Source: an uncultured Candidatus Saccharibacteria bacterium
GTDB taxonomy: Bacteria > Patescibacteriota > Saccharimonadia > Saccharimonadales > UBA10212
NCBI GenBank assembly: GCA_964567555.1
Contig: CAZMNA010000003.1
Coordinates: 18,882 to 82,881 of the forward strand
DNA: 64,000 nucleotides
Direction: 5' to 3'
In this document: piece by piece, positions 1 to 64,000 of the stretch
Position numbering within the stretch: the stretch's first letter is position 1
Layout: each line of letters starts with the position of its first letter
The notes under the pieces: generated by a model
Told to the model about the DNA's origin: nothing
What the model saw: the letters and a program-made list of their open reading frames with translations, nothing else
The model's database searches: none
Made by a program: the position numbers and the translations under genes

Positions 1-1997
1 GGTGGTGCCCATTTGATAAAACCGTCTTGGCTGACGAGCAGGTTGAAAACGGTCGTTGCTGGCGCTGCGGCAACGAGGTTGAACGCAAGCTGCTGAAGCA
101 GTGGTTCTTCAAAATCCGTGAATATGCCGACCGGCTGGACGCGGACTTGGATAAAGTCGACTGGTCGAATTCTATAAAGACGATGCAGCACAACTGGATC
201 GGCAAGAGCCAGGGCATGATTTTCACCGCGCCGGTCAAATATACCAAAATGAAAATCCAGACTTTCTCGGCTCACTTCGAAGCTTTCATGGCCGACACAT
301 TCGTGGTCATCGCGCCCGACCATCCGCTACTGCCAGAACTCGTGAAGGGAACTAAGGATGAGCAAAAAGTTTTAGAATTTGCCGAAGCCATTCTCAAAAA
401 GCGCGTCAAGCAAGGCTTCGCTGACGAAGAAGACGTTCACGGTATCTTCACCGGTCGCTATATCGAAGATCCGGTTGGCAATGGCGATTTGCCCATTTGG
501 GTGGCCAGCTTTGCCTTGGCTCACTACGGTACAGGCATCGTTAAATGCTCAGCCCATGATGAGCGTGATTTCCGCTTCGCCAAAAAGTACGGACTAAAGC
601 TTAAACCTACTTTGCTGCCGCCTGACCCGAAAGCGGCTGAAAAAGTTAAGAGCTTTGAAGTCATGTACGACGACCACGACAATGGCATTTTAACAGAGCC
701 TAAAAAGTTTGCCGGCAAGGTGGCGCATGATGTCCGTTCAGAGATCGTTGATTATCTGGTCAAGCATAAGCTGGCCAAGCCGAAGGTTTCGTACAAAATG
801 CGTGATTGGCTGATTTCCCGTCAGCGTTATTGGGGCGCGCCGATCCCAATCATCCACTGCCAAAAATGTGGCACCGTGCCGGTGCCAGAAAAAGACTTGC
901 CAGTCGTTCTGCCTGAGGTTAAAAGCTATGAGCCAAGCGGCGACGGCCGCAGCCCGCTGGCCAATGTACCAGCATTTGTGAACGTTAAGTGCCCAAAGTG
1001 TGGTGGCGATGCTCAGAGGGAGACCGACACCATGGACGGCTTTGCCTGCTCAAGCTGGTATTTCCTGCGCTTTGCCGATCCTCACAATGATAAGGCTGCT
1101 TTTGATAAGGAAAAGGTTAAATTTTGGCTACCGGTTGACGATTATATTGGCGGCGCCGAACACGCTGTTATGCATCTTCTCTACGCGCGCTTCTGGACCA
1201 AGGTTATGTTTGATGAAAAACTTATAGATTTTGACGAACCGTTCTCATCCTTGCGCAACCACGGCATGATTTTGGCGCCCGATGGCCAAAAAATGAGCAA
1301 GAGCAAAGGCAACACCATTGAACCCGACGGCTTGATAGAACAAGGCTACGGGGCAGATTCTATTAGGCTGATGGAACTATTCATCGGGCCGTGGAACCAG
1401 GCCGCCAGCTGGAGTGTAGAAGGTCTGGCCGGCATGCACCGCTTTTTGTCCCGAGTCTGGTCGCTTGCACTGGAGTTTAATGAGGCCAGGGCTAGCGGCG
1501 GCCAGCCCATGCAGGCCGAACGTTTAGCTGCCGTTACGCACCGTGCTACCAAGAAAGTTACGCGCGATATAGAGGACTTCAATTTCAATACTGCCCTTGC
1601 CGCCCAGATGAGCCTGGTCAACGAGCTCTATAAGATTAAGGCCGAGCAGGGCTTTGCTGATAGAGGCGCTTGGCAGACCACCCTATCAACGCTTCTACAG
1701 CTTTTAGCGCCGTTTGCGCCACACATCGCCGAAGAACTGTGGGCTGAGTTGGGGCACGATAGCTCCATTCACATCGGCCCATGGCCGACTTGGGATGAAA
1801 AGTTAATTGCCGAAGAAGTCATGACCTTGGCCATTCAAATCAACGGTAAGGTTCGCGGCGAAGTTATGGTGCCGGTTGATGTAAGCGAATCTGGTGCTAT
1901 CGCCGCCGCCAAAGAAGCGGCGGCCGATAAACTGTCTGGTCAAAAAATCAAAAAAGAAATTTACGTACCAAGTCGCCTGGTTAACTTTGTTGTTTAA
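1..1997 (+). CDS. leuS: leucyl-tRNA synthetase, C-terminal ~660 aa (5' end lies upstream of window)
   Basis: In-frame translation runs from the window start. CWRCG zinc-knuckle, KMSKS-like region and anticodon-binding domain are present; the ORF track begins at an internal TTG. Confidence 0.9.
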   Translation, partial: WCPFDKTVLADEQVENGRCWRCGNEVERKLLKQWFFKIREYADRLDADLDKVDWSNSIKTMQHNWIGKSQGMIFTAPVKYTKMKIQTFSAHFEAFMADTFVVIAPDHPLLPELVKGTKDEQKVLEFAEAILKKRVKQGFADEEDVHGIFTGRYIEDPVGNGDLPIWVASFALAHYGTGIVKCSAHDERDFRFAKKYGLKLKPTLLPPDPKAAEKVKSFEVMYDDHDNGILTEPKKFAGKVAHDVRSEIVDYLVKHKLAKPKVSYKMRDWLISRQRYWGAPIPIIHCQKCGTVPVPEKDLPVVLPEVKSYEPSGDGRSPLANVPAFVNVKCPKCGGDAQRETDTMDGFACSSWYFLRFADPHNDKAAFDKEKVKFWLPVDDYIGGAEHAVMHLLYARFWTKVMFDEKLIDFDEPFSSLRNHGMILAPDGQKMSKSKGNTIEPDGLIEQGYGADSIRLMELFIGPWNQAASWSVEGLAGMHRFLSRVWSLALEFNEARASGGQPMQAERLAAVTHRATKKVTRDIEDFNFNTALAAQMSLVNELYKIKAEQGFADRGAWQTTLSTLLQLLAPFAPHIAEELWAELGHDSSIHIGPWPTWDEKLIAEEVMTLAIQINGKVRGEVMVPVDVSESGAIAAAKEAAADKLSGQKIKKEIYVPSRLVNFVV

Positions 1998-2242
1998 CCT
2001 CAGAGAGCTGGACTTCGCTCTGCATAGATACTGGCGGTTTATTATCTTTGCTAAATTTATCAATCGCCCGCGCCAAAACTAAACGATAAAAGGGTTTCTG
2101 TAGTAAATAAGCGGCCAAGGCAGGGCCTTCAAGCTGCTCAGATTCTTTCCGCTTCCTCATTCTGTAATAATATACTACTCTCCGGCTTACGCAAGCCCGC
2201 TCATCTCTGTTATAATGTTGATAACTCTAAAGGAGAAATAAA

Positions 2243-2392
2243 TTGGGCCAGCCCAAAAAACGAACAACCCATCGCCGGACCGGCATGCGCCGTAGCCACC
2301 ATGTTCTTAAGTTGGCTCGGATGGTTAATGCCAAAAGCCCCATCAAGGTACGCGTCGGCACGCGTAAGATGAAACAAACCGCTGCCAAGTAG
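2243..2392 (+). CDS. rpmF: 50S ribosomal protein L32 (49 aa, TTG start)
   Basis: Translation LGQPKKRTTHRRTGMRRSHH.. matches the L32 PKKR..RR.MRRSH signature. AGGAG RBS sits 8 nt upstream and a TATAAT box ~35 nt upstream. Too short to appear in the ORF track. Confidence 0.6.
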   Translation: MGQPKKRTTHRRTGMRRSHHVLKLARMVNAKSPIKVRVGTRKMKQTAAK

Positions 2393-2619
2393 AACCCGCT
2401 ACAGCTTGTAAGGTATAATTAAGCCAAAGAAACCAAAAAGGATTTTTAACAATATGGCTATAGGAACCCATCCCGTCGCTTACTTTTGGGCTGCAACCTC
2501 AAACCTTGGGCTGCAGAAACCATTTTGTGCGTCAACGTGCCTAGGGGCACGCCTCCTTACAAGAATGATTTCTTCGCCTTCAAGATTTGAGTTTTCGCTT
2601 TACGAAAGGAGCGGACAGA

Positions 2620-3099
2620 ATGGCTTCTAACCGCCACTTAGGCCGAATCGTCGCTCTACAAACTTTGTACGAGCAGGATTTTAGAGTGGAATGCCAAGAC
2701 GGTAGCTTTAAGCTTGACGAGGTCTTGGCGCGCAACGTTGCCCGCTACCAAGATACGATTGAAGACGTTGAGTTCATAAATCGCTTGGTAGAAGGCGTTT
2801 CGTCCAAGCAAAAAGAGCTGGATGATTTAATTCAGCCGCTGGCGCCGGAATGGCCGATTGATCAGATTGCCAGGATAGATCGAAATATCCTTCGCATGGG
2901 AGTGTGGGAGTTAAAAAGCGAGCCGGATGTACCTCAAAAGGTTGTTATCAACGAAGCGGTAGAGCTGGCTAAGGCCTTTGGTGGCGATAACTCATCCAAG
3001 TTCATTAACGGTGTTTTGGGGAGTGCACTTCGCCAGATTGAGGCTGACGAAAAACCCAAAAAAACTACCAAGTCTAAAGCCAAAGTTAAGAAGAGTTGA
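2620..3099 (+). CDS. nusB: transcription antitermination factor NusB
   Basis: MASNRHLGRIVALQTLYEQDF.. is the typical NusB N-terminus. AAGGAG RBS precedes the ATG at 2620; the ORF track's start at 2587 is probably too early. Confidence 0.85.
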   Translation: MASNRHLGRIVALQTLYEQDFRVECQDGSFKLDEVLARNVARYQDTIEDVEFINRLVEGVSSKQKELDDLIQPLAPEWPIDQIARIDRNILRMGVWELKSEPDVPQKVVINEAVELAKAFGGDNSSKFINGVLGSALRQIEADEKPKKTTKSKAKVKKS

Positions 3100-3596
3100 A
3101 ATATATGAAAAGACCAAAACCATTCGCCGGCATAAAACGGTTTGTTCGTCACCCGGCTATCAGCCAGATTGTCAGGGAACCTACCGCTGGCGGCATAGTT
3201 TTTAGGCGCCCCAAGGACGACCCATCTAAAATCCAGATTTTAATGATCCAGGACAGCAAAGGTCGCTGGACCATACCCAAGGGTCATATTGAGGAGGGCG
3301 AGGCCGCCAGGGCAACCGCCGAGCGCGAAATCCGGGAGGAGACCGGCCTTGCTAATATGAAGGTGCAAGACTGGCTGGGTAAAATCAACTTCCGTTACCG
3401 GCGCGGCGCCAGCCTAGTTTTAATGACCACGGAAATCTTTTTGGTCCAGGCGCTTGGCAACACGGGCGCAATCAAAAAAGAAAAGTGGATGAACTCCATC
3501 GGCTGGTTGGACGCCAACGACGCACTTGAAAAGATTGAATATGAAGATATCGGCAAGCTAATATTGTTAGGGTTAAGGAAAATCAGGACACAGTAA
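3096..3596 (+). CDS. NUDIX hydrolase
   Basis: Nudix box GHIEEGEAARATAEREIREETGL. The ATG at 3105 is the likelier start. Confidence 0.75.
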   Translation: MKYMKRPKPFAGIKRFVRHPAISQIVREPTAGGIVFRRPKDDPSKIQILMIQDSKGRWTIPKGHIEEGEAARATAEREIREETGLANMKVQDWLGKINFRYRRGASLVLMTTEIFLVQALGNTGAIKKEKWMNSIGWLDANDALEKIEYEDIGKLILLGLRKIRTQ

Positions 3597-4285
3597 TGGA
3601 CATTTCAAAATACCAGGCATTTGCGGACGATCATTTAGGCGGTATCAGTGACATCAATTTGTTGGTCACGGCCTTTACCCACCGCTCATACTTAAACGAG
3701 CATCGCAAAACTGCCACAGAACATAACGAACGGCTAGAATTTTTGGGCGATGCTGTGCTGGAACTGGTTGTGACGGAATTTTTGTATGAAAACTATAAAG
3801 AGCCTGAAGGTATCTTGACCAACTGGCGCAGCGCCCTGGTTCGCACAGAAAGCATCGGCTCAGCCGCTGACCGTGAAAACTTTGGCGAGCTAATCCGGCT
3901 ATCACGCGGCGAAAAGCGCGGCTCCGAGCGTGCCCGCCACCAAATTCTGGCTAATTGCTACGAGGCCGTCCTTGGCGCGCTTTATCTGGATAAAGGCTAC
4001 GACGCCACCAAGGCTTTCATTAGCCGGACTTTACTGCCAACCTTTGAAGAGATTTTAAAAGAGGGCAGCTGGTTAGATCCAAAGTCCCGCCTGCAAGAAG
4101 CTGTCCAAAGCAAAGAAAACCTAACACCAATCTATAAGGTGACATCAGAAGAAGGTCCAGACCACGACAAAGTTTTTGTAGTTGGCGTTTACGTTGGCGG
4201 TGAGCTAAAAGGCGAGGGCCAAGGCCCAAGCAAGCAGGCCGCGCAGGTTGCCGCCGCTCACGCGGCTATGCGTGAATACAAGTAA
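3596..4285 (+). CDS. rnc: ribonuclease III
   Basis: ERLEFLGDAVLELVV RNase III signature plus a C-terminal dsRBD. Confidence 0.9.
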   Translation: MDISKYQAFADDHLGGISDINLLVTAFTHRSYLNEHRKTATEHNERLEFLGDAVLELVVTEFLYENYKEPEGILTNWRSALVRTESIGSAADRENFGELIRLSRGEKRGSERARHQILANCYEAVLGALYLDKGYDATKAFISRTLLPTFEEILKEGSWLDPKSRLQEAVQSKENLTPIYKVTSEEGPDHDKVFVVGVYVGGELKGEGQGPSKQAAQVAAAHAAMREYK

Positions 4286-4337
4286 GTCTTCTTAACACCT
4301 TGATTTTAGTCGTTTTTATCTGTAAAATAGCCAAGAT

Positions 4338-4937
4338 ATGTTAGCCATCCGCATGCAAAGGACTGGCCGTCGTGGTCACGCCCAATTTAGGGTGATTGTT
4401 CAAGATAGCCGCTTCCACCCGACTCGCGGCAAGGTCGTGGCGTACCTCGGGTCTTATAATCCGCATGCCAAGACCGCTCAGCTTGATAAAGAGGCTGCCC
4501 AGAAGTATCTAAGTAACGGCGCCCAGCCTTCGGACCGCGCAGTCAAGCTTTTGAAAGCAGAGGGCGTCAAGCTGCCAGCTTGGGTAGAAGTTTCGTCTCC
4601 CAAGAAAAAGGCTATAAAAAACCCAGAAAAGCTACGCCGCAACCGTCCGGCTGATGCTGCCCCTGAGCAGAAGCCTGCTACCGCTGAAGAACCGGCCGCC
4701 GAAGCTCCAGCCGAAGAAGCCGCTCCGGCTGTCGAGGAGACACCGGCTGAACCTCAAGTCCAAAAAGCTGATCCAGCCACCGAGCCACCAGCGGAAGAAT
4801 CCGCGCCAGATGATGCAGCTCCGGCCACAGAGCAGCCTGTTGAAGAACCAGCTGAAGCTGCGCCTGAGCCAGCGGAAGAAAAGCCCGCAGAACCAGCGCC
4901 GGCTGAGGCACCTTCCCAAGAGCCCAAAGCCAAATAG
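4338..4937 (+). CDS. rpsP: 30S ribosomal protein S16 with a long Pro/Ala/Glu-rich C-terminal tail
   Basis: The S16 N-terminal domain (RMQRTGRRGHAQFRVIV..SYNP) is followed by ~110 aa of low-complexity PAEE repeats. TTGATT-17-TAAAAT promoter upstream. Confidence 0.85.
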   Translation: MLAIRMQRTGRRGHAQFRVIVQDSRFHPTRGKVVAYLGSYNPHAKTAQLDKEAAQKYLSNGAQPSDRAVKLLKAEGVKLPAWVEVSSPKKKAIKNPEKLRRNRPADAAPEQKPATAEEPAAEAPAEEAAPAVEETPAEPQVQKADPATEPPAEESAPDDAAPATEQPVEEPAEAAPEPAEEKPAEPAPAEAPSQEPKAK

Positions 4938-4986
4938 CTCATTTTGCTATAATTAATTCTAGAAGACTAATTTCAAGGAGAGACCT

Positions 4987-5526
4987 ATGACCGCATCTAT
5001 AGACGAACAGTTCGTGGAATACATCGTAAAGTCACTTGTGGGCAAGCCTGACGCTGTAAGTATCCAAAGAACAATCGATGAAAAGGGCGTTTTATTAGAG
5101 CTAACTGTTGACCCAGAAGATCTAGGGCGGGTGATTGGTAAGCGTGGTGCCACTGCCCAGAGCCTGCGCACACTTCTGCGAGCGCTTGGAACTAAAAACG
5201 ATGCTCGCTATAACCTCAAGATTGTAGATAATGGCGAGCCTCGACCGCCGCGAGAGGACTATCATCGTGACGGCGGTTCACCCAAAGACGACTCTGCTCA
5301 AAACGACAGTGGCCAAGCAACTGATGAACCGTCGGCCGCTCCGGCCGTCGATGAGCCAGCCGACACAGCCGCAAATGAACCGGATAAGTCCGAGGCCGAA
5401 CCCGAGGCCAAAGAAGAAGCCAACCAAACAACTGGCGATGATGCCGAACATAGCGAGGAAACCGGCAGTAACCTAGCCGAGCGCACCCGTCGCGAGCTGG
5501 CAGAACTCGACGACCTAGACGTTTAA
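4987..5526 (+). CDS. KH-domain RNA-binding protein (UPF0109/YlqC-like) with an acidic C-terminal tail
   Basis: VIGKRGATAQSLRTLL KH GXXG motif. Its position after rpsP is conserved. Confidence 0.75.
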   Translation: MTASIDEQFVEYIVKSLVGKPDAVSIQRTIDEKGVLLELTVDPEDLGRVIGKRGATAQSLRTLLRALGTKNDARYNLKIVDNGEPRPPREDYHRDGGSPKDDSAQNDSGQATDEPSAAPAVDEPADTAANEPDKSEAEPEAKEEANQTTGDDAEHSEETGSNLAERTRRELAELDDLDV

Positions 5527-5539
5527 TCTTTAGATTGTA

Positions 5540-6493
5540 ATGAAAACGATAGTCATCGGTTCACTCAACACCGACCTAGTTGCTACTGGCCTCAAGAAAT
5601 TTCCAAAGGCTGGTGAACATGTCTATGGCAAAGAGCTATTAATTAGCCCCGGAGGCAAATCGCGTAACATTGCAGACATGATTGCGCGTCTTTCATCCGG
5701 GGATTCGGTGGCTATGGTTGGCAGGACGATCAAAGACAAATATGGGTTATGGAAACTCCCCATTAGCTCACTGAGTGAAGCCGGCGTAAACGTAGATTAC
5801 GTTAATATTTCAGGCCCCTCGAACAACCAGGAATTACCAGGTATCGCGTTAATACCTGTCGATGAGGCAGGCAATAATCAAATAATAGTACTCCCTGGAA
5901 TCAGCAATAGCTTTAGTCCTGAAGATATTGATCGTGCCTCCGACCTTTTTAAAGAAGTTGGCAGCAATCACGGGATGCTTGTCCTGACGTTGGAGTGTCC
6001 TCTAGATACTACCTTCCATGCTATTAAGAAGGCCAATAAATATGGGATAAGAGTCATGTTTGATCCTGGCGGTGTTCAAGCAGGGGACGACGTGGCAAAA
6101 CTATTGAATCTAGACATATTCTTCATTAAACCAAACGAACATGAAGCAAATATTCTAACAGGGGTAAATGTTAAAGATTTTGCTTCAGCGAAACTAGCGG
6201 CTCAGCGCCTGAAAGAAGAAGGCATACGCAACATCCTAATAACAGCAGGTTCTGTGGGAGCATATTTATTTAGTGATGGTATAGAAAAACACATACCGAT
6301 ACCAAAATTGAGTGGCGGTACGAAAGACGAGACAGGCTGCGGCGATCAGACGATGGCTACCTTTTGTGCCTATATGCAAGATGGTAAGTCTATAGAGGAA
6401 GCTGCTGAGGTCTCAATTCTAGCAGGTACGCTCCAGTCCTATAAGGACGGAGTCCAGCCACTCACTAAGGATGCAATAGAAAACACACAATGA
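5540..6493 (+). CDS. PfkB-family carbohydrate/ribokinase-like kinase
   Basis: N-terminal GSLNTDL, a GGK motif and the C-terminal DxTGAGD-like TGCGDQ PfkB signature. Confidence 0.75.
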   Translation: MKTIVIGSLNTDLVATGLKKFPKAGEHVYGKELLISPGGKSRNIADMIARLSSGDSVAMVGRTIKDKYGLWKLPISSLSEAGVNVDYVNISGPSNNQELPGIALIPVDEAGNNQIIVLPGISNSFSPEDIDRASDLFKEVGSNHGMLVLTLECPLDTTFHAIKKANKYGIRVMFDPGGVQAGDDVAKLLNLDIFFIKPNEHEANILTGVNVKDFASAKLAAQRLKEEGIRNILITAGSVGAYLFSDGIEKHIPIPKLSGGTKDETGCGDQTMATFCAYMQDGKSIEEAAEVSILAGTLQSYKDGVQPLTKDAIENTQ

Positions 6494-7146
6494 AAATCCA
6501 AATCATAACTCTATTTCCGGAGATGTTTGAGGGTGTGCTTAATTCTTCTATGCTTTGGAAAGCTCAAAAAGAAGGGTTGGTTGAATATCGGCTGATAAAT
6601 CTGCGCGATTTTGGCATTGGACCTCGTAAGCAAGTGGACGACACGCCTTACGGCGGTGGTGACGGCATGGTGCTTCGGCCCGAGCCTCTATTTGCGGCAG
6701 TCGAGACGGCCAAAAAAAATGATTCAGATGCCCAAGTCTTGCTGATGACCCCGCGTGGCGAAACGCTCAGCCAAGAAATGGCGCGGGAATTTGCTGTCAC
6801 CGAAGCCGGGTTAATAATTATTTGCGGCCGCTACGAAGGCTACGACGAGCGCATAACAAGCTTGGTTGACAAGCAGCTTTCTGTTGGCGAGTATGTCTTA
6901 ACCGGGGGAGAACTACCGGCAATGATTGTCGTCGACGCGGTGACGCGGCTAATTCCTGGTGTGCTTGGTGGCGAAACCAGTGCCGAGCTAGAGAGCTTCA
7001 CCAACGCGGGAGAAATTGAACATCCGCACTTTACCCGGCCGGAAGAATTTCGCGGCCTGAAAGTGCCTGAAGTGTTATTATCAGGGAATCACGCTGAGAT
7101 AAAAAAATGGCGTGCCTACCAATCTAAACAAACCAAGGAAGAATAA
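6490..7146 (+). CDS. trmD: tRNA (guanine37-N1)-methyltransferase
   Basis: Full-length TrmD similarity ([27 protein letters not shown]). The 4-nt ATGA overlap with the upstream gene is typical operon coupling. Confidence 0.9.
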
Positions 7147-7151
7147 ATATT

Positions 7152-7751
7152 ATGAGTTTTACACTACCAGACCTGGGTTACGCATTCGATGCGCTAGAGC
7201 CCTATATCGACGCCAAAACCATGGAGATTCACCATGATAAACATCACGCCGCTTACGTAGAGAAACTAAACGCCGCTATCCAGAAGGTCCCAGATTTTGC
7301 CGACAAATCCATAGAAGAAATTTTGGCCAAGAATGAAGACATACCAGAAGATTTTCGCCAGGCAGTCATAAACAATGGTGGTGGTCATCACAATCATAAG
7401 TTGTTCTGGGAGACCATGAAACCAGGCGGCGCCAAAGCTCCGGCAGACAACCTGGGCGAAGCCATAGCCTACAGCTTTAGTAGTTTTGAAAATTTTAAGA
7501 CTAAATTTGCAGAAGCGGCAACTACTCGTTTTGGTTCGGGCTGGGCGTGGCTGGTCAAAGACGGTGACAAGCTAGAGATTTATTCTACTGCCAACCAAGA
7601 CAGTCCGCTGATGGAAGGTAAGACTCCAATCTTGGGCCTAGACGTCTGGGAACACGCCTACTACCTAAAGTACCAAAACAAACGCCCCGACTACATCGAG
7701 GCTTGGTGGAATGTGGTCAACTGGGACGTCGCAGCTGATCGCCTAACCTAA
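7152..7751 (+). CDS. sodA: Fe/Mn superoxide dismutase
   Basis: HHDKHH, WEHAYYL..NRRPDY motifs. Confidence 0.9.
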
Positions 7752-8378
7752 GATATTGACAGCGCGAGCGGTAACTAAGACCACAGTCAGCAGCGAGATA
7801 AATGCTTGAGCACTCATTAAGGCTTTGGCGATGTGGGTTAGGGGCATAGTATCGGTTGGGCTGAAAGCTGTGCTATTAGTGAGTGAAACGTATAGGTAAT
7901 CGAAGAATAATGGCTGCCAATTGGGGTCATTGCTTTGCGGGAACTGAAAATCATCAGACCTTCGACGCTTACCCGAGAGGCCGGGGCTATCAAGCTCCCA
8001 ATACCACAGTCCAAAGACAATGATGTTGGTTAAAAATATCGCCAGTGCGCCGCTCAACAGTGTGCGCCCCGGTATCCCAGAATTTGTAATCAGTGCGTTA
8101 GTTAGTAGCCCCAGCTCAAACGCGTTGGCTATCGATACGATTGCGATTAAGAGTGTCGCAATAGGCGTATGCAATCCGCCCTTGCCGATATGCCGTCTCG
8201 GGGCCGTGAACGCTATAGCGAGTGTTAAAATCAACAGCAAACTTGCTACTAGGTATTTGGGGCCAAATATAAGCCTTTTGGAAATAGTAAACTGCAGGCC
8301 TGCCGCTAGCAGTAGAGTTAGTTCGGCTATCCAAAGTTCCTGTCGCTTTATAGGGTGCATAATGCCTAGTATACGCAC
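7743..8378 (-). CDS. multi-pass membrane protein (DUF1345-like)
   Basis: Six predicted TM helices with no catalytic motif. It converges on sodA. Confidence 0.5.
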
Positions 8379-8380
8379 AG

Positions 8381-8409
8381 TTGGTTATGGCAGTAAAGAC
8401 GGCTATAAT
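8381..8409 (+). promoter_or_regulatory. sigma70-like promoter for tRNA-Gln (TTGGTT-17-TATAAT)
   Basis: Near-consensus -35/-10 with 17-bp spacer, 20 nt upstream of the tRNA 5' end. Confidence 0.45.
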
Positions 8410-8429
8410 AACAGGGGTAAATTGTTCAG

Positions 8430-8503
8430 TGGGGAGTGGCCAAGTGGTAAGGCACTGGGTTCTGGTCCCAGGATCGGGGGTTCGAGTCCCTCCTCCCCAG
8501 CCA
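8430..8503 (+). tRNA. tRNA-Gln (anticodon CTG), CCA encoded
   Basis: Folded by hand: 7-bp acceptor stem tggggag/ctcccca, anticodon stem ctggg/cccag with loop ttCTGgt, T-arm ggggg-TTCGAGT-ccctc, discriminator G then CCA. Confidence 0.9.
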
Positions 8504-8712
8504 TATAGGACGAGCTGAGGTGTTAAGTTTCAAAAAACTAATATAGCCATAAGCTTTTATGGCATTAATGTCAAATGTTTAACACTTTGGGCAAGTTCGA
8601 GTACTATCTCTCCTATTGACAGAGTTCAATATTTTACAGATAGGACATGTTATAGCTAGTGTTGTTAAAATAATAATTGAACTTTTTAACAAGAGCGTAC
8701 AACTAAATAGGG

Positions 8713-9498
8713 CTAGGTATAGAGCCCATGCTCTCTATAGTCTATTCCTTGAGATAGAGTGTGGACGTTAAAGAAGGCTCTAAAAACGACATTATTGGGA
8801 TCGTCCAACTTATCTTCAACCACTGTACCCGCAGATTTTATAAACTGTGTTAAAACCTCTGTGCGCTCCTCTGGAGTGCACCATTCTTGCCAAAGCAAGT
8901 CACCGAAACGCTCTATGTAGTAAGCAATTAACCCATCCTCATTGAGCCAGTGCGTCTCTACCATGCGTGGATCTACATCCATCAAAACAACAGCCTCTTC
9001 GCCAGTCTCTGTCGTAACAAACCGAAACATATCGCGCTGCAAAACTGGGCTATGGATCTTAAGCCCGCCATATCCTCTGAATAGCCTTGGAAGTCTAGCA
9101 GCAAGATCAACTTTAGTTTGGGTCGAGGCTTCTATAATTGGGTGACTATGGGCCAGATATTCGCTAACCATGACAACTGGGTTTTGCGCAACTGAATCGT
9201 AATCGTTTATGGCTATCTCTGTCCTTACAGGCGATATACCGGCCATGCGAAAGGTCTCCTGCATGCAATCCCACACCTCCTCGAAATTACGACCGCACGC
9301 TTCCACCTCATTTACGGCTCGCCGAGTGAAACTTCTAGTAACAAATTGTCTGCCATCCTCCTCTTCAACAAGTTGCAGGAGAATATCTGGAGAGTGAGAA
9401 AGCCTTTCAACCGGCTGCGCTACCTGAATACGCCCACGGATTAGACCGTCTAGGCCATCTACAAATTCTTGGGTAGGATAAATCTCTAGTCCGCTCAT
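8713..9498 (-). CDS. hypothetical protein (261 aa), first gene of the accessory island
   Basis: Long ORF with normal amino-acid composition; no recognisable domain. Confidence 0.5.
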   Translation of the reverse strand: MSGLEIYPTQEFVDGLDGLIRGRIQVAQPVERLSHSPDILLQLVEEEDGRQFVTRSFTRRAVNEVEACGRNFEEVWDCMQETFRMAGISPVRTEIAINDYDSVAQNPVVMVSEYLAHSHPIIEASTQTKVDLAARLPRLFRGYGGLKIHSPVLQRDMFRFVTTETGEEAVVLMDVDPRMVETHWLNEDGLIAYYIERFGDLLWQEWCTPEERTEVLTQFIKSAGTVVEDKLDDPNNVVFRAFFNVHTLSQGIDYREHGLYT

Positions 9499-9708
9499 TA
9501 TGAGTAAATTATGATAAAAAGCGATTTATTTGCAAGCATAAGCTTACATCACTGGAGAAATTAATAGTTGATTTACATATAGATACATTTATTATATAAC
9601 TAGCCCGTCTTTGTTGAGGTGTTTCAATGCGAGGACGCTCTTTAACCCAAGCTTTCCGGCTGTGCCGGACGGCTAAATCGGGGCAGTGCCCCAAGGAGGT
9701 GGCTTAAA

Positions 9709-10704
9709 ATGCCACGCAATCGTGACGATCGGATCAAGTACCGCAAGGACTTCCCGTTCGTGGACTGGTTCTACACGGTCGGACCGGGCACCCTAAAGAC
9801 CCATGATCCTGATAACTTTGCAAGTGTCGAGATCAAGGTCAAGCAGGGAACGCCGGATCTGATGTACAGACAGTCCCAGGATGCCGGTCCTTGGGAGGTT
9901 GCTATTTCCCCCGCGATCGTTCGGACCGCGGAGCCCCACTACGAGGGTCAGCAGTGCGAGTATCTCTTCGTAGTTCTTACCGACGGCGTCGTCTCTACCG
10001 AGATGAGGATTGGAGTGAAGGAAGGATACCCTGAATCCTGCCGGTATAACTACGTACGAGAGGTCTTCACCAAGTATCCCTTCGCAAGAGTTGAGTACCT
10101 TGTCTGGGTCTCGATCCAGAACTGGTACGATACGCCGGAGGATCACGTTTGGAGTCTCGCACCCGGCGTCGACGATCAGTACTTCGTCGAGAGGACAATG
10201 AAGGTCACGATCTACAAACCACCACGTGATGGTTGGTCGGGTCTGTATCGTCGTGCTCGGCTCGGCGATACGTACCTAACGACTCGGCCACTTCTTCGTG
10301 GGATCGTCAGTAACGACCCAGACTGGTTGGCGATCAGCGATCGCTTGGATCAGCTCGCGGAAGCGTTCGAGTCGCGTGTCTACCTAAAGGGAATGCGTGA
10401 CAAGATCGACTCCTCAGAGATGAAGGGTATGGCCAGTCAGTGGGGCAACGTCAAAGTCATGACTTACGCCGCCCTCGGGCGGGTCATGATCACCCTCGAT
10501 GAACCGCGTTACCAGATCACCTTCATGGCCGCTGAAGACGGCGAGCCACGGATGGGCATTAACGCAGTCGATGGGCCACTTCCTCAACTCGAGCGGATCG
10601 TCAAGACGGTCATCAAAGGTTGGGAAGCATCCGAAGATCCCGCCTCTTCGCACAACGATGAGCGGGGGTTCAGCCCGTGGCCATTCATCCCTGAGACCAC
10701 CTAA
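9709..10704 (+). CDS. hypothetical protein (331 aa), ~56% GC
   Basis: AAGGAGG RBS 6 nt before the ATG. Trp/Tyr/Asp-rich globular composition; no recognisable family. Confidence 0.55.
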   Translation: MPRNRDDRIKYRKDFPFVDWFYTVGPGTLKTHDPDNFASVEIKVKQGTPDLMYRQSQDAGPWEVAISPAIVRTAEPHYEGQQCEYLFVVLTDGVVSTEMRIGVKEGYPESCRYNYVREVFTKYPFARVEYLVWVSIQNWYDTPEDHVWSLAPGVDDQYFVERTMKVTIYKPPRDGWSGLYRRARLGDTYLTTRPLLRGIVSNDPDWLAISDRLDQLAEAFESRVYLKGMRDKIDSSEMKGMASQWGNVKVMTYAALGRVMITLDEPRYQITFMAAEDGEPRMGINAVDGPLPQLERIVKTVIKGWEASEDPASSHNDERGFSPWPFIPETT

Positions 10705-10768
10705 ACCTCAACGGAGACGAGAGGGGCGGTTCATCCGCCCCTCAACTCTCAAATTTTTTTTAGGGCTT

Positions 10769-11254
10769 TTAGCTAATCAATTCTTCTAGCTTCGCAAACC
10801 TAACAACTTGCCAAGCCATAGCTTGTGATTCAGTTCTCCGCATGAATTCGCGACTGCTATTTTGGGACAAAATATTCAAACTACCTTCATATAGTATCTT
10901 TCGGTCTATGATAGCTACTTTACGGTGATGTCCTTCAGTGAATATGACCTGTATACCAAGGTGCTGAAGTTGTGATAGTGCTTTTAGGGCATCTAAGCGC
11001 ATAACATCATTATGTTCTTGAGGATCCCTGGTATTTATAGCTACTCTTACTCTCTTTGACTTAGCTCGCTTTAAGGCCGGTAGCAGGCACTTTAGACGTT
11101 TGGAAGTAACAAATGGGCTTTCGATGATTATTTCTGCTCCGGCCTTGTTAATGTCCCGCAAAAGCCTCGGGTAGAATGTATCTTCGTCAAATAACTTTGA
11201 TTCGGATATATCAGATATGCCATTATGAAACCGTTGGAGAAGGCGAGTTATCAT
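10769..11254 (-). CDS. PLD/HKD-family nuclease-like protein (161 aa), paralog 1
   Basis: HRKVAIID = HxKx4D motif followed by GSLNILSQ, Nuc/PLDc_2-like size. Roughly 45% identical to the 17890-18372 product (aligned by eye). Confidence 0.7.
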   Translation of the reverse strand: MITRLLQRFHNGISDISESKLFDEDTFYPRLLRDINKAGAEIIIESPFVTSKRLKCLLPALKRAKSKRVRVAINTRDPQEHNDVMRLDALKALSQLQHLGIQVIFTEGHHRKVAIIDRKILYEGSLNILSQNSSREFMRRTESQAMAWQVVRFAKLEELIS

Positions 11255-11344
11255 GACGCCTCCTCGGTTTGGATAGGTTTTAGGAGTTCTTTGATCGCTT
11301 CTATATCTTCTAATTCATCTAAATCAGTGTCATCGAGAGTTATA

Positions 11345-11902
11345 TTAGCGACCAATCTCTCCAGCCAGGTCGCCCGAGGGCGACCTAAGGGCTAAAAAAA
11401 GTTCATTCACGCCTGTAATCTTGTTAATATCTTGGGTTCCAGAAATTATTTCCTGATAAGTAGGCGCTTTGTCGAATATTACGGCGAAATAACCGGCTCT
11501 AGCCAGCGGATTTATCTGTTCTAACAGTAGATATTCCAGGTGTTCCAGAAAATATCTGACGTATTTCATTATTATGCTTAAATCGAGTGGTTGGTTCATC
11601 TGAGTCTTCTCCTTTTGCTCAGTTAAAGTTGCTATTTGATCTTCGGTTTTAATTAGTTCCTCCTCCATGTACTTAATTGCTGTTGCTGAGCTTAAGACCT
11701 TCATCTTATCCATGATTAGACCTGCCGAGAGTCTTTGCTCCTGTATGCGACCTTCTAAATCAACCTCATCTTGTTTAAGCAGAGCCTGGCGCTTATCCCA
11801 TTCCTTGGATACAGCCTGCTCGAATTCATTGATTCGCTCCGGCGCTACACTCAAACTCTTCACAAAGGCTTCTATAGTCTGATTGAAGTCCTTCCGGGGC
11901 AC
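11345..11902 (-). CDS. hypothetical coiled-coil protein (185 aa, GTG start); possibly the downstream part of a frameshifted avd fusion
   Basis: Overlaps the Avd ORF by 31 nt in the +2 frame. Its N-terminus (RKDFNQTIEAFVKSLSVA) loosely resembles the missing 4HB helix-3 region (..GRrs-KEF..FL.iA.GS); this is the weakest link. The rest is predicted helical and E/K/Q-rich. Confidence 0.45.
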   Translation of the reverse strand: MPRKDFNQTIEAFVKSLSVAPERINEFEQAVSKEWDKRQALLKQDEVDLEGRIQEQRLSAGLIMDKMKVLSSATAIKYMEEELIKTEDQIATLTEQKEKTQMNQPLDLSIIMKYVRYFLEHLEYLLLEQINPLARAGYFAVIFDKAPTYQEIISGTQDINKITGVNELFLALRSPSGDLAGEIGR

Positions 11903-12114
11903 TCGGAAGTAGTGGCCGCGGCAGCCAAAATTGACTCCAGCGCCAACAATACTTCGTTTTGTATTGTAGAGCCCAGCGTATAGCGCTCAGATTTTGGGAA
12001 GTGCTTGAGTTGTTCGTGGAGAAGTTTATATAACTGGTAAAAAGAATGAACAATAGGAATATCGACAGCAGTCCCACCCAGCTTGGTCTTGAACTCGCTG
12101 GTACCGTCCATCAA
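11872..12114 (-). CDS. avd: DGR accessory variability determinant (Avd)-like four-helix-bundle protein, truncated at 80 aa
   Basis: FYQLYKLLHEQLKHFPKSERYTLGSTIQNEVLLALESIL matches helices 1-2 of the 4HB (23S rRNA-IVS protein/Avd) family. The ORF stops where helix 3 should begin and its continuation appears in the overlapping frame. Confidence 0.55.
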   Translation of the reverse strand: MMDGTSEFKTKLGGTAVDIPIVHSFYQLYKLLHEQLKHFPKSERYTLGSTIQNEVLLALESILAAAATTSECPGRTSIRL

Positions 12115-13089
12115 GCTTTGATTTTAGCATCATTTGATCATATTTCCTCTGTTGATAACCTTTTTTCAGCTTGGCAGAGATTTCGTCGTGGCAAGCAATC
12201 ACGCCCAGACGTTTTGGCCTTTGAGAGGAACCTCGAGGACAACATATTCGGCCTTCAAACAGCCTTGAAAAACCGAAGCTATAGGCATGGAGACTATGAG
12301 CCGTTTACCATCTGCGATCCCAAGCAGCGCCAAATTCATAAAGCCACTGTGCGGGACCGAGTTGTCCACCAATTGCTTGTCTCGGCGATCGAACCGTTAT
12401 TTGATAGACACTTCATATATGACAGCTACTCCTGCCGCAAACATAAGGGTACCCACGCGGCAGTCGACCGGTTGAGGACTTTTCTGCGCAAAGCTAGCAA
12501 CAATAACACCAGGCAGGCTTACGCACTTAAACTGGACGTTCATAAATTCTTCGCCTCGGTCGATCATGACATTCTGACAAAGCTCTTAAAGAAACGGCTC
12601 CAAGACCCGCAAATACTGTGGCTACTCGATAAAGTTATAGAAAGTCACGAAGTTACACCAGGCAAAGGTATGCCGCTGGGCAACCTAACTAGCCAGCTAT
12701 TCGCTAACGTCTATATGCACGAGCTGGATTGGTTCGTCAAAAATCAACTGAAAGCTAAATACTACTTACGCTACTGCGATGATTTTATTATTGTCGATAC
12801 TGACCGCGACAAATTGCTTGGTCTTGTGCATCCATTGAGCGAGTTCCTTAACGAGTGTTTGGGTCTACATATTCACCCCCAAAAGATAAGTTTGCGAAGC
12901 TGGAGCCAAGGAGTGGATTTCCTGGGTTATGTATCCAAGCCACACTGTACTCTATTGCGTACTAAAACCCGAAAACGGATGCTGGCTAAAGTGGATTCTC
13001 ATAACCTGCCATCTTATCTAGGTCTATGTTCGCACGCCGACACATATAGGCTGAAGCGGTTAATTCTCAATAAAACAGCCTCTACTTGA
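12046..13089 (+). CDS. diversity-generating retroelement (DGR)-type reverse transcriptase
   Basis: RT motifs 0-7 are present: SAWQRFRRGK, ICDPKQR..DRVVHQ, the DGR-specific PLGNLTSQLFANVYM (I/LGxxxSQ in place of QGxxxSP), YLRYCDDFII and GVDFLGY. At 347 aa it has no maturase/En domains. It overlaps avd head-to-head if it starts at 12046; TTG 12118 is an alternative start. Confidence 0.8.
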   Translation: MNNRNIDSSPTQLGLELAGTVHQALILASFDHISSVDNLFSAWQRFRRGKQSRPDVLAFERNLEDNIFGLQTALKNRSYRHGDYEPFTICDPKQRQIHKATVRDRVVHQLLVSAIEPLFDRHFIYDSYSCRKHKGTHAAVDRLRTFLRKASNNNTRQAYALKLDVHKFFASVDHDILTKLLKKRLQDPQILWLLDKVIESHEVTPGKGMPLGNLTSQLFANVYMHELDWFVKNQLKAKYYLRYCDDFIIVDTDRDKLLGLVHPLSEFLNECLGLHIHPQKISLRSWSQGVDFLGYVSKPHCTLLRTKTRKRMLAKVDSHNLPSYLGLCSHADTYRLKRLILNKTAST

Positions 13090-13216
13090 GGTATGAAAAA
13101 GGGGCGCTAGATCTCACGGCTATAAAACAGCCGAAAAATTTCGCGCCCCTGTGGGGCGGAGGGCCAAGGAACGAATTCCAAGGCCCTCCCAGCCCCTAGG
13201 GACCAAAGTCCCAGTC

Positions 13217-14017
13217 CTACAACTCCCTGACCACCGGAACGGCATAGTCGTCGCTGCGGTCGTCGTCCCAGCTGGCACCCAGGCCGACCTCGCGGTCGAT
13301 CCCGTTCCAGTCGAGGATCGGCACGTCCGCCCAAGCCTCGCTGCCGGGAACGTTGGCCTGAAGGCCAGCTGCCCAGGCGCCCGGAATGGTCTCGTAGTCG
13401 ATGGCCGGCGGATACGCGGGGTGAGCCGCGAAGGCCGACAGGACTTGGAGTCCGGCCGAGTCATCGCCACGAACGTCCTTGGGGGCAGAGCCCCGGTTGG
13501 CCGTCATGTCCAGCTCGACCCACTTGACGCTCGGCTCCTTGCCGTAGCGGTCGGGGTTGAGCAGGCGCAGGTGCTCGGCGTCGGACTTGAGCCCGTCGTA
13601 GCGCCAGTAACCGTTGTCGATGATCTTCTGTTCGTGCTTGATCCAACCGGCCAGAGCCTCGAAGGTGGTCGGCAGGTCGCCGAGCCAGACGTCGAGGGTG
13701 AGCAGGTGGTCGAGCGAGCTGACGTGGTCGGTCGGCATCGTCTGCTTGAGCTGATCGAGCAGATCGGTGACCGGCCAGTCCTGGAACCCCGCGTAGTACG
13801 AGAAGCGACCGAGGATCTCCTCCGGTGTGCTGAAGACCTGCGGGACCGGCGGGACCATCAGGGCGTTGAACGCCTGGCGGTCAATCCGACCGGGATCGCC
13901 CTTCATCAGGGCAGTCAGTAGGTCGAAGTTGTCGACGAGCTTCTGCACGTTGTCACGGCTCTCCTTGCGGAGGTTGTCCGTGATTTCGCTGGCCTGAGCC
14001 ATCGTTGAAGCCGACAT
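13217..14017 (-). CDS. hypothetical protein (266 aa) on a ~65% GC foreign segment
   Basis: AAGGAG RBS 6 nt before the ATG on the minus strand. Diverse W/Y/D-rich composition. The overlapping plus-strand ORF is R/V/G-rich and looks like an antisense artefact. Confidence 0.5.
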   Translation of the reverse strand: MSASTMAQASEITDNLRKESRDNVQKLVDNFDLLTALMKGDPGRIDRQAFNALMVPPVPQVFSTPEEILGRFSYYAGFQDWPVTDLLDQLKQTMPTDHVSSLDHLLTLDVWLGDLPTTFEALAGWIKHEQKIIDNGYWRYDGLKSDAEHLRLLNPDRYGKEPSVKWVELDMTANRGSAPKDVRGDDSAGLQVLSAFAAHPAYPPAIDYETIPGAWAAGLQANVPGSEAWADVPILDWNGIDREVGLGASWDDDRSDDYAVPVVREL

Positions 14018-14274
14018 GCGAACTCCTTTGTCCGTGCCGTAGAGCCTACCCGTTATTCCACACCATAGGAGTGTGGCGAGCCAACCCTATTTGAGAACGG
14101 CGCACCAAAACCGAATGCTTCGGTTACAGAGTGCCATTCTCTTGAGAGAGTCGTAAAACCAATTGTTAAAGAACAGGGCTATTATACTATTTTAACTCTC
14201 GTATGTCAATAAGCTTATGTTAACATTTTCACCTTAAGCGTACAGGCATAGTACCCAGCTGGTAAAATACGTTT

Positions 14275-14538
14275 ATGACAAAGCAAAAATCCATTGATGA
14301 AATAAAATCTGCTTGGAATGACTTCGACAGACCAAAAAACGGTCAAATCTTTCAGCACTATAAAGGCGGAACATATGAGGTCGTCGCGACCGGTTTCCTC
14401 GAAGACACTGAGGCACCTTGTGTAATTTATCGCTCTCTTGAGAAAAATATAGTTTGGGTACGAACCGCCAAGAATTTTTTAGAACAAGTTGAATATAAGG
14501 GCATCACGCAGCCGCGATTTGAGTTAGTTAAAAGATAA
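14275..14538 (+). CDS. DUF1653-family small protein
   Basis: FQHYKGGTYEV..VIYRSLE matches the DUF1653 core. Confidence 0.6.
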   Translation: MTKQKSIDEIKSAWNDFDRPKNGQIFQHYKGGTYEVVATGFLEDTEAPCVIYRSLEKNIVWVRTAKNFLEQVEYKGITQPRFELVKR

Positions 14539-14734
14539 CTGGCTGAGCATCTCGGTCTAGTACACTTTTGCTCTGTCTCATGAATTATAGCCTAACTCCT
14601 TAAAACGAGACAAATGAGACAGTATAAAGGCTCAAAACCCGGCACCACACGCCCCCCATTGATAAATCTAGGTTTTGTTGTAAAATAATTGCATTGGGAC
14701 TTTATGTCTTGCCCTTCGACAATTCGAAAGAGGT

Positions 14735-15439
14735 GTGAAATTGGACACTACAATTACAGCTCAGCCTCCGACAGGAAAGTTGAGTGCCACCGACAGGTTG
14801 ATCTTCGGAATCATCCTGGGGATCGTCGTCGCGTTCGTCCTCTTTGTCGTTTACCTCGCTGCAGCAACAATCGCTCAGATGTATTACGACGCAGACGGAA
14901 CTCCGACTACGACGTTCTATCAAGCCGACTACATGAGGGCGATGGGGCTTAATGTCAACAAGCCCATTCCGCTCCGGCTTGGCAACCTGGTCAACGGGAC
15001 ATCGGGAACGACAACTTCGACTGTTAGCGGCGGCCTGTTCGGGTTCAGCTCAGTTACATCGCTGGATTTCGGACCGGATCAGCTTCTGAAGATCGGTTTT
15101 CAGCGCTCAGATGGGACTCGATACATCTTCTACTTCTCGATCAAGAAAGTCCGTGTCAGCTACCCGGCGCTTCACGCCGGTCAACATCCGTACATCAAGT
15201 TCACGATCAACAACTCGGCTGTAACTACGCAGTACGACTCGTGGACCCAGGTAAGGGCCAAGAACGCATGGGCATTCCAGGCAGGCGAGTATCGATACTT
15301 CAGACCACCCCTCAGTCATCAGACTGCGGCCTGGAGTGAGATCCAGTCAACTGGCCTGGCGAAGTACCTCGAACGAAGCGTCACTTCAATCGTGCTCGGC
15401 TTGACTCCGAGTCAATACCAGCGCATCTTGAACGGCTAA
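14735..15439 (+). CDS. N-terminally membrane-anchored hypothetical protein (234 aa)
   Basis: One TM helix (LIFGIILGIVVAFVLFVVYLAAA) then a Thr/Ser-rich globular part. AAGAGG RBS upstream; start is GTG 14735 or TTG 14741. Confidence 0.5.
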   Translation: MKLDTTITAQPPTGKLSATDRLIFGIILGIVVAFVLFVVYLAAATIAQMYYDADGTPTTTFYQADYMRAMGLNVNKPIPLRLGNLVNGTSGTTTSTVSGGLFGFSSVTSLDFGPDQLLKIGFQRSDGTRYIFYFSIKKVRVSYPALHAGQHPYIKFTINNSAVTTQYDSWTQVRAKNAWAFQAGEYRYFRPPLSHQTAAWSEIQSTGLAKYLERSVTSIVLGLTPSQYQRILNG

Positions 15440-15467
15440 GTGGCTGGAAGACCACAAGGAGGTAACA

Positions 15468-15671
15468 ATGCTGGAAAGAATTGCTCTTTGGTGGGAGCTC
15501 CAGAAGGCGTACAATCTTCGGGCTCGGATTCTCGGTGAATTGAGGCATATACCCCCGGAGAGTCAGTGGAGCGGGCTGGACGACCTCGTACGGCAGCTCA
15601 CTGAAGTGGAGGACTTCATCGTTCTTCACGATCCTTTCTTGGCAAGAAGCACTCGGCTCGCCGAGGCCTGA
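15468..15671 (+). CDS. small hypothetical protein (67 aa)
   Basis: ORF preceded by AAGGAGG. It is followed by the intrinsic terminator at 15735. Confidence 0.3.
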   Translation: MLERIALWWELQKAYNLRARILGELRHIPPESQWSGLDDLVRQLTEVEDFIVLHDPFLARSTRLAEA

Positions 15672-15734
15672 AAGGGCCGTTGAGGCGCAAGAAACCCAAT
15701 CGTAGACCTAGGCTGGAAGTAGCAGGCCTAGGCA

Positions 15735-15755
15735 CCGCGCCCCCCGCGAGGGGGC
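15735..15755 (+). terminator. rho-independent terminator (8-bp G/C stem gcgccccc/gggggcgc, 5-nt loop, then TTTAAATTT)
   Basis: Perfect GC hairpin followed by a T-rich tract, located after the 15468-15671 ORF. Confidence 0.5.
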
Positions 15756-15870
15756 GCTTTAAATTTCTTATAAATTTTGCGCAACAAAAGCCTTCTGTGC
15801 GGTGATTAAAATTAGCGGGATATTCATGCAATTGATGCAACTTACCACCTATGACATGATATGAGAAGCT

Positions 15871-16944
15871 ATGTCCCCGGAAAAAGACGACAGTCAATCT
15901 AGTCCTAACGTAACTGGGTCACCAGAGGACCTTACTGTCGACCAACTGCCAGAGATACTAGGTTTCGTAGAGAGCGAAGAATTGTTAGCCCTCCACGCTC
16001 GCGTAATAGAAGCCATGCCTTCTGGTGATGAAGCTCAAATTAGAGAGCTGATGCTCCAATATTCAGCCGAGGGCGAGAAGGTAGTCGACCAAAAGCAAGG
16101 CGACGATTTCCCTCGCGCTCAGGTAGGCTTCTTGATAGCTAAGGCCCTGCTATGGAAGGAAGCTGGGCGGGAAGATTATTACCCTGAAGATTTAAGCGAT
16201 GCTCTAACTTATGCCGATAACATGGGCTATGAAGACGTAGTGCCGGCACTGGTAGCTGCACTGGCGGAGGCCGAAGGATCGACCGCTGAGTCAGCTAAAT
16301 CACCCGGGATGGATCCGGAGTTTGCCATAAGAGCCGCCGACCCTATCCCCATAGAAAAAGACTTGGTAGAGCGAGCCCTTGAAGCGGGGATAAGAATGAT
16401 TGAATCCCCCGAAGGCTCATCGAGCAAACTTGATCCCTACCATCTGGGTCAATTAGCCCAGGCTTTCGGGTTATTGTCGGCGGGCAAAATAGCTATGCTT
16501 GAGCCATTACATATCTCGGCTATTAATTACGATCCTGCCTCCATGCAGCTAGAGGTTAAAGACACCCTGGAAAGGCCGATGCCGTCTATTCCTATCTTAG
16601 AGGCTGTTGCCGCTCAGAAAACTCTTGAGGGAATAGACAAAGAGGCATCGTATAATAACGTTCGTTTAGCCTTCGCTCTAACGGCATTGGCTCTAAGCGA
16701 GCTATACGAAGATAGACAACACTTGTCTGACAAGGCCGTTTCATCAATCCAAGCCTCCCTGCAAAAAATCCGGGAGCTAACTATACACTGCCCGCTGGCA
16801 AGTATGGCTGAGGGTCTAAGCAAGATTCAGATCGCCGGACTACTCAATGCAATTAATGTGACAATCACCTCAGACCCTATTAAGGCCGCAGTCTGGAAAG
16901 ATAAAGAGCCGCTACGAAAAGCTCTCGAACGTATCAAAAGCTAA
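15871..16944 (+). CDS. hypothetical acidic protein (357 aa)
   Basis: Long ORF, predicted helical and Ala/Glu/Leu-rich; no known domain. Confidence 0.5.
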   Translation: MSPEKDDSQSSPNVTGSPEDLTVDQLPEILGFVESEELLALHARVIEAMPSGDEAQIRELMLQYSAEGEKVVDQKQGDDFPRAQVGFLIAKALLWKEAGREDYYPEDLSDALTYADNMGYEDVVPALVAALAEAEGSTAESAKSPGMDPEFAIRAADPIPIEKDLVERALEAGIRMIESPEGSSSKLDPYHLGQLAQAFGLLSAGKIAMLEPLHISAINYDPASMQLEVKDTLERPMPSIPILEAVAAQKTLEGIDKEASYNNVRLAFALTALALSELYEDRQHLSDKAVSSIQASLQKIRELTIHCPLASMAEGLSKIQIAGLLNAINVTITSDPIKAAVWKDKEPLRKALERIKS

Positions 16945-17074
16945 AGTACCGTATCCCGCTATTTGCAGTATTTATACATTAGTGTTATAGTAAACTTCTC
17001 TCGTTGAGCGCTTTAGGGTGCTCCGAGCGCCCTTCGCAGTTCAACGAACCCAACCCCAACAGGGAGGTTCGGTC

Positions 17075-17512
17075 ATGGGTATCAGGGTACGCCGCCGCAC
17101 GCTGCTCATCGCCGGACTCGTTTGGGTCGGCGTAGCGCTTCTCGGCGGGATGACGGGTCCCAATCGGGGCTCGGGAGCACTTGTAGGCGTCCTTTTCATC
17201 GCCATCGTCATCTACGCCGGCATGGTGTTGATCGGGTGGACCATCAACAACCCGGACGAGATCGGTCACCGTGTCGCGGTAGCGACGCTGATCACTGGGC
17301 TGGCCTTCGTCGTATACGCGCTCATCGGCCTGCTCGTCGACGGTGCCAACTACCGATTCTTCGGCTTTGCCGGAGTTATCGGAGGCGCGTTCATGTCGGT
17401 CTCCGTTCTGGTGCGCTCGAGGCTGATCCGGATGGCACACGACAATCAGCGAACACCTGCACAGCAACAGCAGGACATCGTCGACATCTACAAACACATC
17501 CGCAAGCCGTGA
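17075..17512 (+). CDS. small integral membrane protein (~145 aa) on a ~62% GC segment
   Basis: GGGAGG RBS then the ATG at 17075. Four hydrophobic helices. Overlapping ORFs on other frames or strands are Arg-rich artefacts. Confidence 0.45.
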   Translation: MGIRVRRRTLLIAGLVWVGVALLGGMTGPNRGSGALVGVLFIAIVIYAGMVLIGWTINNPDEIGHRVAVATLITGLAFVVYALIGLLVDGANYRFFGFAGVIGGAFMSVSVLVRSRLIRMAHDNQRTPAQQQQDIVDIYKHIRKP

Positions 17513-17675
17513 CAACAGAACTGCAAGGGATCAACCGGGCTCGGCGTACGAACCAGTACGTCGGGCCCGGAGCTTCACCCGAGTTCATAAGCAATGCTTG
17601 TGGCCTCAGCCGAGGCGCTCAATAACACTGATTAATAAATGCAAAGCTTAAAAGTATATACTTCTTACGTTGCGT

Positions 17676-17876
17676 TTATTCGGTCTTGTCGTTCAGCTCT
17701 TCGTATAGCTTTTCAATAAGCTCAGGATTCTCATGACTCATGTTGTGGAAGAAGGACTGCAGGTCCTTCAGCATAGCAATGGCTTTTTCGGGTGTAGCAT
17801 TCTCTGGATCGTGAATCTTTAGGTAGCGAATAACACTATCTATATCTTTTTCGTTGATTTCGTAGTCTTTCGCCAT
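17676..17876 (-). CDS. small helical hypothetical protein (66 aa) immediately downstream of the PLD paralog 2
   Basis: 13-nt gap after the upstream gene suggests an operon. Charged helical composition. Confidence 0.4.
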   Translation of the reverse strand: MAKDYEINEKDIDSVIRYLKIHDPENATPEKAIAMLKDLQSFFHNMSHENPELIEKLYEELNDKTE

Positions 17877-17889
17877 AATTACTTCTATC

Positions 17890-18372
17890 TTACCAATAAA
17901 ACCGTTTCAACTTTAAAAAACTAATCATTTGCCGAGAAAGTTGCTCCGATTCTATACGTCGCATAACTTCACGGCTATGGCTCTGAGACAATATATTAAG
18001 ACTGCCTTCCCATAAAACCCTTTCATCCAGTATTGCGATTTTCCTGTGGTGATAATCATGGAAGAATTTAACTTTAACTCCTATATTCTTTAGCTCTTTT
18101 CTTGCTTGCCATGCCTGGATGCGCAGTAACCTGTCGTGATGGTTGGGGAAGCGAGTGTTTACCCTCACTACCACCCCTTTCTTAACCAACTTGCGGAGGG
18201 CAGGGGAAAGAGTGCGCAATCTACTTGTCGTGATGTATGGACTTTCAATGATAACCTCCTTCTGGCAAGTCTTTAGGTCTTGCAAAAATGCTCTGTAAAA
18301 TGTTCGTTCATCGAACAGATTCGAGGTAAGTAGGTCAGCAGGTGCGACCTTATGGCGCTTAAGACTTATCAT
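17890..18372 (-). CDS. PLD/HKD-family nuclease-like protein (160 aa), paralog 2
   Basis: HRKIAILD HxKx4D motif and GSLNILSQSHSREVMRRIES, nearly identical in arrangement to the 10769-11254 product. Confidence 0.7.
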   Translation of the reverse strand: MISLKRHKVAPADLLTSNLFDERTFYRAFLQDLKTCQKEVIIESPYITTSRLRTLSPALRKLVKKGVVVRVNTRFPNHHDRLLRIQAWQARKELKNIGVKVKFFHDYHHRKIAILDERVLWEGSLNILSQSHSREVMRRIESEQLSRQMISFLKLKRFYW

Positions 18373-18529
18373 CGTCTACCTCCATCCCCAGAGCCACCAG
18401 TTTCTGGTACATTAAGAGCAGGCTAGGGTATAAGGTGTTCCACCTATGGGCGACCATCCCAGCCAAGCCAAAGGTTGACCGTAGCTATCGGTACCCGTAA
18501 AGTCGTCGAAGCTAGGCCCTAGGAGCCTT

Positions 18530-19195
18530 TTATCTTTTGGCTAGTTCTTCTAGCTTCTCTGGGCTGGGCACGATAATTTTTTTGCCTGTCTTGATAAGTT
18601 TCTCTTTTTTGAGCTTAGCCATGGAAGTCGATACAGTTTCTCGTGTAAGACTCAAGATGTCAGCCAAGTCTTGATGTGTGAATGGCGTCAGGATCTCGGT
18701 GCCGACCGCCCTCCTATAGCCAAACCGCCTAGCATAATATGCCAACTGGTGAGCTAGCCGTTTATATGAGTTTTTCATTGATATGTTTTCTAGCCCCTGG
18801 GTAGCTGATGTCATGCGTTTGCCAGCTTCGCTTAACAGATCTTTATATACGAGTGGGTTTTTATTGGCATACTCAGCCAGTTCCCGAACATCCAAAGCGT
18901 ATACGGTAGCGTCTGTCAGAGCTTCATAATAGTAGGTTTCGTTACTATCGAGTCTCTGGCGTCTATATAGAGCAGTAAAAATTAGCGTCATAGAAAAAAC
19001 ATCGTCTGGGCCATAAATTAAATCGACGCTCAAAGAACCATCGTTTTTTATCAAATACCTTTTTATATAACCCGTCTGTATGAGGTTGAAGGCAGTCGGG
19101 TCCTCAGTGGTCTGGATAATCTGGCCCTTATCATATTTTAATAAGCGGCCCTTGCTCTCCATGAATAAGTGCAACTTACTGTTTCGCTCATTCAC
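18530..19195 (-). CDS. Crp/Fnr-family transcriptional regulator
   Basis: N-terminal cNMP-binding beta-roll and C-terminal HTH (HQDLADILSLTRETVSTSMAKL). Confidence 0.8.
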   Translation of the reverse strand: MNERNSKLHLFMESKGRLLKYDKGQIIQTTEDPTAFNLIQTGYIKRYLIKNDGSLSVDLIYGPDDVFSMTLIFTALYRRQRLDSNETYYYEALTDATVYALDVRELAEYANKNPLVYKDLLSEAGKRMTSATQGLENISMKNSYKRLAHQLAYYARRFGYRRAVGTEILTPFTHQDLADILSLTRETVSTSMAKLKKEKLIKTGKKIIVPSPEKLEELAKR

Positions 19196-19796
19196 GCCTT
19201 AAGAATAGCATAAGGTTTATACACTTGATATTACGGCGTAAAAATCGTCAAAGGGAGTGCTTGGAGTGACCTACTACGCCGCATGGCCATAATTGGCGTG
19301 AAGAGTTTTCAAAATCAGGCCCTAAGCCTGGCATGCCTTAGCTTGCGCCAGCGGCGTGCTTGTAGCCTTCTAGATCGCTCGTGCAGCCTAAGGTCTAGCA
19401 TGTCGAAGAACGGCTCATTGTTATCCAGCTCACTCACCGGTCTCGGCCGAGTGACTATGTAGTGGTCCCTCATGCTAAATTTTCTTAAGGCTGAATGACT
19501 TCTCATTGGTCCCCCAATCCTTTAATAATACTTTTACGGTAAGTGGAATATGTGTCAAAATCTGTAAGATTTGTTACAAAAAAGTTTGTTGTATGAAAAA
19601 TTACAGAAACTCTTTACTGCTTCGGTGTAAGCTGACTTGCGTAGGGGAGGAACGCTAAGTAGAAGTAACAAATAGCGCCCCTATCGGCGGAGCGAGGCGA
19701 ACAAGTAATGATGATGCCAGCGCCCCACCCGCCGTTAAAAGCATCTGGCGGCAAGCAAATCTAAGTCGGGCTCTTGGCCTGGTTCCGGAGGTAAGC

Positions 19797-20408
19797 ATGG
19801 AAGACTACTCGGTGAGTGCATCCATAGACATGGTTCAAGCGCTTAAGAGGTTTCTGTACTTACAGCGGTATTCCATTCATCTCCCCAGCAGCCCACCGAG
19901 CCTGCACTTGCCGAACGCCGTAGCCGAACGCTTCTCGAGCCTCCGGCTTGATTATCCAACGGCCGATGCCAGTGGGGTGCCAGGAGAGAAAAGTGGTTCA
20001 ACGAAGCTCCTCAAGATGGCAGCCAAAGGGCACGACGTTTTGATTAGAGCTAACACAGTCTTTCCTTTCACGCTCTTTCCCGACACTGTAATTATTGATC
20101 GCGAGAAGCTAACCATAGTAAAGCGCCTTTTCTTCGCTACGGCTAAGATTATTAGCGTGCCAATAGCCGACATCCTTAGCGTGGAGGTCGATGTTGGTCC
20201 GTTCTTCGGGTCTATACATATTTCCAGCAGGTACTTCATAAGAAACCCCTACTCGGTTAATTATCTTGGGCGAAACTATGCCATTAAGCTGCAACGGCTG
20301 CTACAGGGCTACATTATTGCCCACGAGAGAAAAGTTGACTGCTCAGGAATGGGCAAAGAAGAGCTAAAAATTCTATTGGAAGATTTGGGTAAAGTCACTG
20401 CCGGCTAG
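19797..20408 (+). CDS. hypothetical protein (203 aa), paralog A of a duplicated island gene
   Basis: About 50% identical over ~150 aa to the 24063-24662 product (FPF.LFPDTV..DREKLTI..R.FF.TAKI.SVPI.DIL.VE.DVGPFFGS.H..SRYF). Confidence 0.55.
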   Translation: MEDYSVSASIDMVQALKRFLYLQRYSIHLPSSPPSLHLPNAVAERFSSLRLDYPTADASGVPGEKSGSTKLLKMAAKGHDVLIRANTVFPFTLFPDTVIIDREKLTIVKRLFFATAKIISVPIADILSVEVDVGPFFGSIHISSRYFIRNPYSVNYLGRNYAIKLQRLLQGYIIAHERKVDCSGMGKEELKILLEDLGKVTAG

Positions 20409-20497
20409 CCAGCAGTGTAGTTGGGTTGAGCCAAAAAAGAAGGTGGCAACGGCTCGTCTTTGGTGCTTTAGGTAAGTACTGCACTAGCCCGTGTCGG

Positions 20498-21544
20498 TTA
20501 AATTGGCTCAAGAACCGGCATAAGAGATGGCAAGAGTGGATTAGTCCCGACTTTTTCAATAACATCGCTCAGAACGCGCGTATCGCGCGTTAGCGCCAGT
20601 CTTACTATGTGCAAAATCATTGATTCGTGATTGAGCTTTAAGATTAAAGCGCATGACTTAGGAAAAGACCCATAACCAGCAATAAGGCTGGGCAGGAGGT
20701 TGGCTTCTAGAAAGTGCGGCGTACCGTCTTCATCCAACCTGATATCAATGCGGCCATAGTCGCGGGCGCCGAGCGCATTAAAAACGTTTTGTGCTAAGGC
20801 GCCAACTTTATGTTTTATGGCTGGATCGGCAATTTCTATAGCCAACTCGCTATTTGATGATTTAACTTCCTCACTTAAAAGGCGGGCCCCGAACGCATTT
20901 GCCTGGGCAATCAGCTCAAGGGGCATGATTATAAGCTCCTCTGAGAGATTGTCTTTTAATATGGCTACACTAAATTCGCGGCCAGGCAGGTATTCTTCTA
21001 CTATAGAGTCCGATTTCAAATTTTTAGAGATCGCTTCTATCTTGGAACACAGCTCCCTAAAATTATTGACTACTGAGAAGCTATCAATCCCTAGGCCACC
21101 ACCTCTGTCTGCAGGTTTTACAAATAAGGGGAACTTCAAGCCCAAATTGCCGCTTGGGAGTGACCCTTGCTTTATAACGCAAAACGGGGAAGTCTTTAGG
21201 CCGGCACTGTGTACACGACGTTTGGCGGTTGGTTTTGAGAATTCCAGTTCGTGCGCTGGCGCGGCGGAGCCGGTGGATGGGATGCCAGCATTATCAAGCA
21301 GTTCGCTCAGCCAAATCTTTCTCGCACCGCCCTGGGAGGGCACAAATTTCATACCTAGAAATACTAGATCCGGCTTTAGGGCGACCAACTTCTGTAAGTC
21401 TTTGTCATTATTGACGGTGGTAATGCCAACCCGCGAATAATGTCTGGTTAAAACAGCGAATATAGCATCGCACGAGTCCTGACTCATTGAACTAAGCCGA
21501 ACCACGTTAGAGCGCACAATTTCAATGTGCTTGTTAATTTTCAT
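20498..21544 (-). CDS. ATP-grasp domain enzyme (D-Ala-D-Ala ligase-like)
   Basis: FPLFVKPADRGGGLGI ATP-binding region and GRIDIRLDEDGTPHFLEANLLPSL C-terminal ATP-grasp motif. Confidence 0.7.
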   Translation of the reverse strand: MKINKHIEIVRSNVVRLSSMSQDSCDAIFAVLTRHYSRVGITTVNNDKDLQKLVALKPDLVFLGMKFVPSQGGARKIWLSELLDNAGIPSTGSAAPAHELEFSKPTAKRRVHSAGLKTSPFCVIKQGSLPSGNLGLKFPLFVKPADRGGGLGIDSFSVVNNFRELCSKIEAISKNLKSDSIVEEYLPGREFSVAILKDNLSEELIIMPLELIAQANAFGARLLSEEVKSSNSELAIEIADPAIKHKVGALAQNVFNALGARDYGRIDIRLDEDGTPHFLEANLLPSLIAGYGSFPKSCALILKLNHESMILHIVRLALTRDTRVLSDVIEKVGTNPLLPSLMPVLEPI

Positions 21545-21619
21545 GAGCGCGCAACCGTTCTAGGGGCTCAAAATGTTAAGCCCCTTGTTTAACTATTGCT
21601 AAAGAAACTTCTAAAGTCC

Positions 21620-21907
21620 TTAGTAAGAGCGGCGGAAACCACCACCAGAGGGGCGGTCTTCTTTTGGTCGAGCCTGGTTGACCATCAACTTACGGCCGCC
21701 CAGTTCTTTTCCGTTAAGATTGGTGATAGCCTTTTGGGCTTCTTCGGCACTGGACATTTCAACGAAGCCAAAGCCTTTACTGCGGCCAGTGTCTCGGTCC
21801 ATGATGATGGCTACGCTCTCAACAGTTCCCTGTTGAGCGAATAGCTCCTCAAGTTCTTTCTCGGTCGTTTCGTAGGCAAGACCGCCTACATAAAGTTTAG
21901 TTGCCAT
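21620..21907 (-). CDS. RRM-type RNA-binding protein with a glycine/arginine tail
   Basis: RNP2 KLYVGGL and RNP1 KGFGFVEM motifs, then a C-terminal GGGFRR tail. Confidence 0.85.
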   Translation of the reverse strand: MATKLYVGGLAYETTEKELEELFAQQGTVESVAIIMDRDTGRSKGFGFVEMSSAEEAQKAITNLNGKELGGRKLMVNQARPKEDRPSGGGFRRSY

Positions 21908-22112
21908 GATTATTTATCCTTACTTTTAACTAATATCGCTCGCAGTTATATTTTTCTTACCGCGATGATAGTTAAGTTTTTTGGACTAGGCTAGTGACAA
22001 CGGTTAGTAGATAGTACTACTTGCTTAAGCTAAGTGTAACACAAAAACTAGTTTTATAATAGCTTGATCTACTTTTCAAGAACCGGTACTTGAGCCCAGG
22101 ATCCAGAACCGC

Positions 22113-22703
22113 CTAGCTGCTCTTTTTTCTATGGCCATAAGTAAATTTATATATAAGTTCTACGGCAATGCCAACAACTAGACCTGATAAGAACAGAAGG
22201 ATAGGAACAAAGAAATTGTATTTGTAGCCCAGATGACGGGTGTAGTACATATAAAGACCGCTGCCGATAAGCGCTACAATACCGCCGGATAAAATGGCAT
22301 ATGGTCTGGCCAAAGTCTTGGCGGTAAACTCGCTAATGCTACTGACTACAGGGTTATGAATAATCTTACTGTAGCGCCGTTCGGACGGGCTCAGGTTTCG
22401 ACGGATCGAACTCCATGTCTTAGTGATAGTATCGATTATCGGTGCAAGATCGGGCAAGGGGACATTTATTATCTTAGAAGCCGATTGGGCTGACTCGTCC
22501 AACTGATCGGCCTTTGGCTTATGGATTTCACCAATGCGCTCTCGCGTTTTCTCTATATTTAACGTCTCACTCTTAATATCTGTTTTTTTCTCGGCGTGTT
22601 TTGGTTCCTGCTCTGGAGTAGGGCTGGCTTCGTGAGCCTGAACATCTTGCTCAATATTCCTTGGCAATCTTTCACTCATTTTATTCAACCTCCTGGCCAC
22701 CAC
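22113..22703 (-). CDS. membrane protein (196 aa), two C-terminal TM helices
   Basis: Charged N-terminal half and a hydrophobic C-terminus. It overlaps the end of the upstream LPXTG gene. Confidence 0.5.
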   Translation of the reverse strand: MVARRLNKMSERLPRNIEQDVQAHEASPTPEQEPKHAEKKTDIKSETLNIEKTRERIGEIHKPKADQLDESAQSASKIINVPLPDLAPIIDTITKTWSSIRRNLSPSERRYSKIIHNPVVSSISEFTAKTLARPYAILSGGIVALIGSGLYMYYTRHLGYKYNFFVPILLFLSGLVVGIAVELIYKFTYGHRKKSS

Positions 22704-23925
22704 TGCTTAGTTCAAGCGCAAGTCGCGCCTCCTTAAGCTGCAGCCTGCGGTTAGAGTAAAAATATCCAGCTATAGCCGCGATAGCGGCGAAGGTGAATAT
22801 CGATGTTCCCGGGCCGGTGTTGGGCAGGGACGTAGCGGCATTCGCGATGACAACTTGGGCCGTCGGAGGTTGAACCTTTACGTTAATTATATCGCCAAAG
22901 ACATTGGTCATCTTGTAGTTGTAAGCATCGGGGTCGGAAAGGGACCTAGTTGTTGGCAAAGGATTATCAACCGTTACGCTAAATGTTCTTGTGACTGTTG
23001 CGCCCGGCTTAATATTAACTTTAGGGAAGCTCAAAAAGCCAGTTGATTTATCGTATGTGCCGCCACCCCTATTAGTTAGAACTGCATACTCCAAAATATC
23101 AGCAATATTATCCTGAATCACGAAGTTTGGCTGCTTGCGCTTACCGGTATTTTTAACTATTAGAGCGTACTTTAAGACATCGCCTGGCTTGGCGGTTGTA
23201 CCATTAGCATCGCTGTTATGGCGTTTCACGTAGACTACGGTTTTGTGGTAGGTCAGGCACGCCAGTGTGTAAAACTCGGAAGGTGAACCCTTACAGGGTC
23301 TGCACTTGGGACTTTTGGCGGGTATCTTGTCGTTATATGGGCAGGTTTTTGGCGGCGGAGGTCCCTTTGGAAGACCAATAGAGACTAAGTTGCCACAGGT
23401 AAATAACATCCAAAAAGTTTTGCCTTTAGAGCTGGTAAACTTTAGAGTCGTATAGGTAGAGGATTTGTGAGTATCCCAAGCGTGCAGTAGCCGCCAATAA
23501 ATTACTTCGCTGCCTATATTGACAGGGGTTTCGCTGGCGTACCCTTGAGGCAAGTGACCGGCTGAGTATAGCCTGCCGTTGTAGTCGCGCGAGTTTAAGG
23601 AGACTACTTTGCCTTTGGCAAGGTCAACACATTTTATGCTGTAGTAGTTTAGAACCCTATCAATCTTATTAGTATTTTTATCGCAGTCTTTAACCAGCTG
23701 CGATTTAGAGGTAACGCCGCCCGGTATAAGATCATTTTGGCTAGGCGCGGCGCTTGATTGGCTAGGTGCCAGGGCGGCAAAAACCTGCAAAACTAATGCA
23801 ACTAAAATCAATAGGACGCCGAGTCCCCGGATGAATCGCTCTTTAGAAACGCTTAGAGTAAACTCTCTGAGCCTTGCTGTATAACCCGGTGTTGATTTGT
23901 ATCTTGAAAGAATTTTGTCAAGCAT
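22681..23925 (-). CDS. LPXTG-type sortase-anchored surface protein (414 aa)
   Basis: N-terminal TM/signal, Cys/Pro/Lys-rich middle region, and C-terminal LPNTG plus hydrophobic stretch plus RR tail. Confidence 0.7.
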   Translation of the reverse strand: MLDKILSRYKSTPGYTARLREFTLSVSKERFIRGLGVLLILVALVLQVFAALAPSQSSAAPSQNDLIPGGVTSKSQLVKDCDKNTNKIDRVLNYYSIKCVDLAKGKVVSLNSRDYNGRLYSAGHLPQGYASETPVNIGSEVIYWRLLHAWDTHKSSTYTTLKFTSSKGKTFWMLFTCGNLVSIGLPKGPPPPKTCPYNDKIPAKSPKCRPCKGSPSEFYTLACLTYHKTVVYVKRHNSDANGTTAKPGDVLKYALIVKNTGKRKQPNFVIQDNIADILEYAVLTNRGGGTYDKSTGFLSFPKVNIKPGATVTRTFSVTVDNPLPTTRSLSDPDAYNYKMTNVFGDIINVKVQPPTAQVVIANAATSLPNTGPGTSIFTFAAIAAIAGYFYSNRRLQLKEARLALELSSGGQEVE

Positions 23926-24062
23926 GTTGGTTTGTTACGACATTCCAGCTTTAATTAAATCATAAGCGTGTTGGTTTGGCTAGGAATAAAAGCAAGTACT
24001 CTAGTGTAATATACCTTATACTTCAGGGCTCGTAGTGCGTGATATAATAAGAGTGCATAGGG

Positions 24063-24662
24063 ATGGAGGTGTCTATGAGCAACTACTTACTGGATACCTC
24101 TTTAGATGTTCCAAATATAAATCTGGTTTCGGCGCTCAGAAGAGCGCTTGTTTTATATAGAGCAAATAAAACAGCAGCCAAAAGAACGACTTTAGCTAGA
24201 ACAAAGGACGTTATTATGCGGGTGCCGAAGGTAGTACGTCTTGATAGGGGCTCCGAAAAATTAATCGGCATGGCGGTCCAATCGCACGATATTTTATTTA
24301 AGGCTAACACTGCATTCCCGTTTAATCTTTTCCCCGATACTGTAACGGTTGACCGGGAAAAGCTGACCATAGCCAACCGCATCTTTTTCTTAACAGCTAA
24401 AATTACCAGCGTGCCTATCCGAGACATATTGAACGTTGAGGCCGATGTGGGGCCGTTCTTTGGCTCTGTGCACCTGACTAGCCGCTATTTCTTCACCAAC
24501 CCCCGCTCAGTCAATTTCCTGCACCGTCATGACGCTTTAGATTTACAGCGGCTAGTGCAGGGCTACATTCTTGCCCACGAGCAGCACCTGGATTGTTCTA
24601 AAATGAACAAGGAACAGCTTGTAACTTTGCTTGAAGATTTAGGCAAGGGCGACACGGATTAA
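24063..24662 (+). CDS. hypothetical protein (199 aa), paralog B of the duplicated island gene
   Basis: See 19797-20408. Last gene before the atp operon. Confidence 0.55.
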   Translation: MEVSMSNYLLDTSLDVPNINLVSALRRALVLYRANKTAAKRTTLARTKDVIMRVPKVVRLDRGSEKLIGMAVQSHDILFKANTAFPFNLFPDTVTVDREKLTIANRIFFLTAKITSVPIRDILNVEADVGPFFGSVHLTSRYFFTNPRSVNFLHRHDALDLQRLVQGYILAHEQHLDCSKMNKEQLVTLLEDLGKGDTD

Positions 24663-24695
24663 AACATAAGAGACCGCGAAGGGGTTGCTTGTGAT

Positions 24696-25118
24696 TTATC
24701 TGTGGTGACGAGATTTAAGCTGGGCTAGGTGCAGGCGTACCTCATGGTGTACTTGGACGTGTCTGGCTTCATGCAAGGCCTCGCGGGATGCGGCGCCTTC
24801 CACTAAGGCGCGGGCGCGCTCCAAGCTTTTTTCAGCCTCGGCTTCGGACACTTCATCTGAGGTTGTGACTTCTTCCGTAACAAAGCGGGTCGTCTCGCCA
24901 TCGGTCTGGACCACACCGCCATAAACAGCAAAATGTTCCAAATCGCTGTCAGGATCACCTGATTTTTTTCTAATGCTCAAGATTCCCGGCTGGCCGGCAG
25001 AAATCAGCGGCATGTGGCCGGCCAAAATTGCAATCACCCCATCTTTAGTCGGCACCAAGACCTCATAGGCCTCGTTGTCATATTTCAGACCGTTTGCACC
25101 AACCAATTGGAAACGCAT
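24696..25118 (-). CDS. atpC: F0F1 ATP synthase subunit epsilon
   Basis: Its position after atpD and the typical epsilon N-terminal beta-sandwich sequence. Confidence 0.85.
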   Translation of the reverse strand: MRFQLVGANGLKYDNEAYEVLVPTKDGVIAILAGHMPLISAGQPGILSIRKKSGDPDSDLEHFAVYGGVVQTDGETTRFVTEEVTTSDEVSEAEAEKSLERARALVEGAASREALHEARHVQVHHEVRLHLAQLKSRHHR

Positions 25119-25119
25119 G

Positions 25120-27417
<2,298 letters not shown>

Positions 27418-27425
<8 letters not shown>

Positions 27426-28986
27426 TGGCGGTCTCCGTCTTCTTCTTATCTACTTTCTTGTACTGCTTGGCTATGTCTTGAGCTACTTTGATGACAGATT
27501 TTTTCAGTTCCTCAGTCGGCTTGTCAGCCTTTTGCAAATCTTTGACTAGTTTGGCGTGCTTTTGCTCCAGGTTAGTAAGCAGGGCGGACTGGGCAGCGCT
27601 GACACTCTCTATCGGCGTGCCATCAAAAGCTCCCTCGGTAGCGGCTAAAATGCTGGCGGTTTGAGCCCACACTGGCATAGGCGAATACTGCGGCTGCTTC
27701 AAAATTTCTGTTAGCAGGCGGCCACGTGTTAAGCGCGCTTGGGTCTCTGCGTCTAGGTCAGACGACAGTTGGGAGAAGGCAGCCAGCTCACGGTACTGAG
27801 CCAAGTTAAGCCGCAAGCTACCAGCCACAGCTTTGATGGCTGCCGGTTGGGCAGCACCACCGACGCGGCTGACGCTCAAACCGACGCTGACGGCCGGGCG
27901 GATACCTTGGTAGAACAAATCAGTTTCCAGATAAATCTGGCCGTCAGTGATGGATATAACGTTGGTTGGGATGTAGGCAGATACGTCACCAGCTTGAGTC
28001 TCAATGATGGGCAGGGCGGTTAGTGAGCCGCCACCTAAATCATCAGACAATTTGGCGGCCCGCTCCAGCAAACGGGAGTGCAGATAAAACACGTCGCCCG
28101 GGTAAGCCTCGCGGCCGGGCGGGCGGCGGAGCAGTAAACTCATCTCTCGGTAAGCCGTAGCGTGCTTGCTCAGGTCGTCATAGATGATCAGAGCGTGCTT
28201 ACCATTATCGCGGAAGTATTCACCCATCGCGCAGCCGGCGTACGGGGCAAGGTATTGCAAGCTGGCGGCATCAGCGGCGCTGGTTGCCACGATGATGGTA
28301 TTGTCCATGGTGCCTTCACGGCGTAAGCGCTCAATCAGACGGGCAATACGGGCATACTTTTGGCCGATGGCTACATAAATATTGATGATGCCGGTTCCCG
28401 CTTTGACCTGGTTAATCATAGCGTCCACAGCGATGGCGGTCTTGCCGGTCTGGCGGTCGCCAATAATTAACTCGCGTTGGCCGCGGCCGATAGGGATCAT
28501 AGCGTCAATCGCTGTTATACCGGTCGGCACCGGTTCATACACACTGCGGCGGGCAGCTACGCCCGGTGCAATCTTTTCAATATCACCACGGGCCTTGGTC
28601 TTAATCGGACCTTTGCCGTCAAGTGGTTCGCCTAGTGGGTTGACCACCCGGCCGAGCAGCTCAGGACCAACTGGAACACTCAGAATTTGGCCAGACAATC
28701 GAACCTTGGCGCCGGCCCGGACAAACTCATCCTCGCCCAGCAGCACGGCCCCAATTTCATCCTCCAGCAGGTTAAGGGCAAAAGCTGTTATCGTGCCGCC
28801 CTTGATAGATTCAATCTCAAGCATTTCGGCATAGCCGCAGGAGCGTAGGCCGTAAATCCAAGCTACACCGTCACCAACGCGGGTAACGACGCCGGCAGAC
28901 TTTTCTTCGCCGGAGTCGCGCAAATCGGCGACGGCGCGGCGGACGTCCTCGGCTAAATCTTTAACTTTGACGGGCAAATCAGACAT
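27418..28986 (-). CDS. atpA: F0F1 ATP synthase subunit alpha
   Basis: [10 protein letters not shown]-loop, full length. Confidence 0.95.
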
Positions 28987-29380
28987 CTATTCCTCCTTTA
29001 ATATCACTCAATCTGCGCTTGATAGTTTTATCCCAGACTTTTGTGGCCGTCTCTAGGCGGAAGCCGCCAATCAGATTTGGCTCAACCCGGCTTTTAACCA
29101 GCGCTTCGGCCGAATCGGTACGGTCTTTCGCCAGCTCTACCAAGGACTTAACTAGCTGTTTATCAAGAGCATGAGCAGACGAGATTTCAACTTGGGCCAA
29201 CTTGCCGCGGCTTTCCAGCTCAGACGAAATGTCGCTAATCAAAAGATCAGACTCCTTGGCGCGGCCGGACTCGATTAAGGCGGCAGCTAGTTTACGCGCC
29301 AGCGGCTTGATTGAAACGCCCTTGAGTAGTTGGGCGATGGCATAATTGGCCATTTCACGGCGTGATAGGCGGCGGCTCAT
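28979..29380 (-). CDS. atpH: F0F1 ATP synthase subunit delta (unusually short, 133 aa)
   Basis: C-terminal [12 protein letters not shown] delta/OSCP signature. The N-terminus is limited by the 4-nt overlap with atpF. Confidence 0.7.
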
Positions 29381-29898
29381 CGTTCCAAGTCCTTAATGGT
29401 TCGTTTAATCAATTCCATATCAGCTTGGGCACTGACCTTTTGGCGCAGAACTTTCTCGGTCGTGTCAACTACCAGGCTAGTCAGCTCTTGCTTAAGTTCG
29501 GTGCTCAGACGATTCTTAACCTGCTCCAATTGAGCGTGGTTTTCGGCCAGCACGCGGTCTGCCTGCTCGCGGGCAGCGGCTTCAGCCTGAGCGACTACTT
29601 GCTTGGCTTCATCTTTTGCTTCACGCAAAACTTTATCGGCGTTTTCGCGGCCGGCTCCCAACAGTTGTTCGGCCTTAGCTTCGGCAGCCTCCAGCTTTTC
29701 CTTAGTGAGCTTAGCCTGCTCCAGGCTTTCTTCTAGGGTTTGGCGGCGCTGGCTCAGGGTCTTATTGATCGGCGGTAGAATCCACCGTTTGAAAATCAGC
29801 AATACCAAAACGAAAGTAATCAGCTGAAAGACGAGCGCCTTTAAACTGACCTGGAAGGCACCCAAACCACTACTGCCTGATTCAGCTAAATATAGCAA
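29377..29898 (-). CDS. atpF: F0F1 ATP synthase subunit b
   Basis: Single N-terminal TM helix then a long charged coiled coil. Confidence 0.85.
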   Translation of the reverse strand: MLYLAESGSSGLGAFQVSLKALVFQLITFVLVLLIFKRWILPPINKTLSQRRQTLEESLEQAKLTKEKLEAAEAKAEQLLGAGRENADKVLREAKDEAKQVVAQAEAAAREQADRVLAENHAQLEQVKNRLSTELKQELTSLVVDTTEKVLRQKVSAQADMELIKRTIKDLER

Positions 29899-29910
29899 GT
29901 TCCTCTACTC

Positions 29911-30135
29911 CTAACCGTGAGTTGTAAACAAAATTAGTAAGACGAAGGCAAAGTAAGCATCAACCAGACCAACCATGATCAGTGCCATGGTCATAATCTT
30001 GCCCTGGATCTCCGGGTTTCGGCCGACTGCGCTAACCACAGCTGAGCCAATCAAGCCTACGCCAACAGCCGGGCCAATGGCTCCAAGGCCGATAGTCAAA
30101 CCTTTAATTAATGATGGATCAATTTGTGTGGACAT
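29911..30135 (-). CDS. atpE: F0F1 ATP synthase subunit c
   Basis: Two-helix proteolipid with the GRNPE loop. Confidence 0.9.
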   Translation of the reverse strand: MSTQIDPSLIKGLTIGLGAIGPAVGVGLIGSAVVSAVGRNPEIQGKIMTMALIMVGLVDAYFAFVLLILFTTHG

Positions 30136-30172
30136 AAATTCTCCTTACTCTTAGTCCTTTCTTAAATAACAT

Positions 30173-30976
30173 TCAGCTTGTACCCTCCACACGGGCCGCT
30201 TGGCCGCCCGCGTGCTCGCTCTCCCCATGCGATGTTGACATTACTATATAAGAAGCGGTCAACATCATAAACAGGTAAGCTTGGATTAAAGATACAAAAA
30301 TCTCCAAAAGTATAACTGGCAAAGTCGCGACCCAGCCAAAATTGCCGGCTAAAGCGGCAATGGCAAACAGCAACGCTTCGCCGCCGTAAATAACACCAAA
30401 TAAACGCAGGGAAAGCGTAATGAGCCTTAAGATTTCACTAAAGACTTCGTTTAAGCCGATGAACCAGGTCAGCGGGCTTTTTAAATTGCCAGAGAAAAAG
30501 TGGCGGGCGTAACCTCGCAGGCCAACCTCTTTGACGGCGTAGTAGTGGACGGTGGCCAAAGAAAGAATTGCCAGCGCTAAGGTGGTATTAAGATCGGTGG
30601 TCCAGGAGCGCAGCAAAGAGACGTGGTGGTAAGAAATTGTATCAATCCCGGGCAACAGCCCGCTCAGATTTCCAAGCAGGATAAGCAGTAGCAAGCTAAT
30701 CAAAAGCGGGAAATGACGGCGAGCTCTTTTTTCATCACCGCCAAACGTATCGGTTGCCATGCCGTAGACCAGATCAATAAGGCTCTCTACAAAAAAGGCC
30801 AGCCGGCTTTTGGGCCAAACCTTGGAGGCTTTGGCGGCCGCACCAAAAAGCGCAATCAAAGATATAGCCGTAATCCAGCCCAGTAACATGGAATTGGTGA
30901 CCGTAAACGGCCCAATGCCAAATAACTTTTCTGGAGCCAATGGCTCTGCGGTAAAGGCAGCTAAAGCGGCTATCAT
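30173..30976 (-). CDS. atpB: F0F1 ATP synthase subunit a
   Basis: Conserved Arg in ..LSLRLFGVIYGGE.. and the C-terminal QAYLFMMLTA. Confidence 0.9.
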   Translation of the reverse strand: MIAALAAFTAEPLAPEKLFGIGPFTVTNSMLLGWITAISLIALFGAAAKASKVWPKSRLAFFVESLIDLVYGMATDTFGGDEKRARRHFPLLISLLLLILLGNLSGLLPGIDTISYHHVSLLRSWTTDLNTTLALAILSLATVHYYAVKEVGLRGYARHFFSGNLKSPLTWFIGLNEVFSEILRLITLSLRLFGVIYGGEALLFAIAALAGNFGWVATLPVILLEIFVSLIQAYLFMMLTASYIVMSTSHGESEHAGGQAARVEGTS

Positions 30977-31148
30977 AGGCAGGCCTCACTCACTAACCGA
31001 GTGACGGCTGGCGGGAGGTTCCCCGCGGTCGCTATTTTTGTCGCCCCACTTCTCATTCGCCGGTAATTATAGCAAGATTAACCCTTATAAACAATGATTT
31101 TTAACCTATAAAATTTTAAATTCAGCTTGGCCGGGTATAATAGTCTAA

Positions 31149-31946
31149 ATGCCAGAAGCGATTATTTCTGCTAAAAACGTCGTTAAAAAATTTGGCGACC
31201 TGGAGGCCGTGGCCGGAATTAACTTTGAAGTCAAAGCCGGCGAGATATTTGCTTTTTTGGGACCAAACGGAGCGGGTAAATCCACTACCATCAAAATGCT
31301 GACCACCATGCTCCAACCTACTAGCGGTGAGCTTTACCTCGCTGGGCATGATGTGACCAAGCAGCGCGAAGAGGCCAGACAAAGCTTTGGCATTGTCTTT
31401 CAAGACCCGGCTTTGGAGGAAGAGCTAACAGCTTATGAGAACATGCGCTTTCATGCTGTGCTTTATAAGGTCCTCAAAACTCAGCAAGCCAAGCGAATTG
31501 AGGAGCTGCTCAAACTGGTGGATCTTTGGGAGCGTCGTGATAGTTTGGTGCGTACCTATTCGGGCGGCATGCGCCGGCGCCTTGAAATCGCCCGTGGACT
31601 GCTGCACCATCCCAAAATTTTGTTTTTGGATGAACCAACCCTGGGGCTTGATGTGCAGACGCGCAACATTCTTTGGAACTACGTGGAAAAGTTATCTAAG
31701 CATGAGGGCATGACCATATTTTTCACTACGCACTACCTGGACGAGGCTGAAGAGGTAGCCCAGCGCATTGCTATTATTGATCACGGCAGTATCATCGCCG
31801 AAGGCAGCGTGAAGCAATTGACCAAGCAGACCGGGACTAAATCCTTGGAACAGGCGTACTTGAAGTTAACTGGTGAAGCCGTCCGCGACGATGTGTCCGA
31901 AGATAACAATGGCTTAAATGTGCGTTCGGTTATGAGGAATCGCTAA
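31149..31946 (+). CDS. ABC transporter ATP-binding protein (ABC-2 exporter type)
   Basis: Walker A GPNGAGKST, signature YSGGMRRRL and Walker B ILFLDEPT. Confidence 0.85.
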   Translation: MPEAIISAKNVVKKFGDLEAVAGINFEVKAGEIFAFLGPNGAGKSTTIKMLTTMLQPTSGELYLAGHDVTKQREEARQSFGIVFQDPALEEELTAYENMRFHAVLYKVLKTQQAKRIEELLKLVDLWERRDSLVRTYSGGMRRRLEIARGLLHHPKILFLDEPTLGLDVQTRNILWNYVEKLSKHEGMTIFFTTHYLDEAEEVAQRIAIIDHGSIIAEGSVKQLTKQTGTKSLEQAYLKLTGEAVRDDVSEDNNGLNVRSVMRNR

Positions 31947-31950
31947 GCCT

Positions 31951-32703
31951 ATGAAAAATTCCGACATTTATATACTTTGGTGGCGTCAAATGAAGCGCTA
32001 TTTGCGCACCCGCTCGCGAATTATTGGGGCTATTGGTCAGCCGATTTTGTTCTTACTGGCACTGGGCTACGGCATCGGCTCGGTTTACAAAAAAGCCGGG
32101 CAGGGCAACTATATACACTTTTTGGTCCCTGGCGTTATTACCCAAACGATTTTATTCTCTGGCGTTTTTTGGGGCATTCAAATTTTGTTCGATAAACGCT
32201 TTGGCTTCTTGAAAGAGATGCTTGTGGCTCCAGTGTCGCGGCTCAGGATTTTGGTGGGAAACGCGCTCGGTGGCACAACCATCGCTTTGATGCAGGGCAT
32301 TTTTGTGTTCTTAATATCTCTAATTTTTGGCTTCCGTCCATATAGTTGGCCTCTACTGACGGTGAGTTTTGGTATCATGGCGGCCATGAGCCTAGCACTG
32401 ACGAGTTTTGGTGCCGGCATTGCCTCCATGGTAGAAGACTTCCAGGGCTTTCAGGCCATAAATAACTTTTTAATTTTCCCGCTATTTTTCTTATCCAGTG
32501 CACTCTATCCACTAACGAGCGCACCGACCGTACTTCGGATTTTGACTGAAATTAACCCCTTAACTTACATCGTTGATGGCCTGCGTTACACAATGATCCA
32601 CCAATCCCATTTTGGTTTGGGCAAGGACTTGATTGTTCTAGCAGCGACCCTAGTGGTTTGTGTTGGCTTTGCGGTCAATCGATTCGAACACCTCGAAGCC
32701 TGA
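31951..32703 (+). CDS. ABC-2 family transporter permease
   Basis: Six TM helices. Translationally coupled to the ATPase (4-nt gap). Confidence 0.75.
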   Translation: MKNSDIYILWWRQMKRYLRTRSRIIGAIGQPILFLLALGYGIGSVYKKAGQGNYIHFLVPGVITQTILFSGVFWGIQILFDKRFGFLKEMLVAPVSRLRILVGNALGGTTIALMQGIFVFLISLIFGFRPYSWPLLTVSFGIMAAMSLALTSFGAGIASMVEDFQGFQAINNFLIFPLFFLSSALYPLTSAPTVLRILTEINPLTYIVDGLRYTMIHQSHFGLGKDLIVLAATLVVCVGFAVNRFEHLEA

Positions 32704-32710
32704 AAAGGAT

Positions 32711-32883
32711 TAATGGCCGTAGGTGCCGTCGCCATAGCCGTGGTCGATTCTTTTATAGTCACCCTCGCTCAGTAGGCCCATGATCGAAGACAGGCCAAAA
32801 AGCGAGATTACTCCAATCCCCAGCGTTGCTAAAAATTGCTTACGAGTTACCTCTTTGTTTAAAAGCTGATTGAGCCTTGACAC
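32711..32883 (-). CDS. small single-TM protein (57 aa, GTG start), not in the ORF track
   Basis: GAGGA RBS 5 nt before the GTG. VSRLNQLLNKEVTRKQFLATLGIGVISLFGLSSIMGLL..GYGDGTYGH. Confidence 0.3.
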
Positions 32884-32990
32884 TTTTTCCTCGGTTTTTT
32901 TGTTTCTCTATCTATTAACGAGCTTATGCTATTTTGCAACCTCTGTCAACATACCTAAAGCCGCCTACATCTTCGTAGCTAAGGCTAGGT

Positions 32991-33635
32991 CTAATTTGCG
33001 ATGGCAGTGTAAAGCACCTGGGTAGAATAGGTGCCACTGGCAACGCTGGTATCGGCGCAAGCACCATACCAAACCGTTGTAGCCACCGCCGGATCCGCCG
33101 CCCCGGAAGTGCTGGCGATGGTGTCGGCAGTCACGTTACTAGCTTTAACGCTAGAAAAAGTTATTGAACCGCGGGCAACATTATCTTGAGTTGTCGTCGG
33201 TCCAGCGCCGAAGCCGCCCAAACCGTCCACGCGGAATCCCCAGCTGTTACCTGACAGCGTAGTTGGGCTGCTGACCGTGCCGCTAGTGGTGGATATGCTT
33301 GATGCACCGTTGACAAGCGACGTGTTAGTACTATTATCCGCCACAGTTAGGGTATAGCCGTCGGTGTCATCAGTTAGCACTGAGGGGCTATCGCTGTGGA
33401 TGGTGCATTTTCCGCTGGTTGTTGGCGTAATGTCCAGGTTCAGGCTACCGTTGCTGGAAAGTGTAATGTCACACTGAACCCCGTACTTGCATGATCCATA
33501 AGTACCGCTGCCGTATGTCCCGGTCGCGTAGTAAGCCAAAACCGCTCCGCTGCCAAGGAATAGACCTAGACAACTCAGCAGGATAGCCAAGATAGCCAGC
33601 CATCCTTTTGAGATTAATTTGAAGAAAGATTTCAT
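32991..33635 (-). CDS. secreted Thr/Ser-rich surface protein, WxL-like (CscB/C-like), paralog 3
   Basis: Signal peptide, NSWGFRVDGLGGF core and GTYSTQVLYTA C-terminus shared with the two proteins encoded upstream. Confidence 0.45.
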   Translation of the reverse strand: MKSFFKLISKGWLAILAILLSCLGLFLGSGAVLAYYATGTYGSGTYGSCKYGVQCDITLSSNGSLNLDITPTTSGKCTIHSDSPSVLTDDTDGYTLTVADNSTNTSLVNGASSISTTSGTVSSPTTLSGNSWGFRVDGLGGFGAGPTTTQDNVARGSITFSSVKASNVTADTIASTSGAADPAVATTVWYGACADTSVASGTYSTQVLYTAIAN

Positions 33636-34561
33636 CCCTTCTTTGGCTCCTTAGCCCTCCGTTTGGATAGGTATCTTGGGCGGATTACAACTAAGAAGAC
33701 AAGTACAATCAGCATCAATGCTAGCGTTATTAGTCTGACGGCAGAAGACATAACCAGAACCCATTTGGTAGGCATGGTCTTTTCTTGGCCTAGGAACTTC
33801 ACGGTACCGGTTACCTTAAAAAGCCCAATGCTAGGGGATTTATTCCAAGGCAGGGTAATCCGGCGAATGGTCTGCGGCAGTAGTTCCTTATCTGTGTTTA
33901 AAGTGTATTTTGGGTGACCAAAGATGTCCTTGATAACATAGGTAATTTGAGTAGGAAAGTGAATGCTACCGTTGTCTTGAATACGCAAGGCTGAAGTTAG
34001 CGGTGGTTTTTGCAGGATGCCCGAGCTCCAGCTGAGTAAACTGCCCTTTTTTACGACCGGCCCAGCTACCTGTATGTAGAAAAGTTCACCGACTCGTTCG
34101 TTTAGTGTGACGCCGTTAGTCTTGGCGGCAATCTGAGTTTCGGCAAAAGCCGCTGCGTAGTACCCTCCCGGTAGCGTGTTCTGGGGCACAGATATGGTGT
34201 AGTTTATTGTGACGGATTGTCCTGGCTTAATGTATCCGCCCGGCACCGAAAAGTTCAACCAACTGCCGGCATCGGGTGCAGTTGGCAAAAATGTAAATTC
34301 TGGAGTGTAATCCTCGCCGCTTACCCTGTAAGGAGTTGGATAAGCCAAAAATTTGTAACTGCTACTGCCCTGATCAAGCACCTGAAACGAGCCTTTATAG
34401 GTACCGCCCGGGTCTATCACTGGGCTGACTGAAGTTGGGGTTATGGTGATAACCTGCGGAATGGCATGTGCTACCGCTGGCGCTAAGCCAAAAGCCGACA
34501 AAAATATCAAAAAAGTCGTGAATTGCTTTTTGTAGGTTCGCGAAATTGTCATGCCAAACAT
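33632..34561 (-). CDS. DUF916/CscA-like cell-surface protein with C-terminal membrane anchor
   Basis: Signal peptide, ~250-aa beta-rich domain, C-terminal TM helix then RPRYLSKRRAKEPKK. Genomically linked to the WxL-like genes. Confidence 0.5.
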   Translation of the reverse strand: MFGMTISRTYKKQFTTFLIFLSAFGLAPAVAHAIPQVITITPTSVSPVIDPGGTYKGSFQVLDQGSSSYKFLAYPTPYRVSGEDYTPEFTFLPTAPDAGSWLNFSVPGGYIKPGQSVTINYTISVPQNTLPGGYYAAAFAETQIAAKTNGVTLNERVGELFYIQVAGPVVKKGSLLSWSSGILQKPPLTSALRIQDNGSIHFPTQITYVIKDIFGHPKYTLNTDKELLPQTIRRITLPWNKSPSIGLFKVTGTVKFLGQEKTMPTKWVLVMSSAVRLITLALMLIVLVFLVVIRPRYLSKRRAKEPKKG

Positions 34562-34562
34562 T

Positions 34563-35174
34563 CTAATTTGTGGTTGCAGTGTAGGTTACGCTATCGGTGT
34601 AAGTTCCAGAAGGCTGAGTGGAGTCAACAGCTGCGGCGTACCAAACGGTAGTTGTATCACTTGAAGCTGTGCCGGAGGTAGACTTTAGCGTGTTGGCTGA
34701 GCCAGAAGCTGGCATGCCGGCAAATTTTAGCGTACCGCTGACTGCCGCGCTACTGGCACCAGCGTAACCGCTGCCGTTGAAGCCGCCTAAACTTTGGACG
34801 GCATAGCCCCATGTGTTAGCTGCCATCACTACTGGAGTTGTTTGCGTCCCGGAAGAGGCGGCAATACTATTGCCGCCAGACACCAAGGTTGTGGTGGCAT
34901 CGCCATCCTGCAAAGTCAGGGCATAGCCGGATGAATCGTTTGTGCTAACTGTAACGGTATCGCTAGCGATGGTCTGTTTTGTTGAGCCGGCAGCTGGAGT
35001 AATGTTAAGATTAACCGTTCCACTAGTAGTAAAAAGACTAATAATTGGGCTGATAACTGAGCTTATTGTGGTAGAAGCCGTATCTGCAGATACGATAGCC
35101 GTAGTCCCGACCATAACTCCCACGCTGAGCAGGGTAACAATACCTACGCGTATGTATTTCAAATCTTCCCTCAT
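34563..35174 (-). CDS. secreted Thr/Ser-rich WxL-like surface protein, paralog 2
   Basis: Roughly 80% identical to the 35254-35877 product; signal peptide present. Confidence 0.5.
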   Translation of the reverse strand: MREDLKYIRVGIVTLLSVGVMVGTTAIVSADTASTTISSVISPIISLFTTSGTVNLNITPAAGSTKQTIASDTVTVSTNDSSGYALTLQDGDATTTLVSGGNSIAASSGTQTTPVVMAANTWGYAVQSLGGFNGSGYAGASSAAVSGTLKFAGMPASGSANTLKSTSGTASSDTTTVWYAAAVDSTQPSGTYTDSVTYTATTN

Positions 35175-35253
35175 TATTAATCATTACGATTATGATATCA
35201 ACACAATATAAAACGGTACGTGCCGCGCTGGAAACCATAGAGCTTTGACGAGT

Positions 35254-35877
35254 CTAATTTGTCGTTGCGGTGTAAGTTACGCTGTCGGTGTAGGTTCCAG
35301 TGGCTTGAGTAGTATCGACAGCCACAGCGTACCAAACGGTTGTTGTATCACTTGAGGCGACGCCGGCGGTAGTCTTAAGCGTGTTGGGCGAAGCTGAAGA
35401 CGGTACGCCGGCAAACTTTAGAGTGCCACTAACGGCCGCGCTACTGGCTGACCCGTAACCGCTTGCGTTAAAACCACCAACTCCAGCCACAGCATAACCC
35501 CAAGTGTTGGTAGCTTCTGGGGTAGTCGGAGAACTCTGCGTCCCTGCCGAAGCCGCAATGTTATTGCCGCCGGAAACCAGGTTGGTATTGGTGTCGCCGT
35601 CTGCCAGAGTTAGTGCATAGCCAGATGCATCGTTAGTACTAACTGTAACCGTATCACTAGCGATGGTCTGTTTTGTTGAGCCAGCAGCTGGAGTCACGTT
35701 AACATTAACCGTGCCGCTGGTAGTAAATAGGCTAATAATCGGGGAGACTACCGAACTTATCGTCGTATTGGCCGTATCGGCACTCACAACAGCCGTCGAT
35801 AACATAAAGGCCGATGCGATTCCGCCGGCAATCGCCACAAGCCTTACTCTTTTGAAGAGATTTTTATTTTGTTTCAT
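35254..35877 (-). CDS. secreted Thr/Ser-rich WxL-like surface protein, paralog 1
   Basis: Signal peptide; same architecture as 34563-35174, a tandem duplicate. Confidence 0.5.
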   Translation of the reverse strand: MKQNKNLFKRVRLVAIAGGIASAFMLSTAVVSADTANTTISSVVSPIISLFTTSGTVNVNVTPAAGSTKQTIASDTVTVSTNDASGYALTLADGDTNTNLVSGGNNIAASAGTQSSPTTPEATNTWGYAVAGVGGFNASGYGSASSAAVSGTLKFAGVPSSASPNTLKTTAGVASSDTTTVWYAVAVDTTQATGTYTDSVTYTATTN

Positions 35878-36013
35878 ATACGAGTTAACAGTATCACCTC
35901 AAAAGTACCAGTTAGTATCCTGCTTGTCAACATAATCCTTATGCTATAATTTGCTATTATATTAGTGTCTAGCCAAGGGGCCGGGCGTTTTGGAAAACTA
36001 AAAGGAGCATTTA

Positions 36014-36751
36014 ATGTCATCGAGCCTACCTACCCCTGGTGGTTCCGCCAATACTTGGGGCACTCAGCTCAACGATTATCTTCAGCAGTCACTAGGACCT
36101 GATGGTAAGCTAGTCACTGACGCCACTAATCCTTATACATCTTCGGCCAATACAAATTTGGCCAGTGGTTCTCAGCCCGGCTTAGTCCAACTAGCCGGCG
36201 ACTTAGGCAATACTGCCGCCTCTCCTCAAGTTACATCTACGCACCTCTCATCCCCATTACCACCAGCGCAGGGTGGCACTGGGGTTGCCAACTCTAAAAA
36301 CCTAACTGTCAGCAATTCCCTAACTCTCGCTGGCACAGATTCTACGACCATGAACTTCCCTACAACCACTGCGACCATCGCCAGAACTGATGCAGCCCAA
36401 ACCTTCACCGGGAAGCAAACTGGAACAATCTTTATTGAAACCCCAGAAACTGTATCTGTATCTTCTAACGCTGGCACTTGTTCGGTTTCATACGAGATAA
36501 GTAACTTCACCAACTCATCTGCCGCCAACATGACGATTACACTCGCCACATCAAGCGCAGTTGATGGTCAAAAAAAGATCGTAAGAGTTTACTATTTCTC
36601 GGCAGTTGCTAAGACTATAAGCTGGGTGAATAATGAGGATTCCTCTGTGACTACTCCAACGACCTCTAATGGCTCAACCACACTGCCCATTACCGTAGCG
36701 TTTATGTACAATTCGGCTACTAGCAAGTGGCGCTGTGTAGGGTTCGCTTAG
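36014..36751 (+). CDS. Ser/Thr-rich hypothetical protein with a tail-fibre-like N-terminus (PGGSANTWGTQLNDYL)
   Basis: AAAGGAG RBS upstream. The N-terminal motif resembles some phage/surface fibre proteins (weak). No signal peptide. Confidence 0.45.
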   Translation: MSSSLPTPGGSANTWGTQLNDYLQQSLGPDGKLVTDATNPYTSSANTNLASGSQPGLVQLAGDLGNTAASPQVTSTHLSSPLPPAQGGTGVANSKNLTVSNSLTLAGTDSTTMNFPTTTATIARTDAAQTFTGKQTGTIFIETPETVSVSSNAGTCSVSYEISNFTNSSAANMTITLATSSAVDGQKKIVRVYYFSAVAKTISWVNNEDSSVTTPTTSNGSTTLPITVAFMYNSATSKWRCVGFA

Positions 36752-37894
36752 ATGGCTGTTTGGCCTAGTGGTAACGGTGTACAAAACCAGACCGCAGGGA
36801 TAGGCTACACTTGGGTAGCCCCGGCTGGTGTTACTAAATTAACTGTTGAGCTATGGGGTTCGGGCGCTGGTGGTGACGGCGGATTACTCGCTAATGTTAA
36901 TGGGGGTTGGGGCGGTGGCGGTGGCGAGTATCGTAGCTCTGTAATTACAAATATAGTACCTGGTCATACTTATACGATAACTGTTGGTGCTAAAGGTACG
37001 GCTGGTGGTGCTTCCGGTGGAAGTGGTGGTCAAGGTAACGACAGTACATTCTCAGACCCGACACCGACAATTCTAGTTGCAGCCAAAGCCGGCAACAACT
37101 CTGCGAACAGTAGCACAGGCGGTACGGGCGGAACTGGCACAACTGGTTTTCACGGCGGTAATGGATTTCAAACTGCCGTTAATGCCGGTGGTGGTGGTGG
37201 TGGCTCGGGTGGGACTGGTGCCGTTGGACATAACGCCACAAGTGCTACGGGTGCAACTGCTGTTACTGGAGGTGGTAATGGTGGTACTGGTGGGACTGGT
37301 GCTGTTGGGGCCGCTCCTACTACGCCCCCGGGTGGTGGTGGCGGTGGTGGTGCTGCGTCGGGCAACAAGGCAGGTGGAGCTGGCGCTGCTGGGGCAGGCA
37401 CACTAACTTGGCCAACTGTTTTTACTGTAACTTTTAACGCAAACAGTGGCTCAGGCTCAATGAGCGCCGAACAAAACAACCAAGCCGCCGCCCTAACTTC
37501 TAACGCGTATACAAGAACTGGGTACACCTTTGCTAACTGGAACACGGTGGCTGGTGGAGGGGGTACAACTTATGCTAACGGTGCAAGCTATGCGTTTACT
37601 GCCAGCACCACACTTTATGCCCAGTGGACTATCAATTCTTACGATGTAATATTCAACAACAATGGTGGTACAGGTTCAATGTCGAACGAAACTAAGAACT
37701 ACAACACTACGAACGCTCTTACAACCAATACCTTTACAAGAACTGGATATACCTTTACAGGCTGGAATACCGTCGCCGATGGGTCAGGCACAGCTTACGC
37801 AGATGGCGCTAACTTTACTTGGCCTGCCTCTAACACTACCCTCTATGCTCAATGGCTTGTGGCAAATACAACGGGCATATTGGCTGTCATGTAA
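36752..37894 (+). CDS. glycine-rich protein with two C-terminal Listeria-Bacteroides (Flg_new) repeats
   Basis: VELWGSGAGGDGG..GGGGGEY Gly-rich N-terminal domain. Two ~70-aa repeats FTVTFNANSGSGSM..FTRTGYTF.GWNTVA.G.GT.YA.GA.....TLYAQW match the Flg_new consensus. Confidence 0.6.
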   Translation: MAVWPSGNGVQNQTAGIGYTWVAPAGVTKLTVELWGSGAGGDGGLLANVNGGWGGGGGEYRSSVITNIVPGHTYTITVGAKGTAGGASGGSGGQGNDSTFSDPTPTILVAAKAGNNSANSSTGGTGGTGTTGFHGGNGFQTAVNAGGGGGGSGGTGAVGHNATSATGATAVTGGGNGGTGGTGAVGAAPTTPPGGGGGGGAASGNKAGGAGAAGAGTLTWPTVFTVTFNANSGSGSMSAEQNNQAAALTSNAYTRTGYTFANWNTVAGGGGTTYANGASYAFTASTTLYAQWTINSYDVIFNNNGGTGSMSNETKNYNTTNALTTNTFTRTGYTFTGWNTVADGSGTAYADGANFTWPASNTTLYAQWLVANTTGILAVM

Positions 37895-38280
37895 AAACCT
37901 CCCAATCGGACTACCCGGCTGATTATTGATGGCTCGGCTTGGTAAATAGTACCTGTTCGCGCAGTATCTAATCCGGCTAAGATTGTGTCGTACTGCTGGC
38001 GGATATCTGGGCTGATCGCTATCGGCGGACTGCTAAAGCTTCTTTTATAAACTGTTGGAGTTACATTTGCAGTAGAGTTACTGATAATCTTAACAATCTT
38101 ATTTTGGTCGTTAATTAAAACCAGCCGGACAGGCTGGATGCTCACTGAAACTTCAGTGCTTCCACCCCCATTAAATTGTGTCGCAGGGGCAGGGGATAAG
38201 GCTGCAGCGTCGGCACCAAACAAAGAAAAGGCCAAACAAAGCCCAACTACAGCAAATACTTTTCCGTACGACCTCCCCAT
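37849..38280 (-). CDS. secreted hypothetical protein (143 aa)
   Basis: N-terminal signal peptide (AVVGLCLAFSLFGADA). Confidence 0.45.
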   Translation of the reverse strand: MGRSYGKVFAVVGLCLAFSLFGADAAALSPAPATQFNGGGSTEVSVSIQPVRLVLINDQNKIVKIISNSTANVTPTVYKRSFSSPPIAISPDIRQQYDTILAGLDTARTGTIYQAEPSIISRVVRLGGFYMTANMPVVFATSH

Positions 38281-38386
38281 TGCAAATAGAATTGTGAACT
38301 AACATTTACAAACTGTAAATATTATTTCAAAGCATAAGCACTATACTTTTGTTTGACTTGATTGTCTTGATGAACCGAAACCTAGC

Positions 38387-39316
38387 TTAAGTCGCTGGTT
38401 GGTGACGGGTCGGTGGCCGGATGTCAATAATCAGACGTTCGGGTGTGACGGGCTTGGGTAGTCTTTCGACCTTTAGCTTCCGCAAATCAATAGTCGGTAT
38501 TTCTAGCATTTTGGCTTGTACCGGCTGGACTGGGACGGCCCCTATCGCTATTTCCGGCTGGCGTAACCTACGGTTATGCAAAGCAATCAGCACGATGCTG
38601 ACGTTGTACAACAGGATAATCGGCCCGGCGATTATTAACTGACTAAGAACGTTGGGTGTAGGCACCATTATCATCGAGACGATAAAGGCCAGCAAAATTA
38701 CATAGCGCTCTTTTTTTAGTAGGCCTGCGGGCCCAAGCGGCCGGATACGATTGATAAATAACAGGATAATCGGCAACTGGAACATCAGCATCGCTCCCAG
38801 CAGATAGACAGTCAAGAACGACAGGTACTCTTGAATGGTCAGCAAGGCGTGAACTTGGTTATTAGTAAATTGATGCGTTAGAAAGTGTAGTGCCGCCGGC
38901 AGGCCTAAAAAGTAGCCAAAGCCAAAGCCGACTGCCGCCAGCAGCGCCGAAAAGAAGCTATAACGCAAGATAATATGCCTAGTCTGTTTTTGCAGCAGCG
39001 GCTCCAAAAATGCCAGCAACTGATAAATGATGATTGGCGTGCTAGCGGCGATGCCAACGTATATACAGACCGAAAACAGGAAGTTGATACCTCCGATAGG
39101 TGAGGTGTAGATGAATTGCTGCCCATGAGACGGTTTAAGCAAAAACCTGACAATGCTTTGCTGCACCGTGTAGGCCAAAGTCGAGAATATTAGAATCGAG
39201 GCGACGCAGTAGACCAGCCGCTTGCGCAGCTCATACAAGTGCTGAATAAAAGGTTTTGGAACTTCGGCTGGCTTAGAGCTCTGATTTTTCGTTTGCGTTG
39301 GGTAGTTTTTTTTCAT
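38387..39316 (-). CDS. tatC: twin-arginine translocase subunit TatC
   Basis: HLYELRKRL N-terminal motif and six TM helices. Start set at MKKNYP (39316) because the longer ORF would overlap tatA. Confidence 0.8.
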   Translation of the reverse strand: MKKNYPTQTKNQSSKPAEVPKPFIQHLYELRKRLVYCVASILIFSTLAYTVQQSIVRFLLKPSHGQQFIYTSPIGGINFLFSVCIYVGIAASTPIIIYQLLAFLEPLLQKQTRHIILRYSFFSALLAAVGFGFGYFLGLPAALHFLTHQFTNNQVHALLTIQEYLSFLTVYLLGAMLMFQLPIILLFINRIRPLGPAGLLKKERYVILLAFIVSMIMVPTPNVLSQLIIAGPIILLYNVSIVLIALHNRRLRQPEIAIGAVPVQPVQAKMLEIPTIDLRKLKVERLPKPVTPERLIIDIRPPTRHQPAT

Positions 39317-39491
39317 CGGGCTTGCTTTCTGTTTTTTCGTCACTGATGCCTTTGCGAAGTTCACGGATAGCGTCAGCCATACTGCGGCTAAGTTTAGGCA
39401 GATTCTTACTGCCAAAAAGAAGCAAAACAATTGCCAAAATTATAATAAGTTCAGGCGTACCTAAGTCTAAAAACCCGAAATTACTGATCAT
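39273..39491 (-). CDS. tatA: twin-arginine translocase subunit TatA/E
   Basis: N-terminal TM helix then the amphipathic helix (FGSKNLPKL..). Confidence 0.8.
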   Translation of the reverse strand: MISNFGFLDLGTPELIIILAIVLLLFGSKNLPKLSRSMADAIRELRKGISDEKTESKPDEKKLPNANEKSEL

Positions 39492-39595
39492 AAAAGCCCT
39501 CGCTTATGGTTACGTGTCAATCATAACAGCAACTTGAATAATATTCTAGTCGGCCTTTACGGGGTCGTGGACGCTATAAGGTATACTTAAGCTTA

Positions 39596-40501
39596 ATGGC
39601 AGAGGCAGCGGCGATAAAAATAAGCGGCCTTTCAAAAAGATACGCCGGACGTAGCGTATTGGCGCTTAGTGACCTTACGCTTAGCGTCAAACCGGGCGAG
39701 GTTTACGGTTTTTTGGGCCCCAACGGCGCCGGCAAATCCACGACTATTCGCTTGCTACTTAATTTCATCCAGCCTACTGCCGGCTCGGCCCAGATTTTGG
39801 GCCAAGACATTGTGGCAGGTTCCACTCTCATAAAAAAATCTGTCGGCTACCTTGCCGGCGATGTTTCTCTCTACCCAAAAATGACCGGCCACGAGTTCCT
39901 AAAGTATATGGCCGAGCTCCAGCCGCCCCAAAATAAGAGCTACGCGCCCGAGCTAGCCGGCCGCTTTGAGGCCGACCTTAAACCGCGCCTGCGCGATTTG
40001 TCTAAGGGCAACCGCCAAAAAATCGGCATCATCCAAGCCTTCATGCACCAGCCGGACATTTTGATTTTGGACGAGCCGACCGCTGGCCTTGATCCGCTAA
40101 AGCAGGAGGAGTTTTTTAAACTCATCGCCGAAACCAAAGCCCGCGGCGGCAGTGTCTTTTTTTCCAGTCACAACATCGCCGAGGTCCAGCGGATCTGCGA
40201 CCGCGTTGGTTTTATCCGCGAAGGTAAGCTGATTGCCGAGCAAGTGGTAGCTGATGTCGCGGCCGCGGCCGCTCGGACCTTTGATATTAATTTTGTAGAC
40301 GATGCGCCAAGGGCCGAACTAAAAGCCGTGCCCGGCGTAAAGCTGGAAGCCGGCACCGGCAAAGCCGCTACCATCCATATGAAGGGCGACCTATCGCCGC
40401 TGTTTAGAGTGCTGGCCAGGCACAACGTTAGCTCAATTAACCAGCGTGAAGTCGACCTCGAACACGAGTTTCTGCGCTTTTACAAAGGGGACGGCAAATG
40501 A
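39596..40501 (+). CDS. ABC transporter ATP-binding protein (ABC-2 type)
   Basis: Walker A GPNGAGKSTT, LSKGNRQK signature and ILILDEPTAGLD. Confidence 0.85.
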   Translation: MAEAAAIKISGLSKRYAGRSVLALSDLTLSVKPGEVYGFLGPNGAGKSTTIRLLLNFIQPTAGSAQILGQDIVAGSTLIKKSVGYLAGDVSLYPKMTGHEFLKYMAELQPPQNKSYAPELAGRFEADLKPRLRDLSKGNRQKIGIIQAFMHQPDILILDEPTAGLDPLKQEEFFKLIAETKARGGSVFFSSHNIAEVQRICDRVGFIREGKLIAEQVVADVAAAAARTFDINFVDDAPRAELKAVPGVKLEAGTGKAATIHMKGDLSPLFRVLARHNVSSINQREVDLEHEFLRFYKGDGK

Positions 40502-41304
40502 TTCCGCTGATAAAATGGGAATTTAAACAGCGCCGGCTGTCCTCCATATTCTGGGCGCTCGGTACTAGTTTTTACGTACTGCTCGTGGACTCAGTCTTTA
40601 AAAGTTTTGTTAACAGCCAAACGGTAAACTTTGCCCGCACTGTTCAAAACCTGCCGTCTACCGTCAAATCTTTCATTTCCGTAACAGATAGTTTTAACAC
40701 TCCCGCCGGCTTCCTAAGTTCAGAACCCTACTACGTGGTGCTGCCGATAATTTTTATCGTCATGGCGATAAGCCTTGGAGGCTCGTTACTAGCCAGCGAA
40801 GAGTCTTCCGGAACACTGGAGCTTATCTTGTCGCGGCCCGTCAGTCGCGGCCGGCTGCTGGCGGGCAAGGCCCTTAGCGGGCTAGGCCTGCTACTAGCCG
40901 TCGATATAGCCGCGGCGGCGGCCATGACCCTCTTCACCACTTTGTTCCGTATACATATCGCCATCAAACTTATATGGGAAATGCACCTAATGTTATTGTT
41001 GCTAGCTTTAGTCTTTGGCTCTTTGGCTTTTGCCATCACGGCGGTGGGGCGGGCGGGCCGCTCGGCCGCGCTCGGCATTACCATGCTACTGGCGATTGGC
41101 GGCTACGTACTAACCTCGCTAGAGGGCGCCATTCATTGGCTTGTTTGGCCGGCTAAACTCCTGCCTTATCACTACTACCAGCCCAGCCAAATTCTAAATG
41201 GCACGTTCACGGTCTGGCCGGCTATATGCTTTAGCGTCATCACTATTGCGCTAATAATTCTGGCGTTCATTAGCTTCCGCCGCCGGGACCTCGCCGGCAG
41301 TTAA
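40498..41304 (+). CDS. ABC-2 family permease
   Basis: Six TM helices, coupled to the upstream ATPase. Confidence 0.7.
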   Translation: MIPLIKWEFKQRRLSSIFWALGTSFYVLLVDSVFKSFVNSQTVNFARTVQNLPSTVKSFISVTDSFNTPAGFLSSEPYYVVLPIIFIVMAISLGGSLLASEESSGTLELILSRPVSRGRLLAGKALSGLGLLLAVDIAAAAAMTLFTTLFRIHIAIKLIWEMHLMLLLLALVFGSLAFAITAVGRAGRSAALGITMLLAIGGYVLTSLEGAIHWLVWPAKLLPYHYYQPSQILNGTFTVWPAICFSVITIALIILAFISFRRRDLAGS

Positions 41305-41678
41305 GCCGCTTCAGATTTGGATTCTTCAAACGCTTTGTCTATAAGCTCGCCGCGTCTTTGCCAGCCAATCAAATCCTGGCCCGCAGATTGTCCGTCAACA
41401 TATTCCACGTCCAAAAGCTTTATCATGGAGCGCACAAACCCCTCATCTACGGGATCGGCGATGCCTAGGCCGGTAAGGTCGTACCTCATCCGCGCACGTG
41501 CTGAGTCCAGCTTGCGGACTTCGTCGCTGTGGTGGGGTTCAGACCCATCGCCTTCGGCAATCGCCTGTCTAAAAGGCGCTTGCATCTCAGCGATTATTTC
41601 GTCAACCCTGCGTAAGTTATATACTAGCGGGCTTTCTATCTCACCGTGCTTTGGCATACTGTTTGGGCCGTAACTCAT
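41301..41678 (-). CDS. hypothetical protein (125 aa)
   Basis: ORF only. Confidence 0.4.
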   Translation of the reverse strand: MSYGPNSMPKHGEIESPLVYNLRRVDEIIAEMQAPFRQAIAEGDGSEPHHSDEVRKLDSARARMRYDLTGLGIADPVDEGFVRSMIKLLDVEYVDGQSAGQDLIGWQRRGELIDKAFEESKSEAA

Positions 41679-41798
41679 AAAATATATAATCTACCAAAGT
41701 CTAAAAAATACAAGCCCCGGACCTATAGTTTCATGAGAAAGTGAATCCACTATGCGGTAGCTAAGCTTATGCTTGCATTTTGTATCTGTTAATTCATA

Positions 41799-42251
41799 AT
41801 GTTCGGCATGTCCGCACCAAATGCAGAGACTTCAACTGGAATAATCATCCCATCAATGGAGGAGATTTTAGATGCATTTGAAAACCATCGGCACTCTTCC
41901 ATAAGAGTTCTGGGCAGATTGGGGATATATTACGGCCCATTCAATGGCTATGACATAGAACGCTCGCGTTTCGTGGGAATGACATTTGTGCCGGGAGCGC
42001 CGGTAGAACAGCTAAGCCGGGCATCGGCTCCATGGCAAAACACAGAGCCACCTATTCCATTTATGGACGACGCTGAAATTCCGGTCAGAGTTCTTAGGCC
42101 CATAGATGTCGAAGGTGAACCTGCTATAGGTATCCGGGGCATTACAGAAACAAAGCGTCCATATCTTTACAGACGTGCGGATGTCACGGTATCCGCCTTC
42201 CGCCGCGACGGCCATTCTTTCAGGATAGAGCCACACGATAAAGCCGTCTAG
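41799..42251 (+). CDS. hypothetical protein (150 aa)
   Basis: ORF only. Confidence 0.4.
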   Translation: MFGMSAPNAETSTGIIIPSMEEILDAFENHRHSSIRVLGRLGIYYGPFNGYDIERSRFVGMTFVPGAPVEQLSRASAPWQNTEPPIPFMDDAEIPVRVLRPIDVEGEPAIGIRGITETKRPYLYRRADVTVSAFRRDGHSFRIEPHDKAV

Positions 42252-42380
42252 GACTTATCTAAATAGGGTTATAATTCGACTGATCAAGGAGAGATATATG
42301 CCGAACCCGATAAAGTCCAATCATTGATAAGAATAAGACTTTCCCGGCGAGAAGCTATATAATTTAGCAAAAGGGAGTTT

Positions 42381-42734
42381 ATGGCTAAGACCCAGGACGG
42401 TAGTGATAGCGAACTCGCTAAGCGCTGGAAGAAACAAGCAGCAATTGATCTACGTGCCGGCGAGCCGGCACCAGAAGCGGCGGAGGCACTTGCAGACAGC
42501 GATGCTCGCTATAGAGAAGCTGTAGCCCCATACCGAGAGGCCCGTTGGGCCCGACTCCCTTTGGAGACTGATGATACACACAACGGAGTAGATCTGGTAT
42601 CATTGCCGCCCGCTGAAAATCTGCAATTAGCTAGACGTAATGTCGCAAATGCATTTTCAGATGATGGATCGGTATCTTGCGAAACTACACCACAAACCCC
42701 CGGTGCGAGCGATCAGGAAAGCCTGACTTCCTAA
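42381..42734 (+). CDS. hypothetical protein (117 aa)
   Basis: GGAG RBS upstream; ORF only. Confidence 0.4.
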   Translation: MAKTQDGSDSELAKRWKKQAAIDLRAGEPAPEAAEALADSDARYREAVAPYREARWARLPLETDDTHNGVDLVSLPPAENLQLARRNVANAFSDDGSVSCETTPQTPGASDQESLTS

Positions 42735-42778
42735 AATCCCATCCAATTCTTAAGTAGATTCAAGCACCCAAAAGCCAG

Positions 42779-43276
42779 CTAAGCGGCGGTGTCGTCAATG
42801 CCATGGACTAATTGCTGGCGAGAATACTGCACGGCGGCGCCAACAGCGGCCGTTTCAGCCGCTAGAGCGTCTAAGGCATTGCCCGGGATCTGGCTCGGTT
42901 CAAAAATACCCATCATGTCATGCAGACTGCCGTGATGTAGAATCCCAGTAATAACTACCGATTGGCCTGCTTCTGCCATTGCGTCCAAGGCCAATCCGCC
43001 TACTAACGCGGCGCCAAGTTTACCGCGAAAAGTCTCCGCTTTAGACCTAGTCATATTGGCCATCGCGCCTAAGTAGCCTACCAAAAAGTGCCTGCCGCTA
43101 TCCTGGAAAAACTCAAATAAACGATTGGTGTGGTCAAGCCAATGGTTAGCCTCTGCCGCGGTGGATAAACCCCCAGCCGCCGCCAGCGCGATGACAGCTG
43201 CAGCAATTTCTCGCCTGCGGCTGATTGTATCCTCACCCACGTAAGGCGCTTCAACCGCCTCAGCGAATTCAGTCAT
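42779..43276 (-). CDS. hypothetical Ala-rich protein (165 aa)
   Basis: ORF only. Confidence 0.4.
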   Translation of the reverse strand: MTEFAEAVEAPYVGEDTISRRREIAAAVIALAAAGGLSTAAEANHWLDHTNRLFEFFQDSGRHFLVGYLGAMANMTRSKAETFRGKLGAALVGGLALDAMAEAGQSVVITGILHHGSLHDMMGIFEPSQIPGNALDALAAETAAVGAAVQYSRQQLVHGIDDTAA

Positions 43277-43323
43277 TTCGTTAGATTATACAAGCTCGTT
43301 TTATAAGTGAGATAATAAAAGTT

Positions 43324-44532
43324 ATGGAACGTCCTTTGGCGGAGCGGATGCGGCCGACCAAACTATCAGATGTGGTGGGGCAGGAGCAAATTGTTGGCAA
43401 AGGCAAGCTGATTAGCGAGCTAGTAAGCGCCGGCAAGCCTTTTAGTTTAATTTTTTGGGGGCCGCCGGGTAGCGGCAAAACTACGCTGGCACGCATTATC
43501 GCCAATGAGATGAATGCTGATTTTATAGAAATTAGCGCCGTCAACGCCGGCAAGGCCGATGTTACCAAGGTTGTCGAGCGGGCAAGGGGCAACGAGCAGG
43601 GCAGCACCATCGACAAGCCAAAGCAAACCGTTCTGTTTGTCGATGAGATCCATCGTTTCAATAAAGCCCAGCAGGATGCCTTTTTGCCTCACGTAGAGTC
43701 CGGTCTTATCACCCTCATTGGCGCCACAACCGAGAATCCCAGTTTTGAAGTCATCACGCCGCTTTTATCCCGCAGCCGGGTGGTGGTGCTGGAGCCGCTC
43801 GCCAAAAAAGATTTGATCGCAGTTTTAAAGCGCGCGGCCAATCCGCCAGCTGGCGGAGAAAAAATTACAGCCAAGCGCCTGCCGGCCGCCAGCTTGGACT
43901 TGCTGGCAGAACTTTCCGGCGGCGATGCCCGTATTGCGCTCGGCAATTTGGAGCTAGCCAACCAGCTGGCTGGCAAGGGCGCTATCACTAAAGATGTCGT
44001 CCAGCAGGCCGCCCAAAAGCGTATTCCGGGTTACGACAAAACTGGGGAAATGCACTACAACATCATTAGCGCTTTTATAAAATCTATGCGTGGCGGCGAC
44101 GGCTCAGCTGCGCTTTATTACATGGCCCGCATGCTACAGGCTGGGGAAGATCCAAAGTTTATTGCCCGGCGGATGGTAGTTTTTGCTTCTGAGGATATTG
44201 GCATGGCCGCGCCGGCCGCGCTAAATATTGCCGTCTCCACTTTTTTGGCGGTAGAACGAATTGGTTTGCCGGAATGTCAGATTAATTTGTCGCACTGCGT
44301 AACTGTACTAGCCCGTGCGCCAAAATCGCGAGAGTCTTACAATGCTTGGGGAAAAGCCCAAGCTGCCGCGCGAGACTATCCTGATGCGCCGGTGCCGCTG
44401 CACCTGCGAAACGCCCCAACCAAGCTGATGAAAGATCTAGGCTACGGCAAAGGTACCAAGTGGGAAAGTGGTTTTAAGCATCCCAAGGGGTTTCTCCCGG
44501 AAGAACTTGCTGACACAGATTTCTTTAATTGA
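43324..44532 (+). CDS. rarA: replication-associated recombination protein A (AAA+ ATPase)
   Basis: GPPGSGKTTLARIIA Walker A, VLFVDEIHRFNKAQQD and the MgsA C-terminal domain. Confidence 0.85.
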   Translation: MERPLAERMRPTKLSDVVGQEQIVGKGKLISELVSAGKPFSLIFWGPPGSGKTTLARIIANEMNADFIEISAVNAGKADVTKVVERARGNEQGSTIDKPKQTVLFVDEIHRFNKAQQDAFLPHVESGLITLIGATTENPSFEVITPLLSRSRVVVLEPLAKKDLIAVLKRAANPPAGGEKITAKRLPAASLDLLAELSGGDARIALGNLELANQLAGKGAITKDVVQQAAQKRIPGYDKTGEMHYNIISAFIKSMRGGDGSAALYYMARMLQAGEDPKFIARRMVVFASEDIGMAAPAALNIAVSTFLAVERIGLPECQINLSHCVTVLARAPKSRESYNAWGKAQAAARDYPDAPVPLHLRNAPTKLMKDLGYGKGTKWESGFKHPKGFLPEELADTDFFN

Positions 44533-44566
44533 TTAATGGATATAGAAAGCGCTGTATATTGTAAAT

Positions 44567-44869
44567 ATGAACATTCCAGAGAGTGTCCCTAACGATACTA
44601 GGACTTCAGGCGAGCTAGCAGAGGATTGGGCTGATCTGGAATTGGTAGATTTCTATAGGGAGTGGGGTCTTCTAGAGGTTCCAGCCGATAAAGAATATAG
44701 CGGCAAGTTCGTTCTTGGCACTATTAGGGCAGCCTTTGCCCACGGGCTGCGTAAAGGCTCGGCGGAGCCTGAAGCAACTCGGGAATACCTAGAAGCTTAT
44801 TCCGCCGAAAAACGCCGATGCCCGGACCCAGTTTTATTTAATTTCGCTGACGACAGCAGCAACTACTAG
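44567..44869 (+). CDS. hypothetical protein (100 aa)
   Basis: ORF only. Confidence 0.4.
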   Translation: MNIPESVPNDTRTSGELAEDWADLELVDFYREWGLLEVPADKEYSGKFVLGTIRAAFAHGLRKGSAEPEATREYLEAYSAEKRRCPDPVLFNFADDSSNY

Positions 44870-45412
44870 CACTATTAGTGCTGATGCTCCAACTAAAAAG
44901 CTAACAAGCTGTATGATCCATGCCGCTCTACTGGAACCTTCTTGGGTGTTAGATAGCGCAGCCAATGCAGCATTTTCTTTATCAACAGGATTTTGCATCG
45001 TTCCTATCACCTTGAGTGCATCAACTGCTTTCTCTCGATTTTTATACCAGAAACGTCGTTCTGAAATAAAATGGATAACTCCAGTCAGGAGTGAAATGCC
45101 CAATCCAGCAACAGAAACGATTAAAAACAATGCGGCTATAATGCCTATACTATTGGTTCCTCTATTTACTGCAACTCCACCAATAATTGCTAGAACAGCT
45201 GAAGAAATAAGAATTATTTGTAGCGCCACCTTTTCTTCAGCTTGGTTGCCCTGTGAAGTAAAGTCTTTTATAGATTCGACCAGGGCCTGGGTATTTGTAA
45301 TGGGCCGTTGCGGCATAGCTACGGGCAGCTGTAGCTGAATACTCGGGATATTCTGCTGTTGTGCGATTGGGGGTGGTAGCGGTGATGGAGGGTCCTGTTT
45401 ATTATCATCCAT
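44834..45412 (-). CDS. membrane protein with a Pro/Gln-rich N-terminus (192 aa)
   Basis: Three TM helices. Repeat copy 1 lies ~75 bp upstream of its start. Confidence 0.45.
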   Translation of the reverse strand: MDDNKQDPPSPLPPPIAQQQNIPSIQLQLPVAMPQRPITNTQALVESIKDFTSQGNQAEEKVALQIILISSAVLAIIGGVAVNRGTNSIGIIAALFLIVSVAGLGISLLTGVIHFISERRFWYKNREKAVDALKVIGTMQNPVDKENAALAALSNTQEGSSRAAWIIQLVSFLVGASALIVLVVAAVVSEIK

Positions 45413-45483
45413 AATTCAAGCATGGCACGCACTATATACGGATGCAAGCATAAGCACGCGCAAAATAAGCGGGCCGGGATATG

Positions 45484-45516
45484 TATAAAGAACGCACGCG
45501 CGTGGGGTGAAACAGG
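45484..45516 (+). repeat. intergenic repeat copy 1 (TATAAAG-AACGCACGCGCGTGGGGTGaAACAG)
   Basis: Near-identical to copies at 46262, 47345 and 48114. Contains the 10-bp perfect palindrome CACGCGCGTG. Confidence 0.8.
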
Positions 45517-45556
45517 GGGCGTATGCTTGCTTTTTCCATAATTTGTTAGAAAATAG

Positions 45557-46246
45557 TTGTTAATGAGTTTTCATGAGCGAATAGCCTCACCAGAGTATTG
45601 GGAGAGTCCCAGCTCATTGCCCGAGGTTCCAATTGGCGCAAAAGTTTTAGATGGGTTTTTTGGCGCGCATTTATTGGCGACGCATGGAGCTGTGAAGGTA
45701 ATGGAGTTGTATAGAAAAGCTAGGGTTTCGGGCCATATAGCAGAGGCGGTTCCGTTCGGGGAAGAACTGCCGCTTCTAGAAAGGGGGGAGGGGTTATTAA
45801 GGGTCGTTGAGGATAGTATAAATCTTGGACCGCCCAGACGGCGGGACTTTCACTTGTATAAGAATGGTGAAGAAACATTTGAACGCCGGGCCGCTCAGAT
45901 TCAAGCCAACAGGCTATATAGTGGTGAGTCCGCTCGTATGATTGTGGACTACGAGGACGAACGCCAAGCAAGAATTTGGAGGACTGTAACTTATATGACC
46001 GGTTCTAGAAGTGGCCATATGCTCGAAGGAGTAATGAGCGACCTGTTGGATCGACGGCCTGCCGATATTCTGATGCTTGATCAACTGCCACCGATCGTAG
46101 TGGGTGAGCCGTACAAATGGAATCTTGGTGGGGATATGTCTAAAGTGATTGCCGCAGACATATTAATTCCAGGTGGAGGAAAGAAGAAAAAACTGCCAAA
46201 GCTAGCAAAAGTTAGCCCGTCCCCTAGACTAGTAGCAAGTTTTTAA
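45557..46246 (+). CDS. hypothetical protein (229 aa)
   Basis: ORF only, flanked by repeat copies 1 and 2. Confidence 0.45.
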   Translation: MLMSFHERIASPEYWESPSSLPEVPIGAKVLDGFFGAHLLATHGAVKVMELYRKARVSGHIAEAVPFGEELPLLERGEGLLRVVEDSINLGPPRRRDFHLYKNGEETFERRAAQIQANRLYSGESARMIVDYEDERQARIWRTVTYMTGSRSGHMLEGVMSDLLDRRPADILMLDQLPPIVVGEPYKWNLGGDMSKVIAADILIPGGGKKKKLPKLAKVSPSPRLVASF

Positions 46247-46261
46247 AAGCGGGCGGTGTTA

Positions 46262-46297
46262 TAGTGAAAGAACGCACGCGCGTGGGGTGGAACAGAT
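46262..46297 (+). repeat. intergenic repeat copy 2
   Basis: ATAGTGAAAGAACGCACGCGCGTGGGGTGGAACAGAT; sits between two convergent genes. Confidence 0.8.
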
Positions 46298-46310
46298 AGA
46301 AATTGGGCCG

Positions 46311-46694
46311 CTAGAGCAGGCCGGCTTTGATAAGTTGAGGAAAGATTTCTTTCGTGAAGTTCGGCGTTACTTTTGTGTTGCCAAATTCAATATCCTGCCT
46401 GGAGAACCAACCGATTTTTGTAATTTCCTTGCTGACGGTTGCAGGCTCGCCAACAACATCTACTAAAAAGTATTTAGCTGTCGGCGTGTAGTCGTGTGAT
46501 ACTTGGCTGAAAAGTTTTGCTTTATTAATTTTCACTCCGAGCTCTTCTGCCAACTCCCGGCGGAGGGCTTGTTGGTAGTCCTCGCCCGCGTTTAATCGCC
46601 CGCCAGGGGTCCAGTACAGTCCCAGCTCGTCATTTGAAACCAGCAAAATTCTTTTATCTCTAATTATCAATGCGCCAGCACGCCTAGCTTTCAT
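46311..46694 (-). CDS. NUDIX hydrolase (127 aa)
   Basis: Nudix box GGRLNAGEDYQQALRRELAEELGV. Confidence 0.7.
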   Translation of the reverse strand: MKARRAGALIIRDKRILLVSNDELGLYWTPGGRLNAGEDYQQALRRELAEELGVKINKAKLFSQVSHDYTPTAKYFLVDVVGEPATVSKEITKIGWFSRQDIEFGNTKVTPNFTKEIFPQLIKAGLL

Positions 46695-46719
46695 AAATCG
46701 GATTATACGCCCAAGATTA

Positions 46720-47274
46720 TTAGCTTAATAAGCTTAATTGAATCGCTTCCGGGGAGTAATCACTCGGGAATCCCAGTTCATGTAGTTGTTGGGGTGTGAG
46801 TTCAGCCAATGCTCTTAGATAAACCTCCACGCTTTCTTCTACATGATCGAGCTCTTCTAGCGGCTCGTCCCTTCGTTGACTTTCTTCCCAGCGTTCACAA
46901 GAACTACGGCTAGTTTGCATGCCGCTCATTCCCAGGGGGCGTTTTCCGTCTGTCCGAATGTGAGGCGCGACACTCTCGTCGTTGCTGCCGGGGTTCTGTA
47001 CCTGAATGGATAGATATACCGTGAAATCCTGGCCTTCTACTACACCCGCCAAGGGAACCTCAGGTGTTATGTGCCAATCTCTCCCATAGCTCTCTTGCGG
47101 CTTAAGCAGTGGCCTTACTTTATCAATCATCCTATTAAAGCGCACGACATAGCCTAATTCCCCTACGCCTTCAATCCGCTTTGCAGGCTCGTCTTTTACC
47201 TTACTATACTCAACCGCATGCCGGTCACCTTCGTAAAAATGAAAGCCAGCAGCAATTAAGTTCTCTTTGTCCAT
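46720..47274 (-). CDS. hypothetical protein (184 aa)
   Basis: ORF only. Repeat copy 3 lies ~88 bp upstream of its start. Confidence 0.45.
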   Translation of the reverse strand: MDKENLIAAGFHFYEGDRHAVEYSKVKDEPAKRIEGVGELGYVVRFNRMIDKVRPLLKPQESYGRDWHITPEVPLAGVVEGQDFTVYLSIQVQNPGSNDESVAPHIRTDGKRPLGMSGMQTSRSSCERWEESQRRDEPLEELDHVEESVEVYLRALAELTPQQLHELGFPSDYSPEAIQLSLLS

Positions 47275-47344
47275 TCGGGATATTATAAACTCTTATTGCA
47301 AAAAATCAATAATCCCTACGTCCGACAGCTCTGAAGAACCCCCA

Positions 47345-47389
47345 GGCGGGTTATATATATAAAAGGCGCGCGCGTGGGGTGGAACAGAT
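47345..47389 (+). repeat. intergenic repeat copy 3
   Basis: GGCGGGTTATATATATAAAAGGCGCGCGCGTGGGGTGGAACAGAT. Confidence 0.8.
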
Positions 47390-47506
47390 GGGGTCTATTG
47401 AATTTCATAGGGATAGGCCAAATCGGGGCAAGCGTGACCGAAAAGCTAGTTTTGTGTTAATGGAGAGCGAAGTGATCGTACTAAGTGTCTTCGGAAAATG
47501 CCCGCT

Positions 47507-48064
47507 TCAAAATGCATTGCGGGATCCATGAAATTTTCCTCCATCTATGGTAACTATTCTGGCCTCTCGCCTCCCGCTGTCGCCAATAATTCTGCTTGCT
47601 CTAACCAAGTATTGGCGAGCTGGATCATCCATCCTGCCCCCACCAGCAATTAATTCGAATTCCTCGCTTAAGCGGTCCTTGATACCTGATGCAACCCCTG
47701 CAACACCATGCATGGCTCGATCAGACAGAACAACATGCTTACCTATAGCAATATCAAAGAGGTGTCGCAATGCGGTGCCACCGACTCTTGCCACAGTGGA
47801 AAGGTTGCGCCTCGTATTTTCTTCTGTCGGCGCTCTATAAGATTCCAAATCTCGTAATGCCGCCAGAATCGCCAGATCAGAAAGAGCATTTTCGTCGTCT
47901 TGCGTCCTCATCCAGCGAAGTATGTTGTCAGAATCTGGGGCAATGCCACTAATCCAAAGTCGTCGTATACGCGGCATTTCAACTTGTCTCACAGCATCTG
48001 CAAAATTCCACAAGGACGCGCTTAAAGCTGGCAACTCATGTTGGTCTAATGGCATAACTGCCAA
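47507..48064 (-). CDS. hypothetical protein (185 aa)
   Basis: ORF only. Repeat copy 4 lies ~64 bp upstream of its start. Confidence 0.45.
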   Translation of the reverse strand: MAVMPLDQHELPALSASLWNFADAVRQVEMPRIRRLWISGIAPDSDNILRWMRTQDDENALSDLAILAALRDLESYRAPTEENTRRNLSTVARVGGTALRHLFDIAIGKHVVLSDRAMHGVAGVASGIKDRLSEEFELIAGGGRMDDPARQYLVRASRIIGDSGRREARIVTIDGGKFHGSRNAF

Positions 48065-48113
48065 AAGATAACAATTTAGAGGTTATAGTGCAAGCATGAG
48101 CAGGGTAAAGAGC

Positions 48114-48150
48114 ATATATAAGGAACGTGTGCGCGTGGGGTGGAACAGAT
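48114..48150 (+). repeat. intergenic repeat copy 4
   Basis: ATATATAAGGAACGTGTGCGCGTGGGGTGGAACAGAT. Confidence 0.8.
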
Positions 48151-48173
48151 AACCCATGCTACTAGTGGAAAAT

Positions 48174-49403
48174 TTAATTTTCTACAAAGGTCAGGGCATG
48201 GCCTGGGCGGCCGGCGCGGCCGGCGCGGCCAATGCGGTGCACGTAATCGTCGTAGGTCTGCGGCTGGTCAAAATTAATAACGTGAGTTATGTCCTTGACG
48301 TCTATGCCGCGGGCAGCAACATCCGTTGCCACCAGGATGTTTAGGTTGTTAAGCCTAAAAGCATCCAGCGCCCGCTTGCGGGCACCTTGGCTTTTGCCGC
48401 CGTGTAGGGCCGCGGTTTTAAAGCCGCGGGCGTTTAGCTCTTTGCTTAGCCGTTCTACCCCATATTTAGTTTTGCCGAAGATAAGCGCCTTTTTGGTATC
48501 TCCGGCGATGAGCGCATTATGGAGCCTGTCCATTTTCTCCGTCTTGCCGGAAAACTTCACCACGGCTTGGTGGACGTTACTGCTAGTCTCGCCAGCTTTG
48601 ACGTTCACAAACTCCGGGTTGTGGCAGAAGGAATCTATGAGGTTTTTGATAGCTGGGCTTACCGTGGCACTAAAGAAGAAGGCCTGGTGTTCTTTTGGCA
48701 AAAGCTGCAGTATGTGACGCACATCTGGCAAAAAGCCCATGTCCAGCATCCTGTCCACCTCATCCAAAACCACCGTGTGGCAGTTGCTCAAGTTAAGGGT
48801 CTGCTGCTGCAGGTGATCCTTGATACGCCCAGGAGTACCAATAAGCAGCCGCGCACCGTTTTTAAGAGCCGTTTTTTGGCGACCCATAGGCATACCACCA
48901 ATGAGTAGGGCAGAACTAATACCGCTACTTCGTCCAAGCAAGTGGCACTGCTCTTCTATTTGTATGGCCAGCTCGCGCGTGGGTGCCACAATTAAAGCTT
49001 GGCTGCCGCTTGTATGCATCAGTTTATTTAAGACAGGCAGGGCGAACGCGGCGGTCTTGCCGGTACCCGTATCTGCAACTCCCACAACGTTTCGGCCGGC
49101 TAGGCCTAGGGCTATAGTTTTATCCTGGATTTCTGATGGGCTCATATAGCCTTTGGCCGTCACGTTGCTTTTAAGCAGGGGGTGCATGACAAAATCGGCA
49201 AAATCATGACCAGATTTATAATCTGCTGATTCGCCAGGGTTGGCTATTTTTACAAAGCGCGCCGGATCAATTGTCTGGCCGCCGCGGGAACGCGGCTTAG
49301 ACGAGAAGTGGCGCCTAGGCCCAGAACTATACGGTCTTTGGCTACCATAACTTTTATAACCTGGACGCCGCGGCGCGTGGTTGAATGAACTATTTTGATA
49401 CAT
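48174..49403 (-). CDS. DEAD-box ATP-dependent RNA helicase with an Arg/Gly/Ser-rich C-terminal tail
   Basis: Q-motif, AxTGTGKT, DEVD (DEAD variant), SAT and HRIGRAGRAG motifs. Confidence 0.9.
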   Translation of the reverse strand: MYQNSSFNHAPRRPGYKSYGSQRPYSSGPRRHFSSKPRSRGGQTIDPARFVKIANPGESADYKSGHDFADFVMHPLLKSNVTAKGYMSPSEIQDKTIALGLAGRNVVGVADTGTGKTAAFALPVLNKLMHTSGSQALIVAPTRELAIQIEEQCHLLGRSSGISSALLIGGMPMGRQKTALKNGARLLIGTPGRIKDHLQQQTLNLSNCHTVVLDEVDRMLDMGFLPDVRHILQLLPKEHQAFFFSATVSPAIKNLIDSFCHNPEFVNVKAGETSSNVHQAVVKFSGKTEKMDRLHNALIAGDTKKALIFGKTKYGVERLSKELNARGFKTAALHGGKSQGARKRALDAFRLNNLNILVATDVAARGIDVKDITHVINFDQPQTYDDYVHRIGRAGRAGRPGHALTFVEN

Positions 49404-49566
49404 TAAAAAAGAATCCTGTCTAACTTAGTTTTACTCTGATTGCTGCAAAAAGCCTGGAGTAAAACTGGGTAAACCCGGATTCTTGAACAATTAACACAAT
49501 ATTAACATAAAAATTATAGTTTTACCAGCATCTTGGAGCATGGGACAAAGAACACGCTCAAAAAGT

Positions 49567-50007
49567 TTATGGTTTGGCGATGTGAAAGTTGCTGACGTTG
49601 TCGCCAGTTACGCGGCCTGACGAATCGCTAGTAAAGGTATATAGCGGCATGCCTTTGTAGACATACTGCATAGAACCGTCCGAACGGGTAATAACGGTTA
49701 CGTTTGTGGGCAAAGAGGTTGTTTTAGTAGCTTGGTAAATGGGCCAGGTGTAAAGACAAGAGTCGCTGCAGTTGCTAACGCCGCTACTATCTGCGCCGTA
49801 AGTGTAAAGCGCGTTGCCATTGGCATCCGCCAAGTATGAGCCTACGCCCGAAGCTGTCTTGGTTTGGATTATCGCCCCAGAACTAATGGGAGACTGGTTG
49901 CCTGAAGTGCTGCTAGAAGGGGTTTTTGTGGGCGATTTATGAAATATGGCGTAAGCGCCAACGGCTATAAGTATGATTACTATAATTGCAGCTGCTGATC
50001 TCTTCAT
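49567..50007 (-). CDS. secreted/lipoprotein of the Lipoprotein_15 (COG4315) repeat family
   Basis: Signal peptide MKRSAAAIIVIIL.. after an AAGGAG RBS. Two LYTF..D..G.S.C...C...WP repeats. The ORF track's start at 50166 is too early. Confidence 0.65.
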   Translation of the reverse strand: MKRSAAAIIVIILIAVGAYAIFHKSPTKTPSSSTSGNQSPISSGAIIQTKTASGVGSYLADANGNALYTYGADSSGVSNCSDSCLYTWPIYQATKTTSLPTNVTVITRSDGSMQYVYKGMPLYTFTSDSSGRVTGDNVSNFHIAKP

Positions 50008-50284
50008 GATGAGCTCCTTAATTGGTGCATTAATTATAGCAGTGTCTGTTGGCCTAGCTGCGGCGGCGGAGATTGCTACCAAGCCAACAACGTACAAGGA
50101 CAAAATCGCCAGGGGTCTGGGCCCATCCGTAGCCACTGGCGCCACGGCTACAAACCATAGAATCATCCCCGCAAGCTCTACCTGCTTTTAAATATGGCAA
50201 AGATCGCCCGCTTAAGGACAAAAGCCCTATCAATAAATGGCCTAGAATGGCCTGTTATAATGGTTGAGTAATTTGACAACTAAA

Positions 50285-50420
50285 AATATCAAGAGAGCAG
50301 CGAGGGATCTAGCCCAACGACCTGCCAGCAACCTAGCGTTCTTGCCAAGGTGCTAAGCCTAGCCCAAACGGGAAGGATAAAATCGATGAATCCTTTCCTT
50401 GCCAGAAAGGATTTTTATTT
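50285..50420 (+). promoter_or_regulatory. SAM-I (S-box) riboswitch with an intrinsic terminator that sequesters the metK SD
   Basis: ATCAAGAGAGCAGCGAGGGATCTAGCCCAACGACCTGCCAGCAACC..GGTGCTAAGCC matches the SAM-I core (AUCAAGAGAGG.GGAGGGA.UGGCCC..GCAACC..GGUGCUAA). Hairpin tcctttc/gaaagga plus T8 lies at 50391-50420, immediately before the metK ATG. Confidence 0.75.
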
Positions 50421-50421
50421 A

Positions 50422-51546
50422 ATGAGCGACGAATATCATGCCGATTTATTTACATCAGAAAGTGTTTGCGCCGGTCACCCGGACAAGATTTGTGATGCTA
50501 TCTCCGATGCCATCGTGGATGCGGGCCTTGCTCAAGATCCTGACTCGCGCTGCGGCATAGAGACAGTCGCTGGCGCCAACCAGATTTGCCTATTTGGCGA
50601 GATAAAGACCAAAGCTCAGCTGGATTTTGAAGCTATTGCTCGCGGCAAGGTAAAAGAGCTCGGCTACACTCGTCCGGAGTGGGGGTTTTCTCAGCAGAGC
50701 ACATTTTCTAATGACATTCATCAGCAATCTCCAGAGATAGCCCGAGGTGTTGACCCGGGCGGGGCAGGCGACCAAGGCATGATGTTCGGCTTCGGGTGCA
50801 ACGAAACACCGGAGCTGATGCCTCTGCCCATAATGCTGGCCCATAGCCTAACCAAGCGGATTGATGAAGCCCGCCAAAACGGTGAGCTAGGCTGGCTACG
50901 GCCCGACGGCAAAGCTCAGGTAACAGTGCGTTATAAAGATGGCAAACCTTCCAGTATTGAAAAGCTGGTTGCTGCGGTAGCGCATGATGAGCACACTGCG
51001 CCCGAACAAGTCCGCGCCGATGTCATTGCTAACATTATGCAGCCGGTCGTGGAACACTACGGTCTTAAATTACCGACCGAAAACAATATTATTGTTAATG
51101 GCACTGGTCTTTGGCACATCCCCGGTCCCGAGAGCGATGCAGGTCTGACTGGCCGTAAGATTGTTGTGGACGGCTACGGTGGCTATGCCCGCGTCGGCGG
51201 CGGCGCCTTTTCCGGCAAGGACCCCTCTAAAGTGGACCGCTCTGGTGCGTATGCGGCGCGCTATATTGCCAAAAATATCGTGGCGGCTGGGCTAGCCGAT
51301 AAGTGCGAGGTAGGACTAGCCTACGTGATTGGCCAACCGCGGCCGCTGATGCAAACAATAGATACTTTTGAAACCGGCAAGGTTAGCGACGAAGAGCTCC
51401 ACCAGTTCAAAGACAAGCTGCTAGATACCAGCGTAAAGGGCATAATCAACGGCCTAAAATTGGCTCGGCCAATATACTCAGCCACAGCTGCCTATGGTCA
51501 CTTTGGCAAAGCCGACTTGCCGTGGGAGCAAATTGCCAAAACTTAG
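50422..51546 (+). CDS. metK: S-adenosylmethionine synthetase
   Basis: FTSESVCAGHPDK, GAGDQGMMFG and GGGAFSGKDPSKVDRS motifs. Start moved to the ATG at 50422, downstream of the riboswitch. Confidence 0.9.
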   Translation: MSDEYHADLFTSESVCAGHPDKICDAISDAIVDAGLAQDPDSRCGIETVAGANQICLFGEIKTKAQLDFEAIARGKVKELGYTRPEWGFSQQSTFSNDIHQQSPEIARGVDPGGAGDQGMMFGFGCNETPELMPLPIMLAHSLTKRIDEARQNGELGWLRPDGKAQVTVRYKDGKPSSIEKLVAAVAHDEHTAPEQVRADVIANIMQPVVEHYGLKLPTENNIIVNGTGLWHIPGPESDAGLTGRKIVVDGYGGYARVGGGAFSGKDPSKVDRSGAYAARYIAKNIVAAGLADKCEVGLAYVIGQPRPLMQTIDTFETGKVSDEELHQFKDKLLDTSVKGIINGLKLARPIYSATAAYGHFGKADLPWEQIAKT

Positions 51547-51674
51547 GTTTTGCACAAGTTTGCCCACAACTTACCCACAACTTCTAAACAGAAAAACGAT
51601 GCTTGTGTAAAAAATCCATAGTCCGCCAAAAAATAGGCGTTGACGCGTCTCACGGTTCCGATTATAGTAGTTAG

Positions 51675-51788
51675 TGTCATCGTGAGGTGACGCGGTAAGA
51701 TCAGCAATGAAACTACCGTCTAGGTAACCCCTCCCTCGTGGAAGAGTTACCACAAAAATAGGGCCCTCAAAAGCCCTATTTTTGGTTT
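51675..51788 (+). ncRNA. candidate small RNA 1 (~110 nt) with its own promoter and terminator
   Basis: TTGACG-17-TATAGT promoter at 51640-51668. Transcript contains a GUGAGGUGAC hairpin and a C-rich CCCCUCCCUC loop. Intrinsic terminator atagggc/gccctat plus T5 at 51758-51785. No plausible ORF. Confidence 0.5.
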
Positions 51789-52237
51789 CCGGGACAGACC
51801 AAGCCAGCTTTCTCGACGGCCCAGCCACCGATACCGCTGGCTTTCTTAGTCTATTGCTTCGTCAGGAGCTTGCGTTGCTTGCTTGCAGTATCTTTGCATA
51901 CAGCTTCTCTCCGCTACTCGCTCCTTTCTCGCACTAGATCTAAATCTGCCTCCGGCAACTATTGGCAAAGTGCCTAAAACTTGGGCGGGGATTGTAGAAA
52001 TAACAAAAATCTTTACAAGATTTAGCCATTTAGGTTATGCTTTTTTCAGGCTAAGCAAAAAGCCAAAAGTACACCTCACAAAAAAGGGCGGGCAGTCACC
52101 CGAGTTGGATTGATTGCTCGCCCATCTCTTTGACCGCAGAGTCGCCTGTGGATAATTAAGTTTATTGCAAAAAATACTACGCTCTAAGGTGTTATGAGCG
52201 CGTTGACACACAATGAACGGCGGACTATAGTTAATAG

Positions 52238-52335
52238 CGTCATCTACTTTGTGAGGTGACAGATAGACTCCCTAAAAAGAGACTATCGCCAAAGACAGGG
52301 CCCTCAAAAGCCCTGTTTTTGTTTTCTCAAGCTTT
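52238..52335 (+). ncRNA. candidate small RNA 2 (~95 nt), paralog of sRNA 1; could instead be a cis-leader of the FMN-binding gene
   Basis: TTGACA-17-TATAGT promoter at 52203-52231. It shares GTCATC..GTGAGGTGAC, CTCCCT and the terminator AGGGCCCTCAAAAGCCCT-T5 with sRNA 1. It ends 33 nt before the ATG at 52368. Confidence 0.5.
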
Positions 52336-52367
52336 TATCAGCCACACATTGGTAAACTACCCTTTGT

Positions 52368-52934
52368 ATGCGAAAAACGATTGCCATTATTGCCTGCGTC
52401 GCCCTACTTGGGATTTTGAGCTATGGCCTGCACCAAACGGGCGGTCCACAAGGCCTAGTCCAGCCAAAAAAGACTTTGGCCGGCTCTTCGGTCTCAGCTA
52501 CTTCGCCGACGGGCGGAAGTGTGTCTTATAAAGACGGTACCTTCACCGGCAGTGCCGAGTATATGCCTTACGGCACGGTCCAGATTGCGGCTGTCATTTC
52601 GGGCGGCAAGATAAAAAACATAAAATATCTTCAGATGCCAAGCGGTCTAGGCCACACCAACCAAGTCACTTATGTCGCCGAACCGCTACTCAAACAGACA
52701 ACCCTCTCCGCCCAGAGTGCTAATATAGATTTTGTCTCCGGGGCAACTCTAACCAGCGAAAGTTATCAAGCTTCCTTACAATCTGCCTTGGACCAAGCAG
52801 CTACCTCAGGATCTTCGGGTTCAACCGGTAGCTCAAACGCGTCTAGCAATGCAGCGCAGGGTAACAACGCTAACACGAATAACTCAGGCAACACACCGGT
52901 TTACAATCAGCCCTACATCTACGGAGACCAGTAG
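52368..52934 (+). CDS. secreted FMN-binding domain protein (flavinylation motif SGAT)
   Basis: N-terminal signal/TM. FMN_bind domain YKDGTFTGSA..IKNIKYL..FVSGATLTSESY, then a Ser/Asn/Gly-rich linker. Confidence 0.75.
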   Translation: MRKTIAIIACVALLGILSYGLHQTGGPQGLVQPKKTLAGSSVSATSPTGGSVSYKDGTFTGSAEYMPYGTVQIAAVISGGKIKNIKYLQMPSGLGHTNQVTYVAEPLLKQTTLSAQSANIDFVSGATLTSESYQASLQSALDQAATSGSSGSTGSSNASSNAAQGNNANTNNSGNTPVYNQPYIYGDQ

Positions 52935-52944
52935 CCTCCCAAAA

Positions 52945-53649
52945 ATGAGACAAACTTTTCATGTAATGGGGACAGTCGCGTCCCTGGACATCCCCGGCTG
53001 CGAGGACGGGGATGTCTTTAAAGCGGCCTTTGAGCGTCTACACAAAATCGATGAGGATTACAGCCCATTTAAACCAACCAGCTTAGTGAGCCGCTTTAAC
53101 GAAAATAAGTTAAAAAAGCCAGGGCCAGAATTTCAAAAAATAGTTACGGCCTGCCAGCAGTGGCAAAAAGCTACCGATGGTTACTTTTCGGCTTGGTACG
53201 GCAAAGAGTTTGAGCCCTCAGGCTACGTTAAAGGCTGGGCTATAGATGAGGCCGCCAAGGTTATAAAAAAAGCTGGTTATAAAACATATTGCCTGGGTAT
53301 CGGCGGCGATGTACTGGCAGCATCAGCCGGCGAAAAAATTTGGAAAGTCGGTATACAAGACCCCAGAAATCCTAAGCGATTGCTCCAGGCCGTGCATATG
53401 AGTAGTGGCGCCATAGCAACCAGCGGTGCATATGAGCGGGGCGCTCATATCATCAACCCAAAAACCGGGACCACAGCTAAAGCCTGGAAAAGCGTGAGCA
53501 TAATCGGGCCGGATATTATTAGTGCTGACGTGTTGGCCACGGCAGCCTTTGCGATGGAAGGCGCACCGGAATTTTTGGACGGCTGGCATGAGTATAATTA
53601 TCTGCTTGTGGACCCCAAAAATAGACAGGTGACTAATCTAGCAGCCTAA
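52945..53649 (+). CDS. ApbE-family FAD:protein FMN transferase (compact, 234 aa)
   Basis: ApbE similarity throughout (GWAIDEAA, LGIGGDV, TSGAYERG.HIINPKTG). No signal peptide is seen from the ATG at 52945. Confidence 0.7.
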   Translation: MRQTFHVMGTVASLDIPGCEDGDVFKAAFERLHKIDEDYSPFKPTSLVSRFNENKLKKPGPEFQKIVTACQQWQKATDGYFSAWYGKEFEPSGYVKGWAIDEAAKVIKKAGYKTYCLGIGGDVLAASAGEKIWKVGIQDPRNPKRLLQAVHMSSGAIATSGAYERGAHIINPKTGTTAKAWKSVSIIGPDIISADVLATAAFAMEGAPEFLDGWHEYNYLLVDPKNRQVTNLAA

Positions 53650-54530
53650 TTTAGGTCTTCAGTCCTGACCAACCCAAGATCAACGAAGTTTTTCACTAAG
53701 TGTGTCTCGCCGGCCGCTAAACAAGCGCGCGCTGCCTCCATGTACTCTTCCTTGGTAAAACTGGATCTGCTCGCTACAGCCTCAGTCGCCAGGAGTCCTT
53801 GGTCTCCAAGTATAGCCGCATTGGCCCCAGCCTCTTTCGCGCGATCTGCCCAGAAAGGATTTAATTTTTCGTCAAGTACTGCTGAAGAAATAAGATGCAT
53901 GCTCTGTTCCAAGGAAATCAGGCGCCTACTGATTTTTGTCATATCAATCGCCTCACGTAGGCCAGGGCTAAACTTAAAACGCGGTGCTCTATGAGACGCT
54001 AGCTCGTAAAGGCGGTCATTTGAGGCATTGTTAAAACCAATACTAAAGGACTCTTCGCGCTTAGAGTCTGGATTGTCGTCGTCAAAGACGTGCAGGAATT
54101 TCAGCGGGTCCGCTACTAACGCTCCCAAGGAGTCGTCTCTAATTAAGCTGAACGCCAGCTCGGCAGTAAGGTCATTCCTACCCTTCCACTCTTCCCACCT
54201 TAATATGGGGTTTGCAACTAAATTGTGGCCTGGATTTTTCTCGAGGATTAAGGTTGGCCCCACCCGGACGGATGAATGTTGAACATAGCCACTCGTGTGT
54301 CGGTAGGTGAAGTATCCATTTTCATGCCATAGATTATTAATAGCCTCGGCTTGCTCAACCAAGGCTCTATTGTGGCGAATCAGGGGGTGGTAGGCGCTTT
54401 TGGCAATCCGTTCTTGGGTTTTTTGTTCAATTCGCGCCTGCTTTTGTTCGGCTCTTGCGGTATCCCTTGCGGCATCAAGCTCCCGCTTTCGTCTTGTCCC
54501 GAGCCAGTTATCCAAGGTCTCGTAATTCAT
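53646..54530 (-). CDS. hypothetical protein (294 aa)
   Basis: ORF only; charged, helical N-terminus. Confidence 0.45.
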   Translation of the reverse strand: MNYETLDNWLGTRRKRELDAARDTARAEQKQARIEQKTQERIAKSAYHPLIRHNRALVEQAEAINNLWHENGYFTYRHTSGYVQHSSVRVGPTLILEKNPGHNLVANPILRWEEWKGRNDLTAELAFSLIRDDSLGALVADPLKFLHVFDDDNPDSKREESFSIGFNNASNDRLYELASHRAPRFKFSPGLREAIDMTKISRRLISLEQSMHLISSAVLDEKLNPFWADRAKEAGANAAILGDQGLLATEAVASRSSFTKEEYMEAARACLAAGETHLVKNFVDLGLVRTEDLN

Positions 54531-54576
54531 AGATGACTACAATACAATTTTCTGGGCGATTATTCAAGAGCGGGTT

Positions 54577-56064
54577 CTAATTGTAGCCGGGGAAGAAATC
54601 CGTCACGATCTGCCCGTAAGGAACACCGGCAGTAAGTAGTAGTTGACGCATGCCGGCTACATAACCTTGAGGGCCGGAAATATAAAACCGGCGCACCCTA
54701 AAATCAGGGATTTTTTTGGCAAGAGAACCAACGTCCAGGCCGCTAGTTATAAAGTGGCTGGTCAGGCCAACGCTGGCCGCCCGTTTAAACAACCCGGTAT
54801 ATGCAAATTCGTTTGCGTCATTTGCGTTATAAATAAGCACTATATTGCGCCAAGCGTTATGATCCAGCAGGGATTTAACCATGCTCCTAAATGGTGTCAC
54901 GCCAATGCCGCCGGCTAAAAAAGCTAGTCTGACCCGGGGATCCTCAGGCAGAACGAAATCCCCGGCCAGCTGAGCTGCCAAAATCTTTCCGCCCGGCTTC
55001 AGCGAGCCAAGAGCAGATTTAAAACCACTGGGTTGAGGCGGAACTTTGATAGTGAAGGCAACCGAAGGCTCGGTTGGTGAAGAGGCGATGGTTAGATAGC
55101 GGCGGTTGCCGCGGCTGTCTAAGCGTACGCCGGGCAGGGTCCATTCCATATATTGGCCTGGTATAAAAGCTAGTCTCTTTTTAGTCTCAAATATATAGCT
55201 ATAGATTCCACTGGCTTCTTTTTGGGAGCGCACCAGCTTGAGTACCATGCTGCGATTGGGGGACATGATAAAGGTCAGAATATTACCGACAAGCAATGCC
55301 TCCTCGGGCGCTAGTTTTAGGCGCGCAATTGAGTAAGCACCGCCGACAACTACAGCGTAAACCAGTTGACCGTTGAGTGTGGTCGGAGAAGTCAGCGGCT
55401 CGGTTAGCATGATGGTGGCAAAAAATAACAGCGAGCTATCTAAGATGGCAGCAACCAGTGTGCTGGCAGCGTGCTCGGCCGGCGCATAGGCCAGCGTATA
55501 GGACAAAAATATGGCCATCGTCACAGCCACCATCTGCATTCGTCTGATTCTTTTGACAATCAAAAAACCACCTATTAATACAAGTGGCGCTAACGGCTTA
55601 GTGCCAACCCACCAACTTGCATAATTATTGAGTCCAACCCCGGCGATGAGCGCGCCAAGTGCTGCCGGGTTAAAAATGTGCCGCCCGTGCCAAGTTAGGA
55701 TGAACTTACTCGCGATGGCTCCGAATCCTGCCACTGCCAATATCCCTAGGCCGTGGAGATTGGTAGCCGGAGTCATTATTAGGCTCAAAATCAGGGCGGT
55801 AATTAAATAAGATTCCTGATTGGCTGGTATCCTCAGAAGCTTGGCTAAAATCCAGTTGAGCGCGCCGCAGACGGCAATCAGCCAGCCAACCGAACTTAAA
55901 AGCTGCCAGGCGGTGAAGGACAGTTTGTGCAGACTAGTTAAGACCGCTGCTGCCAACACGTAAATAATCAGCGCGTAGAGCACTAGACGATAGGTCGTGA
56001 ACCTGTCCAGCAGTCTATCAATTACGTCTTCGGCCTTGGCCAAGGCTAAGTTGAGAGTTTTCAT
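54577..56064 (-). CDS. fusion of an RnfD/NqrB-like polytopic membrane domain with a C-terminal FAD/NAD(P)-binding ferredoxin-reductase domain
   Basis: N-terminus has ~8 TM helices with HIFNPAALGALIAG (NqrB/RnfD NPA motif). C-terminus has RYLTIASSP (RxYS FAD site) and GGIGVTPF (NAD site). Confidence 0.6.
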   Translation of the reverse strand: MKTLNLALAKAEDVIDRLLDRFTTYRLVLYALIIYVLAAAVLTSLHKLSFTAWQLLSSVGWLIAVCGALNWILAKLLRIPANQESYLITALILSLIMTPATNLHGLGILAVAGFGAIASKFILTWHGRHIFNPAALGALIAGVGLNNYASWWVGTKPLAPLVLIGGFLIVKRIRRMQMVAVTMAIFLSYTLAYAPAEHAASTLVAAILDSSLLFFATIMLTEPLTSPTTLNGQLVYAVVVGGAYSIARLKLAPEEALLVGNILTFIMSPNRSMVLKLVRSQKEASGIYSYIFETKKRLAFIPGQYMEWTLPGVRLDSRGNRRYLTIASSPTEPSVAFTIKVPPQPSGFKSALGSLKPGGKILAAQLAGDFVLPEDPRVRLAFLAGGIGVTPFRSMVKSLLDHNAWRNIVLIYNANDANEFAYTGLFKRAASVGLTSHFITSGLDVGSLAKKIPDFRVRRFYISGPQGYVAGMRQLLLTAGVPYGQIVTDFFPGYN

Positions 56065-56101
56065 CTTGAGATATATTTGCCCGCCAAGCTGAGAATGGGC
56101 T

Positions 56102-57286
56102 TTAGGGGTTACAAATCTTGCAGTCGCCGGCTTCGCGGGCTTCCTCCATCAACAGTTGTCCAGCCTTCCACCACGGCTCAAAGTCGCGGAAGCCGACAAA
56201 GTCGGCCGCATCTCTTAACCACCAGCCCAAACGGCCAAAGGTACCAAAATGACCCCACAGCACTGCCGCCCAGCCGTGACCGCACGGCGTGATATAAACC
56301 GGTTTCTTGGGTGTGTAAGCTTTCGGTGGAGCACCGGCCGCCAGCCGCTTTAAATTGCCGGCCACAAACTTAGCATCAAAGAGTGCGGTCTGGGCCATCC
56401 CGCTATAGGGCGTATCAGAGTTGTCGCCAATAACGTAAATATTGTCTTCTGCCGCCAGCTTCTCATCCACGGCTACCTTACCGTGTTCGCTCAAGGCAAA
56501 ACCGTTAGTGCTGTAAAACGGGTGATTGGCTACTCCGGCAGTCCAAATAACCGTATGACTAGCGATGGAGTGGCCGCTAACTTTCAATTCGTCGGCTGTC
56601 TCGGCTTGGACACTCTGGCCAAGGTATAACTTTACACCCAACTTTCGTAGGCGTTTTGCTACGGCTTTAGAATAAGCACCTGGCATACGGGGCATCAACC
56701 TGGGCTCGGCTTCCACTAAATCCACATGGAACTTGCGAGGAGGCAACTTGTGGGCTTGCCTGACTCTATCCAAGTAGCCGGGCAGGGCGCCAGCTAGTTC
56801 TACTCCGGTTGGGCCGCCGCCGATGATTACATAGTTAAGTTCGCCCTCACCTGTAGTCAAGCTTGTATGCAAATGCTCGCGCAGGCGCCGAGCTTCCTCT
56901 ACCGATTTTATACCGTAGGCGTATTGCTCTAAACCCTTAATGCCAAAGTAGTTGGTAACAACGCCCAGAGCCAAGACCAAGTCATCGTAGGCGCATTTTT
57001 TGCCGTCTTTGCTTAAAACCTGCTTTTTAGTGCGGTCCAGTTTTGCCGCAGTGCCGCCTACTAACTTAACCGGCCTATTCTCAAAAATACTGCTTAACAT
57101 GATTTTTGACGCGCCCAAAGAGCCTCCAGTGGCCGCCCTATAAAGAGTCGGGTAGTAGCGGAAATGATTGTGCTCACTCATTAGAGTCACTTCAAAACGC
57201 GTATCGCCGGATAGCTCAAGGGCTGTTTTTATGCCGCCAAAGCCTCCGCCCACAACTAGAACTTTTCTTTTTTGGTTCATTATCAA
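56102..57286 (-). CDS. type II NADH dehydrogenase (NDH-2)
   Basis: Two dinucleotide-binding motifs (VVGGGFGG and IIGGGPTGVE); overall NDH-2 similarity. Confidence 0.8.
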   Translation of the reverse strand: MIMNQKRKVLVVGGGFGGIKTALELSGDTRFEVTLMSEHNHFRYYPTLYRAATGGSLGASKIMLSSIFENRPVKLVGGTAAKLDRTKKQVLSKDGKKCAYDDLVLALGVVTNYFGIKGLEQYAYGIKSVEEARRLREHLHTSLTTGEGELNYVIIGGGPTGVELAGALPGYLDRVRQAHKLPPRKFHVDLVEAEPRLMPRMPGAYSKAVAKRLRKLGVKLYLGQSVQAETADELKVSGHSIASHTVIWTAGVANHPFYSTNGFALSEHGKVAVDEKLAAEDNIYVIGDNSDTPYSGMAQTALFDAKFVAGNLKRLAAGAPPKAYTPKKPVYITPCGHGWAAVLWGHFGTFGRLGWWLRDAADFVGFRDFEPWWKAGQLLMEEAREAGDCKICNP

Positions 57287-57332
57287 CTATTTTAGCCTAT
57301 TTTTCTGAGACTGCTTAGATTGACGTGGTATC

Positions 57333-58820
57333 ATGGAAAAATATGTTTACCGAGAGGGACTGCTAACAGTGGCGAATAGAGAACTATCTAAGCACTCAGA
57401 AAATAAGTGGAGAGTGTTGTCACTGCTGGTCATTGCCCAGTTTATGGTTGTTTTGGATGTTTCTATAGTTAATGTGGCTTTGCCGAGCATGGCTAAAGCC
57501 CTGCATTTTTCTGGCAGCAACCTCCAATGGGTCATTACCGCCTATACTCTGACTTTTGGTGGCTTCTTGCTCTTGGGCGGCCGAGCAGCCGATCTTTACG
57601 GTCGGCGCAGGATGTTCATCGGCTCGGTCTTCGCTTTTGCCGTGATGAGTTTGCTTTGCGGCTTTGCTGCGAGCGAGGATCAAGTCATTTTTGCTAGGGC
57701 CTTCCAGGGTCTGGCGGGGGCGTTTATGTCGCCAGCTGCGCTATCTATCGTTATCAGTGAATTCCGCGAAGGCAAAGACCGTAACACGGCGCTGGGCATT
57801 TGGGCGGCGGTGTCGGCCGGCGGTGCAGCAGTTGGGTTAGTGATGGGCGGTGTACTGACCCAGTACCTTAGTTGGCGCTGGAACTTCTTCGTAAATGTGC
57901 CTATTGGCGCTTTTGTAGTCTTCACTGCGATTAGACTTCTACCACACCATATCGGAGAGGAGCACAAGAAAACGCGTCTGGATTTCCCTGGCGCCGCCTT
58001 CGCTACCAGCGGTTTGGTAAGTTTGGTCTATGGCCTATCCAAGGCACCAGCCGATGGCTGGGGTTCTACCACAGTCTGGGCTTTTATAGTGGCTGGCATA
58101 GCTCTGATGGTGGGCTTCGTCTTAAATGAAAGCCGTACTGCTCAGCCGATGCTGCCGTTGAGCCTGTTTAAAACGCGTAATGTCTTGGGGGCTAATGCGG
58201 CCTTCTTGGTGATTGCCTGCACGATGTTCTCCATGTTCTTCTTCATGACACTATACGTCCAGCAAGTGCTTGGCTATTCACCAGTTAAATCCGGCTTTAG
58301 TTTCTTGCCTGTCACCTTTGTGATTGCCACCATGTCCGGCCTGGTCGCCAAATTTATTGTCCCCAAACTTGGTTACAAACCGCCGATGAACCTTGGTCCC
58401 CTGGTATTAGCGCTTGGGCTGTTCACGATTGCCCACACTATGAAAGTTGGCGGGACTTACTGGCATAATGTCTTTCCCGGTTTAGCTATCGCCGCGTCCG
58501 GCATGGGTTTAACTTTCGTATCCGGTACTCTAGCGGCTACATCAGGCGTCCCTAAGCATCTGTCGGGCATAGCTTCGGGCGTTTTAAATACCGCCCAGCA
58601 AGTAGGCGGTGCCATCGGCTTGGCAATTTTATCGGCGGTGGCATTTTCGACCATTCATGCTGAAACTTCAGCCGGCGGACCGGCTAATTATGCCCAGGTT
58701 CATGGTTACCAGGCCGGCTTGGATGTTGGTGTAGGTTTGGCGCTCGCCGCCGCTGTGGTCGTGCTGCTGGTGGTTAAAAACCACAAAGTTGATCCTAGTA
58801 AGATGATGCCGGGCGCTTAG
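57333..58820 (+). CDS. MFS transporter, 14-TMS DHA2 (EmrB/QacA-like) family
   Basis: LDVSIVNVALPSMA motif, 14 hydrophobic segments. Confidence 0.8.
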   Translation: MEKYVYREGLLTVANRELSKHSENKWRVLSLLVIAQFMVVLDVSIVNVALPSMAKALHFSGSNLQWVITAYTLTFGGFLLLGGRAADLYGRRRMFIGSVFAFAVMSLLCGFAASEDQVIFARAFQGLAGAFMSPAALSIVISEFREGKDRNTALGIWAAVSAGGAAVGLVMGGVLTQYLSWRWNFFVNVPIGAFVVFTAIRLLPHHIGEEHKKTRLDFPGAAFATSGLVSLVYGLSKAPADGWGSTTVWAFIVAGIALMVGFVLNESRTAQPMLPLSLFKTRNVLGANAAFLVIACTMFSMFFFMTLYVQQVLGYSPVKSGFSFLPVTFVIATMSGLVAKFIVPKLGYKPPMNLGPLVLALGLFTIAHTMKVGGTYWHNVFPGLAIAASGMGLTFVSGTLAATSGVPKHLSGIASGVLNTAQQVGGAIGLAILSAVAFSTIHAETSAGGPANYAQVHGYQAGLDVGVGLALAAAVVVLLVVKNHKVDPSKMMPGA

Positions 58821-59254
58821 GCCGACTGGCACGCTGAACAAAGTCCGTGAACCTCCAAAACATGGCCGCGTGGGGAAAGACCCTCTTTGCTGGCTACGGA
58901 ACTTATCATTGTCTCTAACATCTGGTTGGCCGGCAGGGTGTAAGTGCGGCCGCACTTGGTGCAGTAAAAATGGTGGTGGTGGCCTGCAAACATTTCAGAC
59001 AACTCAATCTTATATTTCCAGCCAATGTTTAAGCGGCTGACAATACCTAGGCGTTCAAACAGCTCAATCGTTCGATAAAGTGTAGCGCGGTCTGTCTTGC
59101 CTTGTCCGCGCTTGACCAGCACCTGCATGCTTTGAGCCTCTTGGCCCAACAGTAAATCAAATACTGCCAAACGGCTTTTGGTCAGACTGGCGCCGCTCTT
59201 TTTTAATATCGCTCGCAGGTCTTTATGTTGGGCACTCATCTCATCCATAGGCAA
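58817..59254 (-). CDS. Fur-family metalloregulator (likely Zur)
   Basis: HHHFYCTKCG..C..C metal sites. Divergent from the ZIP transporter gene. Confidence 0.75.
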   Translation of the reverse strand: MPMDEMSAQHKDLRAILKKSGASLTKSRLAVFDLLLGQEAQSMQVLVKRGQGKTDRATLYRTIELFERLGIVSRLNIGWKYKIELSEMFAGHHHHFYCTKCGRTYTLPANQMLETMISSVASKEGLSPRGHVLEVHGLCSACQSA

Positions 59255-59314
59255 TATTATAGATTTCTGCGACAGATTTGCAAAAAAATGATGTAGCCCG
59301 CTATTATCAAACGC

Positions 59315-60040
59315 ATGGAAGTTTTCTTATTCGCCCTCGCCGCTTCAATTGCTGCGCTGGCCGGCGGCTATACGGCTTTACGTAGCCGCAAGTGGTTAAA
59401 CCGGACATTAGCCCTCACAGCTGGGCTGGTTTTGGGTCTAGTGATGTTCGATCTGTTGCCTGAAATATTTAACATTGTGAAAAGCGACAACCTAGACCCA
59501 ACCTATCCCATGATTGCCATGGCCAGCGGTTTTTTGCTCTTCCATTTGTTTGAGAGGTTTGTGCCGCTGCACGAATCAAGCGAGGAAGCTTACGAGACCC
59601 ACCAGCACCCGCGCCTAGGTACTGCCAGAGCGATTGCTTTAACAGGGCATAGTTTTATGGACGGGCTATCCATAGGTGTTGCATTTCAAGTCAGTTCGGC
59701 GGTTGGTTTAGCCGTATCTCTGGCTGTGGTGGGGCACCGTTTTGCCGATGGCTTTGATACCACGACCTTCATGGTTTTTCACAAAAATAAATTGAGCCAC
59801 ATCAAAAACTGGATGGCGCTGGTAGTTATCATGCCGGTAGTCGGTGGCCTGCTGAGCTTAACGTTTAATCTAAGCGAGAAAGTGCTTGGGATTTATCTTG
59901 GTTTTTTTGCTGGTTTCATCCTCTACATTGCAGCCAGCAATCTCTTGCCCCAAGCTCACTCTAAAAACTACCCCCGCTCTTATTTTGGTCTGACGCTAGC
60001 CGGCGTGGTTTTCCTATTTATCGTCACACGCTTTTCATAG
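59315..60040 (+). CDS. ZIP-family zinc transporter (ZupT-like)
   Basis: Eight TM helices, HSFMDGLSIG and HRFADG motifs. Confidence 0.8.
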   Translation: MEVFLFALAASIAALAGGYTALRSRKWLNRTLALTAGLVLGLVMFDLLPEIFNIVKSDNLDPTYPMIAMASGFLLFHLFERFVPLHESSEEAYETHQHPRLGTARAIALTGHSFMDGLSIGVAFQVSSAVGLAVSLAVVGHRFADGFDTTTFMVFHKNKLSHIKNWMALVVIMPVVGGLLSLTFNLSEKVLGIYLGFFAGFILYIAASNLLPQAHSKNYPRSYFGLTLAGVVFLFIVTRFS

Positions 60041-60056
60041 CCGGTACAATATAAGT

Positions 60057-61121
60057 ATGATTGTGGCGGTTATTATTTTGGCGGTGTTTTTCTTGGTCTC
60101 GGTGGCTGTGGTGGCATGGACGCTATCAAATAGACAGGCGCCCAAAGCCGATGCGGCCATGATGCTAAAAGCCGACATGCAAGAGCTAACCAAGGGCATG
60201 GGTGCACTGAAAGACAGTCTGCAAAAACAGTTGAGCGAACAGCTCGGCACATCTAATAAACAAATGCAGGCCCAGTTTGCGGCCAGCGCCAAAATTATTG
60301 CCGATGTTACACAAAAGCTGACCGAGCTAGACCGCACTAACAAAAGCGTGGGTGATGTCGCTAATGAGCTCAAAACCCTGCAAAACGTCTTGCAGAACCC
60401 CAAACAGCGGGGGGTATTGGGTGAATACTACCTGGATCAAATTCTTAAAAACCTTTTACCACCCGGCAGCTACGTCCTGCAGTACAAAATGGGACTGGCA
60501 ATGACCGTTGACGCCGTCATTAAGCTGGATGATAAACTTTTACCAATTGACTCCAAATTTTCCCTCGAAAACTACAACCGGCTGATTGACGCCAAAGAAG
60601 CCGAACGTCCAGCGCTGGAGCGGGCCTTCAAAGAAGATCTCAAACGTCGCATTGACGAAACAGCCAAGTATATCCAGCCCAGCAAGGGTACGCTTGACCA
60701 GGCGCTAATGTTTATCCCCAGCGAAGCGATTTACTATGACTTGTTAGCCAATAAAGTTGGTGCCGCTGGTGTGAGCGGACGTAACTTAATGCAATACGCG
60801 GCCAAAGATAAACGGGTCACCATTGTTGGCCCCAGCACCCTATCTGCCATGTTGCAGGTCATCGTGCAGGGCCTGCGCTCTATGGAAATCCAAAAAGACA
60901 CCGAAAAAATTAGGAAAAACATAGAGCAACTGTCTCGCCATCTAATTTCCCACAATGGTTATATGCAAAAACTCGGAAGCTCGCTGGGTACAACTGTGGG
61001 GCATTTCAACACCACCTACAAAGAGCTGGGCAAGATAGATAAAGACATTGTTAAGATTGCCGACACCGACTCGGTTGTTGAGCCGGTACTTCTGGAACGC
61101 CCGAGCTTGGACGAAGATTAA
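60057..61121 (+). CDS. rmuC: DNA recombination protein RmuC
   Basis: N-terminal TM, long coiled coil and RmuC C-terminal domain. Confidence 0.75.
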   Translation: MIVAVIILAVFFLVSVAVVAWTLSNRQAPKADAAMMLKADMQELTKGMGALKDSLQKQLSEQLGTSNKQMQAQFAASAKIIADVTQKLTELDRTNKSVGDVANELKTLQNVLQNPKQRGVLGEYYLDQILKNLLPPGSYVLQYKMGLAMTVDAVIKLDDKLLPIDSKFSLENYNRLIDAKEAERPALERAFKEDLKRRIDETAKYIQPSKGTLDQALMFIPSEAIYYDLLANKVGAAGVSGRNLMQYAAKDKRVTIVGPSTLSAMLQVIVQGLRSMEIQKDTEKIRKNIEQLSRHLISHNGYMQKLGSSLGTTVGHFNTTYKELGKIDKDIVKIADTDSVVEPVLLERPSLDED

Positions 61122-62440
61122 GTTTTTAAAAGGTCAATCGTCAGGGCTGCGGACCAGGAAAAGGTATCTGCGCCCAGCCCTTTGGCCGTATGGGGGTTGT
61201 AATACTCGCAGAAGCCGTTTTTTTCTACCATGCGCAGGGTTTTGGACTTTAGCTCATCGGTCTCCTCCAGGTAGCCATAATTTTTTAGGCCCTCAATGAT
61301 GAGCCAGTTGGTGTTTACCCAAGTCGGTCCCTGCCAGTAGCGGTCTGGGTTAAAATAGGCCGAGGTTTGCGGCGCGCTGGGTACCGGCCAATTGAGCTTG
61401 TATGCACGGTGTTTGCCAAGGAGCTGGACGAGTGTTTCGGCGCGCTCTTTGGAAACCGTACCAGCATAAAGCGGCATGAAAGTTTCTATTGACGGTTCGG
61501 CGATGAGTTCGCCGGAAGCATAACTACGGCAAAAATACTGGCCAGACTCCTCGTCCCACAAAAGATTGAGGGCTTTTTTGGTCAGCTCGGCTTTAGCAGT
61601 CAAGGCAGCCGGCAGTTTGACTCCGGCGGTCTTGGCTATATCTGCCAGCCTCTCGTTGGCTTTAATGAGGATGCAGTTATAGAGCAAGTCCTGTACTGCC
61701 ATATCCGGTTTTTGTAGAATTTTGGCCGAATCGTAAGACTTTTTTCGCAGGCGCCTCATGGCGACAAATAAGCTCAGCGCTTCTATATTTGTCATGCGCT
61801 GTCCTGGGCGGGTGTTACGAGTGTCGCGCCGGACCAAATCAACGATAAGGTCCAAGCGCAATTTATCTATAAGCTTGACCCACCATGGGATGCCATGGTG
61901 ATGTAGCTCGTCCATCCAGGGTGGTGCGTTATCAAGGCCCGCTTCATATGGATGCACAAGGGTAACCAGGCCCTCGTTTTTTGGGTCGCGTTCTTCATAC
62001 AACCATTCGTGGAAGTGAATAATGGCAGGCAGCATTTTATTAAACCAGCTGCGGCGCTCGGGCATTGGCAGTTTTTGGCCGACCCGCCAGACGGCCTCGG
62101 CCAGCATTGGCGGCTGAGTTATGCCGCTTGTTCCAACGTCAGGAGGGGAAAACGGACTCATAAAACTGTCCCACAGTAGTTCATCAAGACCGGCGCTGCC
62201 CGGCTTTCCAAAAACCATGTCCGGCAACATGCCGTTGCTCCATTGACCGCTCGTAAGACTTTCCAGCTCAGTTTGGGCGCGGCCTACGTCAAGGTGCCTC
62301 AAACCAATAGCTATAAAACAACTGTCCCACAACCATTGGTGCGGGTACAAATCACCGGCCGGGACTGTATATGAACCACGGTCATTTTGATCCAGGACTT
62401 TTTGAGCGCTCGCCAAAAGTTTTTGTTCATCCATCACCAA
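61118..62440 (-). CDS. GH63-like glycoside hydrolase (mannosyl/glucosyl-glycerate hydrolase-like)
   Basis: YPHQWLWDSCF (alpha/alpha)6-barrel signature and overall length. Confidence 0.55.
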   Translation of the reverse strand: MVMDEQKLLASAQKVLDQNDRGSYTVPAGDLYPHQWLWDSCFIAIGLRHLDVGRAQTELESLTSGQWSNGMLPDMVFGKPGSAGLDELLWDSFMSPFSPPDVGTSGITQPPMLAEAVWRVGQKLPMPERRSWFNKMLPAIIHFHEWLYEERDPKNEGLVTLVHPYEAGLDNAPPWMDELHHHGIPWWVKLIDKLRLDLIVDLVRRDTRNTRPGQRMTNIEALSLFVAMRRLRKKSYDSAKILQKPDMAVQDLLYNCILIKANERLADIAKTAGVKLPAALTAKAELTKKALNLLWDEESGQYFCRSYASGELIAEPSIETFMPLYAGTVSKERAETLVQLLGKHRAYKLNWPVPSAPQTSAYFNPDRYWQGPTWVNTNWLIIEGLKNYGYLEETDELKSKTLRMVEKNGFCEYYNPHTAKGLGADTFSWSAALTIDLLKT

Positions 62441-62539
62441 CCAGTATAGCGGAGCAAAGGATGATGGCTCATTTCACTTTAGCGGAATTTACAACAGTAG
62501 TATTAAAACGCAAGAAGTTAATGTACTCTTGTACTTAAT

Positions 62540-63580
62540 ATGGATTATAAGTCCGACGTTATTAATAAAACTGCTAAAACCTTGCGCGAGAGGCTAGCCA
62601 AGACTGAGGATAAAAAATCTATCCTGCGCGCCCCGGAACTCGGCGCACTTTACGAACACCTGAAAACTCTGACGGCCGGCAAACTACGGGCAGACTTTGG
62701 CAAAGAAATCAATGCTTTGAAGACTGAACTGGAAAAGCTGGTGAGCGAATCCGCCATGCCAGCCGAAACGCGCGAGCCGATCGATGTTACCGCACCGTTT
62801 GGTATAAATACTCCGTTGAATAAGCGACCGGGTTTGTTGCCAGCCGAATCCGGCAGTAAGCACCCGGTGATGGCCGAGCTGGAAAAAATCTTAGATATTT
62901 TTGGGCGCATGGGCTTTAGCGCCGTGGAATCACCGGAGTTGGACGATGATTGGCACATGTTTACTAGTCTTAACTTTCCGCCGGACCATCCTGCCCGCGC
63001 GGATTACGACACCTTTACCACAACCGAAGGGCTGGTAGCACCTGCTCATACTTCTACCATGCAAAACCGTGTTCTGTCAGCTGGCCGCGAGGATTTAGCG
63101 GCCGGGCGGCCGATTGCCGTCGTTATCCCCGGCCGCGTCTTCCGCAACGAAGACTTAGATTCCCGGCACGAGCACACTTTCTACCAGCTAGAGGGCGTGT
63201 ATGTGGACCGCGGTGTTAACGCTGGCAACTTAATAGCTACCCTTAAGGCCTTTTTGGAAGAGTACTTTGGCCAGAGCCTAGAAGTTAAAACTCAACCATT
63301 CTATTTCCCGTTTACTGAGCCGAGCTTTGAGTTTACCCTAAGCTGCCCGTTTTGTGGGAAGGCTGGCTGTAATATATGCTCCCAGACTGGTTGGATAGAG
63401 CTTTTAGGTTGCGGCATGATACACCCCAACGTATTAAAGATGGCCAAAATAGATGGCGGCGAATATTCCGGCTTTGCCTGGGGTATGGGCATAGACCGGC
63501 TGGTGATGATGAAATACGGCATTGAAGACGTCCGTCATTTTGAATCCGGCAACTTAAAATTCTTGAGGCAATTCGCATGA
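62540..63580 (+). CDS. pheS: phenylalanyl-tRNA synthetase alpha subunit
   Basis: Class II motifs: FRNE, FYQLEGV, FPFTEPS and GWIELLGCGMIHPNVL. Confidence 0.9.
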   Translation: MDYKSDVINKTAKTLRERLAKTEDKKSILRAPELGALYEHLKTLTAGKLRADFGKEINALKTELEKLVSESAMPAETREPIDVTAPFGINTPLNKRPGLLPAESGSKHPVMAELEKILDIFGRMGFSAVESPELDDDWHMFTSLNFPPDHPARADYDTFTTTEGLVAPAHTSTMQNRVLSAGREDLAAGRPIAVVIPGRVFRNEDLDSRHEHTFYQLEGVYVDRGVNAGNLIATLKAFLEEYFGQSLEVKTQPFYFPFTEPSFEFTLSCPFCGKAGCNICSQTGWIELLGCGMIHPNVLKMAKIDGGEYSGFAWGMGIDRLVMMKYGIEDVRHFESGNLKFLRQFA

Positions 63581-64000
63581 AATATGACCTTTTTGTAGCC
63601 GGCCGCTGGCGTAATTTTAAGAACATTCGACCAATCGCGAGCGCGCTACGCCAACACGGTAAGAACGTCTATTGTTTCATTGAAAATGAATACAACGGTC
63701 ACGGGGTAAAAAACGTGCTTGAGCCAACCAATATTCACGCCGATATGCTAAAACAAGAGCGCATGAAAAACTGGCGTTCTAATCCGACATACAGGAAAAT
63801 CTTCGACACTGACATGCAAGCGCTGCGGAACTCCAAGGCTATCTTGGTCGTATTCCCGATTGGCTTTTCGGCCCATACAGAACTTGGAGCAGCTTGGGGA
63901 ATGGGCAAGAAGTGCTACGGTATCGGCACTCCCGAGAAAGCAGAGACAGTGTACTTTACCTTTACAGAAATTTTTCCGACGGTAGACGACTTTATAAACT
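63578..64000 (+). CDS. nucleoside 2-deoxyribosyltransferase-like protein (3' end beyond window)
   Basis: MKYDLFVAGRWRN..VYCFIEN..LVVFPIG resembles the NDT/YtoQ-like fold. Overlaps the pheS stop as ATGA. Confidence 0.45.

Follow-up and report, generated by a model that had tools for sequence, protein, structure and literature searches.

CIMEs, integrase-less elements flanked by att sites, accrete beside ICEs, as in the ICESt1/ICESt3 family of Streptococcus thermophilus. Phages and SCC-type elements encode large serine integrases (phiC31, Bxb1, Ccr) whose targets are mostly protein-coding genes and whose attP and attB have few bases in common; among the small PLD-family nucleases is Nuc of plasmid pKM101. 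Earlier work established the concept of genomic islands integrated in tRNA genes, tandem arrays included (Islander/TIGER; PMC4383910, PMC12424338). The region studied here—positions 8504–24690, between tRNA-Gln and atpC, of a 64,000-nt stretch of DNA that we call the window—resembles such islands in having an intact tRNA at one end and, at the other, a displaced 3' fragment of the same orientation, and in being sporadic among strains, atypical in composition and stacked several deep at one tRNA (PMC4383910, PMC12424338). It departs from them in its enzyme, as the integrase found at the site in a sister strain and three further genomes belongs to the large serine recombinases rather than to the tyrosine type; the window copies, having lost their integrases, would fail the Islander filter. 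We conclude that the region is a real mobile-DNA landing pad adjoining a glutamine tRNA gene, ordinary in kind and moderately unusual in its details. We consider it likely that a group of integrative elements from Saccharibacteria-type genomes uses the tRNA-Gln(CTG) 3' end as its att site, two decayed ones being stacked here.

The tRNA-Gln(CTG) gene, which a sequence-only reading had placed at the edge of the region, was located at 8430–8503 (+; ARAGORN; Rfam tRNA, 62 bits) and forms the intact left boundary of the island. That reading also pointed to tRNA 3' ends as classic integration sites, and a sister strain carries an integrase-bearing element, E0, at precisely this tRNA's 3' end. On either side of E0, two contigs from sample ERZ27245399 match the window at 99.99% identity, L002 following window 1–8512 and diverging after it, and L102 following the window from 24017 down to 8491. 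The att core TCCTCCCCAGCCATATAG (8491–8508, +), which comprises the final 13 tRNA nucleotides and the next 5 nt, is duplicated at both E0 junctions with one C/T difference (TCCTC[C/T]CCAGCCATATAG), and this 18-nt repeat flanks E0, whose insertion point coincides exactly with the tRNA 3' end. E0 is known as two halves on these separate, non-overlapping contigs: the first gene encodes an intact Resolvase+Recombinase protein of 497 aa (PHROG integrase, E=2.5e-75), and the last ones encode an HTH, a Tad4-like and a PLD protein. By this comparison, the window is the empty site for a third element; attB for the E0 integrase would lie at about 8470–8530, and the reconstructed attP would read CGAACTTCCTCTCCAGCCATATAGAACGCAAACG. 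The integrase has >1390 relatives, some named Candidatus Saccharibacteria or Saccharimonadales; in three other Saccharibacteria genomes (L197, L198 and L200) the relative adjoins tRNA-Gln, ending 72–84 nt from the 3' end of that tRNA gene. Its domain order (Resolvase, Recombinase, zinc-ribbon) and length of ~500 aa are those of phiC31, Bxb1 and Ccr; unlike in those systems, E0 attL and attR share 18 nt, 13 of them from the tRNA.

These data also bear on whether the locus is a non-mobile plasticity zone in which illegitimate recombination and deletion shuffle genes and tRNA-like motifs are coincidental. In keeping with such a zone, the core motifs are short, every relative has its own set of genes downstream of tRNA-Gln, and a deletion between 9-bp repeats (see below) is segregating. 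We nevertheless regard it as highly improbable, given the sister strain's precise insertion with 18-nt repeat and integrase, and an integrase family that consistently adjoins tRNA-Gln. Islands in two relatives (L171, 8.1 kb; L185, 4.1 kb) likewise lie between tRNA-Gln(CTG) and a displaced 15–18-nt 3' fragment in the same orientation, each with a PLD gene as its last gene.

Within the window itself, the first element, E1 (8504–11367), is a 2.9-kb integrative-element remnant with no recombinase left and with genes that were not found in relatives' loci. Its cargo consists of a hypothetical 261-aa protein (8713–9498, −) without a match in Pfam, PHROG or PADLOC and h331, a hypothetical 331-aa protein without a family match (9709–10704, +; GC 56%, GC3 0.68). 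The terminal gene, PLD1 (10769–11254, −), encodes a 161-aa PLD-family (PLDc_2) nuclease-like protein (Pfam PF13091, E=2.3e-12) that shares 56–58% identity with the right-end PLD of E0. Its start overlaps (ATGA) the stop of a small acidic ORF read from the sequence (11251–11355, −; ~34 aa, start uncertain), and acidic ORFs homologous to it stand before the PLD genes of E0 and L171. The right ends of E1 and E0 are homologous in PLD, acidic ORF and core, and this homology (PLD1 plus ~100 nt upstream) stops exactly at CTCTCCAGCCA (11357–11367, +), a displaced tRNA-Gln 3'-end fragment marking the junction with the second element, E2. No trace of a recombinase was detected in E1, L171 or L185, which may have been mobilised in trans or may be remnants that do not move. 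Being att-bounded and recombinase-less, they fit the CIME pattern of tandem arrangement with an integrase-bearing element, here E0; in contrast to the ICESt1/ICESt3 case, no conjugation module or relaxase is linked to the window elements.

E2 (11368–18465) is the 7.1-kb remnant of a second integrative element, formerly a DGR carrier, with a recombinase stump at its left end and PLD2 plus a core fragment at its right. While the sequence-only reading was correct that the flagged region (8504–24690) holds no intact tyrosine or serine recombinase, it overlooked an ORF at 11345–11902 (−), the C-terminal, coiled-coil part of a large serine recombinase whose catalytic domain and zinc ribbon are missing. 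The stump homologues (P0002–P0007) open with the zinc-ribbon motif CPECEKPL...YHCNKRGHYFRVP, and in L192 a Resolvase+Recombinase ORF lies directly upstream; the window copy retains homology only from RGHYFRVP onward. The homologues continue in the same register into a genuine 3' end of tRNA-Gln or tRNA-Arg: the bases of CTCTCCAGCCA also code for the “LAG” of the stump, and in P0002 (from L192) the “LAG” codons are the real tRNA-Gln 3' end. BLASTP detected no similarity between the stump and the E0 integrase; therefore, at least two recombinase families share this site and the PLD-type end.

At the other end of E2, PLD2 (17890–18372, −; 160-aa PLDc_2 protein, Pfam PF13091, E=1e-13) is the terminal gene and is 92.5% identical to the PLD of L196. 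Nucleotide identity to L196 reaches 93% over window 11910–14217 and 89% over 17687–18465, ending at the last base of the core remnant CCCAGCCA (18458–18465, +), which bounds the island on the right. The right ends of all five elements that we compared open with the reverse complement, TGGCTGG. PLD1 and PLD2 resemble Nuc of pKM101 in their single PLDc_2 domain, length (~160 aa) and carriage by mobile elements, and a nuclease role is predicted from the domain; phmmer returned no sequence match between the island PLD proteins and PDB chains, and in PADLOC their only hits were to the generic PLD domains in MkoC and DrmC. Between stump and PLD2, next to the DGR discussed below, E2 carries a DUF1653 protein (14275–14538, +; GC 40%; Pfam PF07866, E=1.7e-17), the hypothetical 234-aa protein h234 with an N-terminal hydrophobic segment (14735–15439, +; GC3 0.66), a hypothetical 357-aa protein without a family match (15871–16944, +) and a hypothetical hydrophobic, membrane-like protein (17018–17512, +; GC 61%, GC3 0.74), for which the public gene call uses the identical frame.

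A repeat of the tRNA 3' end, not obvious to the sequence-only reading, does exist as short displaced copies at 11357–11367 and 18458–18465 (10/12 and 8/8 matches to the tRNA end), although each is individually too short for significance. A search for the tRNA end allowing 1 mismatch returned the tRNA itself as sole match, and by our own estimate several 2-mismatch matches are expected per 64 kb by chance. Their weight rests instead on position, exactly at the homology breakpoints with related elements.

In the model that we favor, large serine recombinases would move the tRNA-Gln-targeting elements of Saccharibacteria-type genomes, each element carrying, far from its integrase, a small PLD-family nuclease gene and then a short copy of the tRNA 3' end. 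Every new arrival would integrate at the tRNA and displace earlier elements rightward, E2 presumably having arrived before E1, which would have lost its recombinase. In E2, one internal deletion, from inside the recombinase gene to inside avd, may have removed the catalytic half of the recombinase, the DGR template repeat and anything between, with the DGR reverse transcriptase and target gene surviving. We infer that serine recombinases, rather than an unseen enzyme, catalysed the insertions. Decay is ongoing in one co-occurring strain variant, which lacks a 1181-bp stretch (11508–12688) between 9-bp direct repeats (CTAGCCAGC): contig L104 is 100% identical to window 21681–12689 and then to 11507–8930, with a 9-nt overlap, and the deletion cuts into the recombinase stump and removes the avd stump together with the N-terminus of the reverse transcriptase.

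How far the island extends was judged from codon composition and synteny. Against 55 native ORFs (mean GC3 0.519, SD 0.061), the outliers h331 (+2.7 SD), PLD1 (−2.5), the 266-aa DGR target gene (+5.7) and h234 (+2.4), as every other, fall in 8504–18465, and genes from 18530 to 24662 have native composition. A Ddl-like ATP-grasp gene and an RRM RNA-binding gene (20498–21907, −) form a conserved right anchor that is not part of the island: L111 has both in the same order and orientation (57 and 91% identity) and L121 has the Ddl-like gene (56%), at 4.5 and 3.2 kb downstream of tRNA-Gln, respectively, with about 3–4.5 kb of unrelated genes in between. On both grounds, the island spans ~10 kb (8504–18465), two worn-out elements in tandem, rather than the 16 kb of the sequence-only reading, and conserved genes resume before atpC, where that reading had them resume. 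The synteny comparison proposed with it did bear out variability, in that none of the genes of 8504–20450 occurs at this locus in any relative examined. These include a Crp-family regulator (18530–19195, −; Pfam HTH_Crp_2) and h203 (19797–20408, +), a paralogue of h199 (24063–24662); both lie within 1 SD of native GC3, both are missing from the locus in relatives, and 18530–20408 probably represents the spacer that originally separated the tRNA from the Ddl-like gene, outside the mobile stack.

One 16-kb island (8504–24690), acquired in a single event and stripped of its integrase afterwards, would account for the lone tRNA at the left edge, the lack of an intact integrase and the failure to find h196, CLIPPER and h199, next to atpC, in relatives' loci. 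It is highly improbable, however, as it leaves unexplained the internal tRNA-end fragment and recombinase stump at 11345–11367 and a second element end at 18458–18465; composition is native throughout the right third, from the Ddl-like gene to h199, and the shared anchor of L111 and L121 already contradicts it.

The patchy GC content reported for the region was borne out, the SD of 500-bp GC being 0.057 within 8504–24690 vs. 0.033 outside, and across the full 64 kb GC reaches its two highest values at 13000–14000 (66%) and 17000–17500 (61%). Such steps, very sharp near 13100, 14050, 17000 and 17520, had raised the worry of an assembly chimera in which contigs of other organisms were wrongly joined, and several assemblies do break near the tRNA and at about 10020–10159. 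Yet independently assembled contigs from ENA, JGI and Logan, representing at least nine samples, span all GC junctions at 99.9–100% identity, and the sharpest step, between reverse transcriptase and target gene, recurs in other genomes (L194 and L196). Since the template repeat/variable repeat (TR/VR) relation described below would also tie the high-GC gene functionally to the neighbouring reverse transcriptase, we give a chimera practically no credence. Rather than a stray foreign piece, the extreme 65% GC patch is the DGR's own target gene, which has the same composition in every cassette of the family compared, and the uneven GC adds up from cargo genes whose compositional histories differ.

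A recent transfer of the GC-rich genes from high-GC donors (e.g., actinobacterial hosts of Saccharibacteria) into a zone prone to recombination, independent of integrative elements, is a further alternative that we consider unlikely. GC3 is 0.66–0.87 in four genes against a native 0.52, and the GC-rich genes lack homologues in the related loci fetched. On the other hand, the DGR target shows the same high GC in cassettes at 73 and 89% protein identity, where reverse transcriptase and avd have ~45% GC, and those of its 28 known relatives that were looked up sit in loci of 47–51% GC; h331 and the 17018–17512 ORF had no homologue among 72,556 plasmids. Transfer from a high-GC donor may nevertheless apply to h331, h234 and the 17018–17512 ORF.

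The DGR of E2 shares with Bordetella phage BPP-1-type systems (survey PMC5758913) a motif-bearing reverse transcriptase, an avd gene, a target gene whose 3' end holds a 127-nt VR and, in intact relatives of the window cassette, adenine-only TR/VR differences. Unlike in those systems, the reverse transcriptase of this cassette family lies on the strand opposite the target gene and avd, the window copy lacks the TR and half of avd, the target gene alone is GC-rich, and its protein is without a Pfam, PDB or Foldseek match. The reverse transcriptase ORF is intact (12046–13089, +; Pfam RVT_1, E=1.7e-25; PHROG 1423, E=8e-109; LGNLTSQ motif) and 97% identical to that of L196. The truncated avd (11872–12114, −; PHROG 3206 “Avd protein of DGR,” E=8.6e-9, profile positions 15–66 of 154) is homologous only over about its first 67 residues, homology to the 128-aa Avd of L196 ending at window 11910, inside the gene. 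The variable (target) protein of 266 aa (13217–14017, −; GC 65%, GC3 0.865) is encoded by the window's highest-GC patch, ~20 GC points above reverse transcriptase and avd, with the coding signature GC3 > GC1 > GC2. Pfam families, PDB sequences and Foldseek folds gave no match to it, and its final 42 aa are hypervariable in the family alignment; homologues in L194 and L196 occupy the same target/RT/avd/TR cassette at 63–65% GC in loci of 47–51% GC.

The window VR (13224–13350, −; 127 nt) is 86% identical to the L196 TR, with 15 of the 18 differences at TR adenines; the corresponding counts within L196 and L194 are 16/16 and 14/14. No TR occurs anywhere in the window. With the TR and half of avd deleted, nothing is left to copy from, and the DGR is therefore predicted to be dead and its variable region frozen; the VR is identical in all strain contigs. 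Consensus scans alone place a terminator-like hairpin at 13144–13158 (−) and, upstream of the target gene, a candidate promoter with perfect sigma-70 consensus (TTGACA-17-TATAAT; 14181–14209, −).

The patchwork of GC content that the sequence-only reading described between tRNA-Gln and atpC is real, but it spans 10 kb rather than 16 kb. Whole-window GC is 49.6%, and the standard deviation among 500-bp windows was 0.057 within 8504-24690 vs. 0.033 outside, with the highest-GC stretches of the entire window at 13000-14000 (66%) and 17000-17500 (61%). At the gene level, compared with the 55 ORFs outside 8504-24690 (GC3 0.519 ± 0.061), GC3 outliers were confined to 8504-18465: the 331-aa hypothetical protein h331 (9709-10704, GC3 0.68), the PLDc_2 gene PLD1 (10769-11254, 0.36), a 266-aa gene (13217-14017, 0.865, i.e., +5.7 SD), the 234-aa hypothetical protein h234 (14735-15439, 0.66), and an ORF at 17018-17512 (0.74). 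Since all genes from Crp (18530) through the 199-aa protein h199 (24662) lie within ~1 SD of native GC3, the atypical region ends at 18465. Nor does a single unified island describe it well—8504-18465 probably represents the stacked remnants of two integrative elements, E1 (8504-11367) and E2 (11368-18465), which lie downstream of tRNA-Gln(CTG), the only tRNA of the window (8430-8503).

The relatives' loci, collected via TrmD in metagenome contigs (L111-L190, ~80 TrmD/tRNA-Gln loci), carry none of the 8504-20450 genes at this position, i.e., the block is absent there in these relatives, as an island should be, and its occurrence is sporadic in the sense used by Islander. In the closest relatives, TrmD, SodA, DUF1345, and tRNA-Gln stay together. 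Downstream of the tRNA, in one of them (L111), unrelated genes fill 4.5 kb before the Ddl-like (57%) and RRM (91%) genes are reached, another (L121) has DUF1861 and BipA followed by the Ddl-like gene (56%), and the remaining relatives have yet different genes. Conserved genes thus resume well before atpC, where the sequence-only reading had placed them: without 8504-18465, the tRNA would sit 2 kb from the Ddl-like gene, much as in relatives. L111 diverges past RRM, and the h196, CLIPPER, and h199 genes are native in composition. The genes for h203 (19797-20408) and h199 (24063-24662) are paralogues in direct orientation (377 nt, 67% identity) that bracket the Ddl-like-to-CLIPPER block. On the other side of the tRNA, SodA (7152-7751) matched only proteins of unrelated phyla in genome contigs (58-69%; the best, at 60-69%, from Acidobacteriota, Gemmatimonadota, and others rather than Patescibacteria), yet it is syntenic in the closest relatives at 64-75% identity, which suggests that sodA is an old acquisition by the clade.

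Mis-joined high-GC contigs were a further possibility to be weighed, and this concern proved unfounded: contigs across each GC junction are 99.9-100% identical in ENA, JGI, and Logan assemblies from at least 9 samples. Assembled contigs tend to break close to the tRNA, which is what differences between strains would lead one to expect.

Exact SodA, AtpC, and 266-aa proteins, looked up in public assemblies, returned the same sequence from many samples. In sample ERZ27245399, which holds a sister strain, one contig (L002) equals window 1-8512 at 99.99% and another (L102, 321 kb) is 99.99% identical to the window from 24017 down to 8491, each diverging thereafter into one half of a third element, E0. 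Both E0 junctions read TCCTC[C/T]CCAGCCATATAG, the terminal 13 nt of tRNA-Gln plus ATATAG, and the reconstructed circular junction is predicted to be CGAACTTCCTCTCCAGCCATATAGAACGCAAACG. In the window, the E0 site is empty, and the proposed link between the island and its neighbouring tRNA holds, as tRNA-Gln is the insertion site of E0 in the sister strain. The left end of E0 encodes a 497-aa Resolvase+Recombinase protein 63 nt from the tRNA (PHROG integrase, E=2.5e-75), and its far end carries a Tad4-like gene, an HTH gene, and a PLDc_2 gene 56-58% identical to PLD1. The Tad4-like gene (L102 16506-17261; Pfam PF25186, anti-Thoeris family) lies beside an HTH repressor and represents an anti-defence gene on a Saccharibacteria element. 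More than 1390 relatives of the E0 integrase were found, some of them from named Candidatus Saccharibacteria, Saccharimonadales, or Chromulinivoraceae, from which the placement of the window's organism can also be inferred. In three loci (L197, 87% identity; L198, 67%; L200, 64%) the integrase gene ends 72-84 nt from a tRNA-Gln 3' end, with the conserved flank GCGTTCTAT(A/T)TGGCTGGGG; a further relative (L202, 61%) lies near tRNA-Asn, not tRNA-Gln. Among the genes carried by these elements are those for restriction-modification systems, AbiU2, a Y-family polymerase, and a Replic_Relax protein.

The right ends of such elements share a common organization. TGGCTGG begins all five element ends compared (E0, E1, E2, and those of loci L196 and L191), about 80-110 nt upstream of the PLD start, and it also occurs about 110-120 nt upstream of the PLD start in two more distant relatives, L171 and L185. 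For E2, window 17687-18465 (its terminal PLDc_2 gene PLD2 and a 66-aa gene) matches L196 at 89%, and the match stops at CCCAGCCA (18458-18465). For E1, similarity to the right end of E0 extends over the 100 nt upstream of PLD1 and breaks off at TGGCTGGAGAG; read on the other strand, this is CTCTCCAGCCA (11357-11367), the terminal tRNA sequence, which shares its T variant with the right junction of E0. The earlier statement that no direct repeat of the tRNA 3' end is obvious stands insofar as no significant copy exists; it is qualified by these short putative displaced fragments (11357-11367, 10/12; 18458-18465, 8/8), which lie in the right orientation at homology breakpoints and, being too short for significance alone, draw their weight from position. 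Clear displaced fragments of 15-18 nt occur in the sister strain, L171, and L185. In L171, tRNA-Gln(CTG) is followed by 8.1 kb ending in an acidic ORF, a PLD gene, and CCTCCTCTCCAGCCA; in L185, the 4.1 kb after this tRNA (with a copper ATPase and a CsoR-like repressor) end in a PLD gene and GTCCCTCATCCCCAGCCA. Neither island contains a recombinase, and both are independent support for the same island design. Past the island-ending fragment of L185, a longer tRNA-Gln-like 3' piece (~6400-6440, …GGATGAGGGATTCGAGTC…) suggests that a further element may be stacked there. The terminal PLD gene is translationally coupled, through an ATGA overlap, to a short and very acidic ORF in the window (11251-11355, minus strand), L102 (~15530-15636), and L171 (~20380-20500); this ORF might encode a protein that inhibits the putative PLD nuclease or confers immunity to it. 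An att-core match with 3 mismatches at 20680-20697 was set aside as chance, because it falls within the conserved Ddl-like gene and its strand is not the expected one.

A recombinase remnant lies at the E1/E2 boundary, where an ORF at 11345-11902 (minus strand) directly abuts the 11357-11367 fragment. This ORF has no Pfam domain: the Resolvase domain, the Recombinase domain, and the zinc ribbon that define a large serine recombinase are all absent, and homology to full-length relatives starts past the zinc ribbon with which its homologues begin (MCPECEKPL...YHCNKRGHYFRVP). One homologue (L192), after a Resolvase+Recombinase ORF, runs into the 3' end of tRNA-Gln(TTG), and another (L193) runs into tRNA-Arg. 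The "LAG" codons form the tRNA end in L192 and share their register with the "DLAG" of the window; 11357-11367 is therefore probably a former tRNA 3' end beside the E2 recombinase, which would subsequently have turned into the right junction of E1. Judged by its homologues, ORF 11345-11902 is a pseudogene remnant of a large serine recombinase. Its identity came from these homologues, as a relationship to the E0 integrase was rejected when BLASTP found no similarity. The earlier statement that no integrase is recognisable accordingly holds for an intact recombinase and not for this C-terminal stump; of the integrase that Islander looks for within an island, the window retains the stump only, and E0 has an intact one. 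The L192 recombinase (203-2049), next to tRNA-Gln(TTG), is itself split by a frameshift into a 307-aa catalytic ORF and a 271-aa zinc-ribbon/coiled-coil ORF; several homologues start at the same Met (MCPEC...), so such a split may have arisen repeatedly and need not be an error.

Genes were identified with Pfam, PHROGs, and PADLOC. The region encodes two 160-aa PLDc_2 proteins, a reverse transcriptase (RT), and an 80-aa Avd fragment on the strand opposite to the RT, and further identifications comprise DUF1653, a Crp regulator, a Ddl-like ATP-grasp protein, an RRM protein, a DUF11/CLIPPER surface protein, and AtpC. An integrative and conjugative element is not indicated, with neither type IV secretion (T4SS) genes nor a relaxase found by Pfam in 8504-18465. 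T4SS genes do adjoin the L196 cassette, but reading L196 as such an element on their account was dropped, because T4SS in Patescibacteria are near-universal and chromosomal (10.1101/2025.01.22.634366). Nor is a prophage indicated: no phage structural or packaging genes were found, PHROG matches being limited to RT, Avd, and weak unknowns, and IMG/VR viral contigs yielded no relatives of the E0 integrase or the RT. Searches of h331 and the 17018-17512 ORF against plasmids (tblastn) and of PLD1 against PDB (phmmer) gave no matches, and PADLOC returned generic PLD-domain matches only.

The RT belongs to the clade of diversity-generating retroelements (DGRs; PHROG 1423, E=8e-109; Pfam RVT_1; LGNLTSQ motif), and the 266-aa gene, with 28 homologues, is its target. 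In related cassettes (L194/L195, 73% identity; L196, 89%), the target gene is followed by a convergent RT, a divergent avd, and then the template repeat (TR), and the 127-nt pairs of TR and variable repeat (VR) differ at TR adenines only (14/14 differences in L194 and 16/16 in L196). The window VR (13224-13350) is recognisable only by comparison with the L196 TR, with 15 of 18 differences at adenines, and the family alignment of the target is hypervariable in precisely those 42 VR residues. The 65% GC patch of the window is this target gene. Target GC is 63-65% in L194 and L196, where locus GC is 47-51% and RT and avd are ~45%; as the same step recurs there, it belongs to the cassette, and neither misassembly nor the recent arrival of a stray piece accounts for it. 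High target GC (63-65%, GC3 0.87) is seen in three cassettes (window 13217-14017; L194 10001-10804; L196 5548-6348) despite divergence down to 73% protein identity, beside RT and avd genes of ~45% GC. Whole-gene adenine depletion by the DGR was rejected as the cause, since the coding strand has A > T (AT skew), and no mechanism for high GC in the target only was found. DGRs with GC atypical of the host are known as whole cassettes (PMC5758913), whereas here high GC is restricted to the target gene.

Searched for within the 64-kb window, the TR and any other long repeat are missing from both island and window, leaving the VR unpaired; repeats at 37489-37855 are ordinary protein repeats without adenine bias. 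The avd gene is incomplete, matching positions 15-66 of the 154 in the PHROG profile, and its homology to the 128-aa L196 Avd ends at ~residue 67. The window-L196 match (93%) runs from 14217 down to 11910, to this same residue, where the recombinase stump begins. One deletion, from the interior of the recombinase gene to that of avd, would have removed the catalytic domain, the TR, and any intervening genes. The VR is identical across all strain contigs, and in one variant (L104) another deletion, of 1181 bp (11508-12688) flanked by 9-bp repeats, has taken away the RT N-terminus. The DGR of the window is probably dead and is eroding, though a consensus scan found a promoter and a terminator-like hairpin still flanking the target gene. 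No signal peptide was visible by eye in the target protein, whose confident AlphaFold model had no Foldseek, Pfam, or PDB match; going by this model, it may be a new DGR target scaffold.

The locus falls within a well-known class, that of genomic islands which lie at tRNA genes, accrete in tandem, and decay (PMC4383910, PMC12424338). Compared with known tRNA islands, it is unusual in its enzyme class (a large serine recombinase), in a conserved terminal acidic ORF and PLD module that outlives the integrase, and in high GC limited to a DGR target gene whose product has an unassigned fold. Attachment at tRNA 3' ends is classically the role of tyrosine integrases. We tentatively propose a joint reading, possible rather than probable, in which (i) at least two families of Saccharibacteria large serine recombinases specifically use tRNA 3' ends (tRNA-Gln, tRNA-Arg) for attachment; (ii) the elements share a terminal acidic ORF, translationally coupled to a putative PLD nuclease, that survives the decay of all else; and (iii) the DGR diversifies a protein of as yet unassigned fold whose gene holds ~65% GC (GC3 0.87) in ~50% GC genomes. 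The acidic ORF and PLD module may be an addiction/immunity pair stabilising the island, or a handle for moving integrase-less islands in trans.

In Saccharibacteria and related lineages, which combine very small genomes with a life attached to other bacteria, gene gain and loss are poorly mapped. Here, the landing site is precisely delimited (an 18-nt core at tRNA-Gln), with occupied and empty alleles within one population, and the island life cycle is visible as arrival, stacking, deletion, and integrase loss, together with a DGR that has probably only just been inactivated. A candidate serine integrase with known attB and reconstructable attP is a possible genetic tool for these hard-to-engineer organisms. 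Annotators need not take a sharp GC step on the intragenic scale as a sign of misassembly or recent foreign origin—in this case it stably characterises one gene family.

Elsewhere in the window, neighbouring genes for 203-aa and 207-aa proteins (34562-35102 and 35253-35796) are tandem paralogues (544 nt, 76% identity), and 36000-38000, a tetranucleotide outlier, encodes a repeat-rich surface-type protein (36752-37894). A ~49-nt motif (…AAAGAACGCACGCGCGTGGGGTG.AACAG) occurs three times (45467-45522, 46247-46297, 47347-47394) at a spacing of 0.8-1.1 kb that is not CRISPR-like, and a SAM riboswitch lies at 50283-50383 (Rfam RF00162, 52 bits).

Follow-up and report, generated by a model that had tools for sequence, protein, structure and literature searches.

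A CPR-type diversity-generating retroelement that has probably been disabled by a deletion of its template RNA gene and half of avd

The window, by which we mean the whole 64,000-nt stretch of DNA analyzed, contains a reverse transcriptase (RT) gene of the diversity-generating retroelement (DGR) type, which lies between a truncated avd gene and a target gene that carries a VR. The features of the locus are as follows.

10769-11254 and 17890-18372: PLDc_2 genes, flanking the RT region
11345-11920, minus strand: 3′ remnant of a large serine recombinase gene, encoding the coiled-coil C-terminal part and lacking the catalytic domains and zinc ribbon
11914-11920: apparent deletion junction, GGCCGCG, a string that occurs on both sides, as Ala codons in avd and as Arg-Gly of RGHYFRV in the recombinase
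11912-12114, minus strand: avd remnant, codons 1-67 of a 129-codon gene
12118-13089, plus strand: DGR-type RT gene, apparently intact
13144-13158, minus strand: terminator-like hairpin and T-run 3′ of the target gene, a pattern match from a consensus scan only
13199-13212: GC hairpin, GGGAC-TTTG-GTCCC on the minus strand, 12 nt beyond the VR end
13217-14017, minus strand: DGR target gene, 266 aa, with no Pfam family and a C-type-lectin-like C-terminal domain
13224-13350, minus strand: VR, whose template (TR) is now missing

The translation of the plus-strand ORF 12046-13089 carries PLGNLTSQLFANVY and YCDD. As an earlier note on this DNA had recognized, LGNLTSQ is the (I/L)GxxxSQ palm motif by which the DGR clade is told apart, and the RT matched RVT_1 with an E-value of 1.7e-25 in a profile search and the phage RT family phrog_1423 at 8e-109. 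The best match among solved structures, over the full length, was the 328-aa RT chain 8ub7_A (5.2e-44); group II intron RTs matched at only about 1e-16 in the PDB search. We take 8ub7_A to be the bRT of Bordetella phage BPP-1, the match table labelling the chain "Reverse transcriptase" only. The full-length Avd of a close relative, L001, had no sequence match in the PDB at E-values up to 0.01, so Avd gives no support to 8ub7 being a bRT-Avd complex. Although the ORF is open from ATG 12046, TTG 12118 is the likely start, because residue 6 of the RT started there aligns with residue 9 of 8ub7_A and because the gene calls of relatives place avd and RT 0-10 nt apart. With this start, avd and RT stand head to head, as had been claimed for the pair, with 3-6 nt between them.

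Eleven RT relatives, 56-97% identical to the window RT, were examined. The RT of L001, a complete DGR whose intact allele is present in SRR21686417, is 97% identical (dN/dS 0.07), and those of the other ten, all from complete DGRs as well, are 56-71% identical. Judged from the sequence motifs, the structure match and these relatives, 12118-13089 is a genuine DGR RT, and the source names of its homologs point to CPR/Patescibacteria as the host group. It probably belongs to "DGR clade 2", which is restricted to Patescibacteria (Roux et al. 2021, PMC8144416). Every one of the relatives has a TR/VR pair with mismatches mostly confined to TR adenines (16/16 in L001 and 14/14 in L002), and every one has the layout TR-(avd)-RT, with the TR less than 500 nt from avd and RT. 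This layout is the "B3" architecture, found in 90% of CPR DGRs (Wu et al. 2018, Nucleic Acids Res 46:11, PMC5758913), so that the head-to-head order, described before as unusual, is the common one in this group. L001, L002 and the window form a sub-lineage with a target that is convergent with the RT and downstream of it; in most of the other relatives the target is upstream of the TR.

The avd gene had been called a divergent Avd. The identity as Avd was borne out, since the 80-aa ORF at 11872-12114 (minus strand) matches the Avd models NF033474 (E-value 3e-6) and phrog_3206, "Avd protein of DGR" (8.6e-9), but the gene is truncated rather than divergent, its first 67 residues being identical at 65 of 67 positions to the 129-aa Avd of L001. 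The two proteins agree up to ...ESIL(A/T)AAA and are unrelated beyond. Past codon 67 the ORF has another 12-13 codons, of foreign origin, before its stop at 11872, and the 80-aa ORF is a fusion artefact made by a deletion and not a conserved protein. Pfam bAvd scores it at 20 bits (cut-off 40), covering profile positions 5-50 of 107, whereas the full-length 129-aa Avds of L001 and L002 score 64-66 bits, above threshold, over positions 3-106. The complete four-helix-bundle Avd of about 110-130 aa expected of a DGR is therefore absent from the window.

The next gene after the RT, lying 128 nt downstream of it, is the DGR target. The C-terminal domain of its product matches C-type-lectin-like domains and TvpA, and the VR lies in this domain, C-terminal as is usual for a VR in a C-type-lectin (or Ig) fold. 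Two statements of the earlier note, that no lectin-like target was to be found within about 10 kb and that the target might be outside the window, do not hold. The target ORF is intact, with a dN/dS of 0.21 against L001, and its family is small, comprising 28 members with no Pfam family. The target genes of the intact relatives have a very high GC3 (third-codon-position G+C).

The VR is 85.8% identical to the TR of L001 (9314-9440). Fifteen of the 18 mismatches fall at TR adenines, of which there are 35 (P = 1.3e-6), and the remaining three at non-adenine positions, and dN/dS against L001 rises to 2.85 in the VR stretch. All four assemblies that reach the VR have the identical VR sequence, which is consistent with a frozen VR, consensus assemblies being blind to low-level VR heterogeneity. 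Both VR and TR end in ...GTTCCGGTGGTCAGGGA and diverge beyond. The GGGAC-TTTG-GTCCC hairpin is kept after the VRs of L001 and L002 and is missing after their TRs; at the level of sequence, the window thus has the putative IMH-like, GC-rich VR end with the hairpin that is expected downstream of a DGR IMH.

The earlier note had seen no TR/VR pair, and none was found within the 64 kb by ungapped diagonal scans, including a version with an A-or-T wildcard. Searches of the window by blastn with a relative's TR, and by nhmmer with a TR profile, each returned a single copy, at 13224-13350, which is the VR itself. Profiles for nhmmer were used for both the TR and the RNA-domain searches, and neither the RNA domain that precedes the TR in relatives nor a second RT or a second avd was found within the 64 kb. 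The window itself has no TR near the RT to pair with the VR, and the adenine-specific mismatches appear when the VR is set against the TR of L001. The VR that remains differs from that TR at 18 positions, 15 of them TR adenines, so the window once had a TR/VR pair whose TR has since disappeared. The adenine-wildcard scan brought up a single long imperfect repeat in the window, 34562-35102 versus 35253-35796 (77-78% identical), which was rejected as a TR/VR pair; the copies are tandem paralogs that encode secreted proteins of 203 and 207 aa and differ by all substitution types. Neither a pattern scan for TR and VR 3′ ends nor a target-family alignment scan found anything in GTDB representative contigs, and the genome of the window and the target family are apparently absent from GTDB representatives.

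Colinearity with L001 is confined to window positions 11910-14214, with 92.7% DNA identity, and breaks off inside avd at about 11912. On the other side of the break lies the recombinase remnant, whose homologs have about 35 more N-terminal residues, with a CxxC...HC in the alignment; the Zn_ribbon_recom matches in these homologs are weak (E-value about 0.04). The homolog in L034, P0150, lies directly 3′ of an ORF with Resolvase and Recombinase domains. Read in the recombinase frame, the translation across the junction is ...GC/RGHYFRVPRKDF (the slash marking the junction), and that of the homologs is HCNKRGHYFRVPKKDF. We infer that GGCCGCG represents a 7-nt microhomology at the junction. The junction is base-for-base the same in the ENA assemblies ERZ27245408, ERZ27245399, ERZ27245400 and ERZ27245401, which come from different samples, and in the Logan assembly of a separate run, SRR8464959, making five assemblies in total. 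A 734-kb JGI contig contains the RT and a protein in the 90%-identity cluster of the 185-aa recombinase remnant, and the RT is also found on ENA contigs of 321 kb and 180 kb.

The anatomy of the locus, the parts that it lacks and the past A-to-N imprint in its VR are directly visible. We consider it very probable that the window contains an ordinary CPR-type DGR that has been disabled by a deletion and is decaying without a template, which accords with the suggestion in the earlier note of an orphan or decaying DGR: the RT and a VR-bearing target are present, avd is halved and the TR is deleted. In the intact form, as seen in L001 and L002, the plus strand carries a promoter, a structured RNA domain of roughly 235 nt, the 127-nt TR and a stem-loop with a T-run. 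These are followed by avd, which runs the other way, by the plus-strand RT gene, which starts 3-6 nt from the avd start, and by the minus-strand target gene, whose 3′ end holds the VR. In this form the RT-Avd complex reverse-transcribes the TR RNA with errors at adenines, and the product takes the place of the VR, so that about 16 codons for a binding surface of lectin-like type are changed. In the window, a single deletion, apparently at the 7-nt microhomology, would have removed 62 codons from the end of avd together with the TR and the RNA domain, so that codon 67 of avd now runs into the middle of a gene for a large serine recombinase, and would have left the RT and target genes intact. 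Lacking both a template and a functional Avd, the element could no longer rewrite its VR; loss of the template RNA gene and half of avd would leave the target gene frozen, its VR retaining the adenine-specific imprint of earlier diversification. Loss of activity and a single event are likewise what we infer. The RT ORF is uninterrupted and the target is intact, so either the loss is recent or the RT is still used; the dN/dS values of 0.07 and 0.21 cannot separate the two, because most of the divergence may predate the deletion.

The RNA that is missing from the window can be described from the relatives. In L001 and L002, a structured domain of roughly 235 nt lies upstream of the 127-nt TR, and in all 11 intact relatives the RNA gene consists of a TAnAAT box, a multi-helix domain of roughly 235 nt, the TR and a stem-loop, with a T-run after the 3′ stem-loop in most of them. 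The domain is conserved and covarying among the intact relatives. One of its strands (UUCGAGUACUCC) is predicted to pair with the 3′ flank of the TR, and the adjoining strand with roughly 10 nt immediately 5′ of the TR; in L001, one of the two predicted duplexes is UUCGAG/CUCGAA. The Bordetella Sp RNA has the same two adjacent duplexes, but there the domain is 3′ of the TR, whereas the Sp-like domain of the CPR relatives is 5′, and the DGR RNA of the intact relatives is thus apparently permuted. A search of the L001 TR region against Rfam, at E-values up to 1, gave two chance-level matches only. The RNA-domain motif was matched by five loci in viral contigs, and the four that were aligned were chance matches. 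That the deletion took a self-contained DGR RNA gene of roughly 400 nt, which is real and undescribed (no description was found in a literature search), is a tentative proposal to which we give somewhat less than an even chance. If it is undescribed, the 5′ RNA domain may provide a testable model for RT priming in the most common CPR DGR architecture.

A different reading is that the DGR is still active, its RT being served by a TR RNA and a full-length Avd from genes outside the window. In its favor, both the RT and the target ORF are intact and evolve under purifying selection, co-transcription of TR and RT is not required, and remote targets occur in some lineages (Wu et al. 2018, PMC5758913); a template elsewhere is conceivable because the search covered 64 kb of the genome and its contigs reach 734 kb. 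Against this, all 11 intact relatives keep their TR no more than 500 nt from avd and RT, the break falls within avd, no second avd, RT or TR is present in the 64 kb, and the VR does not vary between assemblies. Remote arrangements are known from other lineages and none has been reported for CPR DGRs (PMC5758913), and we regard continued activity as quite improbable. An artefact, in which a chimeric contig hides a true genome with an intact avd-TR, is the least likely of all the readings considered: the window does come from metagenome assemblies, and the junction lies within a short, GC-rich, repeat-like string, but four ENA assemblies made from different samples and the Logan assembly of SRR8464959 share the junction, and the 734-kb JGI contig has the RT together with a member of the remnant's 90%-identity cluster.

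Scarcely more credible is the idea that the RT, the Avd fragment and the flanking PLD-family nucleases have jointly been co-opted for a different function, for example in phage defense. The PLDc_2 genes do flank the region as the earlier note reported, their proteins resemble the defense-system proteins MkoC and DrmC at domain level, and the region resembles a decayed mobile island beside tRNA-Gln (8430-8503). However, no PLD gene is found beside the RT in L002, L040, L042, L044, L047, L048 and L049, and the PLD genes are therefore not conserved partners of the RT; the putative Avd partner is the fusion product described above, and the closest kin of the RT are those of complete DGRs. Its NCBIfam scores are far below the cut-offs for Drt3a (70 versus 200), Drt2 (55 versus 390), retron St85 (47 versus 235) and AbiA (22 versus 250), with Drt2-5 all under cut-off, and PADLOC matches were at the level of a generic RT domain. 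No retron or RT motif of Rfam reached its gathering score in the window. The RT consequently lacks the marks of defense-associated RTs (DRT/UG, Abi, retron). A group II intron RT/maturase was rejected, TIGR04416 reaching 145 bits against a cut-off of 300 over the RT part only, and the window has no group II intron Rfam matches.

With the preferred reading of a disabled DGR, the odd RT/Avd pair would be a standard CPR DGR in decay, and neither a new defense system nor a new layout, with a lesion mapped to within a few bases. Scanners that need a TR/VR pair miss such loci, and the targets then pass for ordinary hypothetical genes, their tip being now frozen but formerly hypervariable. The target adds a small family of 28 members with a lectin-like fold.

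Among known systems, the window lineage agrees with the CPR B3 DGRs in its layout, single target, C-terminal VR and CPR/Patescibacteria hosts; relative to them, the window copy is a remnant that has neither a TR nor the 3′ half of avd. The window lineage resembles the experimentally characterized prototype BPP-1 (mtd-avd-TR-brt) in the RT, the four-helix-bundle Avd partner and the adenine-specific TR-to-VR changes, and, on the target side, in the lectin fold, the C-terminal VR and the GC hairpin after the VR. The genes of BPP-1 are co-directional and its structured Sp RNA is 3′ of the TR, whereas the window lineage has an inverted avd and, 5′ of the TR, a structured RNA that the window copy has lost. 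TvpA of Treponema denticola and other DGR variable proteins of the C-type-lectin/FGE fold are close known counterparts of the window target. Over half of the candidate DGRs in GenBank were discarded as inactivated because of stops, truncations or poor TR-VR matches (PMC5758913), and the window would be one more such case. What sets it apart is that neither the RT nor the target has been damaged and that a 97%-identical intact relative allows the cause to be read as one deletion into a recombinase gene.

The reverse transcriptase (RT) gene of the window very probably belongs to a decaying, template-less diversity-generating retroelement (DGR), a possibility that the earlier note had raised and that is borne out by the locus: the accessory gene avd is broken at codon 67 and the template repeat (TR) is gone, and the RT remains with a target gene bearing the variable repeat (VR). 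The features concerned are:

10769-11254 and 17890-18372, both minus strand: paralogous PLD-family (Nuc-like) genes of 160-161 aa, bracketing the island
11345-11902, minus strand: 185-aa ORF, recombinase remnant, in the frame containing RGHYFRVPRKDFNQTIE
11872-12114, minus strand: Avd-like ORF of 80 aa, matching only the first half of Avd models
12046-13089, plus strand: RT ORF with motifs PLGNLTSQLFANVY and YCDD
13217-14017, minus strand: DGR target gene of 266 aa, 128 nt downstream of the RT, its last 42 codons forming the VR

The RT matches Pfam RVT_1 (1.7e-25) and the phage RT family phrog_1423 (8e-109). Its closest solved structure, matched over nearly the full length, is the 328-aa RT chain 8ub7_A (5.2e-44), which we take to be Bordetella phage bRT, the structure table saying only "Reverse transcriptase"; group II intron RTs trail it at ~1e-16. 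The window RT falls far short of the cut-offs of the group II, retron, Abi, and DRT models. The family is very large, with 7,621 matches (E ≤ 1e-10), among which names of Patescibacteria or Saccharimonadales are frequent, and a DGR clade restricted to Patescibacteria has been described (Roux et al. 2021, PMC8144416). Judged from sequence, TTG 12118 is the most likely start of the RT: residue 6 of the resulting protein aligns to residue 9 of 8ub7_A, and gene calls in relatives have avd and RT starts 0-10 nt apart. With this start, the avd and RT starts are separated by 3-6 nt and do not overlap. Their head-to-head order, previously considered unusual, is the published B3 architecture, in which the order is TR-(avd)-RT and avd is read from the opposite strand (Wu et al. 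2018, PMC5758913), and it is found with abutting avd and RT starts in 11/11 relatives examined (RT identity 56-97%).

No TR/VR pair was found in the 64-kb window, as the earlier note had reported, either by self-comparison along every diagonal on both strands (60-nt windows at ≥72% identity) or by a second diagonal scan with A or T of one copy as a wildcard. The sole signal, at 34.5-35.9 kb, was rejected as a TR/VR pair because it consists of tandem paralogous genes with substitutions of all kinds. These genes (34563-35174 and 35254-35877, both minus strand; 203 and 207 aa, ~78% DNA identity) encode Thr/Ser-rich proteins with a signal peptide, in a cluster with more secreted proteins (32991-34561) and a Gly-rich repeat protein (36752-37894). 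Elsewhere, a 49-nt intergenic motif that ends in GCGCGTGGGGTG(G/A)AACAG and has a TATA-rich stretch in front of it occurs four times (45467-45515, 46247-46295, 47339-47387, and 48100-48148), the copies lying 761-1092 nt apart, each between genes of unknown function, and a SAM riboswitch (RF00162) is present at 50283-50383 on the plus strand (52 bits, over the gathering score).

The window was compared with the loci of two relatives, L001 (RT 97% identical) and L002/L003 (RT 71% identical). Both share a three-gene module of avd (-), RT (+), and a 266-267-aa gene (-). By blastn, L001 is colinear with the window only over L001 9667-11973 (window 11910-14214, 92.7% identity), and L001 9314-9440 additionally matches window 13224-13350 on the reverse strand. 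From its sequence, rich in AAC codons, L001 9314-9440 reads as a textbook TR: it differs from its own VR at 16 positions, 16/16 of them TR adenines, and the figure for L002 is 14/14. Relative to the L001 TR, window 13224-13350 has 18 mismatches, 15/18 at TR adenines (binomial P 1.3e-6, background 35 adenines per 127 nt). Because this segment pairs with the L001 TR and its mismatches fall mainly at adenines, we identify the gene at 13217-14017 as the DGR target; the earlier note, which saw no target within ~10 kb, had overlooked it just past the RT. The comparison of the window with L001 gives dN/dS of 2.85 for the VR, 0.21 for the remainder of the target, and 0.07 for the RT. A GGGAC-TTTG-GTCCC hairpin follows the VR, and TRs are without such a hairpin. 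All or most TR/VR mismatches are at adenines in 11/11 relatives (e.g., 21/21, 19/19, and 18/18), including a locus, L048, where two tandem targets (VRs 365-496 and 1384-1513) share one TR, with adenine mismatches of 16/16 and 17/17.

The target also stands out in composition, with 65% GC and GC3 (G+C at third codon positions) of 87%, against GC3 of 50% in the adjacent RT, ~50-59% in housekeeping genes, and 49.6% GC for the window overall. The same contrast recurs in eight relatives from different genomes (L001, L002, L026, L040, L042, L047, L048, and L049): target GC3 is 77-92% vs 37-56% for the adjacent RT in the lineage, at loci of 45-55% GC overall, and the high GC3 is not limited to the VR.

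The earlier assignment of an Avd-like gene holds for the first half of the Avd models alone. The 80-aa ORF matches NF033474 (3e-6), phrog_3206 (8.6e-9), and positions 5-50 of 107 of bAvd, where it scores 20 bits and the cut-off is 40. The L001 and L002 Avd proteins, each 129 aa, exceed the Pfam threshold with 64-66 bits over positions 3-106. The window Avd equals that of L001 at 65/67 first residues, through '...ESILAAAA', and then runs on as 'TTSECPGRTSIRL*'. Similarity to L001 ends at ~11912, and to the left of this point another frame reads ...GC|RGHYFRVPRKDFNQTIE..., the frame of the 185-aa ORF. Homologues of this ORF have ~35 more residues at the N-terminus, with a CxxC...HC zinc-ribbon motif (MCPECEKPL...YHCNKRGHYFRVPKKDF), and weakly match Zn_ribbon_recom; in one locus (L034), an ORF carrying Resolvase and Recombinase domains comes immediately before the homologue. 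Since the left-side sequence is of recombinase type by its homologues, the junction joins avd codon 67 to an internal point, midway along a large serine recombinase gene. GGCCGCG at 11914-11920 can be read as part of either parent, which suggests a deletion mediated by this putative microhomology. Such a deletion would have taken out avd codons 68-129 together with the TR and its upstream RNA domain.

In the Bordetella phage DGR, RT-Avd reverse-transcribes the TR RNA with mutations at adenines, and the resulting cDNA takes the place of the VR. Because TR/VR differences are confined to adenines, we infer the same mechanism for the intact form of the window lineage. In the window the RT gene appears intact, but with template and functional Avd gone, the lectin-like tip of the target would be frozen in its last state.

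That the DGR is still active, with its components elsewhere in the genome, is very unlikely: nhmmer profiles revealed no further TR or RNA-domain copies in the window, tblastn no second RT, avd, or target there, and the VR is identical in all four assemblies reaching it. Less probable still is a junction produced by mis-assembly, given that four ENA assemblies, from different samples, and a Logan assembly of a further run all carry the identical join; the sole two differences among assemblies, both in L007 (11325 and 11822), are outside the VR. Co-option of the RT for defence, an idea prompted by the nearby PLD-domain genes, is similarly improbable, as these genes are not conserved beside the RT in relatives and appear tied to a mobile island rather than to the DGR. 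The second PLD gene and the 66-aa ORF after it are 88.8% identical in DNA to L001 16467-17246, and in another locus (L009) a similar PLD and small-ORF pair is found ~3 kb away from a different C-terminal remnant of a recombinase. The island extends from tRNA-Gln (8430-8503) and contains the recombinase remnant, hypothetical genes, and the PLD genes; L001 has a type IV secretion/conjugation cluster at the corresponding neighbourhood. The assembly ERZ27245399 (L005 9413-11408) is the same as the window down to 8491 and then carries PLDc_2, HTH, and Tad4 genes in place of the tRNA-Gln, SOD, and TrmD found leftwards in the window, a difference due either to variation of the island between strains or to contigs joined at the tRNA. 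The decaying DGR is an ordinary, well-explained remnant; over half of candidate DGRs were set aside as inactivated in an earlier survey (Wu et al. 2018, PMC5758913).

Every intact relative carries a conserved non-coding domain of ~235 nt directly 5' of the TR, on the TR/RT strand, which is absent from the window (nhmmer profile) and has no match in Rfam.

RNA domain in intact relatives (locus, coordinates)
L001, 9083-9318 (TR 9314-9440; stem-loop 9456-9485)
L002, 9311-9546
L016, 4560-4797
L020, 5667-5898
L026, 5988-6242
L032, 5570-5821
L040, 2671-2909
L042, 2691-2889
L047, 1799-1982
L048, 1619-1869
L049, 1665-1917

In alignments, a TAnAAT (-10-like) box lies 7-9 nt upstream of the domain. The TR of most relatives has a stem-loop after it, as a rule with a T-run; in L001 its score is terminator-like. 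RNAalifold on seq­uences from seven loci predicted 66 pairs, 38 with compensatory changes. Paired cells amounted to 93.9% vs 79.7 ± 1.2% in shuffles (observed value reached by 0/500) in the same alignment from which the structure was derived, and to ≤50% in a slid-partner control. With 11 sequences including the TR, a long-range duplex was predicted between UUCGAGUACUCC of the domain and GGGACUACUCGAA in the TR 3' flank, with covariation (UUCGAG/CUCGAA to GAUGGG/CCCAUC; GAGUA/UACUC to GAGCA/UGCUC). A second predicted duplex directly adjoins it, joining the next strand of the domain to the ~10 nt immediately before the TR.

The structured spacer RNA (Sp) of the Bordetella phage DGR forms the same two adjacent duplexes with the TR flanks, and the survey of other DGRs in the same study reached no further than 40 nt before the TR and 100 nt after it (Handa et al., bioRxiv 10.1101/2023.10.23.563531). 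Sp lies 3' of the TR, whereas the domain of the relatives lies 5' of it, and the same duplex pair on the opposite side of the TR suggests that B3-type DGRs may use a permuted DGR RNA.

Follow-up and report, generated by a model that had tools for sequence, protein, structure and literature searches.

Directly downstream of rarA (MgsA; 43324–44532, plus strand), which is the conserved left anchor of a variable array in all relatives examined, the 64-kb window (the whole stretch of DNA that was analysed, from a Candidatus Saccharimonadales bacterium of the TM7 lineage) contains a run of small genes that is punctuated by four copies of a short repeat. Between rarA and the first repeat lies a minus-strand gene for a 192-aa membrane protein with weak 8xMP/SLATT-like matches (44834–45412). 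It is followed by a plus-strand gene for a 229-aa protein without Pfam family (45557–46246; 227 aa when counted from the ATG at 45563) and by minus-strand genes for a 127-aa NUDIX hydrolase (46311–46694), a 184-aa protein that also lacks a Pfam family (46720–47274) and a 185-aa protein (47507–48064; 182 aa from the ATG at 48055), an orphan whose sole match is itself. The backbone-like gene for a DEAD-box helicase (48174–49403, minus strand) is located right of the last repeat. Delimited by the repeats, the 229-aa protein gene forms the cargo of unit 1, the NUDIX and 184-aa protein genes that of unit 2 and the 185-aa protein gene that of unit 3.

A repeat search of the window placed the four copies in one family of direct repeats (45467–45515, 46247–46295, 47339–47387 and 48100–48148) with start-to-start distances of 780, 1092 and 761 nt. 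Together with the 18-mer scan described below, this bears out the four same-orientation copies reported in the initial annotation, whose coordinates differ from the repeat edges by a few bases only. The conserved part is a sharply bounded R unit of ~30 nt (AARGAAC-GCRCGCGCGTGGGGTGRAACAGAT) on the plus strand. In copy 1 (45487–45515, AAAGAACGCACGCGCGTGGGGTGAAACAG) it occupies the divergent gap between the genes for the 192-aa membrane protein and the 229-aa protein; in copy 2 (46267–46297), the convergent gap between the genes for the 229-aa protein and the NUDIX hydrolase, 13 nt before the NUDIX stop codon. Copies 3 (47361–47389) and 4 (48120–48150) are located in tandem minus-strand gaps, the former between the 184-aa and 185-aa protein genes and the latter between the 185-aa protein gene and the helicase gene, 23 nt before the helicase stop codon. 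Gene calls agree with the earlier statement that each copy has an intergenic gap of its own, and the flanking small genes are indeed mutually unrelated, with a best BLASTP match of E=0.007 that was directed to a backbone lipoprotein.

The window copies are near-identical to each other and share the core GCGCGTGGGGTG(G/A)AACAG in all four cases, with no further match within the 64 kb. When the 18-mer GCGCGTGGGGTGGAACAG was searched with up to 3 mismatches, the four repeat sites were the only matches in the window, all on the plus strand, where 0.06 matches were expected by chance and none of 100 shuffled sequences gave at least 4. A looser 14-mer search of the window yielded no extra matches above chance, and an nhmmer profile built from the ten copies known from three species (see below) found no fifth copy there. 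Copies 1 and 2 contain the previously noted palindrome as CACGCGCGTG; in copy 3 GCGCGCGC takes its place, and copy 4 contains neither of the two. Additional features are a direct half-repeat within the motif (GGAAC..N15–19..GGAAC) and, in most copies, a TA-rich hexamer 3' of the core on the minus strand. In every case, the R unit sits immediately right of a GCGGGCGG..TTA(T)AG remnant. The GCGGG..TTATA flank that had been described upstream of the core is present as well, and is homologous to, and a remnant of, a sister junction repeat of related genomes. For copy 1, the left flank (ACGCGCAAAATAAGCGGGCCGGGATATG, 45455–45483, plus strand) corresponds to the relatives' ACGCTCAAAA..GGGCGG..TTAG, with an nhmmer match at 45455–45476 (E=0.012); for copy 2, the remnant (AAGCGGGCGGTGTTATAGTG, 46247–46266, plus strand) directly follows the stop codon of the 229-aa protein gene. 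The downstream piece TGCAAGCATAAGC, common to copies 1 and 4, was considered as part of the repeat and rejected: it corresponds, in reverse, to a common promoter piece of the TTGCA −35 type with further occurrences at 9532 and 41765 of the window, and therefore lies outside the repeat. Plus-strand mini-ORFs that begin in the motif (GTG GAA CAG AT..) are by-products of the motif and antisense to real genes.

The element is a double-stranded sequence motif and not a folded structure. Single-stranded DNA folds of the four copies were no better than those of shuffled sequences on either strand (z −1.7 to +1.3), neither a GTTRRRY nor a RYYYAAC pair was found in the repeat sequence, and the ten-copy alignment revealed no dyad, only the short central palindrome in some copies and the direct GGAAC half-repeat. 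The dyad symmetry that is usual in the core sites of tyrosine or serine recombinases is likewise missing from the motif. Rfam 15 gave no match at E≤1 in 44400–48400 and only one tRNA and one SAM riboswitch in the entire window; no terminator-like site was detected at any copy, where folds were weak.

In sequence and composition, the cargo genes look accessory. They are orphan or rare, and their GC3 is 0.32–0.50 vs 0.54–0.63 in the backbone. The 229-aa protein, for which the structure model was too poor for use, has only two distant homologues in 5.8 billion proteins; both adjoin ksgA and tmRNA in other TM7 genomes, and no copy of the motif was found at these loci. For the 184-aa protein, four relatives were found among 1.8 billion representatives, one of which (62% identical) is encoded in the junction-repeat array of genome L128 among different neighbours. 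Its AF2 model is confident (pLDDT 82) and without fold match in the PDB. Between copy 3 and the gene for this protein lies a sigma-70-type promoter-like site (47282–47309, minus strand; TTGATT-16-TATAAT-7-ATG) with a leaderless layout. Searches for cargo function with PADLOC and NCBIfam returned the NUDIX match and weak SLATT matches only, and no regulator gene is evident among the array genes.

In seven related genomes, rarA is directly followed by a hypervariable array of small genes, and two of these genomes contain the same motif at this site: four copies in L101 (rarA protein 85% identical) and two in L095 (86%). All ten copies from the three species are in rarA orientation and none is reversed, while ~30% of the array genes are on the plus strand. 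Five copies occupy tandem −/− gaps, three divergent and two convergent gaps (window copy 2 and L101 copy c); eight of the ten are located upstream of a minus-strand gene, ~36–169 nt from its start codon. One copy pair (L101a/L095a) is identical in 25 of 26 positions with unrelated flanks, in genomes whose rarA genes are 79.5% identical. The window has no cargo protein in common with L101 or L095. With the motif in 4 of ~14 gaps in L101 and 2 of ~12 in L095, not every boundary is marked in these genomes. Scatter over many unrelated sites was not observed, as neither the 64 kb of the window nor ~170 kb of related loci contain a copy outside the array. Comparison of these loci shows an element that is confined to the variable array, that takes the orientation of rarA irrespective of the genes it separates, and that is better conserved across species than the neighbouring housekeeping gene.

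At the same locus, other relatives contain sister junction repeats (ACGCTCAAAA...GGGCGGGCGGTTAG) that are co-oriented and missing from the conserved flanks. They fill seven consecutive gaps in L098 and, in L107, nearly each gap from a 494-aa HATPase gene on, and they also occur in convergent gaps and in one tandem +/+ gap. Their TTAG is often the stop codon of the adjacent minus-strand gene, and one part, TTTTGAGCG-TATAAT on the minus strand, doubles as ordinary promoter region and is also found in the backbone. The longer sister repeat of L107 may form a 5-bp stem around a variable centre, with 0 compensatory changes. Other small inserts are present at junctions of L107 and L128, namely a 30-nt hairpin (six times) and a structured piece of ~75–85 nt (two or three times).

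Comparison of the syntenic region in relatives, as proposed in the initial annotation, revealed gene content that varies wholly in the presence of the motif or of sister repeats. The flanks of L098 and L125 are 87–97% nucleotide-identical, whereas the two arrays share no genes: the interval from the final ~35 nt of rarA to the junction repeat adjoining a HAD gene comprises 5.7 kb vs 3.0 kb of unrelated genes. Within this interval, a single 46-nt junction repeat is all that the two genomes share, and homology restarts within the right half of a junction repeat. These alignments show that the genes between copies are wholly replaced among close relatives. The whole-array difference between L098 and L125 could also stem from a single homologous replacement with anchors in rarA and HAD instead of unit-by-unit exchange. 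The arrays of L098 and L107 contain pseudo-copies of the rarA 3' end, which mark the locus as an integration site in relatives; the window has no second copy of the rarA 3' end. Cargo between rarA and FMN_bind/ApbE includes defence-like genes, namely those for reverse transcriptase, AAA_15/21 ATPase, HATPase, NUDIX and a SLATT-like protein. All contigs of the organism, from ~12 samples and retrieved through the rarA protein or the 185-aa protein, show collinearity at ~100% identity, and among them there was no sign of a circular junction, an empty site or a unit gained or lost between strains. No two array positions were found to have a cassette in common, and the sole hint of mobility is the 62%-identical relative of the 184-aa protein among different neighbours in L128. 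Two candidates for such events were rejected: an apparent gene difference between L104 and L105 is a difference in gene calling only, and the 773-nt contig L123, which ends within copies 3 and 4, is collinear with the window and provides no evidence of a circle.

Of the three readings offered in the initial annotation, recombination sites that delimit gene cassettes is the one best supported by these comparisons. In its favour are the shared locus, the same or sister repeats, the complete gene turnover and a homology breakpoint that falls within one of the junction repeats. It falls short of proof, as neither a recombinase nor a circular intermediate nor an insertion or deletion between strains was found. 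We regard it as the leading explanation, at slightly less than even confidence, that the repeats are recombination junctions bounding exchangeable one- or two-gene units. A Pfam scan revealed no recombinase gene adjoining the array or elsewhere in the window, and no PF00589-type match was present within ±10 kb (precomputed Pfam) or among 30 window ORFs. Neither the motif nor the sister motif turned up in IMG/VR viral contigs or in collections of plasmids and phages. Exact GCGCGTGGGGTGRAACAG scans of GTDB species representatives and JGI metagenome contigs gave ~43 matches each, which were single chance occurrences in unrelated taxa and, where inspected, lay in coding sequence; a triple match in Dehalococcoidia is a paralogous coding segment and the match in L082 lies inside an ORF. 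Since the GCGCGTGGGGTGRAACAG pattern is too narrow for the GCGCATGGGGTAGAACAG variant of the relatives, and the metagenome collection failed to return copy 4, which is known from contig L121, these scans are uninformative on genome-wide copy number.

A shared promoter or operator was the first of the earlier readings, in which the motif would bind a DNA-binding protein that co-regulates or silences the accessory genes of the island, and its uniform orientation would be a by-product of unit arrival. A double-stranded type of motif without fold, its strong conservation across species, the TA-rich hexamer after the core and the direct GGAAC half-repeat would all suit a protein-binding site, as would the position of eight copies 36–169 nt upstream of a minus-strand gene. 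However, the distance to the start codon is variable, two copies are in convergent gaps where there is no promoter to control, and not one of the ten stands in reverse orientation before a plus-strand gene in spite of the ~30% of array genes on that strand. Downstream of copy 3 there is a separate canonical promoter, the array has no evident regulator gene, and it would be left unexplained why three species with different cargo have the motif at the hypervariable locus only. The single orientation in ten of ten copies, the convergent gaps and the scattered distances leave this reading poorly supported, and we consider it unlikely.

A second alternative is a selfish, MITE- or REP-like non-autonomous insertion of ~30 nt that targets a generic gene junction in a single orientation and takes no part in gene exchange. 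The sharp edges of the unit, always right of the same remnant, are in line with such an insertion, the near-identity of the window copies is as after a recent spread, and the junctions of L107 and L128 took up other small inserts, the 30-nt hairpin and the ~75–85-nt piece. But the unit has neither hairpin nor terminal inverted repeat, copies outside the array are lacking in the window and the ~170 kb of related loci, and no transposase matching the motif unit was found, the only transposase being IS1595 in L101. Furthermore, the motif is 96% conserved across species in which rarA is 80% identical, which argues for selection over decay. In sum, a selfish insert strikes us as quite improbable.

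The single orientation would also be explained by a polar signal tied to the direction of replication or to repair, for example a fork barrier of the Ter type or a hotspot similar to Chi. This would fit the uniform orientation irrespective of gene strand, the location of the array next to the replication-associated gene rarA, and the occurrence of GCGCGTG in the core and AGCGG in the flank, which we take to be the Chi sequences of Lactococcus and Bacillus, respectively. However, the window contains GCGCGTG 6 times on the forward and 3 times on the reverse strand, with four of the six forward matches being the repeats themselves, and AGCGG occurs 92 vs 116 times. Word counts for the window and seven relatives reveal no excess or strand skew outside the repeats, and the Chi-like reading was rejected on these counts. 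GC skew has no switch at the locus and gave no signal for the location of the terminus, a cluster in the opposite orientation was not found, and there is no reason for Ter or Chi sites to recur in successive gaps of one 3-kb array, so that we judge a polar signal very unlikely. Hardly credible, finally, is a role at the RNA level as 5'-UTR element, terminator or Rho-utilisation site of minus-strand transcripts: the minus-strand motif is C-rich and G-poor (CUGUUCCACCCCAC) and follows a stop codon by 6–26 nt in five of ten copies, but the conserved 5'-UTR RNA element suggested earlier is unsupported by folds equal to those of shuffled sequences on both strands, there is no conserved fold, Rfam match or terminator-like site at the copies, a genuine hairpin-plus-T-tract terminator lies between stop codon and motif in L095 and L101, three copies have no upstream minus-strand gene, and the orientation problem is the same as for an operator.

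If the repeats are recombination junctions, the four copies would be the local, lineage-specific form of a junction element in an array downstream of rarA in soil and peat Saccharimonadales, and this element would separate independently replaceable units of one or two genes. The repeats may then be the sites of unit insertion, deletion or exchange. A new unit, circular or linear, would recombine with a resident copy, so that each gain adds one further co-oriented copy, and recombination between two resident copies would cause the loss of the intervening units. Each unit would probably carry its own promoter, typically for a leaderless mRNA. The enzyme might be a dedicated site-specific recombinase with its gene at another place in the ~0.73-Mb genome, or a recombinase of the Xer type; alternatively, short homologies might be exchanged by a RecA-dependent route once DNA has been taken up. 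The more far-reaching possibility of a native, integron-like gene-capture platform after rarA in Saccharimonadales (CPR), in which a non-IntI recombinase encoded elsewhere would insert, delete and exchange one-gene units with their own promoters at short, non-hairpin, double-stranded sites homogenised per lineage, appears doubtful to us.

Saccharibacteria have genomes of ~0.75 Mb and live as epibionts, and their gain and loss of accessory genes is poorly understood. Recombination at these junctions would amount to a compact gene-capture mechanism in CPR bacteria, by which single genes, many of them of orphan or defence-like type, are swapped at a conserved junction in a fixed locus; our literature searches found no integron, cassette array or cassette system reported for Saccharibacteria or CPR. 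The junction motif could then be used as a probe for the cassette pool in metagenomes, a recombinase could be sought by comparing motif-bearing with motif-less genomes, and the sites may serve as a natural landing pad, given that some Saccharibacteria are now genetically tractable. Even if the motif were a regulator site or a selfish insert, a well-defined hypervariable hotspot by rarA would remain and be useful for the interpretation of TM7 pangenomes.

The array resembles the cassette arrays of sedentary chromosomal integrons and CALINs, which are clusters of attC sites lacking an integrase, in its small, mostly orphan genes, in units of ~0.45–1.1 kb (window, L101 and L098) that are bounded by a co-oriented repeat, homogeneous per genome and diverged between species, in repeats that often abut or overlap the stop codon of the adjacent gene, and in very fast gene turnover at a fixed chromosomal locus. 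As the initial annotation had already recognised, it is not a canonical integron. No IntI-type integrase gene is nearby (±10 kb; 30 window ORFs), the repeats of ~25–50 nt have neither the attC hairpin (R''/L''-L'/R') nor a GTTRRRY core, array genes are on both strands with their own promoters, and the host is a CPR bacterium. Accretion at att sites as in SCC, which uses the 3' end of rlmH, is similar in that the array extends from the 3' end of a conserved gene, rarA, that successive insertions are set apart by direct repeats in one common orientation, and that relatives' arrays contain the pseudo-copies of the rarA 3' end expected of integration there. In contrast to SCC, the repeats of the window do not duplicate the 3' end of rarA, the units consist of single genes and not of multi-kb elements, and neither a Ccr-like serine recombinase nor another integrase was seen.

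Modules flanked by pdif sites on Acinetobacter plasmids, and other Xer-dependent elements (IMEX), share with the array small modules with genes on either strand, short (~28-bp) sites and, putatively, a recombinase encoded elsewhere. However, the 11-6-11 dyad of XerC/XerD sites is missing from the motif, the repeats described here are all direct whereas the orientation of pdif sites alternates, and the array is chromosomal and not plasmid-borne. In L101, one copy has a match to the XerC arm of E. coli (GTGCGCATAA) but no XerD-like arm; a dif-like reading was rejected for the absence of a dyad in the ten-copy alignment. Like REP, BIME and MITE sequences, the motif is short, intergenic and repeated at high identity, but it is undispersed, non-palindromic and present in one orientation at one variable locus in the three carrier species. 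Exchange at hotspots through homologous recombination within conserved flanks, as in the minimal mobile elements of Neisseria or defence hotspots flanked by core genes, is comparable in that cargo at a fixed site, here between rarA and FMN_bind/ApbE, differs among close relatives. Known hotspots need no internal repeats, whereas in the Saccharimonadales array a conserved repeat marks unit boundaries and the breakpoint of homology falls inside such a repeat.

The array of small genes between rarA (43324-44532, + strand) and the DEAD-box helicase gene (48174-49403, - strand) comprises, in this order, a 100-aa ORF (+), a 192-aa membrane protein with weak 8xMP/SLATT-like matches (-), a 229-aa protein (+), a NUDIX protein (-), a 184-aa protein (-) and a 185-aa protein (-), and this ORF and Pfam content bears out the gene content proposed in the initial annotation. 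No relationship was found when the small proteins of the array were compared to one another. The four direct repeats claimed at 45484-48150 were recovered by a repeat search of the 64-kb window as a single family of four, extending over 45467-45515, 46247-46295, 47339-47387 and 48100-48148 (all +). At up to three mismatches, the core GCGCGTGGGGTGGAACAG matched exclusively these four sites, all on the + strand, against a chance expectation of 0.06 in 64 kb. A looser 14-mer search of the window gave no gain over chance, and a profile built from ten copies of the window and its relatives detected no further copy there. Alignment with the copies from relatives delimited a conserved unit of approximately 30 nt with sharp bounds, AARGAAC-GCRCGCGCGTGGGGTGRAACAGAT (45487-45515, 46267-46297, 47361-47389 and 48120-48150, all +), with a weaker flank upstream, AAGCGGGCGG..TTATAG.

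About a dozen metagenome assemblies from soil contain the window organism; in all of them the region was ~100% identical and collinear, and no gain or loss of a unit between strains was seen. We compared the rarA neighbourhoods of seven further genomes, with rarA proteins at 82-86% identity to the window protein. All seven carry a variable stretch after rarA, reaching up to backbone genes such as FMN_bind/ApbE, which is short in L102 and L104 (3-4 genes) and long in L095, L098, L101, L107 and L125 (6-15 small, mostly hypothetical genes on both strands). Defence-like genes in these stretches encode a reverse transcriptase, an AAA_15/21 ATPase, a HATPase and a DUF5677 protein. In an all-against-all comparison, the array genes had almost nothing in common except for three genes of backbone type and a 39-residue match between translated ORFs of a non-coding stretch. 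The motif itself occurs in two of the seven loci, with four copies in L101 (8347, 11302, 12076 and 12718) and two in L095 (14010 and ~14565), all on the rarA strand; no copy was found in the conserved flanks of these two loci or in the loci of L098, L102, L104, L107 and L125. ORF checking places five of the ten copies from the window, L101 and L095 in tandem -/- gaps, three in divergent and two in convergent gaps; none of the ten is reversed. One copy from L101 and one from L095 are identical at 25 of 26 positions within unrelated flanks, whereas the rarA genes of the two genomes share 79.5% nucleotide identity, so the motif is either strongly constrained or recently exchanged. Exact-pattern scans of two large sequence collections used too narrow a pattern; they yielded chance matches only and missed one known copy. 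The L101 array also contains an IS1595-family transposase (9525-10409); beside it, a 147-aa minus-strand ORF (10771-11214) is more credible than the called 280-aa + strand gene, which looks spurious.

A related repeat, the sister junction repeat, occurs in array gaps of the relatives. In L098, ACGCTCAAAAGGGGCGGCCGGTTAG recurs in seven co-oriented copies, which occupy seven gene gaps in a row; the rest of the 21 kb has none. In L107, an insert separates the ends of the repeat, a 30-nt hairpin in six copies and a piece of ~85 nt in two; short forms also occur, and repeats lie in nearly all gaps from the 494-aa HATPase gene onward. Short or partial forms are found in L125, L102, L104, L101 and L128, a contig with a relative of the 184-aa gene. 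All sister repeats share the rarA orientation, even where the gap is convergent or, in one case (Glyoxalase|132 in L098), tandem +/+, and their TTAG frequently provides the TAA stop of the right-hand minus-strand gene. The window copies carry a flank that aligns with this repeat (GCACGCGCAAAATAAGCGGGCCGG in copy 1, AAGCGGGCGGTGTTATAG in copy 2), so the window element is a sister repeat, often decayed, with an extension of ~30 nt on the right. The left half of the sister repeat is partly ordinary promoter sequence, because on the minus strand it doubles as the -10 region of leaderless genes (TTTTGAGCG-TATAAT, 6-8 nt, ATG) and similar pieces are also found in the backbone. A half-copy, ACGCTCAAAAAG, followed by the TTA stop of a lipoprotein gene, lies between the helicase and lipoprotein genes (49554-49570) and suggests that these backbone-like genes were formerly array units. 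The hairpin insert of L107, TTTAGCCCGTAAACTCTTAGTTTTATGGGG, is identical in its six copies (16385-20915) and has GGGG on each side, as if by a 4-bp target duplication. The longer insert of ~75-85 nt (..GTAAATCCTGAAGCGAAGCAGTCGGYAATCGGAYTGYGTAGCATYAAGATT..) is conserved in two species (L107 18345-18430 and 19757-19842; L128 ~345-460, minus strand), with a predicted fold z of about -1.8 and no match in Rfam. A related piece of ~65 nt lies beside the reverse transcriptase gene of L098 (11215-11280) and also in L107 (13830-13900).

Gene turnover is visible between the sister genomes L098 and L125, in which the left flanks have 97% and 87% identity and the right flanks 91% and 89%. Between the end of rarA and the repeat on the HAD side, L098 has 5.7 kb with 8 genes and L125 has 3.0 kb with ~6 genes. 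The differing interval reaches from ~35 nt before the rarA stop to the junction repeat adjoining the stop codon of HAD, and one 46-nt junction repeat is the sole piece common to both intervals. At the right edge, homology restarts within the right half of the junction repeat (L098 ..AAAAGGGGCGGCCGGTTAGGATATC, L125 ..GACTTGGCCGGCTGGTTAGGATATC). One replacement anchored in rarA and HAD could account for this difference. The last ~40-60 nt of rarA (..PEEL..D.DFF) recur as pseudo-copies within the arrays of L098 (11282-11320) and L107 (12402-12437 and 13905-13950), all on the rarA strand, which is the mark of repeated integration into the 3' end of this gene. No such pseudo-copy lies in the window.

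The GC3 of the array genes (0.32-0.50) is lower than that of the backbone (0.54-0.63). The sole match of the 185-aa protein among 5.8 billion proteins was itself. Two proteins are distantly homologous to the 229-aa protein; their genes adjoin ksgA and tmRNA in other TM7 genomes and lack the motif: they lie directly after the tmRNA gene, downstream of ksgA, on two contigs of distant Saccharibacteria (L110 1809-2393, L112 8812-9301), the tmRNA gene being recognised by eye (GGGGCTGAATTT...GCAGCTCCACCA). tmRNA genes are a classic integration site of islands. For the 184-aa protein, four relatives were found among 1.8 billion representatives, the closest of which (62%) lies on a 1-kb contig between two sister-type junction repeats, in the same orientation relative to them as in the window and with a different neighbour. 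Its AF2 model is confident (pLDDT 82) and had no fold match in the PDB.

We tentatively favour the reading that the repeats are recombination junctions delimiting exchangeable units, which in the window would be 45516-46266 (229 aa), 46298-47360 (NUDIX and 184 aa) and 47390-48119 (185 aa); the repeats would be the sites where unit exchange takes place. This reading is based on three features taken together: an orientation that stays the same whichever strand the genes are on, restriction of the repeats, in the loci compared, to one hypervariable site in several species with different cargo, and a breakpoint inside a junction repeat. Recombination at a repeated site produces this combination; gene-tied promoters, operators, UTR elements or terminators do not. 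The data demonstrate anatomy, distribution, conservation and turnover, and exchange at the repeats is inferred. No recombinase gene was detected among the large ORFs of the window or within ±10 kb, no unit was seen at two array positions in the loci compared, and no circular junction was seen among the contigs of the window organism. One of these contigs (ENA ERZ27245393 k141_715909, 773 nt) corresponds to 47352-48124 and spans exactly the 185-aa unit, with its ends within repeat copies 3 and 4; its collinearity with the window makes an assembly break, not a circle, the probable explanation.

That the motif is instead the binding site of a regulator or silencer is unlikely; its uniform orientation would then be historical. 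Somewhat less likely still is a selfish insert of ~30 nt that targets the junction, a reading made credible by the further small inserts that this junction carries in L107 and L128. A polar replication or repair signal is improbable, and an element acting at the RNA level even more so. Several specific candidates were rejected. The four copies fold no better than shuffled sequences as single-stranded DNA of either strand, no terminator-like site coincides with any copy, and Rfam gave no match at E<=1. The motif lacks the GTTRRRY/RYYYAAC pair of attC and the 11-6-11 dyad of dif-like sites. Outside the repeats, candidate Chi-like words are neither in excess nor strand-skewed, and no GC-skew switch marks a replication terminus at the array. 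A core promoter was rejected as well, with a separate canonical promoter for a leaderless mRNA (TTGATT-16-TATAAT, 7 nt, ATG) lying between copy 3 and the 184-aa gene.

The window has further features of interest. A perfect 18-nt inverted repeat, TGGCCGCGCCGGCCGCGC (44204-44221) and GCGCGGCCGGCGCGGCCA (48214-48231), brackets the whole array with arms ~4 kb apart, one within rarA and the other within the 3' end of the helicase gene. It could permit inversion of the array, but may be a coincidence, given the GC-rich (Ala/Gly/Arg-rich) coding sequence of both arms. Upstream of metK is a SAM riboswitch (S-box, 52 bits; 50283-50383). The interval from metK to the FMN_bind gene contains two paralogous small non-coding units (~51640-51790 and ~52200-52330; 37-nt self-match, 89% identical), each of which has a promoter-like site (TTGAC..N17..TATAGT); they share a GTGAGGTGAC box and a terminator (AGGGCCCTCAAAAGCCCT plus T tract), and no Rfam family was reported at ~51640-52330. 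A 347-aa reverse transcriptase (RVT_1, E=1.7e-25; 12046-13089, +) is encoded amid hypothetical ORFs ~3.5 kb downstream of a tRNA gene (8430-8500), and this may be a second accessory region with a retron, DGR or defence RT.

Neither cassette arrays nor integrons turned up for Saccharibacteria/CPR in literature searches. Among known systems, the array comes closest to sedentary integron arrays/CALINs, to SCC-like accretion at the 3' end of a housekeeping gene and to Xer-dependent pdif modules. Of the features that define the first kind, IntI and the attC hairpin, neither was found in the window. The repeats of SCC-like accretion are copied from the end of the target gene and pdif modules have an Xer dyad and alternating orientation, whereas the window repeats have none of these properties. 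In its architecture, however, the window array resembles all three.

Follow-up and report, generated by a model that had tools for sequence, protein, structure and literature searches.

The 821-nt gap (51547-52367) between metK and the gene for an FMN_bind lipoprotein very probably contains two independent noncoding RNA genes, units 1 and 2, which we regard as candidate sRNAs. The gap lies within the window, the 64-kb stretch of DNA that was analyzed as a whole. The best explanation for the two units and their relatives elsewhere (A-type units) is that they form a new, lineage-restricted family of sRNAs of ~85 to 115 nt within one clade of Saccharibacteria from soil and rhizosphere. Between units 1 and 2 we found a third candidate sRNA gene, unit B. 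In our full model the A family and its companion B interact by base pairing, a proposition that we consider evenly poised between right and wrong.

Two candidate sRNA genes between metK and the FMN_bind gene

Protein relatives place the host, which is uncultured, among the Saccharibacteria (Patescibacteria), and the contigs that carry the units come from soil and rhizosphere metagenomes. To the left of the gap, metK (50350/50386-51546) is preceded by a SAM riboswitch (50283-50383; 52.1 bits in Rfam). To the right, the gap adjoins a flavin-based redox cluster, which begins with the FMN_bind gene (52368-52934) and continues 3′ with genes for ApbE, a 294-aa protein, an RnfD-like/NAD-binding protein, and a Pyr_redox_2 oxidoreductase.

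Unit 1 spans 51640-51784 on the plus strand, including a promoter (51640-51668) in which TTGACG (51640-51645) and TATAGT (51663-51668) are separated by 17 nt. The predicted RNA of ~110 nt (51675-51784) begins with P1 (51676-51691; GTCATC-GTGA-GGTGAC), a hairpin of 6 bp with a GUGA loop that carries the invariant GUGAGGUG at 51682-51689. This is followed by P2 (51692-51719), P3 (51723-51751), which has CUCCCU at 51731-51736, and a terminator (51753-51784) consisting of AGGGCCCTCAAAAGCCCT and T5 at 51760-51784. Unit 2 (52203-52321 with its promoter, also on the plus strand) matches the promoter consensus at 11 of 12 positions (52203-52231; TTGACA at 52203-52208, 17 nt, and TATAGT at 52226-52231). 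Its predicted RNA is a short form of ~84 to 89 nt (52238-52321) with P1 (52239-52260; GTCATC-TACTTTGTGA-GGTGAC, in which the enlarged loop is UACUUUGUGA), P3 (52262-52287; CUCCCU at 52268-52273), and a terminator (52290-52321) that has the sequence of the unit 1 terminator at 52297-52321.

A sequence-only reading of this region had already described both promoters, the shared P1 blocks, the CUCCCU element, and the common terminator, and all of them are present where it placed them. Its measurements need some adjustment: the units are 563 bp apart rather than 550 bp, and the unit 2 RNA is shorter than the ~95 nt that it gave. Both the P1 pattern (2 matches against 0.00 expected) and the 18-nt terminator (2 against 0.07) are above chance, and the predicted RNAs of units 1 and 2 fold with z scores of −6.4 and −5.4, respectively, with none of 200 shuffles folding equally well. 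The sample is small, consisting of 8 genomes in which many units are related by descent, so shuffle-type statistics overstate independence.

The A-type comes in two forms. In the form represented by unit 1, a P2 hairpin accompanies a P1 whose GUGA is a closed tetraloop; the form represented by unit 2 has no P2 and a larger P1 loop, UACUUU-GUGA. One of the units found in another genome (L196 A1) combines features of both forms, which, together with the identical terminators in the window, suggests that paralogous A units have exchanged sequence.

A-type units in other Saccharibacteria

Outside the window, A-type units are found in 7 more metagenome or MAG loci of Saccharibacteria, the distant ones of which were reached via relatives of FMN_bind and MetK. 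The 12 units comprise two each in the window, L188, L190, and L196 and one each in L001, L189, L197/L198, and L199, with L197 and L198, which are near-duplicates, counted as one distinct sequence. All 12 have a TTGACR-17-TATAnn promoter, a 5′-terminal P1, one or two more hairpins, and an intrinsic terminator, and GTGAGGTG is unchanged in every one of them. The orthologs of unit 2 are L188 U2, L199 A, and L196 A2.

The arrangement of the units differs among genomes. The order in L188 is that of the window (metK, U1, B, U2, FMN_bind), while L197 and L198 have A, B, and FMN_bind, L199 has A and then FMN_bind, and L196 has B, A1, and A2. In L001, B lies upstream of a gene for a DEAD-box helicase and the A unit lies between that gene and FMN_bind. 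The module is duplicated and inverted in L190, which lacks the FMN_bind and ApbE genes: one A unit is convergent with metK, B is on the minus strand, and the second A unit is convergent with the RnfD-like gene. The A unit of L189 is cut by the contig end, and the contigs L186 and L200 start within the unit 2 terminator. The spacer between units 1 and B (51786-52011; strand not assigned) contains a partly conserved element for which we looked for ORF homology and found none; its core, ..GCAGTATCTTTGCATACAGCT.. at 51886-51905, recurs 3′ of an A-type terminator only in L188 (2825) and L001 (3662).

Between the window and its relatives, metK and the FMN_bind gene are only 26 to 46% identical at four-fold synonymous sites, which are thus essentially saturated; this indicates that the conserved noncoding blocks reflect selection. 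The structure is preserved as well. P1 is paired in 71 of the 72 cells given by the 12 A units, a count that excludes the model-search alignment A11, which contained a reverse-strand terminator match. Pair 2 of P1 is U-A in seven units, C-G in four, and U-G in one, and the other changes in the 5′ arm are all between U and C opposite G. Within subfamilies, compensatory changes are also found in P2, P3, and the terminators.

A covariance model trained only on the units of L001, L190, and L197, and thus including no window sequence, recovers unit 1 with 44.6 bits (E = 8.6e-11) and unit 2 with E = 1.6e-3, along with L188 U1, L189, L196 A1 and A2, and L199 A. The same model has no match in 14 other Patescibacteria loci, and neither an A nor a B unit was found by regular expression or covariance model in other Patescibacteria FMN_bind loci (L005-L020, L040, and L187). 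In the MetK-based relatives L191-L195, synteny is lost and no units were found. Ten contigs with an identical FMN_bind protein have 100% identical intergenic DNA and hence offer no variation to compare. A metagenome scan with the exact P1 pattern returned at least 120 loci, but the matches listed had no further similarity or promoter context and were set aside as chance matches.

Taken by the usual marks of an sRNA gene, both units have their own promoter and intrinsic terminator, recognized as consensus matches that are nevertheless conserved, around ~50 to 300 nt, conservation above neutral, substitutions that preserve structure, and no conserved ORF. The view that they are paralogous, free-standing candidate sRNAs is thus borne out by conservation, by their noncoding character, and by a model built without the window.

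Unit B and its complementarity to the A-type core

Unit B (52012-52132, plus strand) lies between units 1 and 2. Its promoter (52012-52041) is TTTACA-18-TATGCT, and fold prediction gives an RNA of ~85 nt (52048-52132) with a 5′ hairpin (52049-52064; GGCUAAGCAAAAAGCC), a single strand that would serve as the seed (52065-52085; AAAAGUACACCUCACAAAAAA), and a long 3′ hairpin (52086-52123) followed by AUCUCUUUG. The U-tract after this hairpin is interrupted (CUCUUU), making it a weaker terminator than those of the A units. The sequence-only reading had described unit 1 as having no downstream gene, which is correct for protein genes but not for sRNA genes, since candidate gene B follows it. Unit B, its complementarity to the A core, and the box array described below were all absent from that reading.

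A search with the covariance model R1 finds exactly one B per locus, in 7 loci if the near-duplicates L197 and L198 are both counted, and B is indeed present once each in the window, L188, L001, L190, L196, and L197/L198. The single strand carries the invariant AAAAGUACACCUCACAAA, and the 6 distinct B sequences agree at 30 of the 37 positions of the B core, GCCAAAAGTACACCTCACAAA. The −10 element TATGCT is invariant in all six, and a −35 element (TTGAC or TTTAC, with a spacing of 17 to 18 nt) is recognizable in five, the exception being L196, which has TAGTTT. The 3′ hairpin has a different sequence in every genome, yet it always forms. Conservation of the B block begins exactly at the predicted transcription start, 3′ of the conserved −35 and −10 elements, which fixes the transcribed strand. 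The B core had 0 matches to viral contigs, giving no sign of phage origin.

The single strand of B contains CACCUCAC (52072-52079), a sequence exactly complementary to the invariant core of the A units. We estimate the chance of such complementarity between the two cores at ~5e-4 (our own estimate, from ~30 windows × 4^-8). In unit 2-type RNAs, the enlarged loop places UUU opposite the invariant AAA of B, which extends the match with unit 2 of the window to 11 bp. The predicted duplex is 8 to 9 bp with unit 1-type RNAs and 11 to 14 contiguous or near-contiguous bp with unit 2-type RNAs. Every one of the six distinct loci with enough sequence has both A and B.

RNAduplex ignores intramolecular structure when applied to full-length RNAs, and RNAcofold and seed scans were therefore used instead. 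With RNAcofold, P1 was opened and the GUGAGGUG:CACCUCAC duplex was formed in all 10 cognate pairs, with ddG values of −6.7 to −10.8 kcal/mol compared with 0 to −4.9 kcal/mol when the B seed was scrambled. When both strands of the 64 kb were scanned with the B seed and its own antisense was set aside, the best nonself site was P1 of unit 2 (−19.0 kcal/mol), and P1 of unit 1 ranked about third to fourth (−16.0 kcal/mol) against a background of −4.8 ± 2.5 kcal/mol. The predicted site is not freely accessible in unit 1-type RNAs, in which GUGA forms a closed tetraloop of the GNRA type and the bases of GGUG are paired. Both cores are invariant in all sequences and hence show no intermolecular covariation, for which reason A-B pairing is something that we infer.

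The mechanism that we propose runs as follows. Each A gene would be transcribed from its own near-consensus sigma-70-type promoter, ending at the intrinsic terminator, and would display its functional core on P1, with GUGA in the loop and GGUG in the 3′ arm. The invariant, A-flanked single strand of B would offer the perfect complement, so that the A and B RNAs could pair in trans, starting at the P1 loop, with P1 then opening. One RNA may thereby antagonize, sequester, or destabilize the other, as in a regulator-and-sponge relation, and the partner that remains unpaired would have other targets to act on. Those parts of this scheme that concern transcription, in vivo pairing, the way in which regulation runs, and which protein binds the boxes are inferred from the DNA.

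A possible but rather unlikely alternative is that A and B are genuine sRNAs with no mutual regulation, each acting on mRNAs, a protein, or the ribosome, and that their complementarity is a by-product. In one variant, B, whose CACCUC resembles the 16S anti-Shine-Dalgarno sequence, would target ribosome-binding sites of the GAGGUG type, and A would simply carry a motif like such a site. GAGGUGA does match the canonical Shine-Dalgarno complement, the Shine-Dalgarno-led genes of the window use GGAGG or GGAGGUG, and a crude scan of the window found a few translation-start regions moderately complementary to the B seed or P3 (e.g., the genes at 24063, 35877, and 9709). However, the scores of these mRNA candidates fall in the background tail, while the A hairpins themselves are the best B-seed partners across 128 kb, and the UUU extension of the unit 2-type loop specifically lengthens the match to B. 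In a second variant, A would use the CU-rich element of P3 on Shine-Dalgarno sequences, much as the sequence-only reading had suggested for CUCCCU. A CU-rich 5′ arm is in fact found in P3 of nearly all A units, but it is fully base-paired in several homologs, and in L001 and L190 it is buried in a perfect UUCG-capped hairpin. Thus, it is not an obvious seed, and what selection keeps invariant is the purine-rich GUGAGGUG of the 5′ hairpin rather than CUCCCU.

A DnaA-box-like array upstream of unit 1

The DnaA-box-like sequences of the 64 kb are most densely clustered upstream of the unit 1 promoter (51548-51612, plus strand). The cluster consists of three direct 9-mers, TTTTGCACA at 51548, TTGCCCACA at 51560, and TTACCCACA at 51571, each with 1 to 2 mismatches from the DnaA-box consensus TTATCCACA, and an inverted box, TGTGTAAAA, at 51604-51612. 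The direct boxes are at approximately −92, −80, and −69 from the −35 element, i.e., 11 to 12 bp apart, and all three are present in the window, L188 U1, L001, L189, L190 (+), and L196 A1; the array is shifted by 12 nt and has two boxes in L197 and is partial in L190 (−). At about −36, the window, L188, L001, L190 (+), L196 A1, and L197 also have the inverted box, which is absent from L189 and L190 (−). The only perfect copy of the consensus in the 64 kb is on the minus strand at 52147-52155, 48 nt upstream of the −35 element of unit 2. A perfect box lies at the matching place in L188 U2, and the unit in L197 is also preceded by one. Just upstream of the unit 2 −35 element is another box, CTCTAAGGTGTTAT (52182-52195, plus strand), conserved as CTAAGGTGTTA in L188 U2 and L199 A.

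The array is probably a site for DnaA or for another regulator that recognizes direct repeats, as predicted from its sequence, and a protein that recognizes the phased TTnTCCACA (DnaA-box-like) array probably controls transcription of unit 1-type genes. We do not read it as oriC, since the GC skew does not switch here and no dnaA lies nearby, and dnaA and dnaN are not found adjacent to it.

These boxes raise the question of whether the conserved blocks are elements of the DNA itself, namely, a DnaA-box cluster (for titration, origin-related, or DnaA-regulated) and an operator, GTGAGGTG, in both orientations, with any transcripts being incidental. The concentration of boxes here, including the single perfect one, would fit this explanation, as would their phasing at 11 to 12 bp and fixed distances from the −35 element in most of the unit 1-type promoters examined and the occurrence of the putative operator on both strands within 600 bp. 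Nevertheless, we consider it improbable. P1 pairing is kept through compensatory and wobble-compatible changes, hairpins and terminators are retained despite sequence change, and the conserved B block starts exactly where transcription is predicted to start, 3′ of conserved −35 and −10 elements. The lack of a GC-skew switch and of a nearby dnaA and the duplication and inversion of the module in L190 also argue against it.

A quite improbable extension of the A-B pairing model would join the three RNAs and the array in one dedicated circuit of a reduced-genome Patescibacterium. The Shine-Dalgarno mimic (GAGGUGA) on the 5′ hairpin of the A RNAs would be set against the 16S anti-Shine-Dalgarno mimic of B (CACCUC), their titration would tune the access of Shine-Dalgarno-led versus leaderless mRNAs to the 30S subunit, and the DnaA-box-like array would couple the circuit to replication status via DnaA.

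Leader and coding alternatives

Because unit 2 lies close to the FMN_bind gene, the sequence-only reading had offered as an alternative that it might be a terminator-type cis-leader, and it is conceivable by extension that the whole family acts in cis as a riboswitch or attenuator of the FMN-binding/ApbE operon. The distance from the end of unit 2 or an ortholog to the FMN_bind ATG is 42 to 76 nt in the window, L199, L186, and L200, and most genomes show synteny between the family and the FMN_bind-ApbE-RnfD-like locus. In the window, the T-run ends ~42 to 46 nt before the ATG at 52368 and not 33 nt before it as had been stated. However, the fixed position and orientation upstream of one gene that would be expected of a cis-leader are not seen across genomes. 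FMN_bind is adjoined by B in L197 and, in L001 and L188, by an A unit with a spacer of 240 to 280 nt, the A units of L190 are convergent with metK and the RnfD-like gene in a locus without FMN_bind and ApbE, and the next element after unit 1 is another candidate sRNA gene.

Furthermore, the FMN_bind gene has a promoter-like element of its own, TGGTAAACT (52350-52370, plus strand), which is of the extended −10 type, lies 9 nt before the ATG, and is outside the sRNA units. Either TGATAAAnT or TGGTAAACT is kept 9 to 13 nt before the FMN_bind ATG in L001, L188, L197, and L199. Hexamers resembling the −10 element peak at 7 to 9 nt before the ATG in 16 of 61 genes, which suggests that many mRNAs are leaderless; at least a quarter of the genes here appear to be so. 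With leaderless-type genes and an element of its own, FMN_bind would not need the promoter of unit 2. The folds examined (MFE and centroid) suggested no antiterminator that competes with the terminator, and no Rfam riboswitch matches the units. We therefore regard a leader function as very unlikely and the units, given their varying positions and orientations and the separate element of FMN_bind, as free-standing.

That the units encode small proteins is hardly credible: short ORFs are present (6 aa in unit 1, 20 aa in L188 U1, 76 aa at 51883-52113, and 85 aa antisense over unit 1), but those overlapping the units have no Pfam matches and their similarity is limited to the RNA cores and alike on both strands, the 85-aa antisense ORF, which is the longest, has stops and 1-nt indels in L188 and mismatches distributed evenly among the codon positions (5, 6, and 8), the AUGs in P2 are missing from L190 (−) and L197, and gene callers place no gene in the region on 5 identical contigs. 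The earlier statement that the units have no convincing ORF can thus be extended, as none is conserved and no homologs were found for the ORF area at 51883-52113.

Relation to known RNA families

At the gathering threshold, Rfam 15, whose families include LhrC, RsaE, Qrr, Atu_C8, and the riboswitches, identifies only a tRNA and the SAM riboswitch in the window, and neither the A units nor B match a family there. When the region 51540-52400 was searched at E ≤ 10, the best match was Atu_C8 (RF02502), an sRNA of the Rhizobiales, which is the best match to both units and is similar in length and in having a terminal hairpin. However, its scores of 20.9 and 15.0 bits are far from the gathering score of 50, and only the terminator aligns, so the units are not members of this family. 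In five homologous loci searched at E ≤ 1, no match overlaps any A unit. The B unit of L196 is overlapped by a match to AaHKsRNA41 that is far below threshold (22.3 bits versus a gathering score of 97).

Multicopy tandem sRNA families are known from other bacteria and include LhrC1-5 in Listeria, Qrr1-5 in Vibrio, and AbcR1/2 in the Rhizobiales; LhrC sRNAs have CU-rich motifs and are driven by a response regulator. The A units resemble these families in being paralogs of ~100 nt in one intergenic region, each with a promoter and terminator and with a short invariant motif in common. They differ in that the motif is purine rich and is located on the 5′ hairpin, in having no Rfam match, in the complementary companion sRNA gene alongside, and in their Patescibacterium host.

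Sponge pairs such as RsaI with RsaG/RsaD in Staphylococcus aureus and SroC with GcvB in enterobacteria likewise involve a conserved single-stranded seed that is complementary to a conserved segment of another sRNA. Here, however, the putative partners are separate genes that lie side by side and are co-conserved, and the core of the predicted duplex is only 8 to 14 bp. Kissing-loop antisense RNAs (CopA/CopT, RNAI/RNAII, and hok/sok) also combine a hairpin loop with a complementary RNA and have strong promoters, which in our case are predicted. Unlike those systems, A and B are encoded in trans to each other rather than on opposite strands of a single locus, their complementarity is short, and there is no replicon-control or toxin gene. 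A sponge of the CsrA type with GGA loops was set aside on inspection, as GGA motifs do not occur consistently in loops.

Implications

To our knowledge, regulatory RNAs are essentially uncharted in the Candidate Phyla Radiation (Patescibacteria), and a search of the full-text literature and of Rfam found nothing relevant on RNAs such as these. Patescibacteria have tiny genomes and few transcription factors. If expression fails to be confirmed, what is described here would be a set of conserved motifs. As it stands, an island of ~820 nt has three strongly conserved candidate sRNA genes, among them a complementary pair, together with a phased array of putative protein-binding sites. The A and B families could be entered in RNA databases and searched for in metatranscriptomes, and the island may thus provide a testable entry into posttranscriptional control in the Patescibacteria.

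Noncoding elements around the candidate sRNA island

The terminator of unit 1 (51753-51784), one of the two window copies of the A-type candidate sRNA family, is symmetric, consisting of an A-run, a hairpin, and a T-run, and because of this symmetry it could terminate transcription on both strands. Since a minus-strand promoter-like site (TTGTAA-16-TACAAT; 52018-51991) is directed toward this terminator, a minus-strand transcript of ~210 nt spanning the spacer is conceivable. The spacer contains a partly conserved element (window, 51786-52011) that also occurs in two related Saccharibacteria loci, L188 (2731-3000) and L001 (3605-3841). In all three, its core reads TTGGCGCATYGCT..CRCAGTATTTnATACAGCTCG, and an A-type terminator always lies just 5' of it. 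An explanation for this element was sought in an open reading frame or a fold, and neither was found.

The CACCUCAC sequence of the RNA from B, the candidate sRNA unit whose core is complementary to the A core, is also found in L001 (1752-1759, plus strand), within the 5' untranslated region of a minus-strand Lipoprotein_15 gene (..GCACCUCACUACCUCCGUCUUGAAGGAG..). In the L001 genome, A RNAs might act on this 5' region; CACCUCAC is absent from the window ortholog.

Rfam matches in the window comprise a SAM-I riboswitch (RF00162, 52.1 bits; 50283-50383) directly 5' of metK, an arrangement also present in L188 (848-949) and in another related locus, L190 (1381-1482), and, besides this riboswitch, only a tRNA gene (62.1 bits; 8430-8500). 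A separate motif, ATCTGTTCCACCCCACGCGCG, occurs in minus-strand sense in three consecutive intergenic regions (46281-46294, 47373-47386, and 48134-48147) within a series of functionally uncharacterized minus-strand genes, and it may be a common regulatory site.

Neighboring redox genes and gene starts

The genes at 52368-57286 encode an FMN_bind lipoprotein, an ApbE flavin transferase, a 294-aa protein, an RnfD-like/NAD-binding membrane protein, and a Pyr_redox_2 oxidoreductase. Synteny of this cluster, which resembles flavin-based extracellular electron-transfer loci, is kept across the Saccharibacteria compared.

Among the 61 gene starts examined in the window (for example, 31149, 42779-43276, 46311-46694, 46720-47274, 58817-59254, and 52368), only about one-third have a Shine-Dalgarno-like core, and 16 genes have AT-rich TANNNT hexamers, which peak 7 to 9 nt before the ATG. 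These two features give a large share of the mRNAs of this Saccharibacterium a leaderless look.
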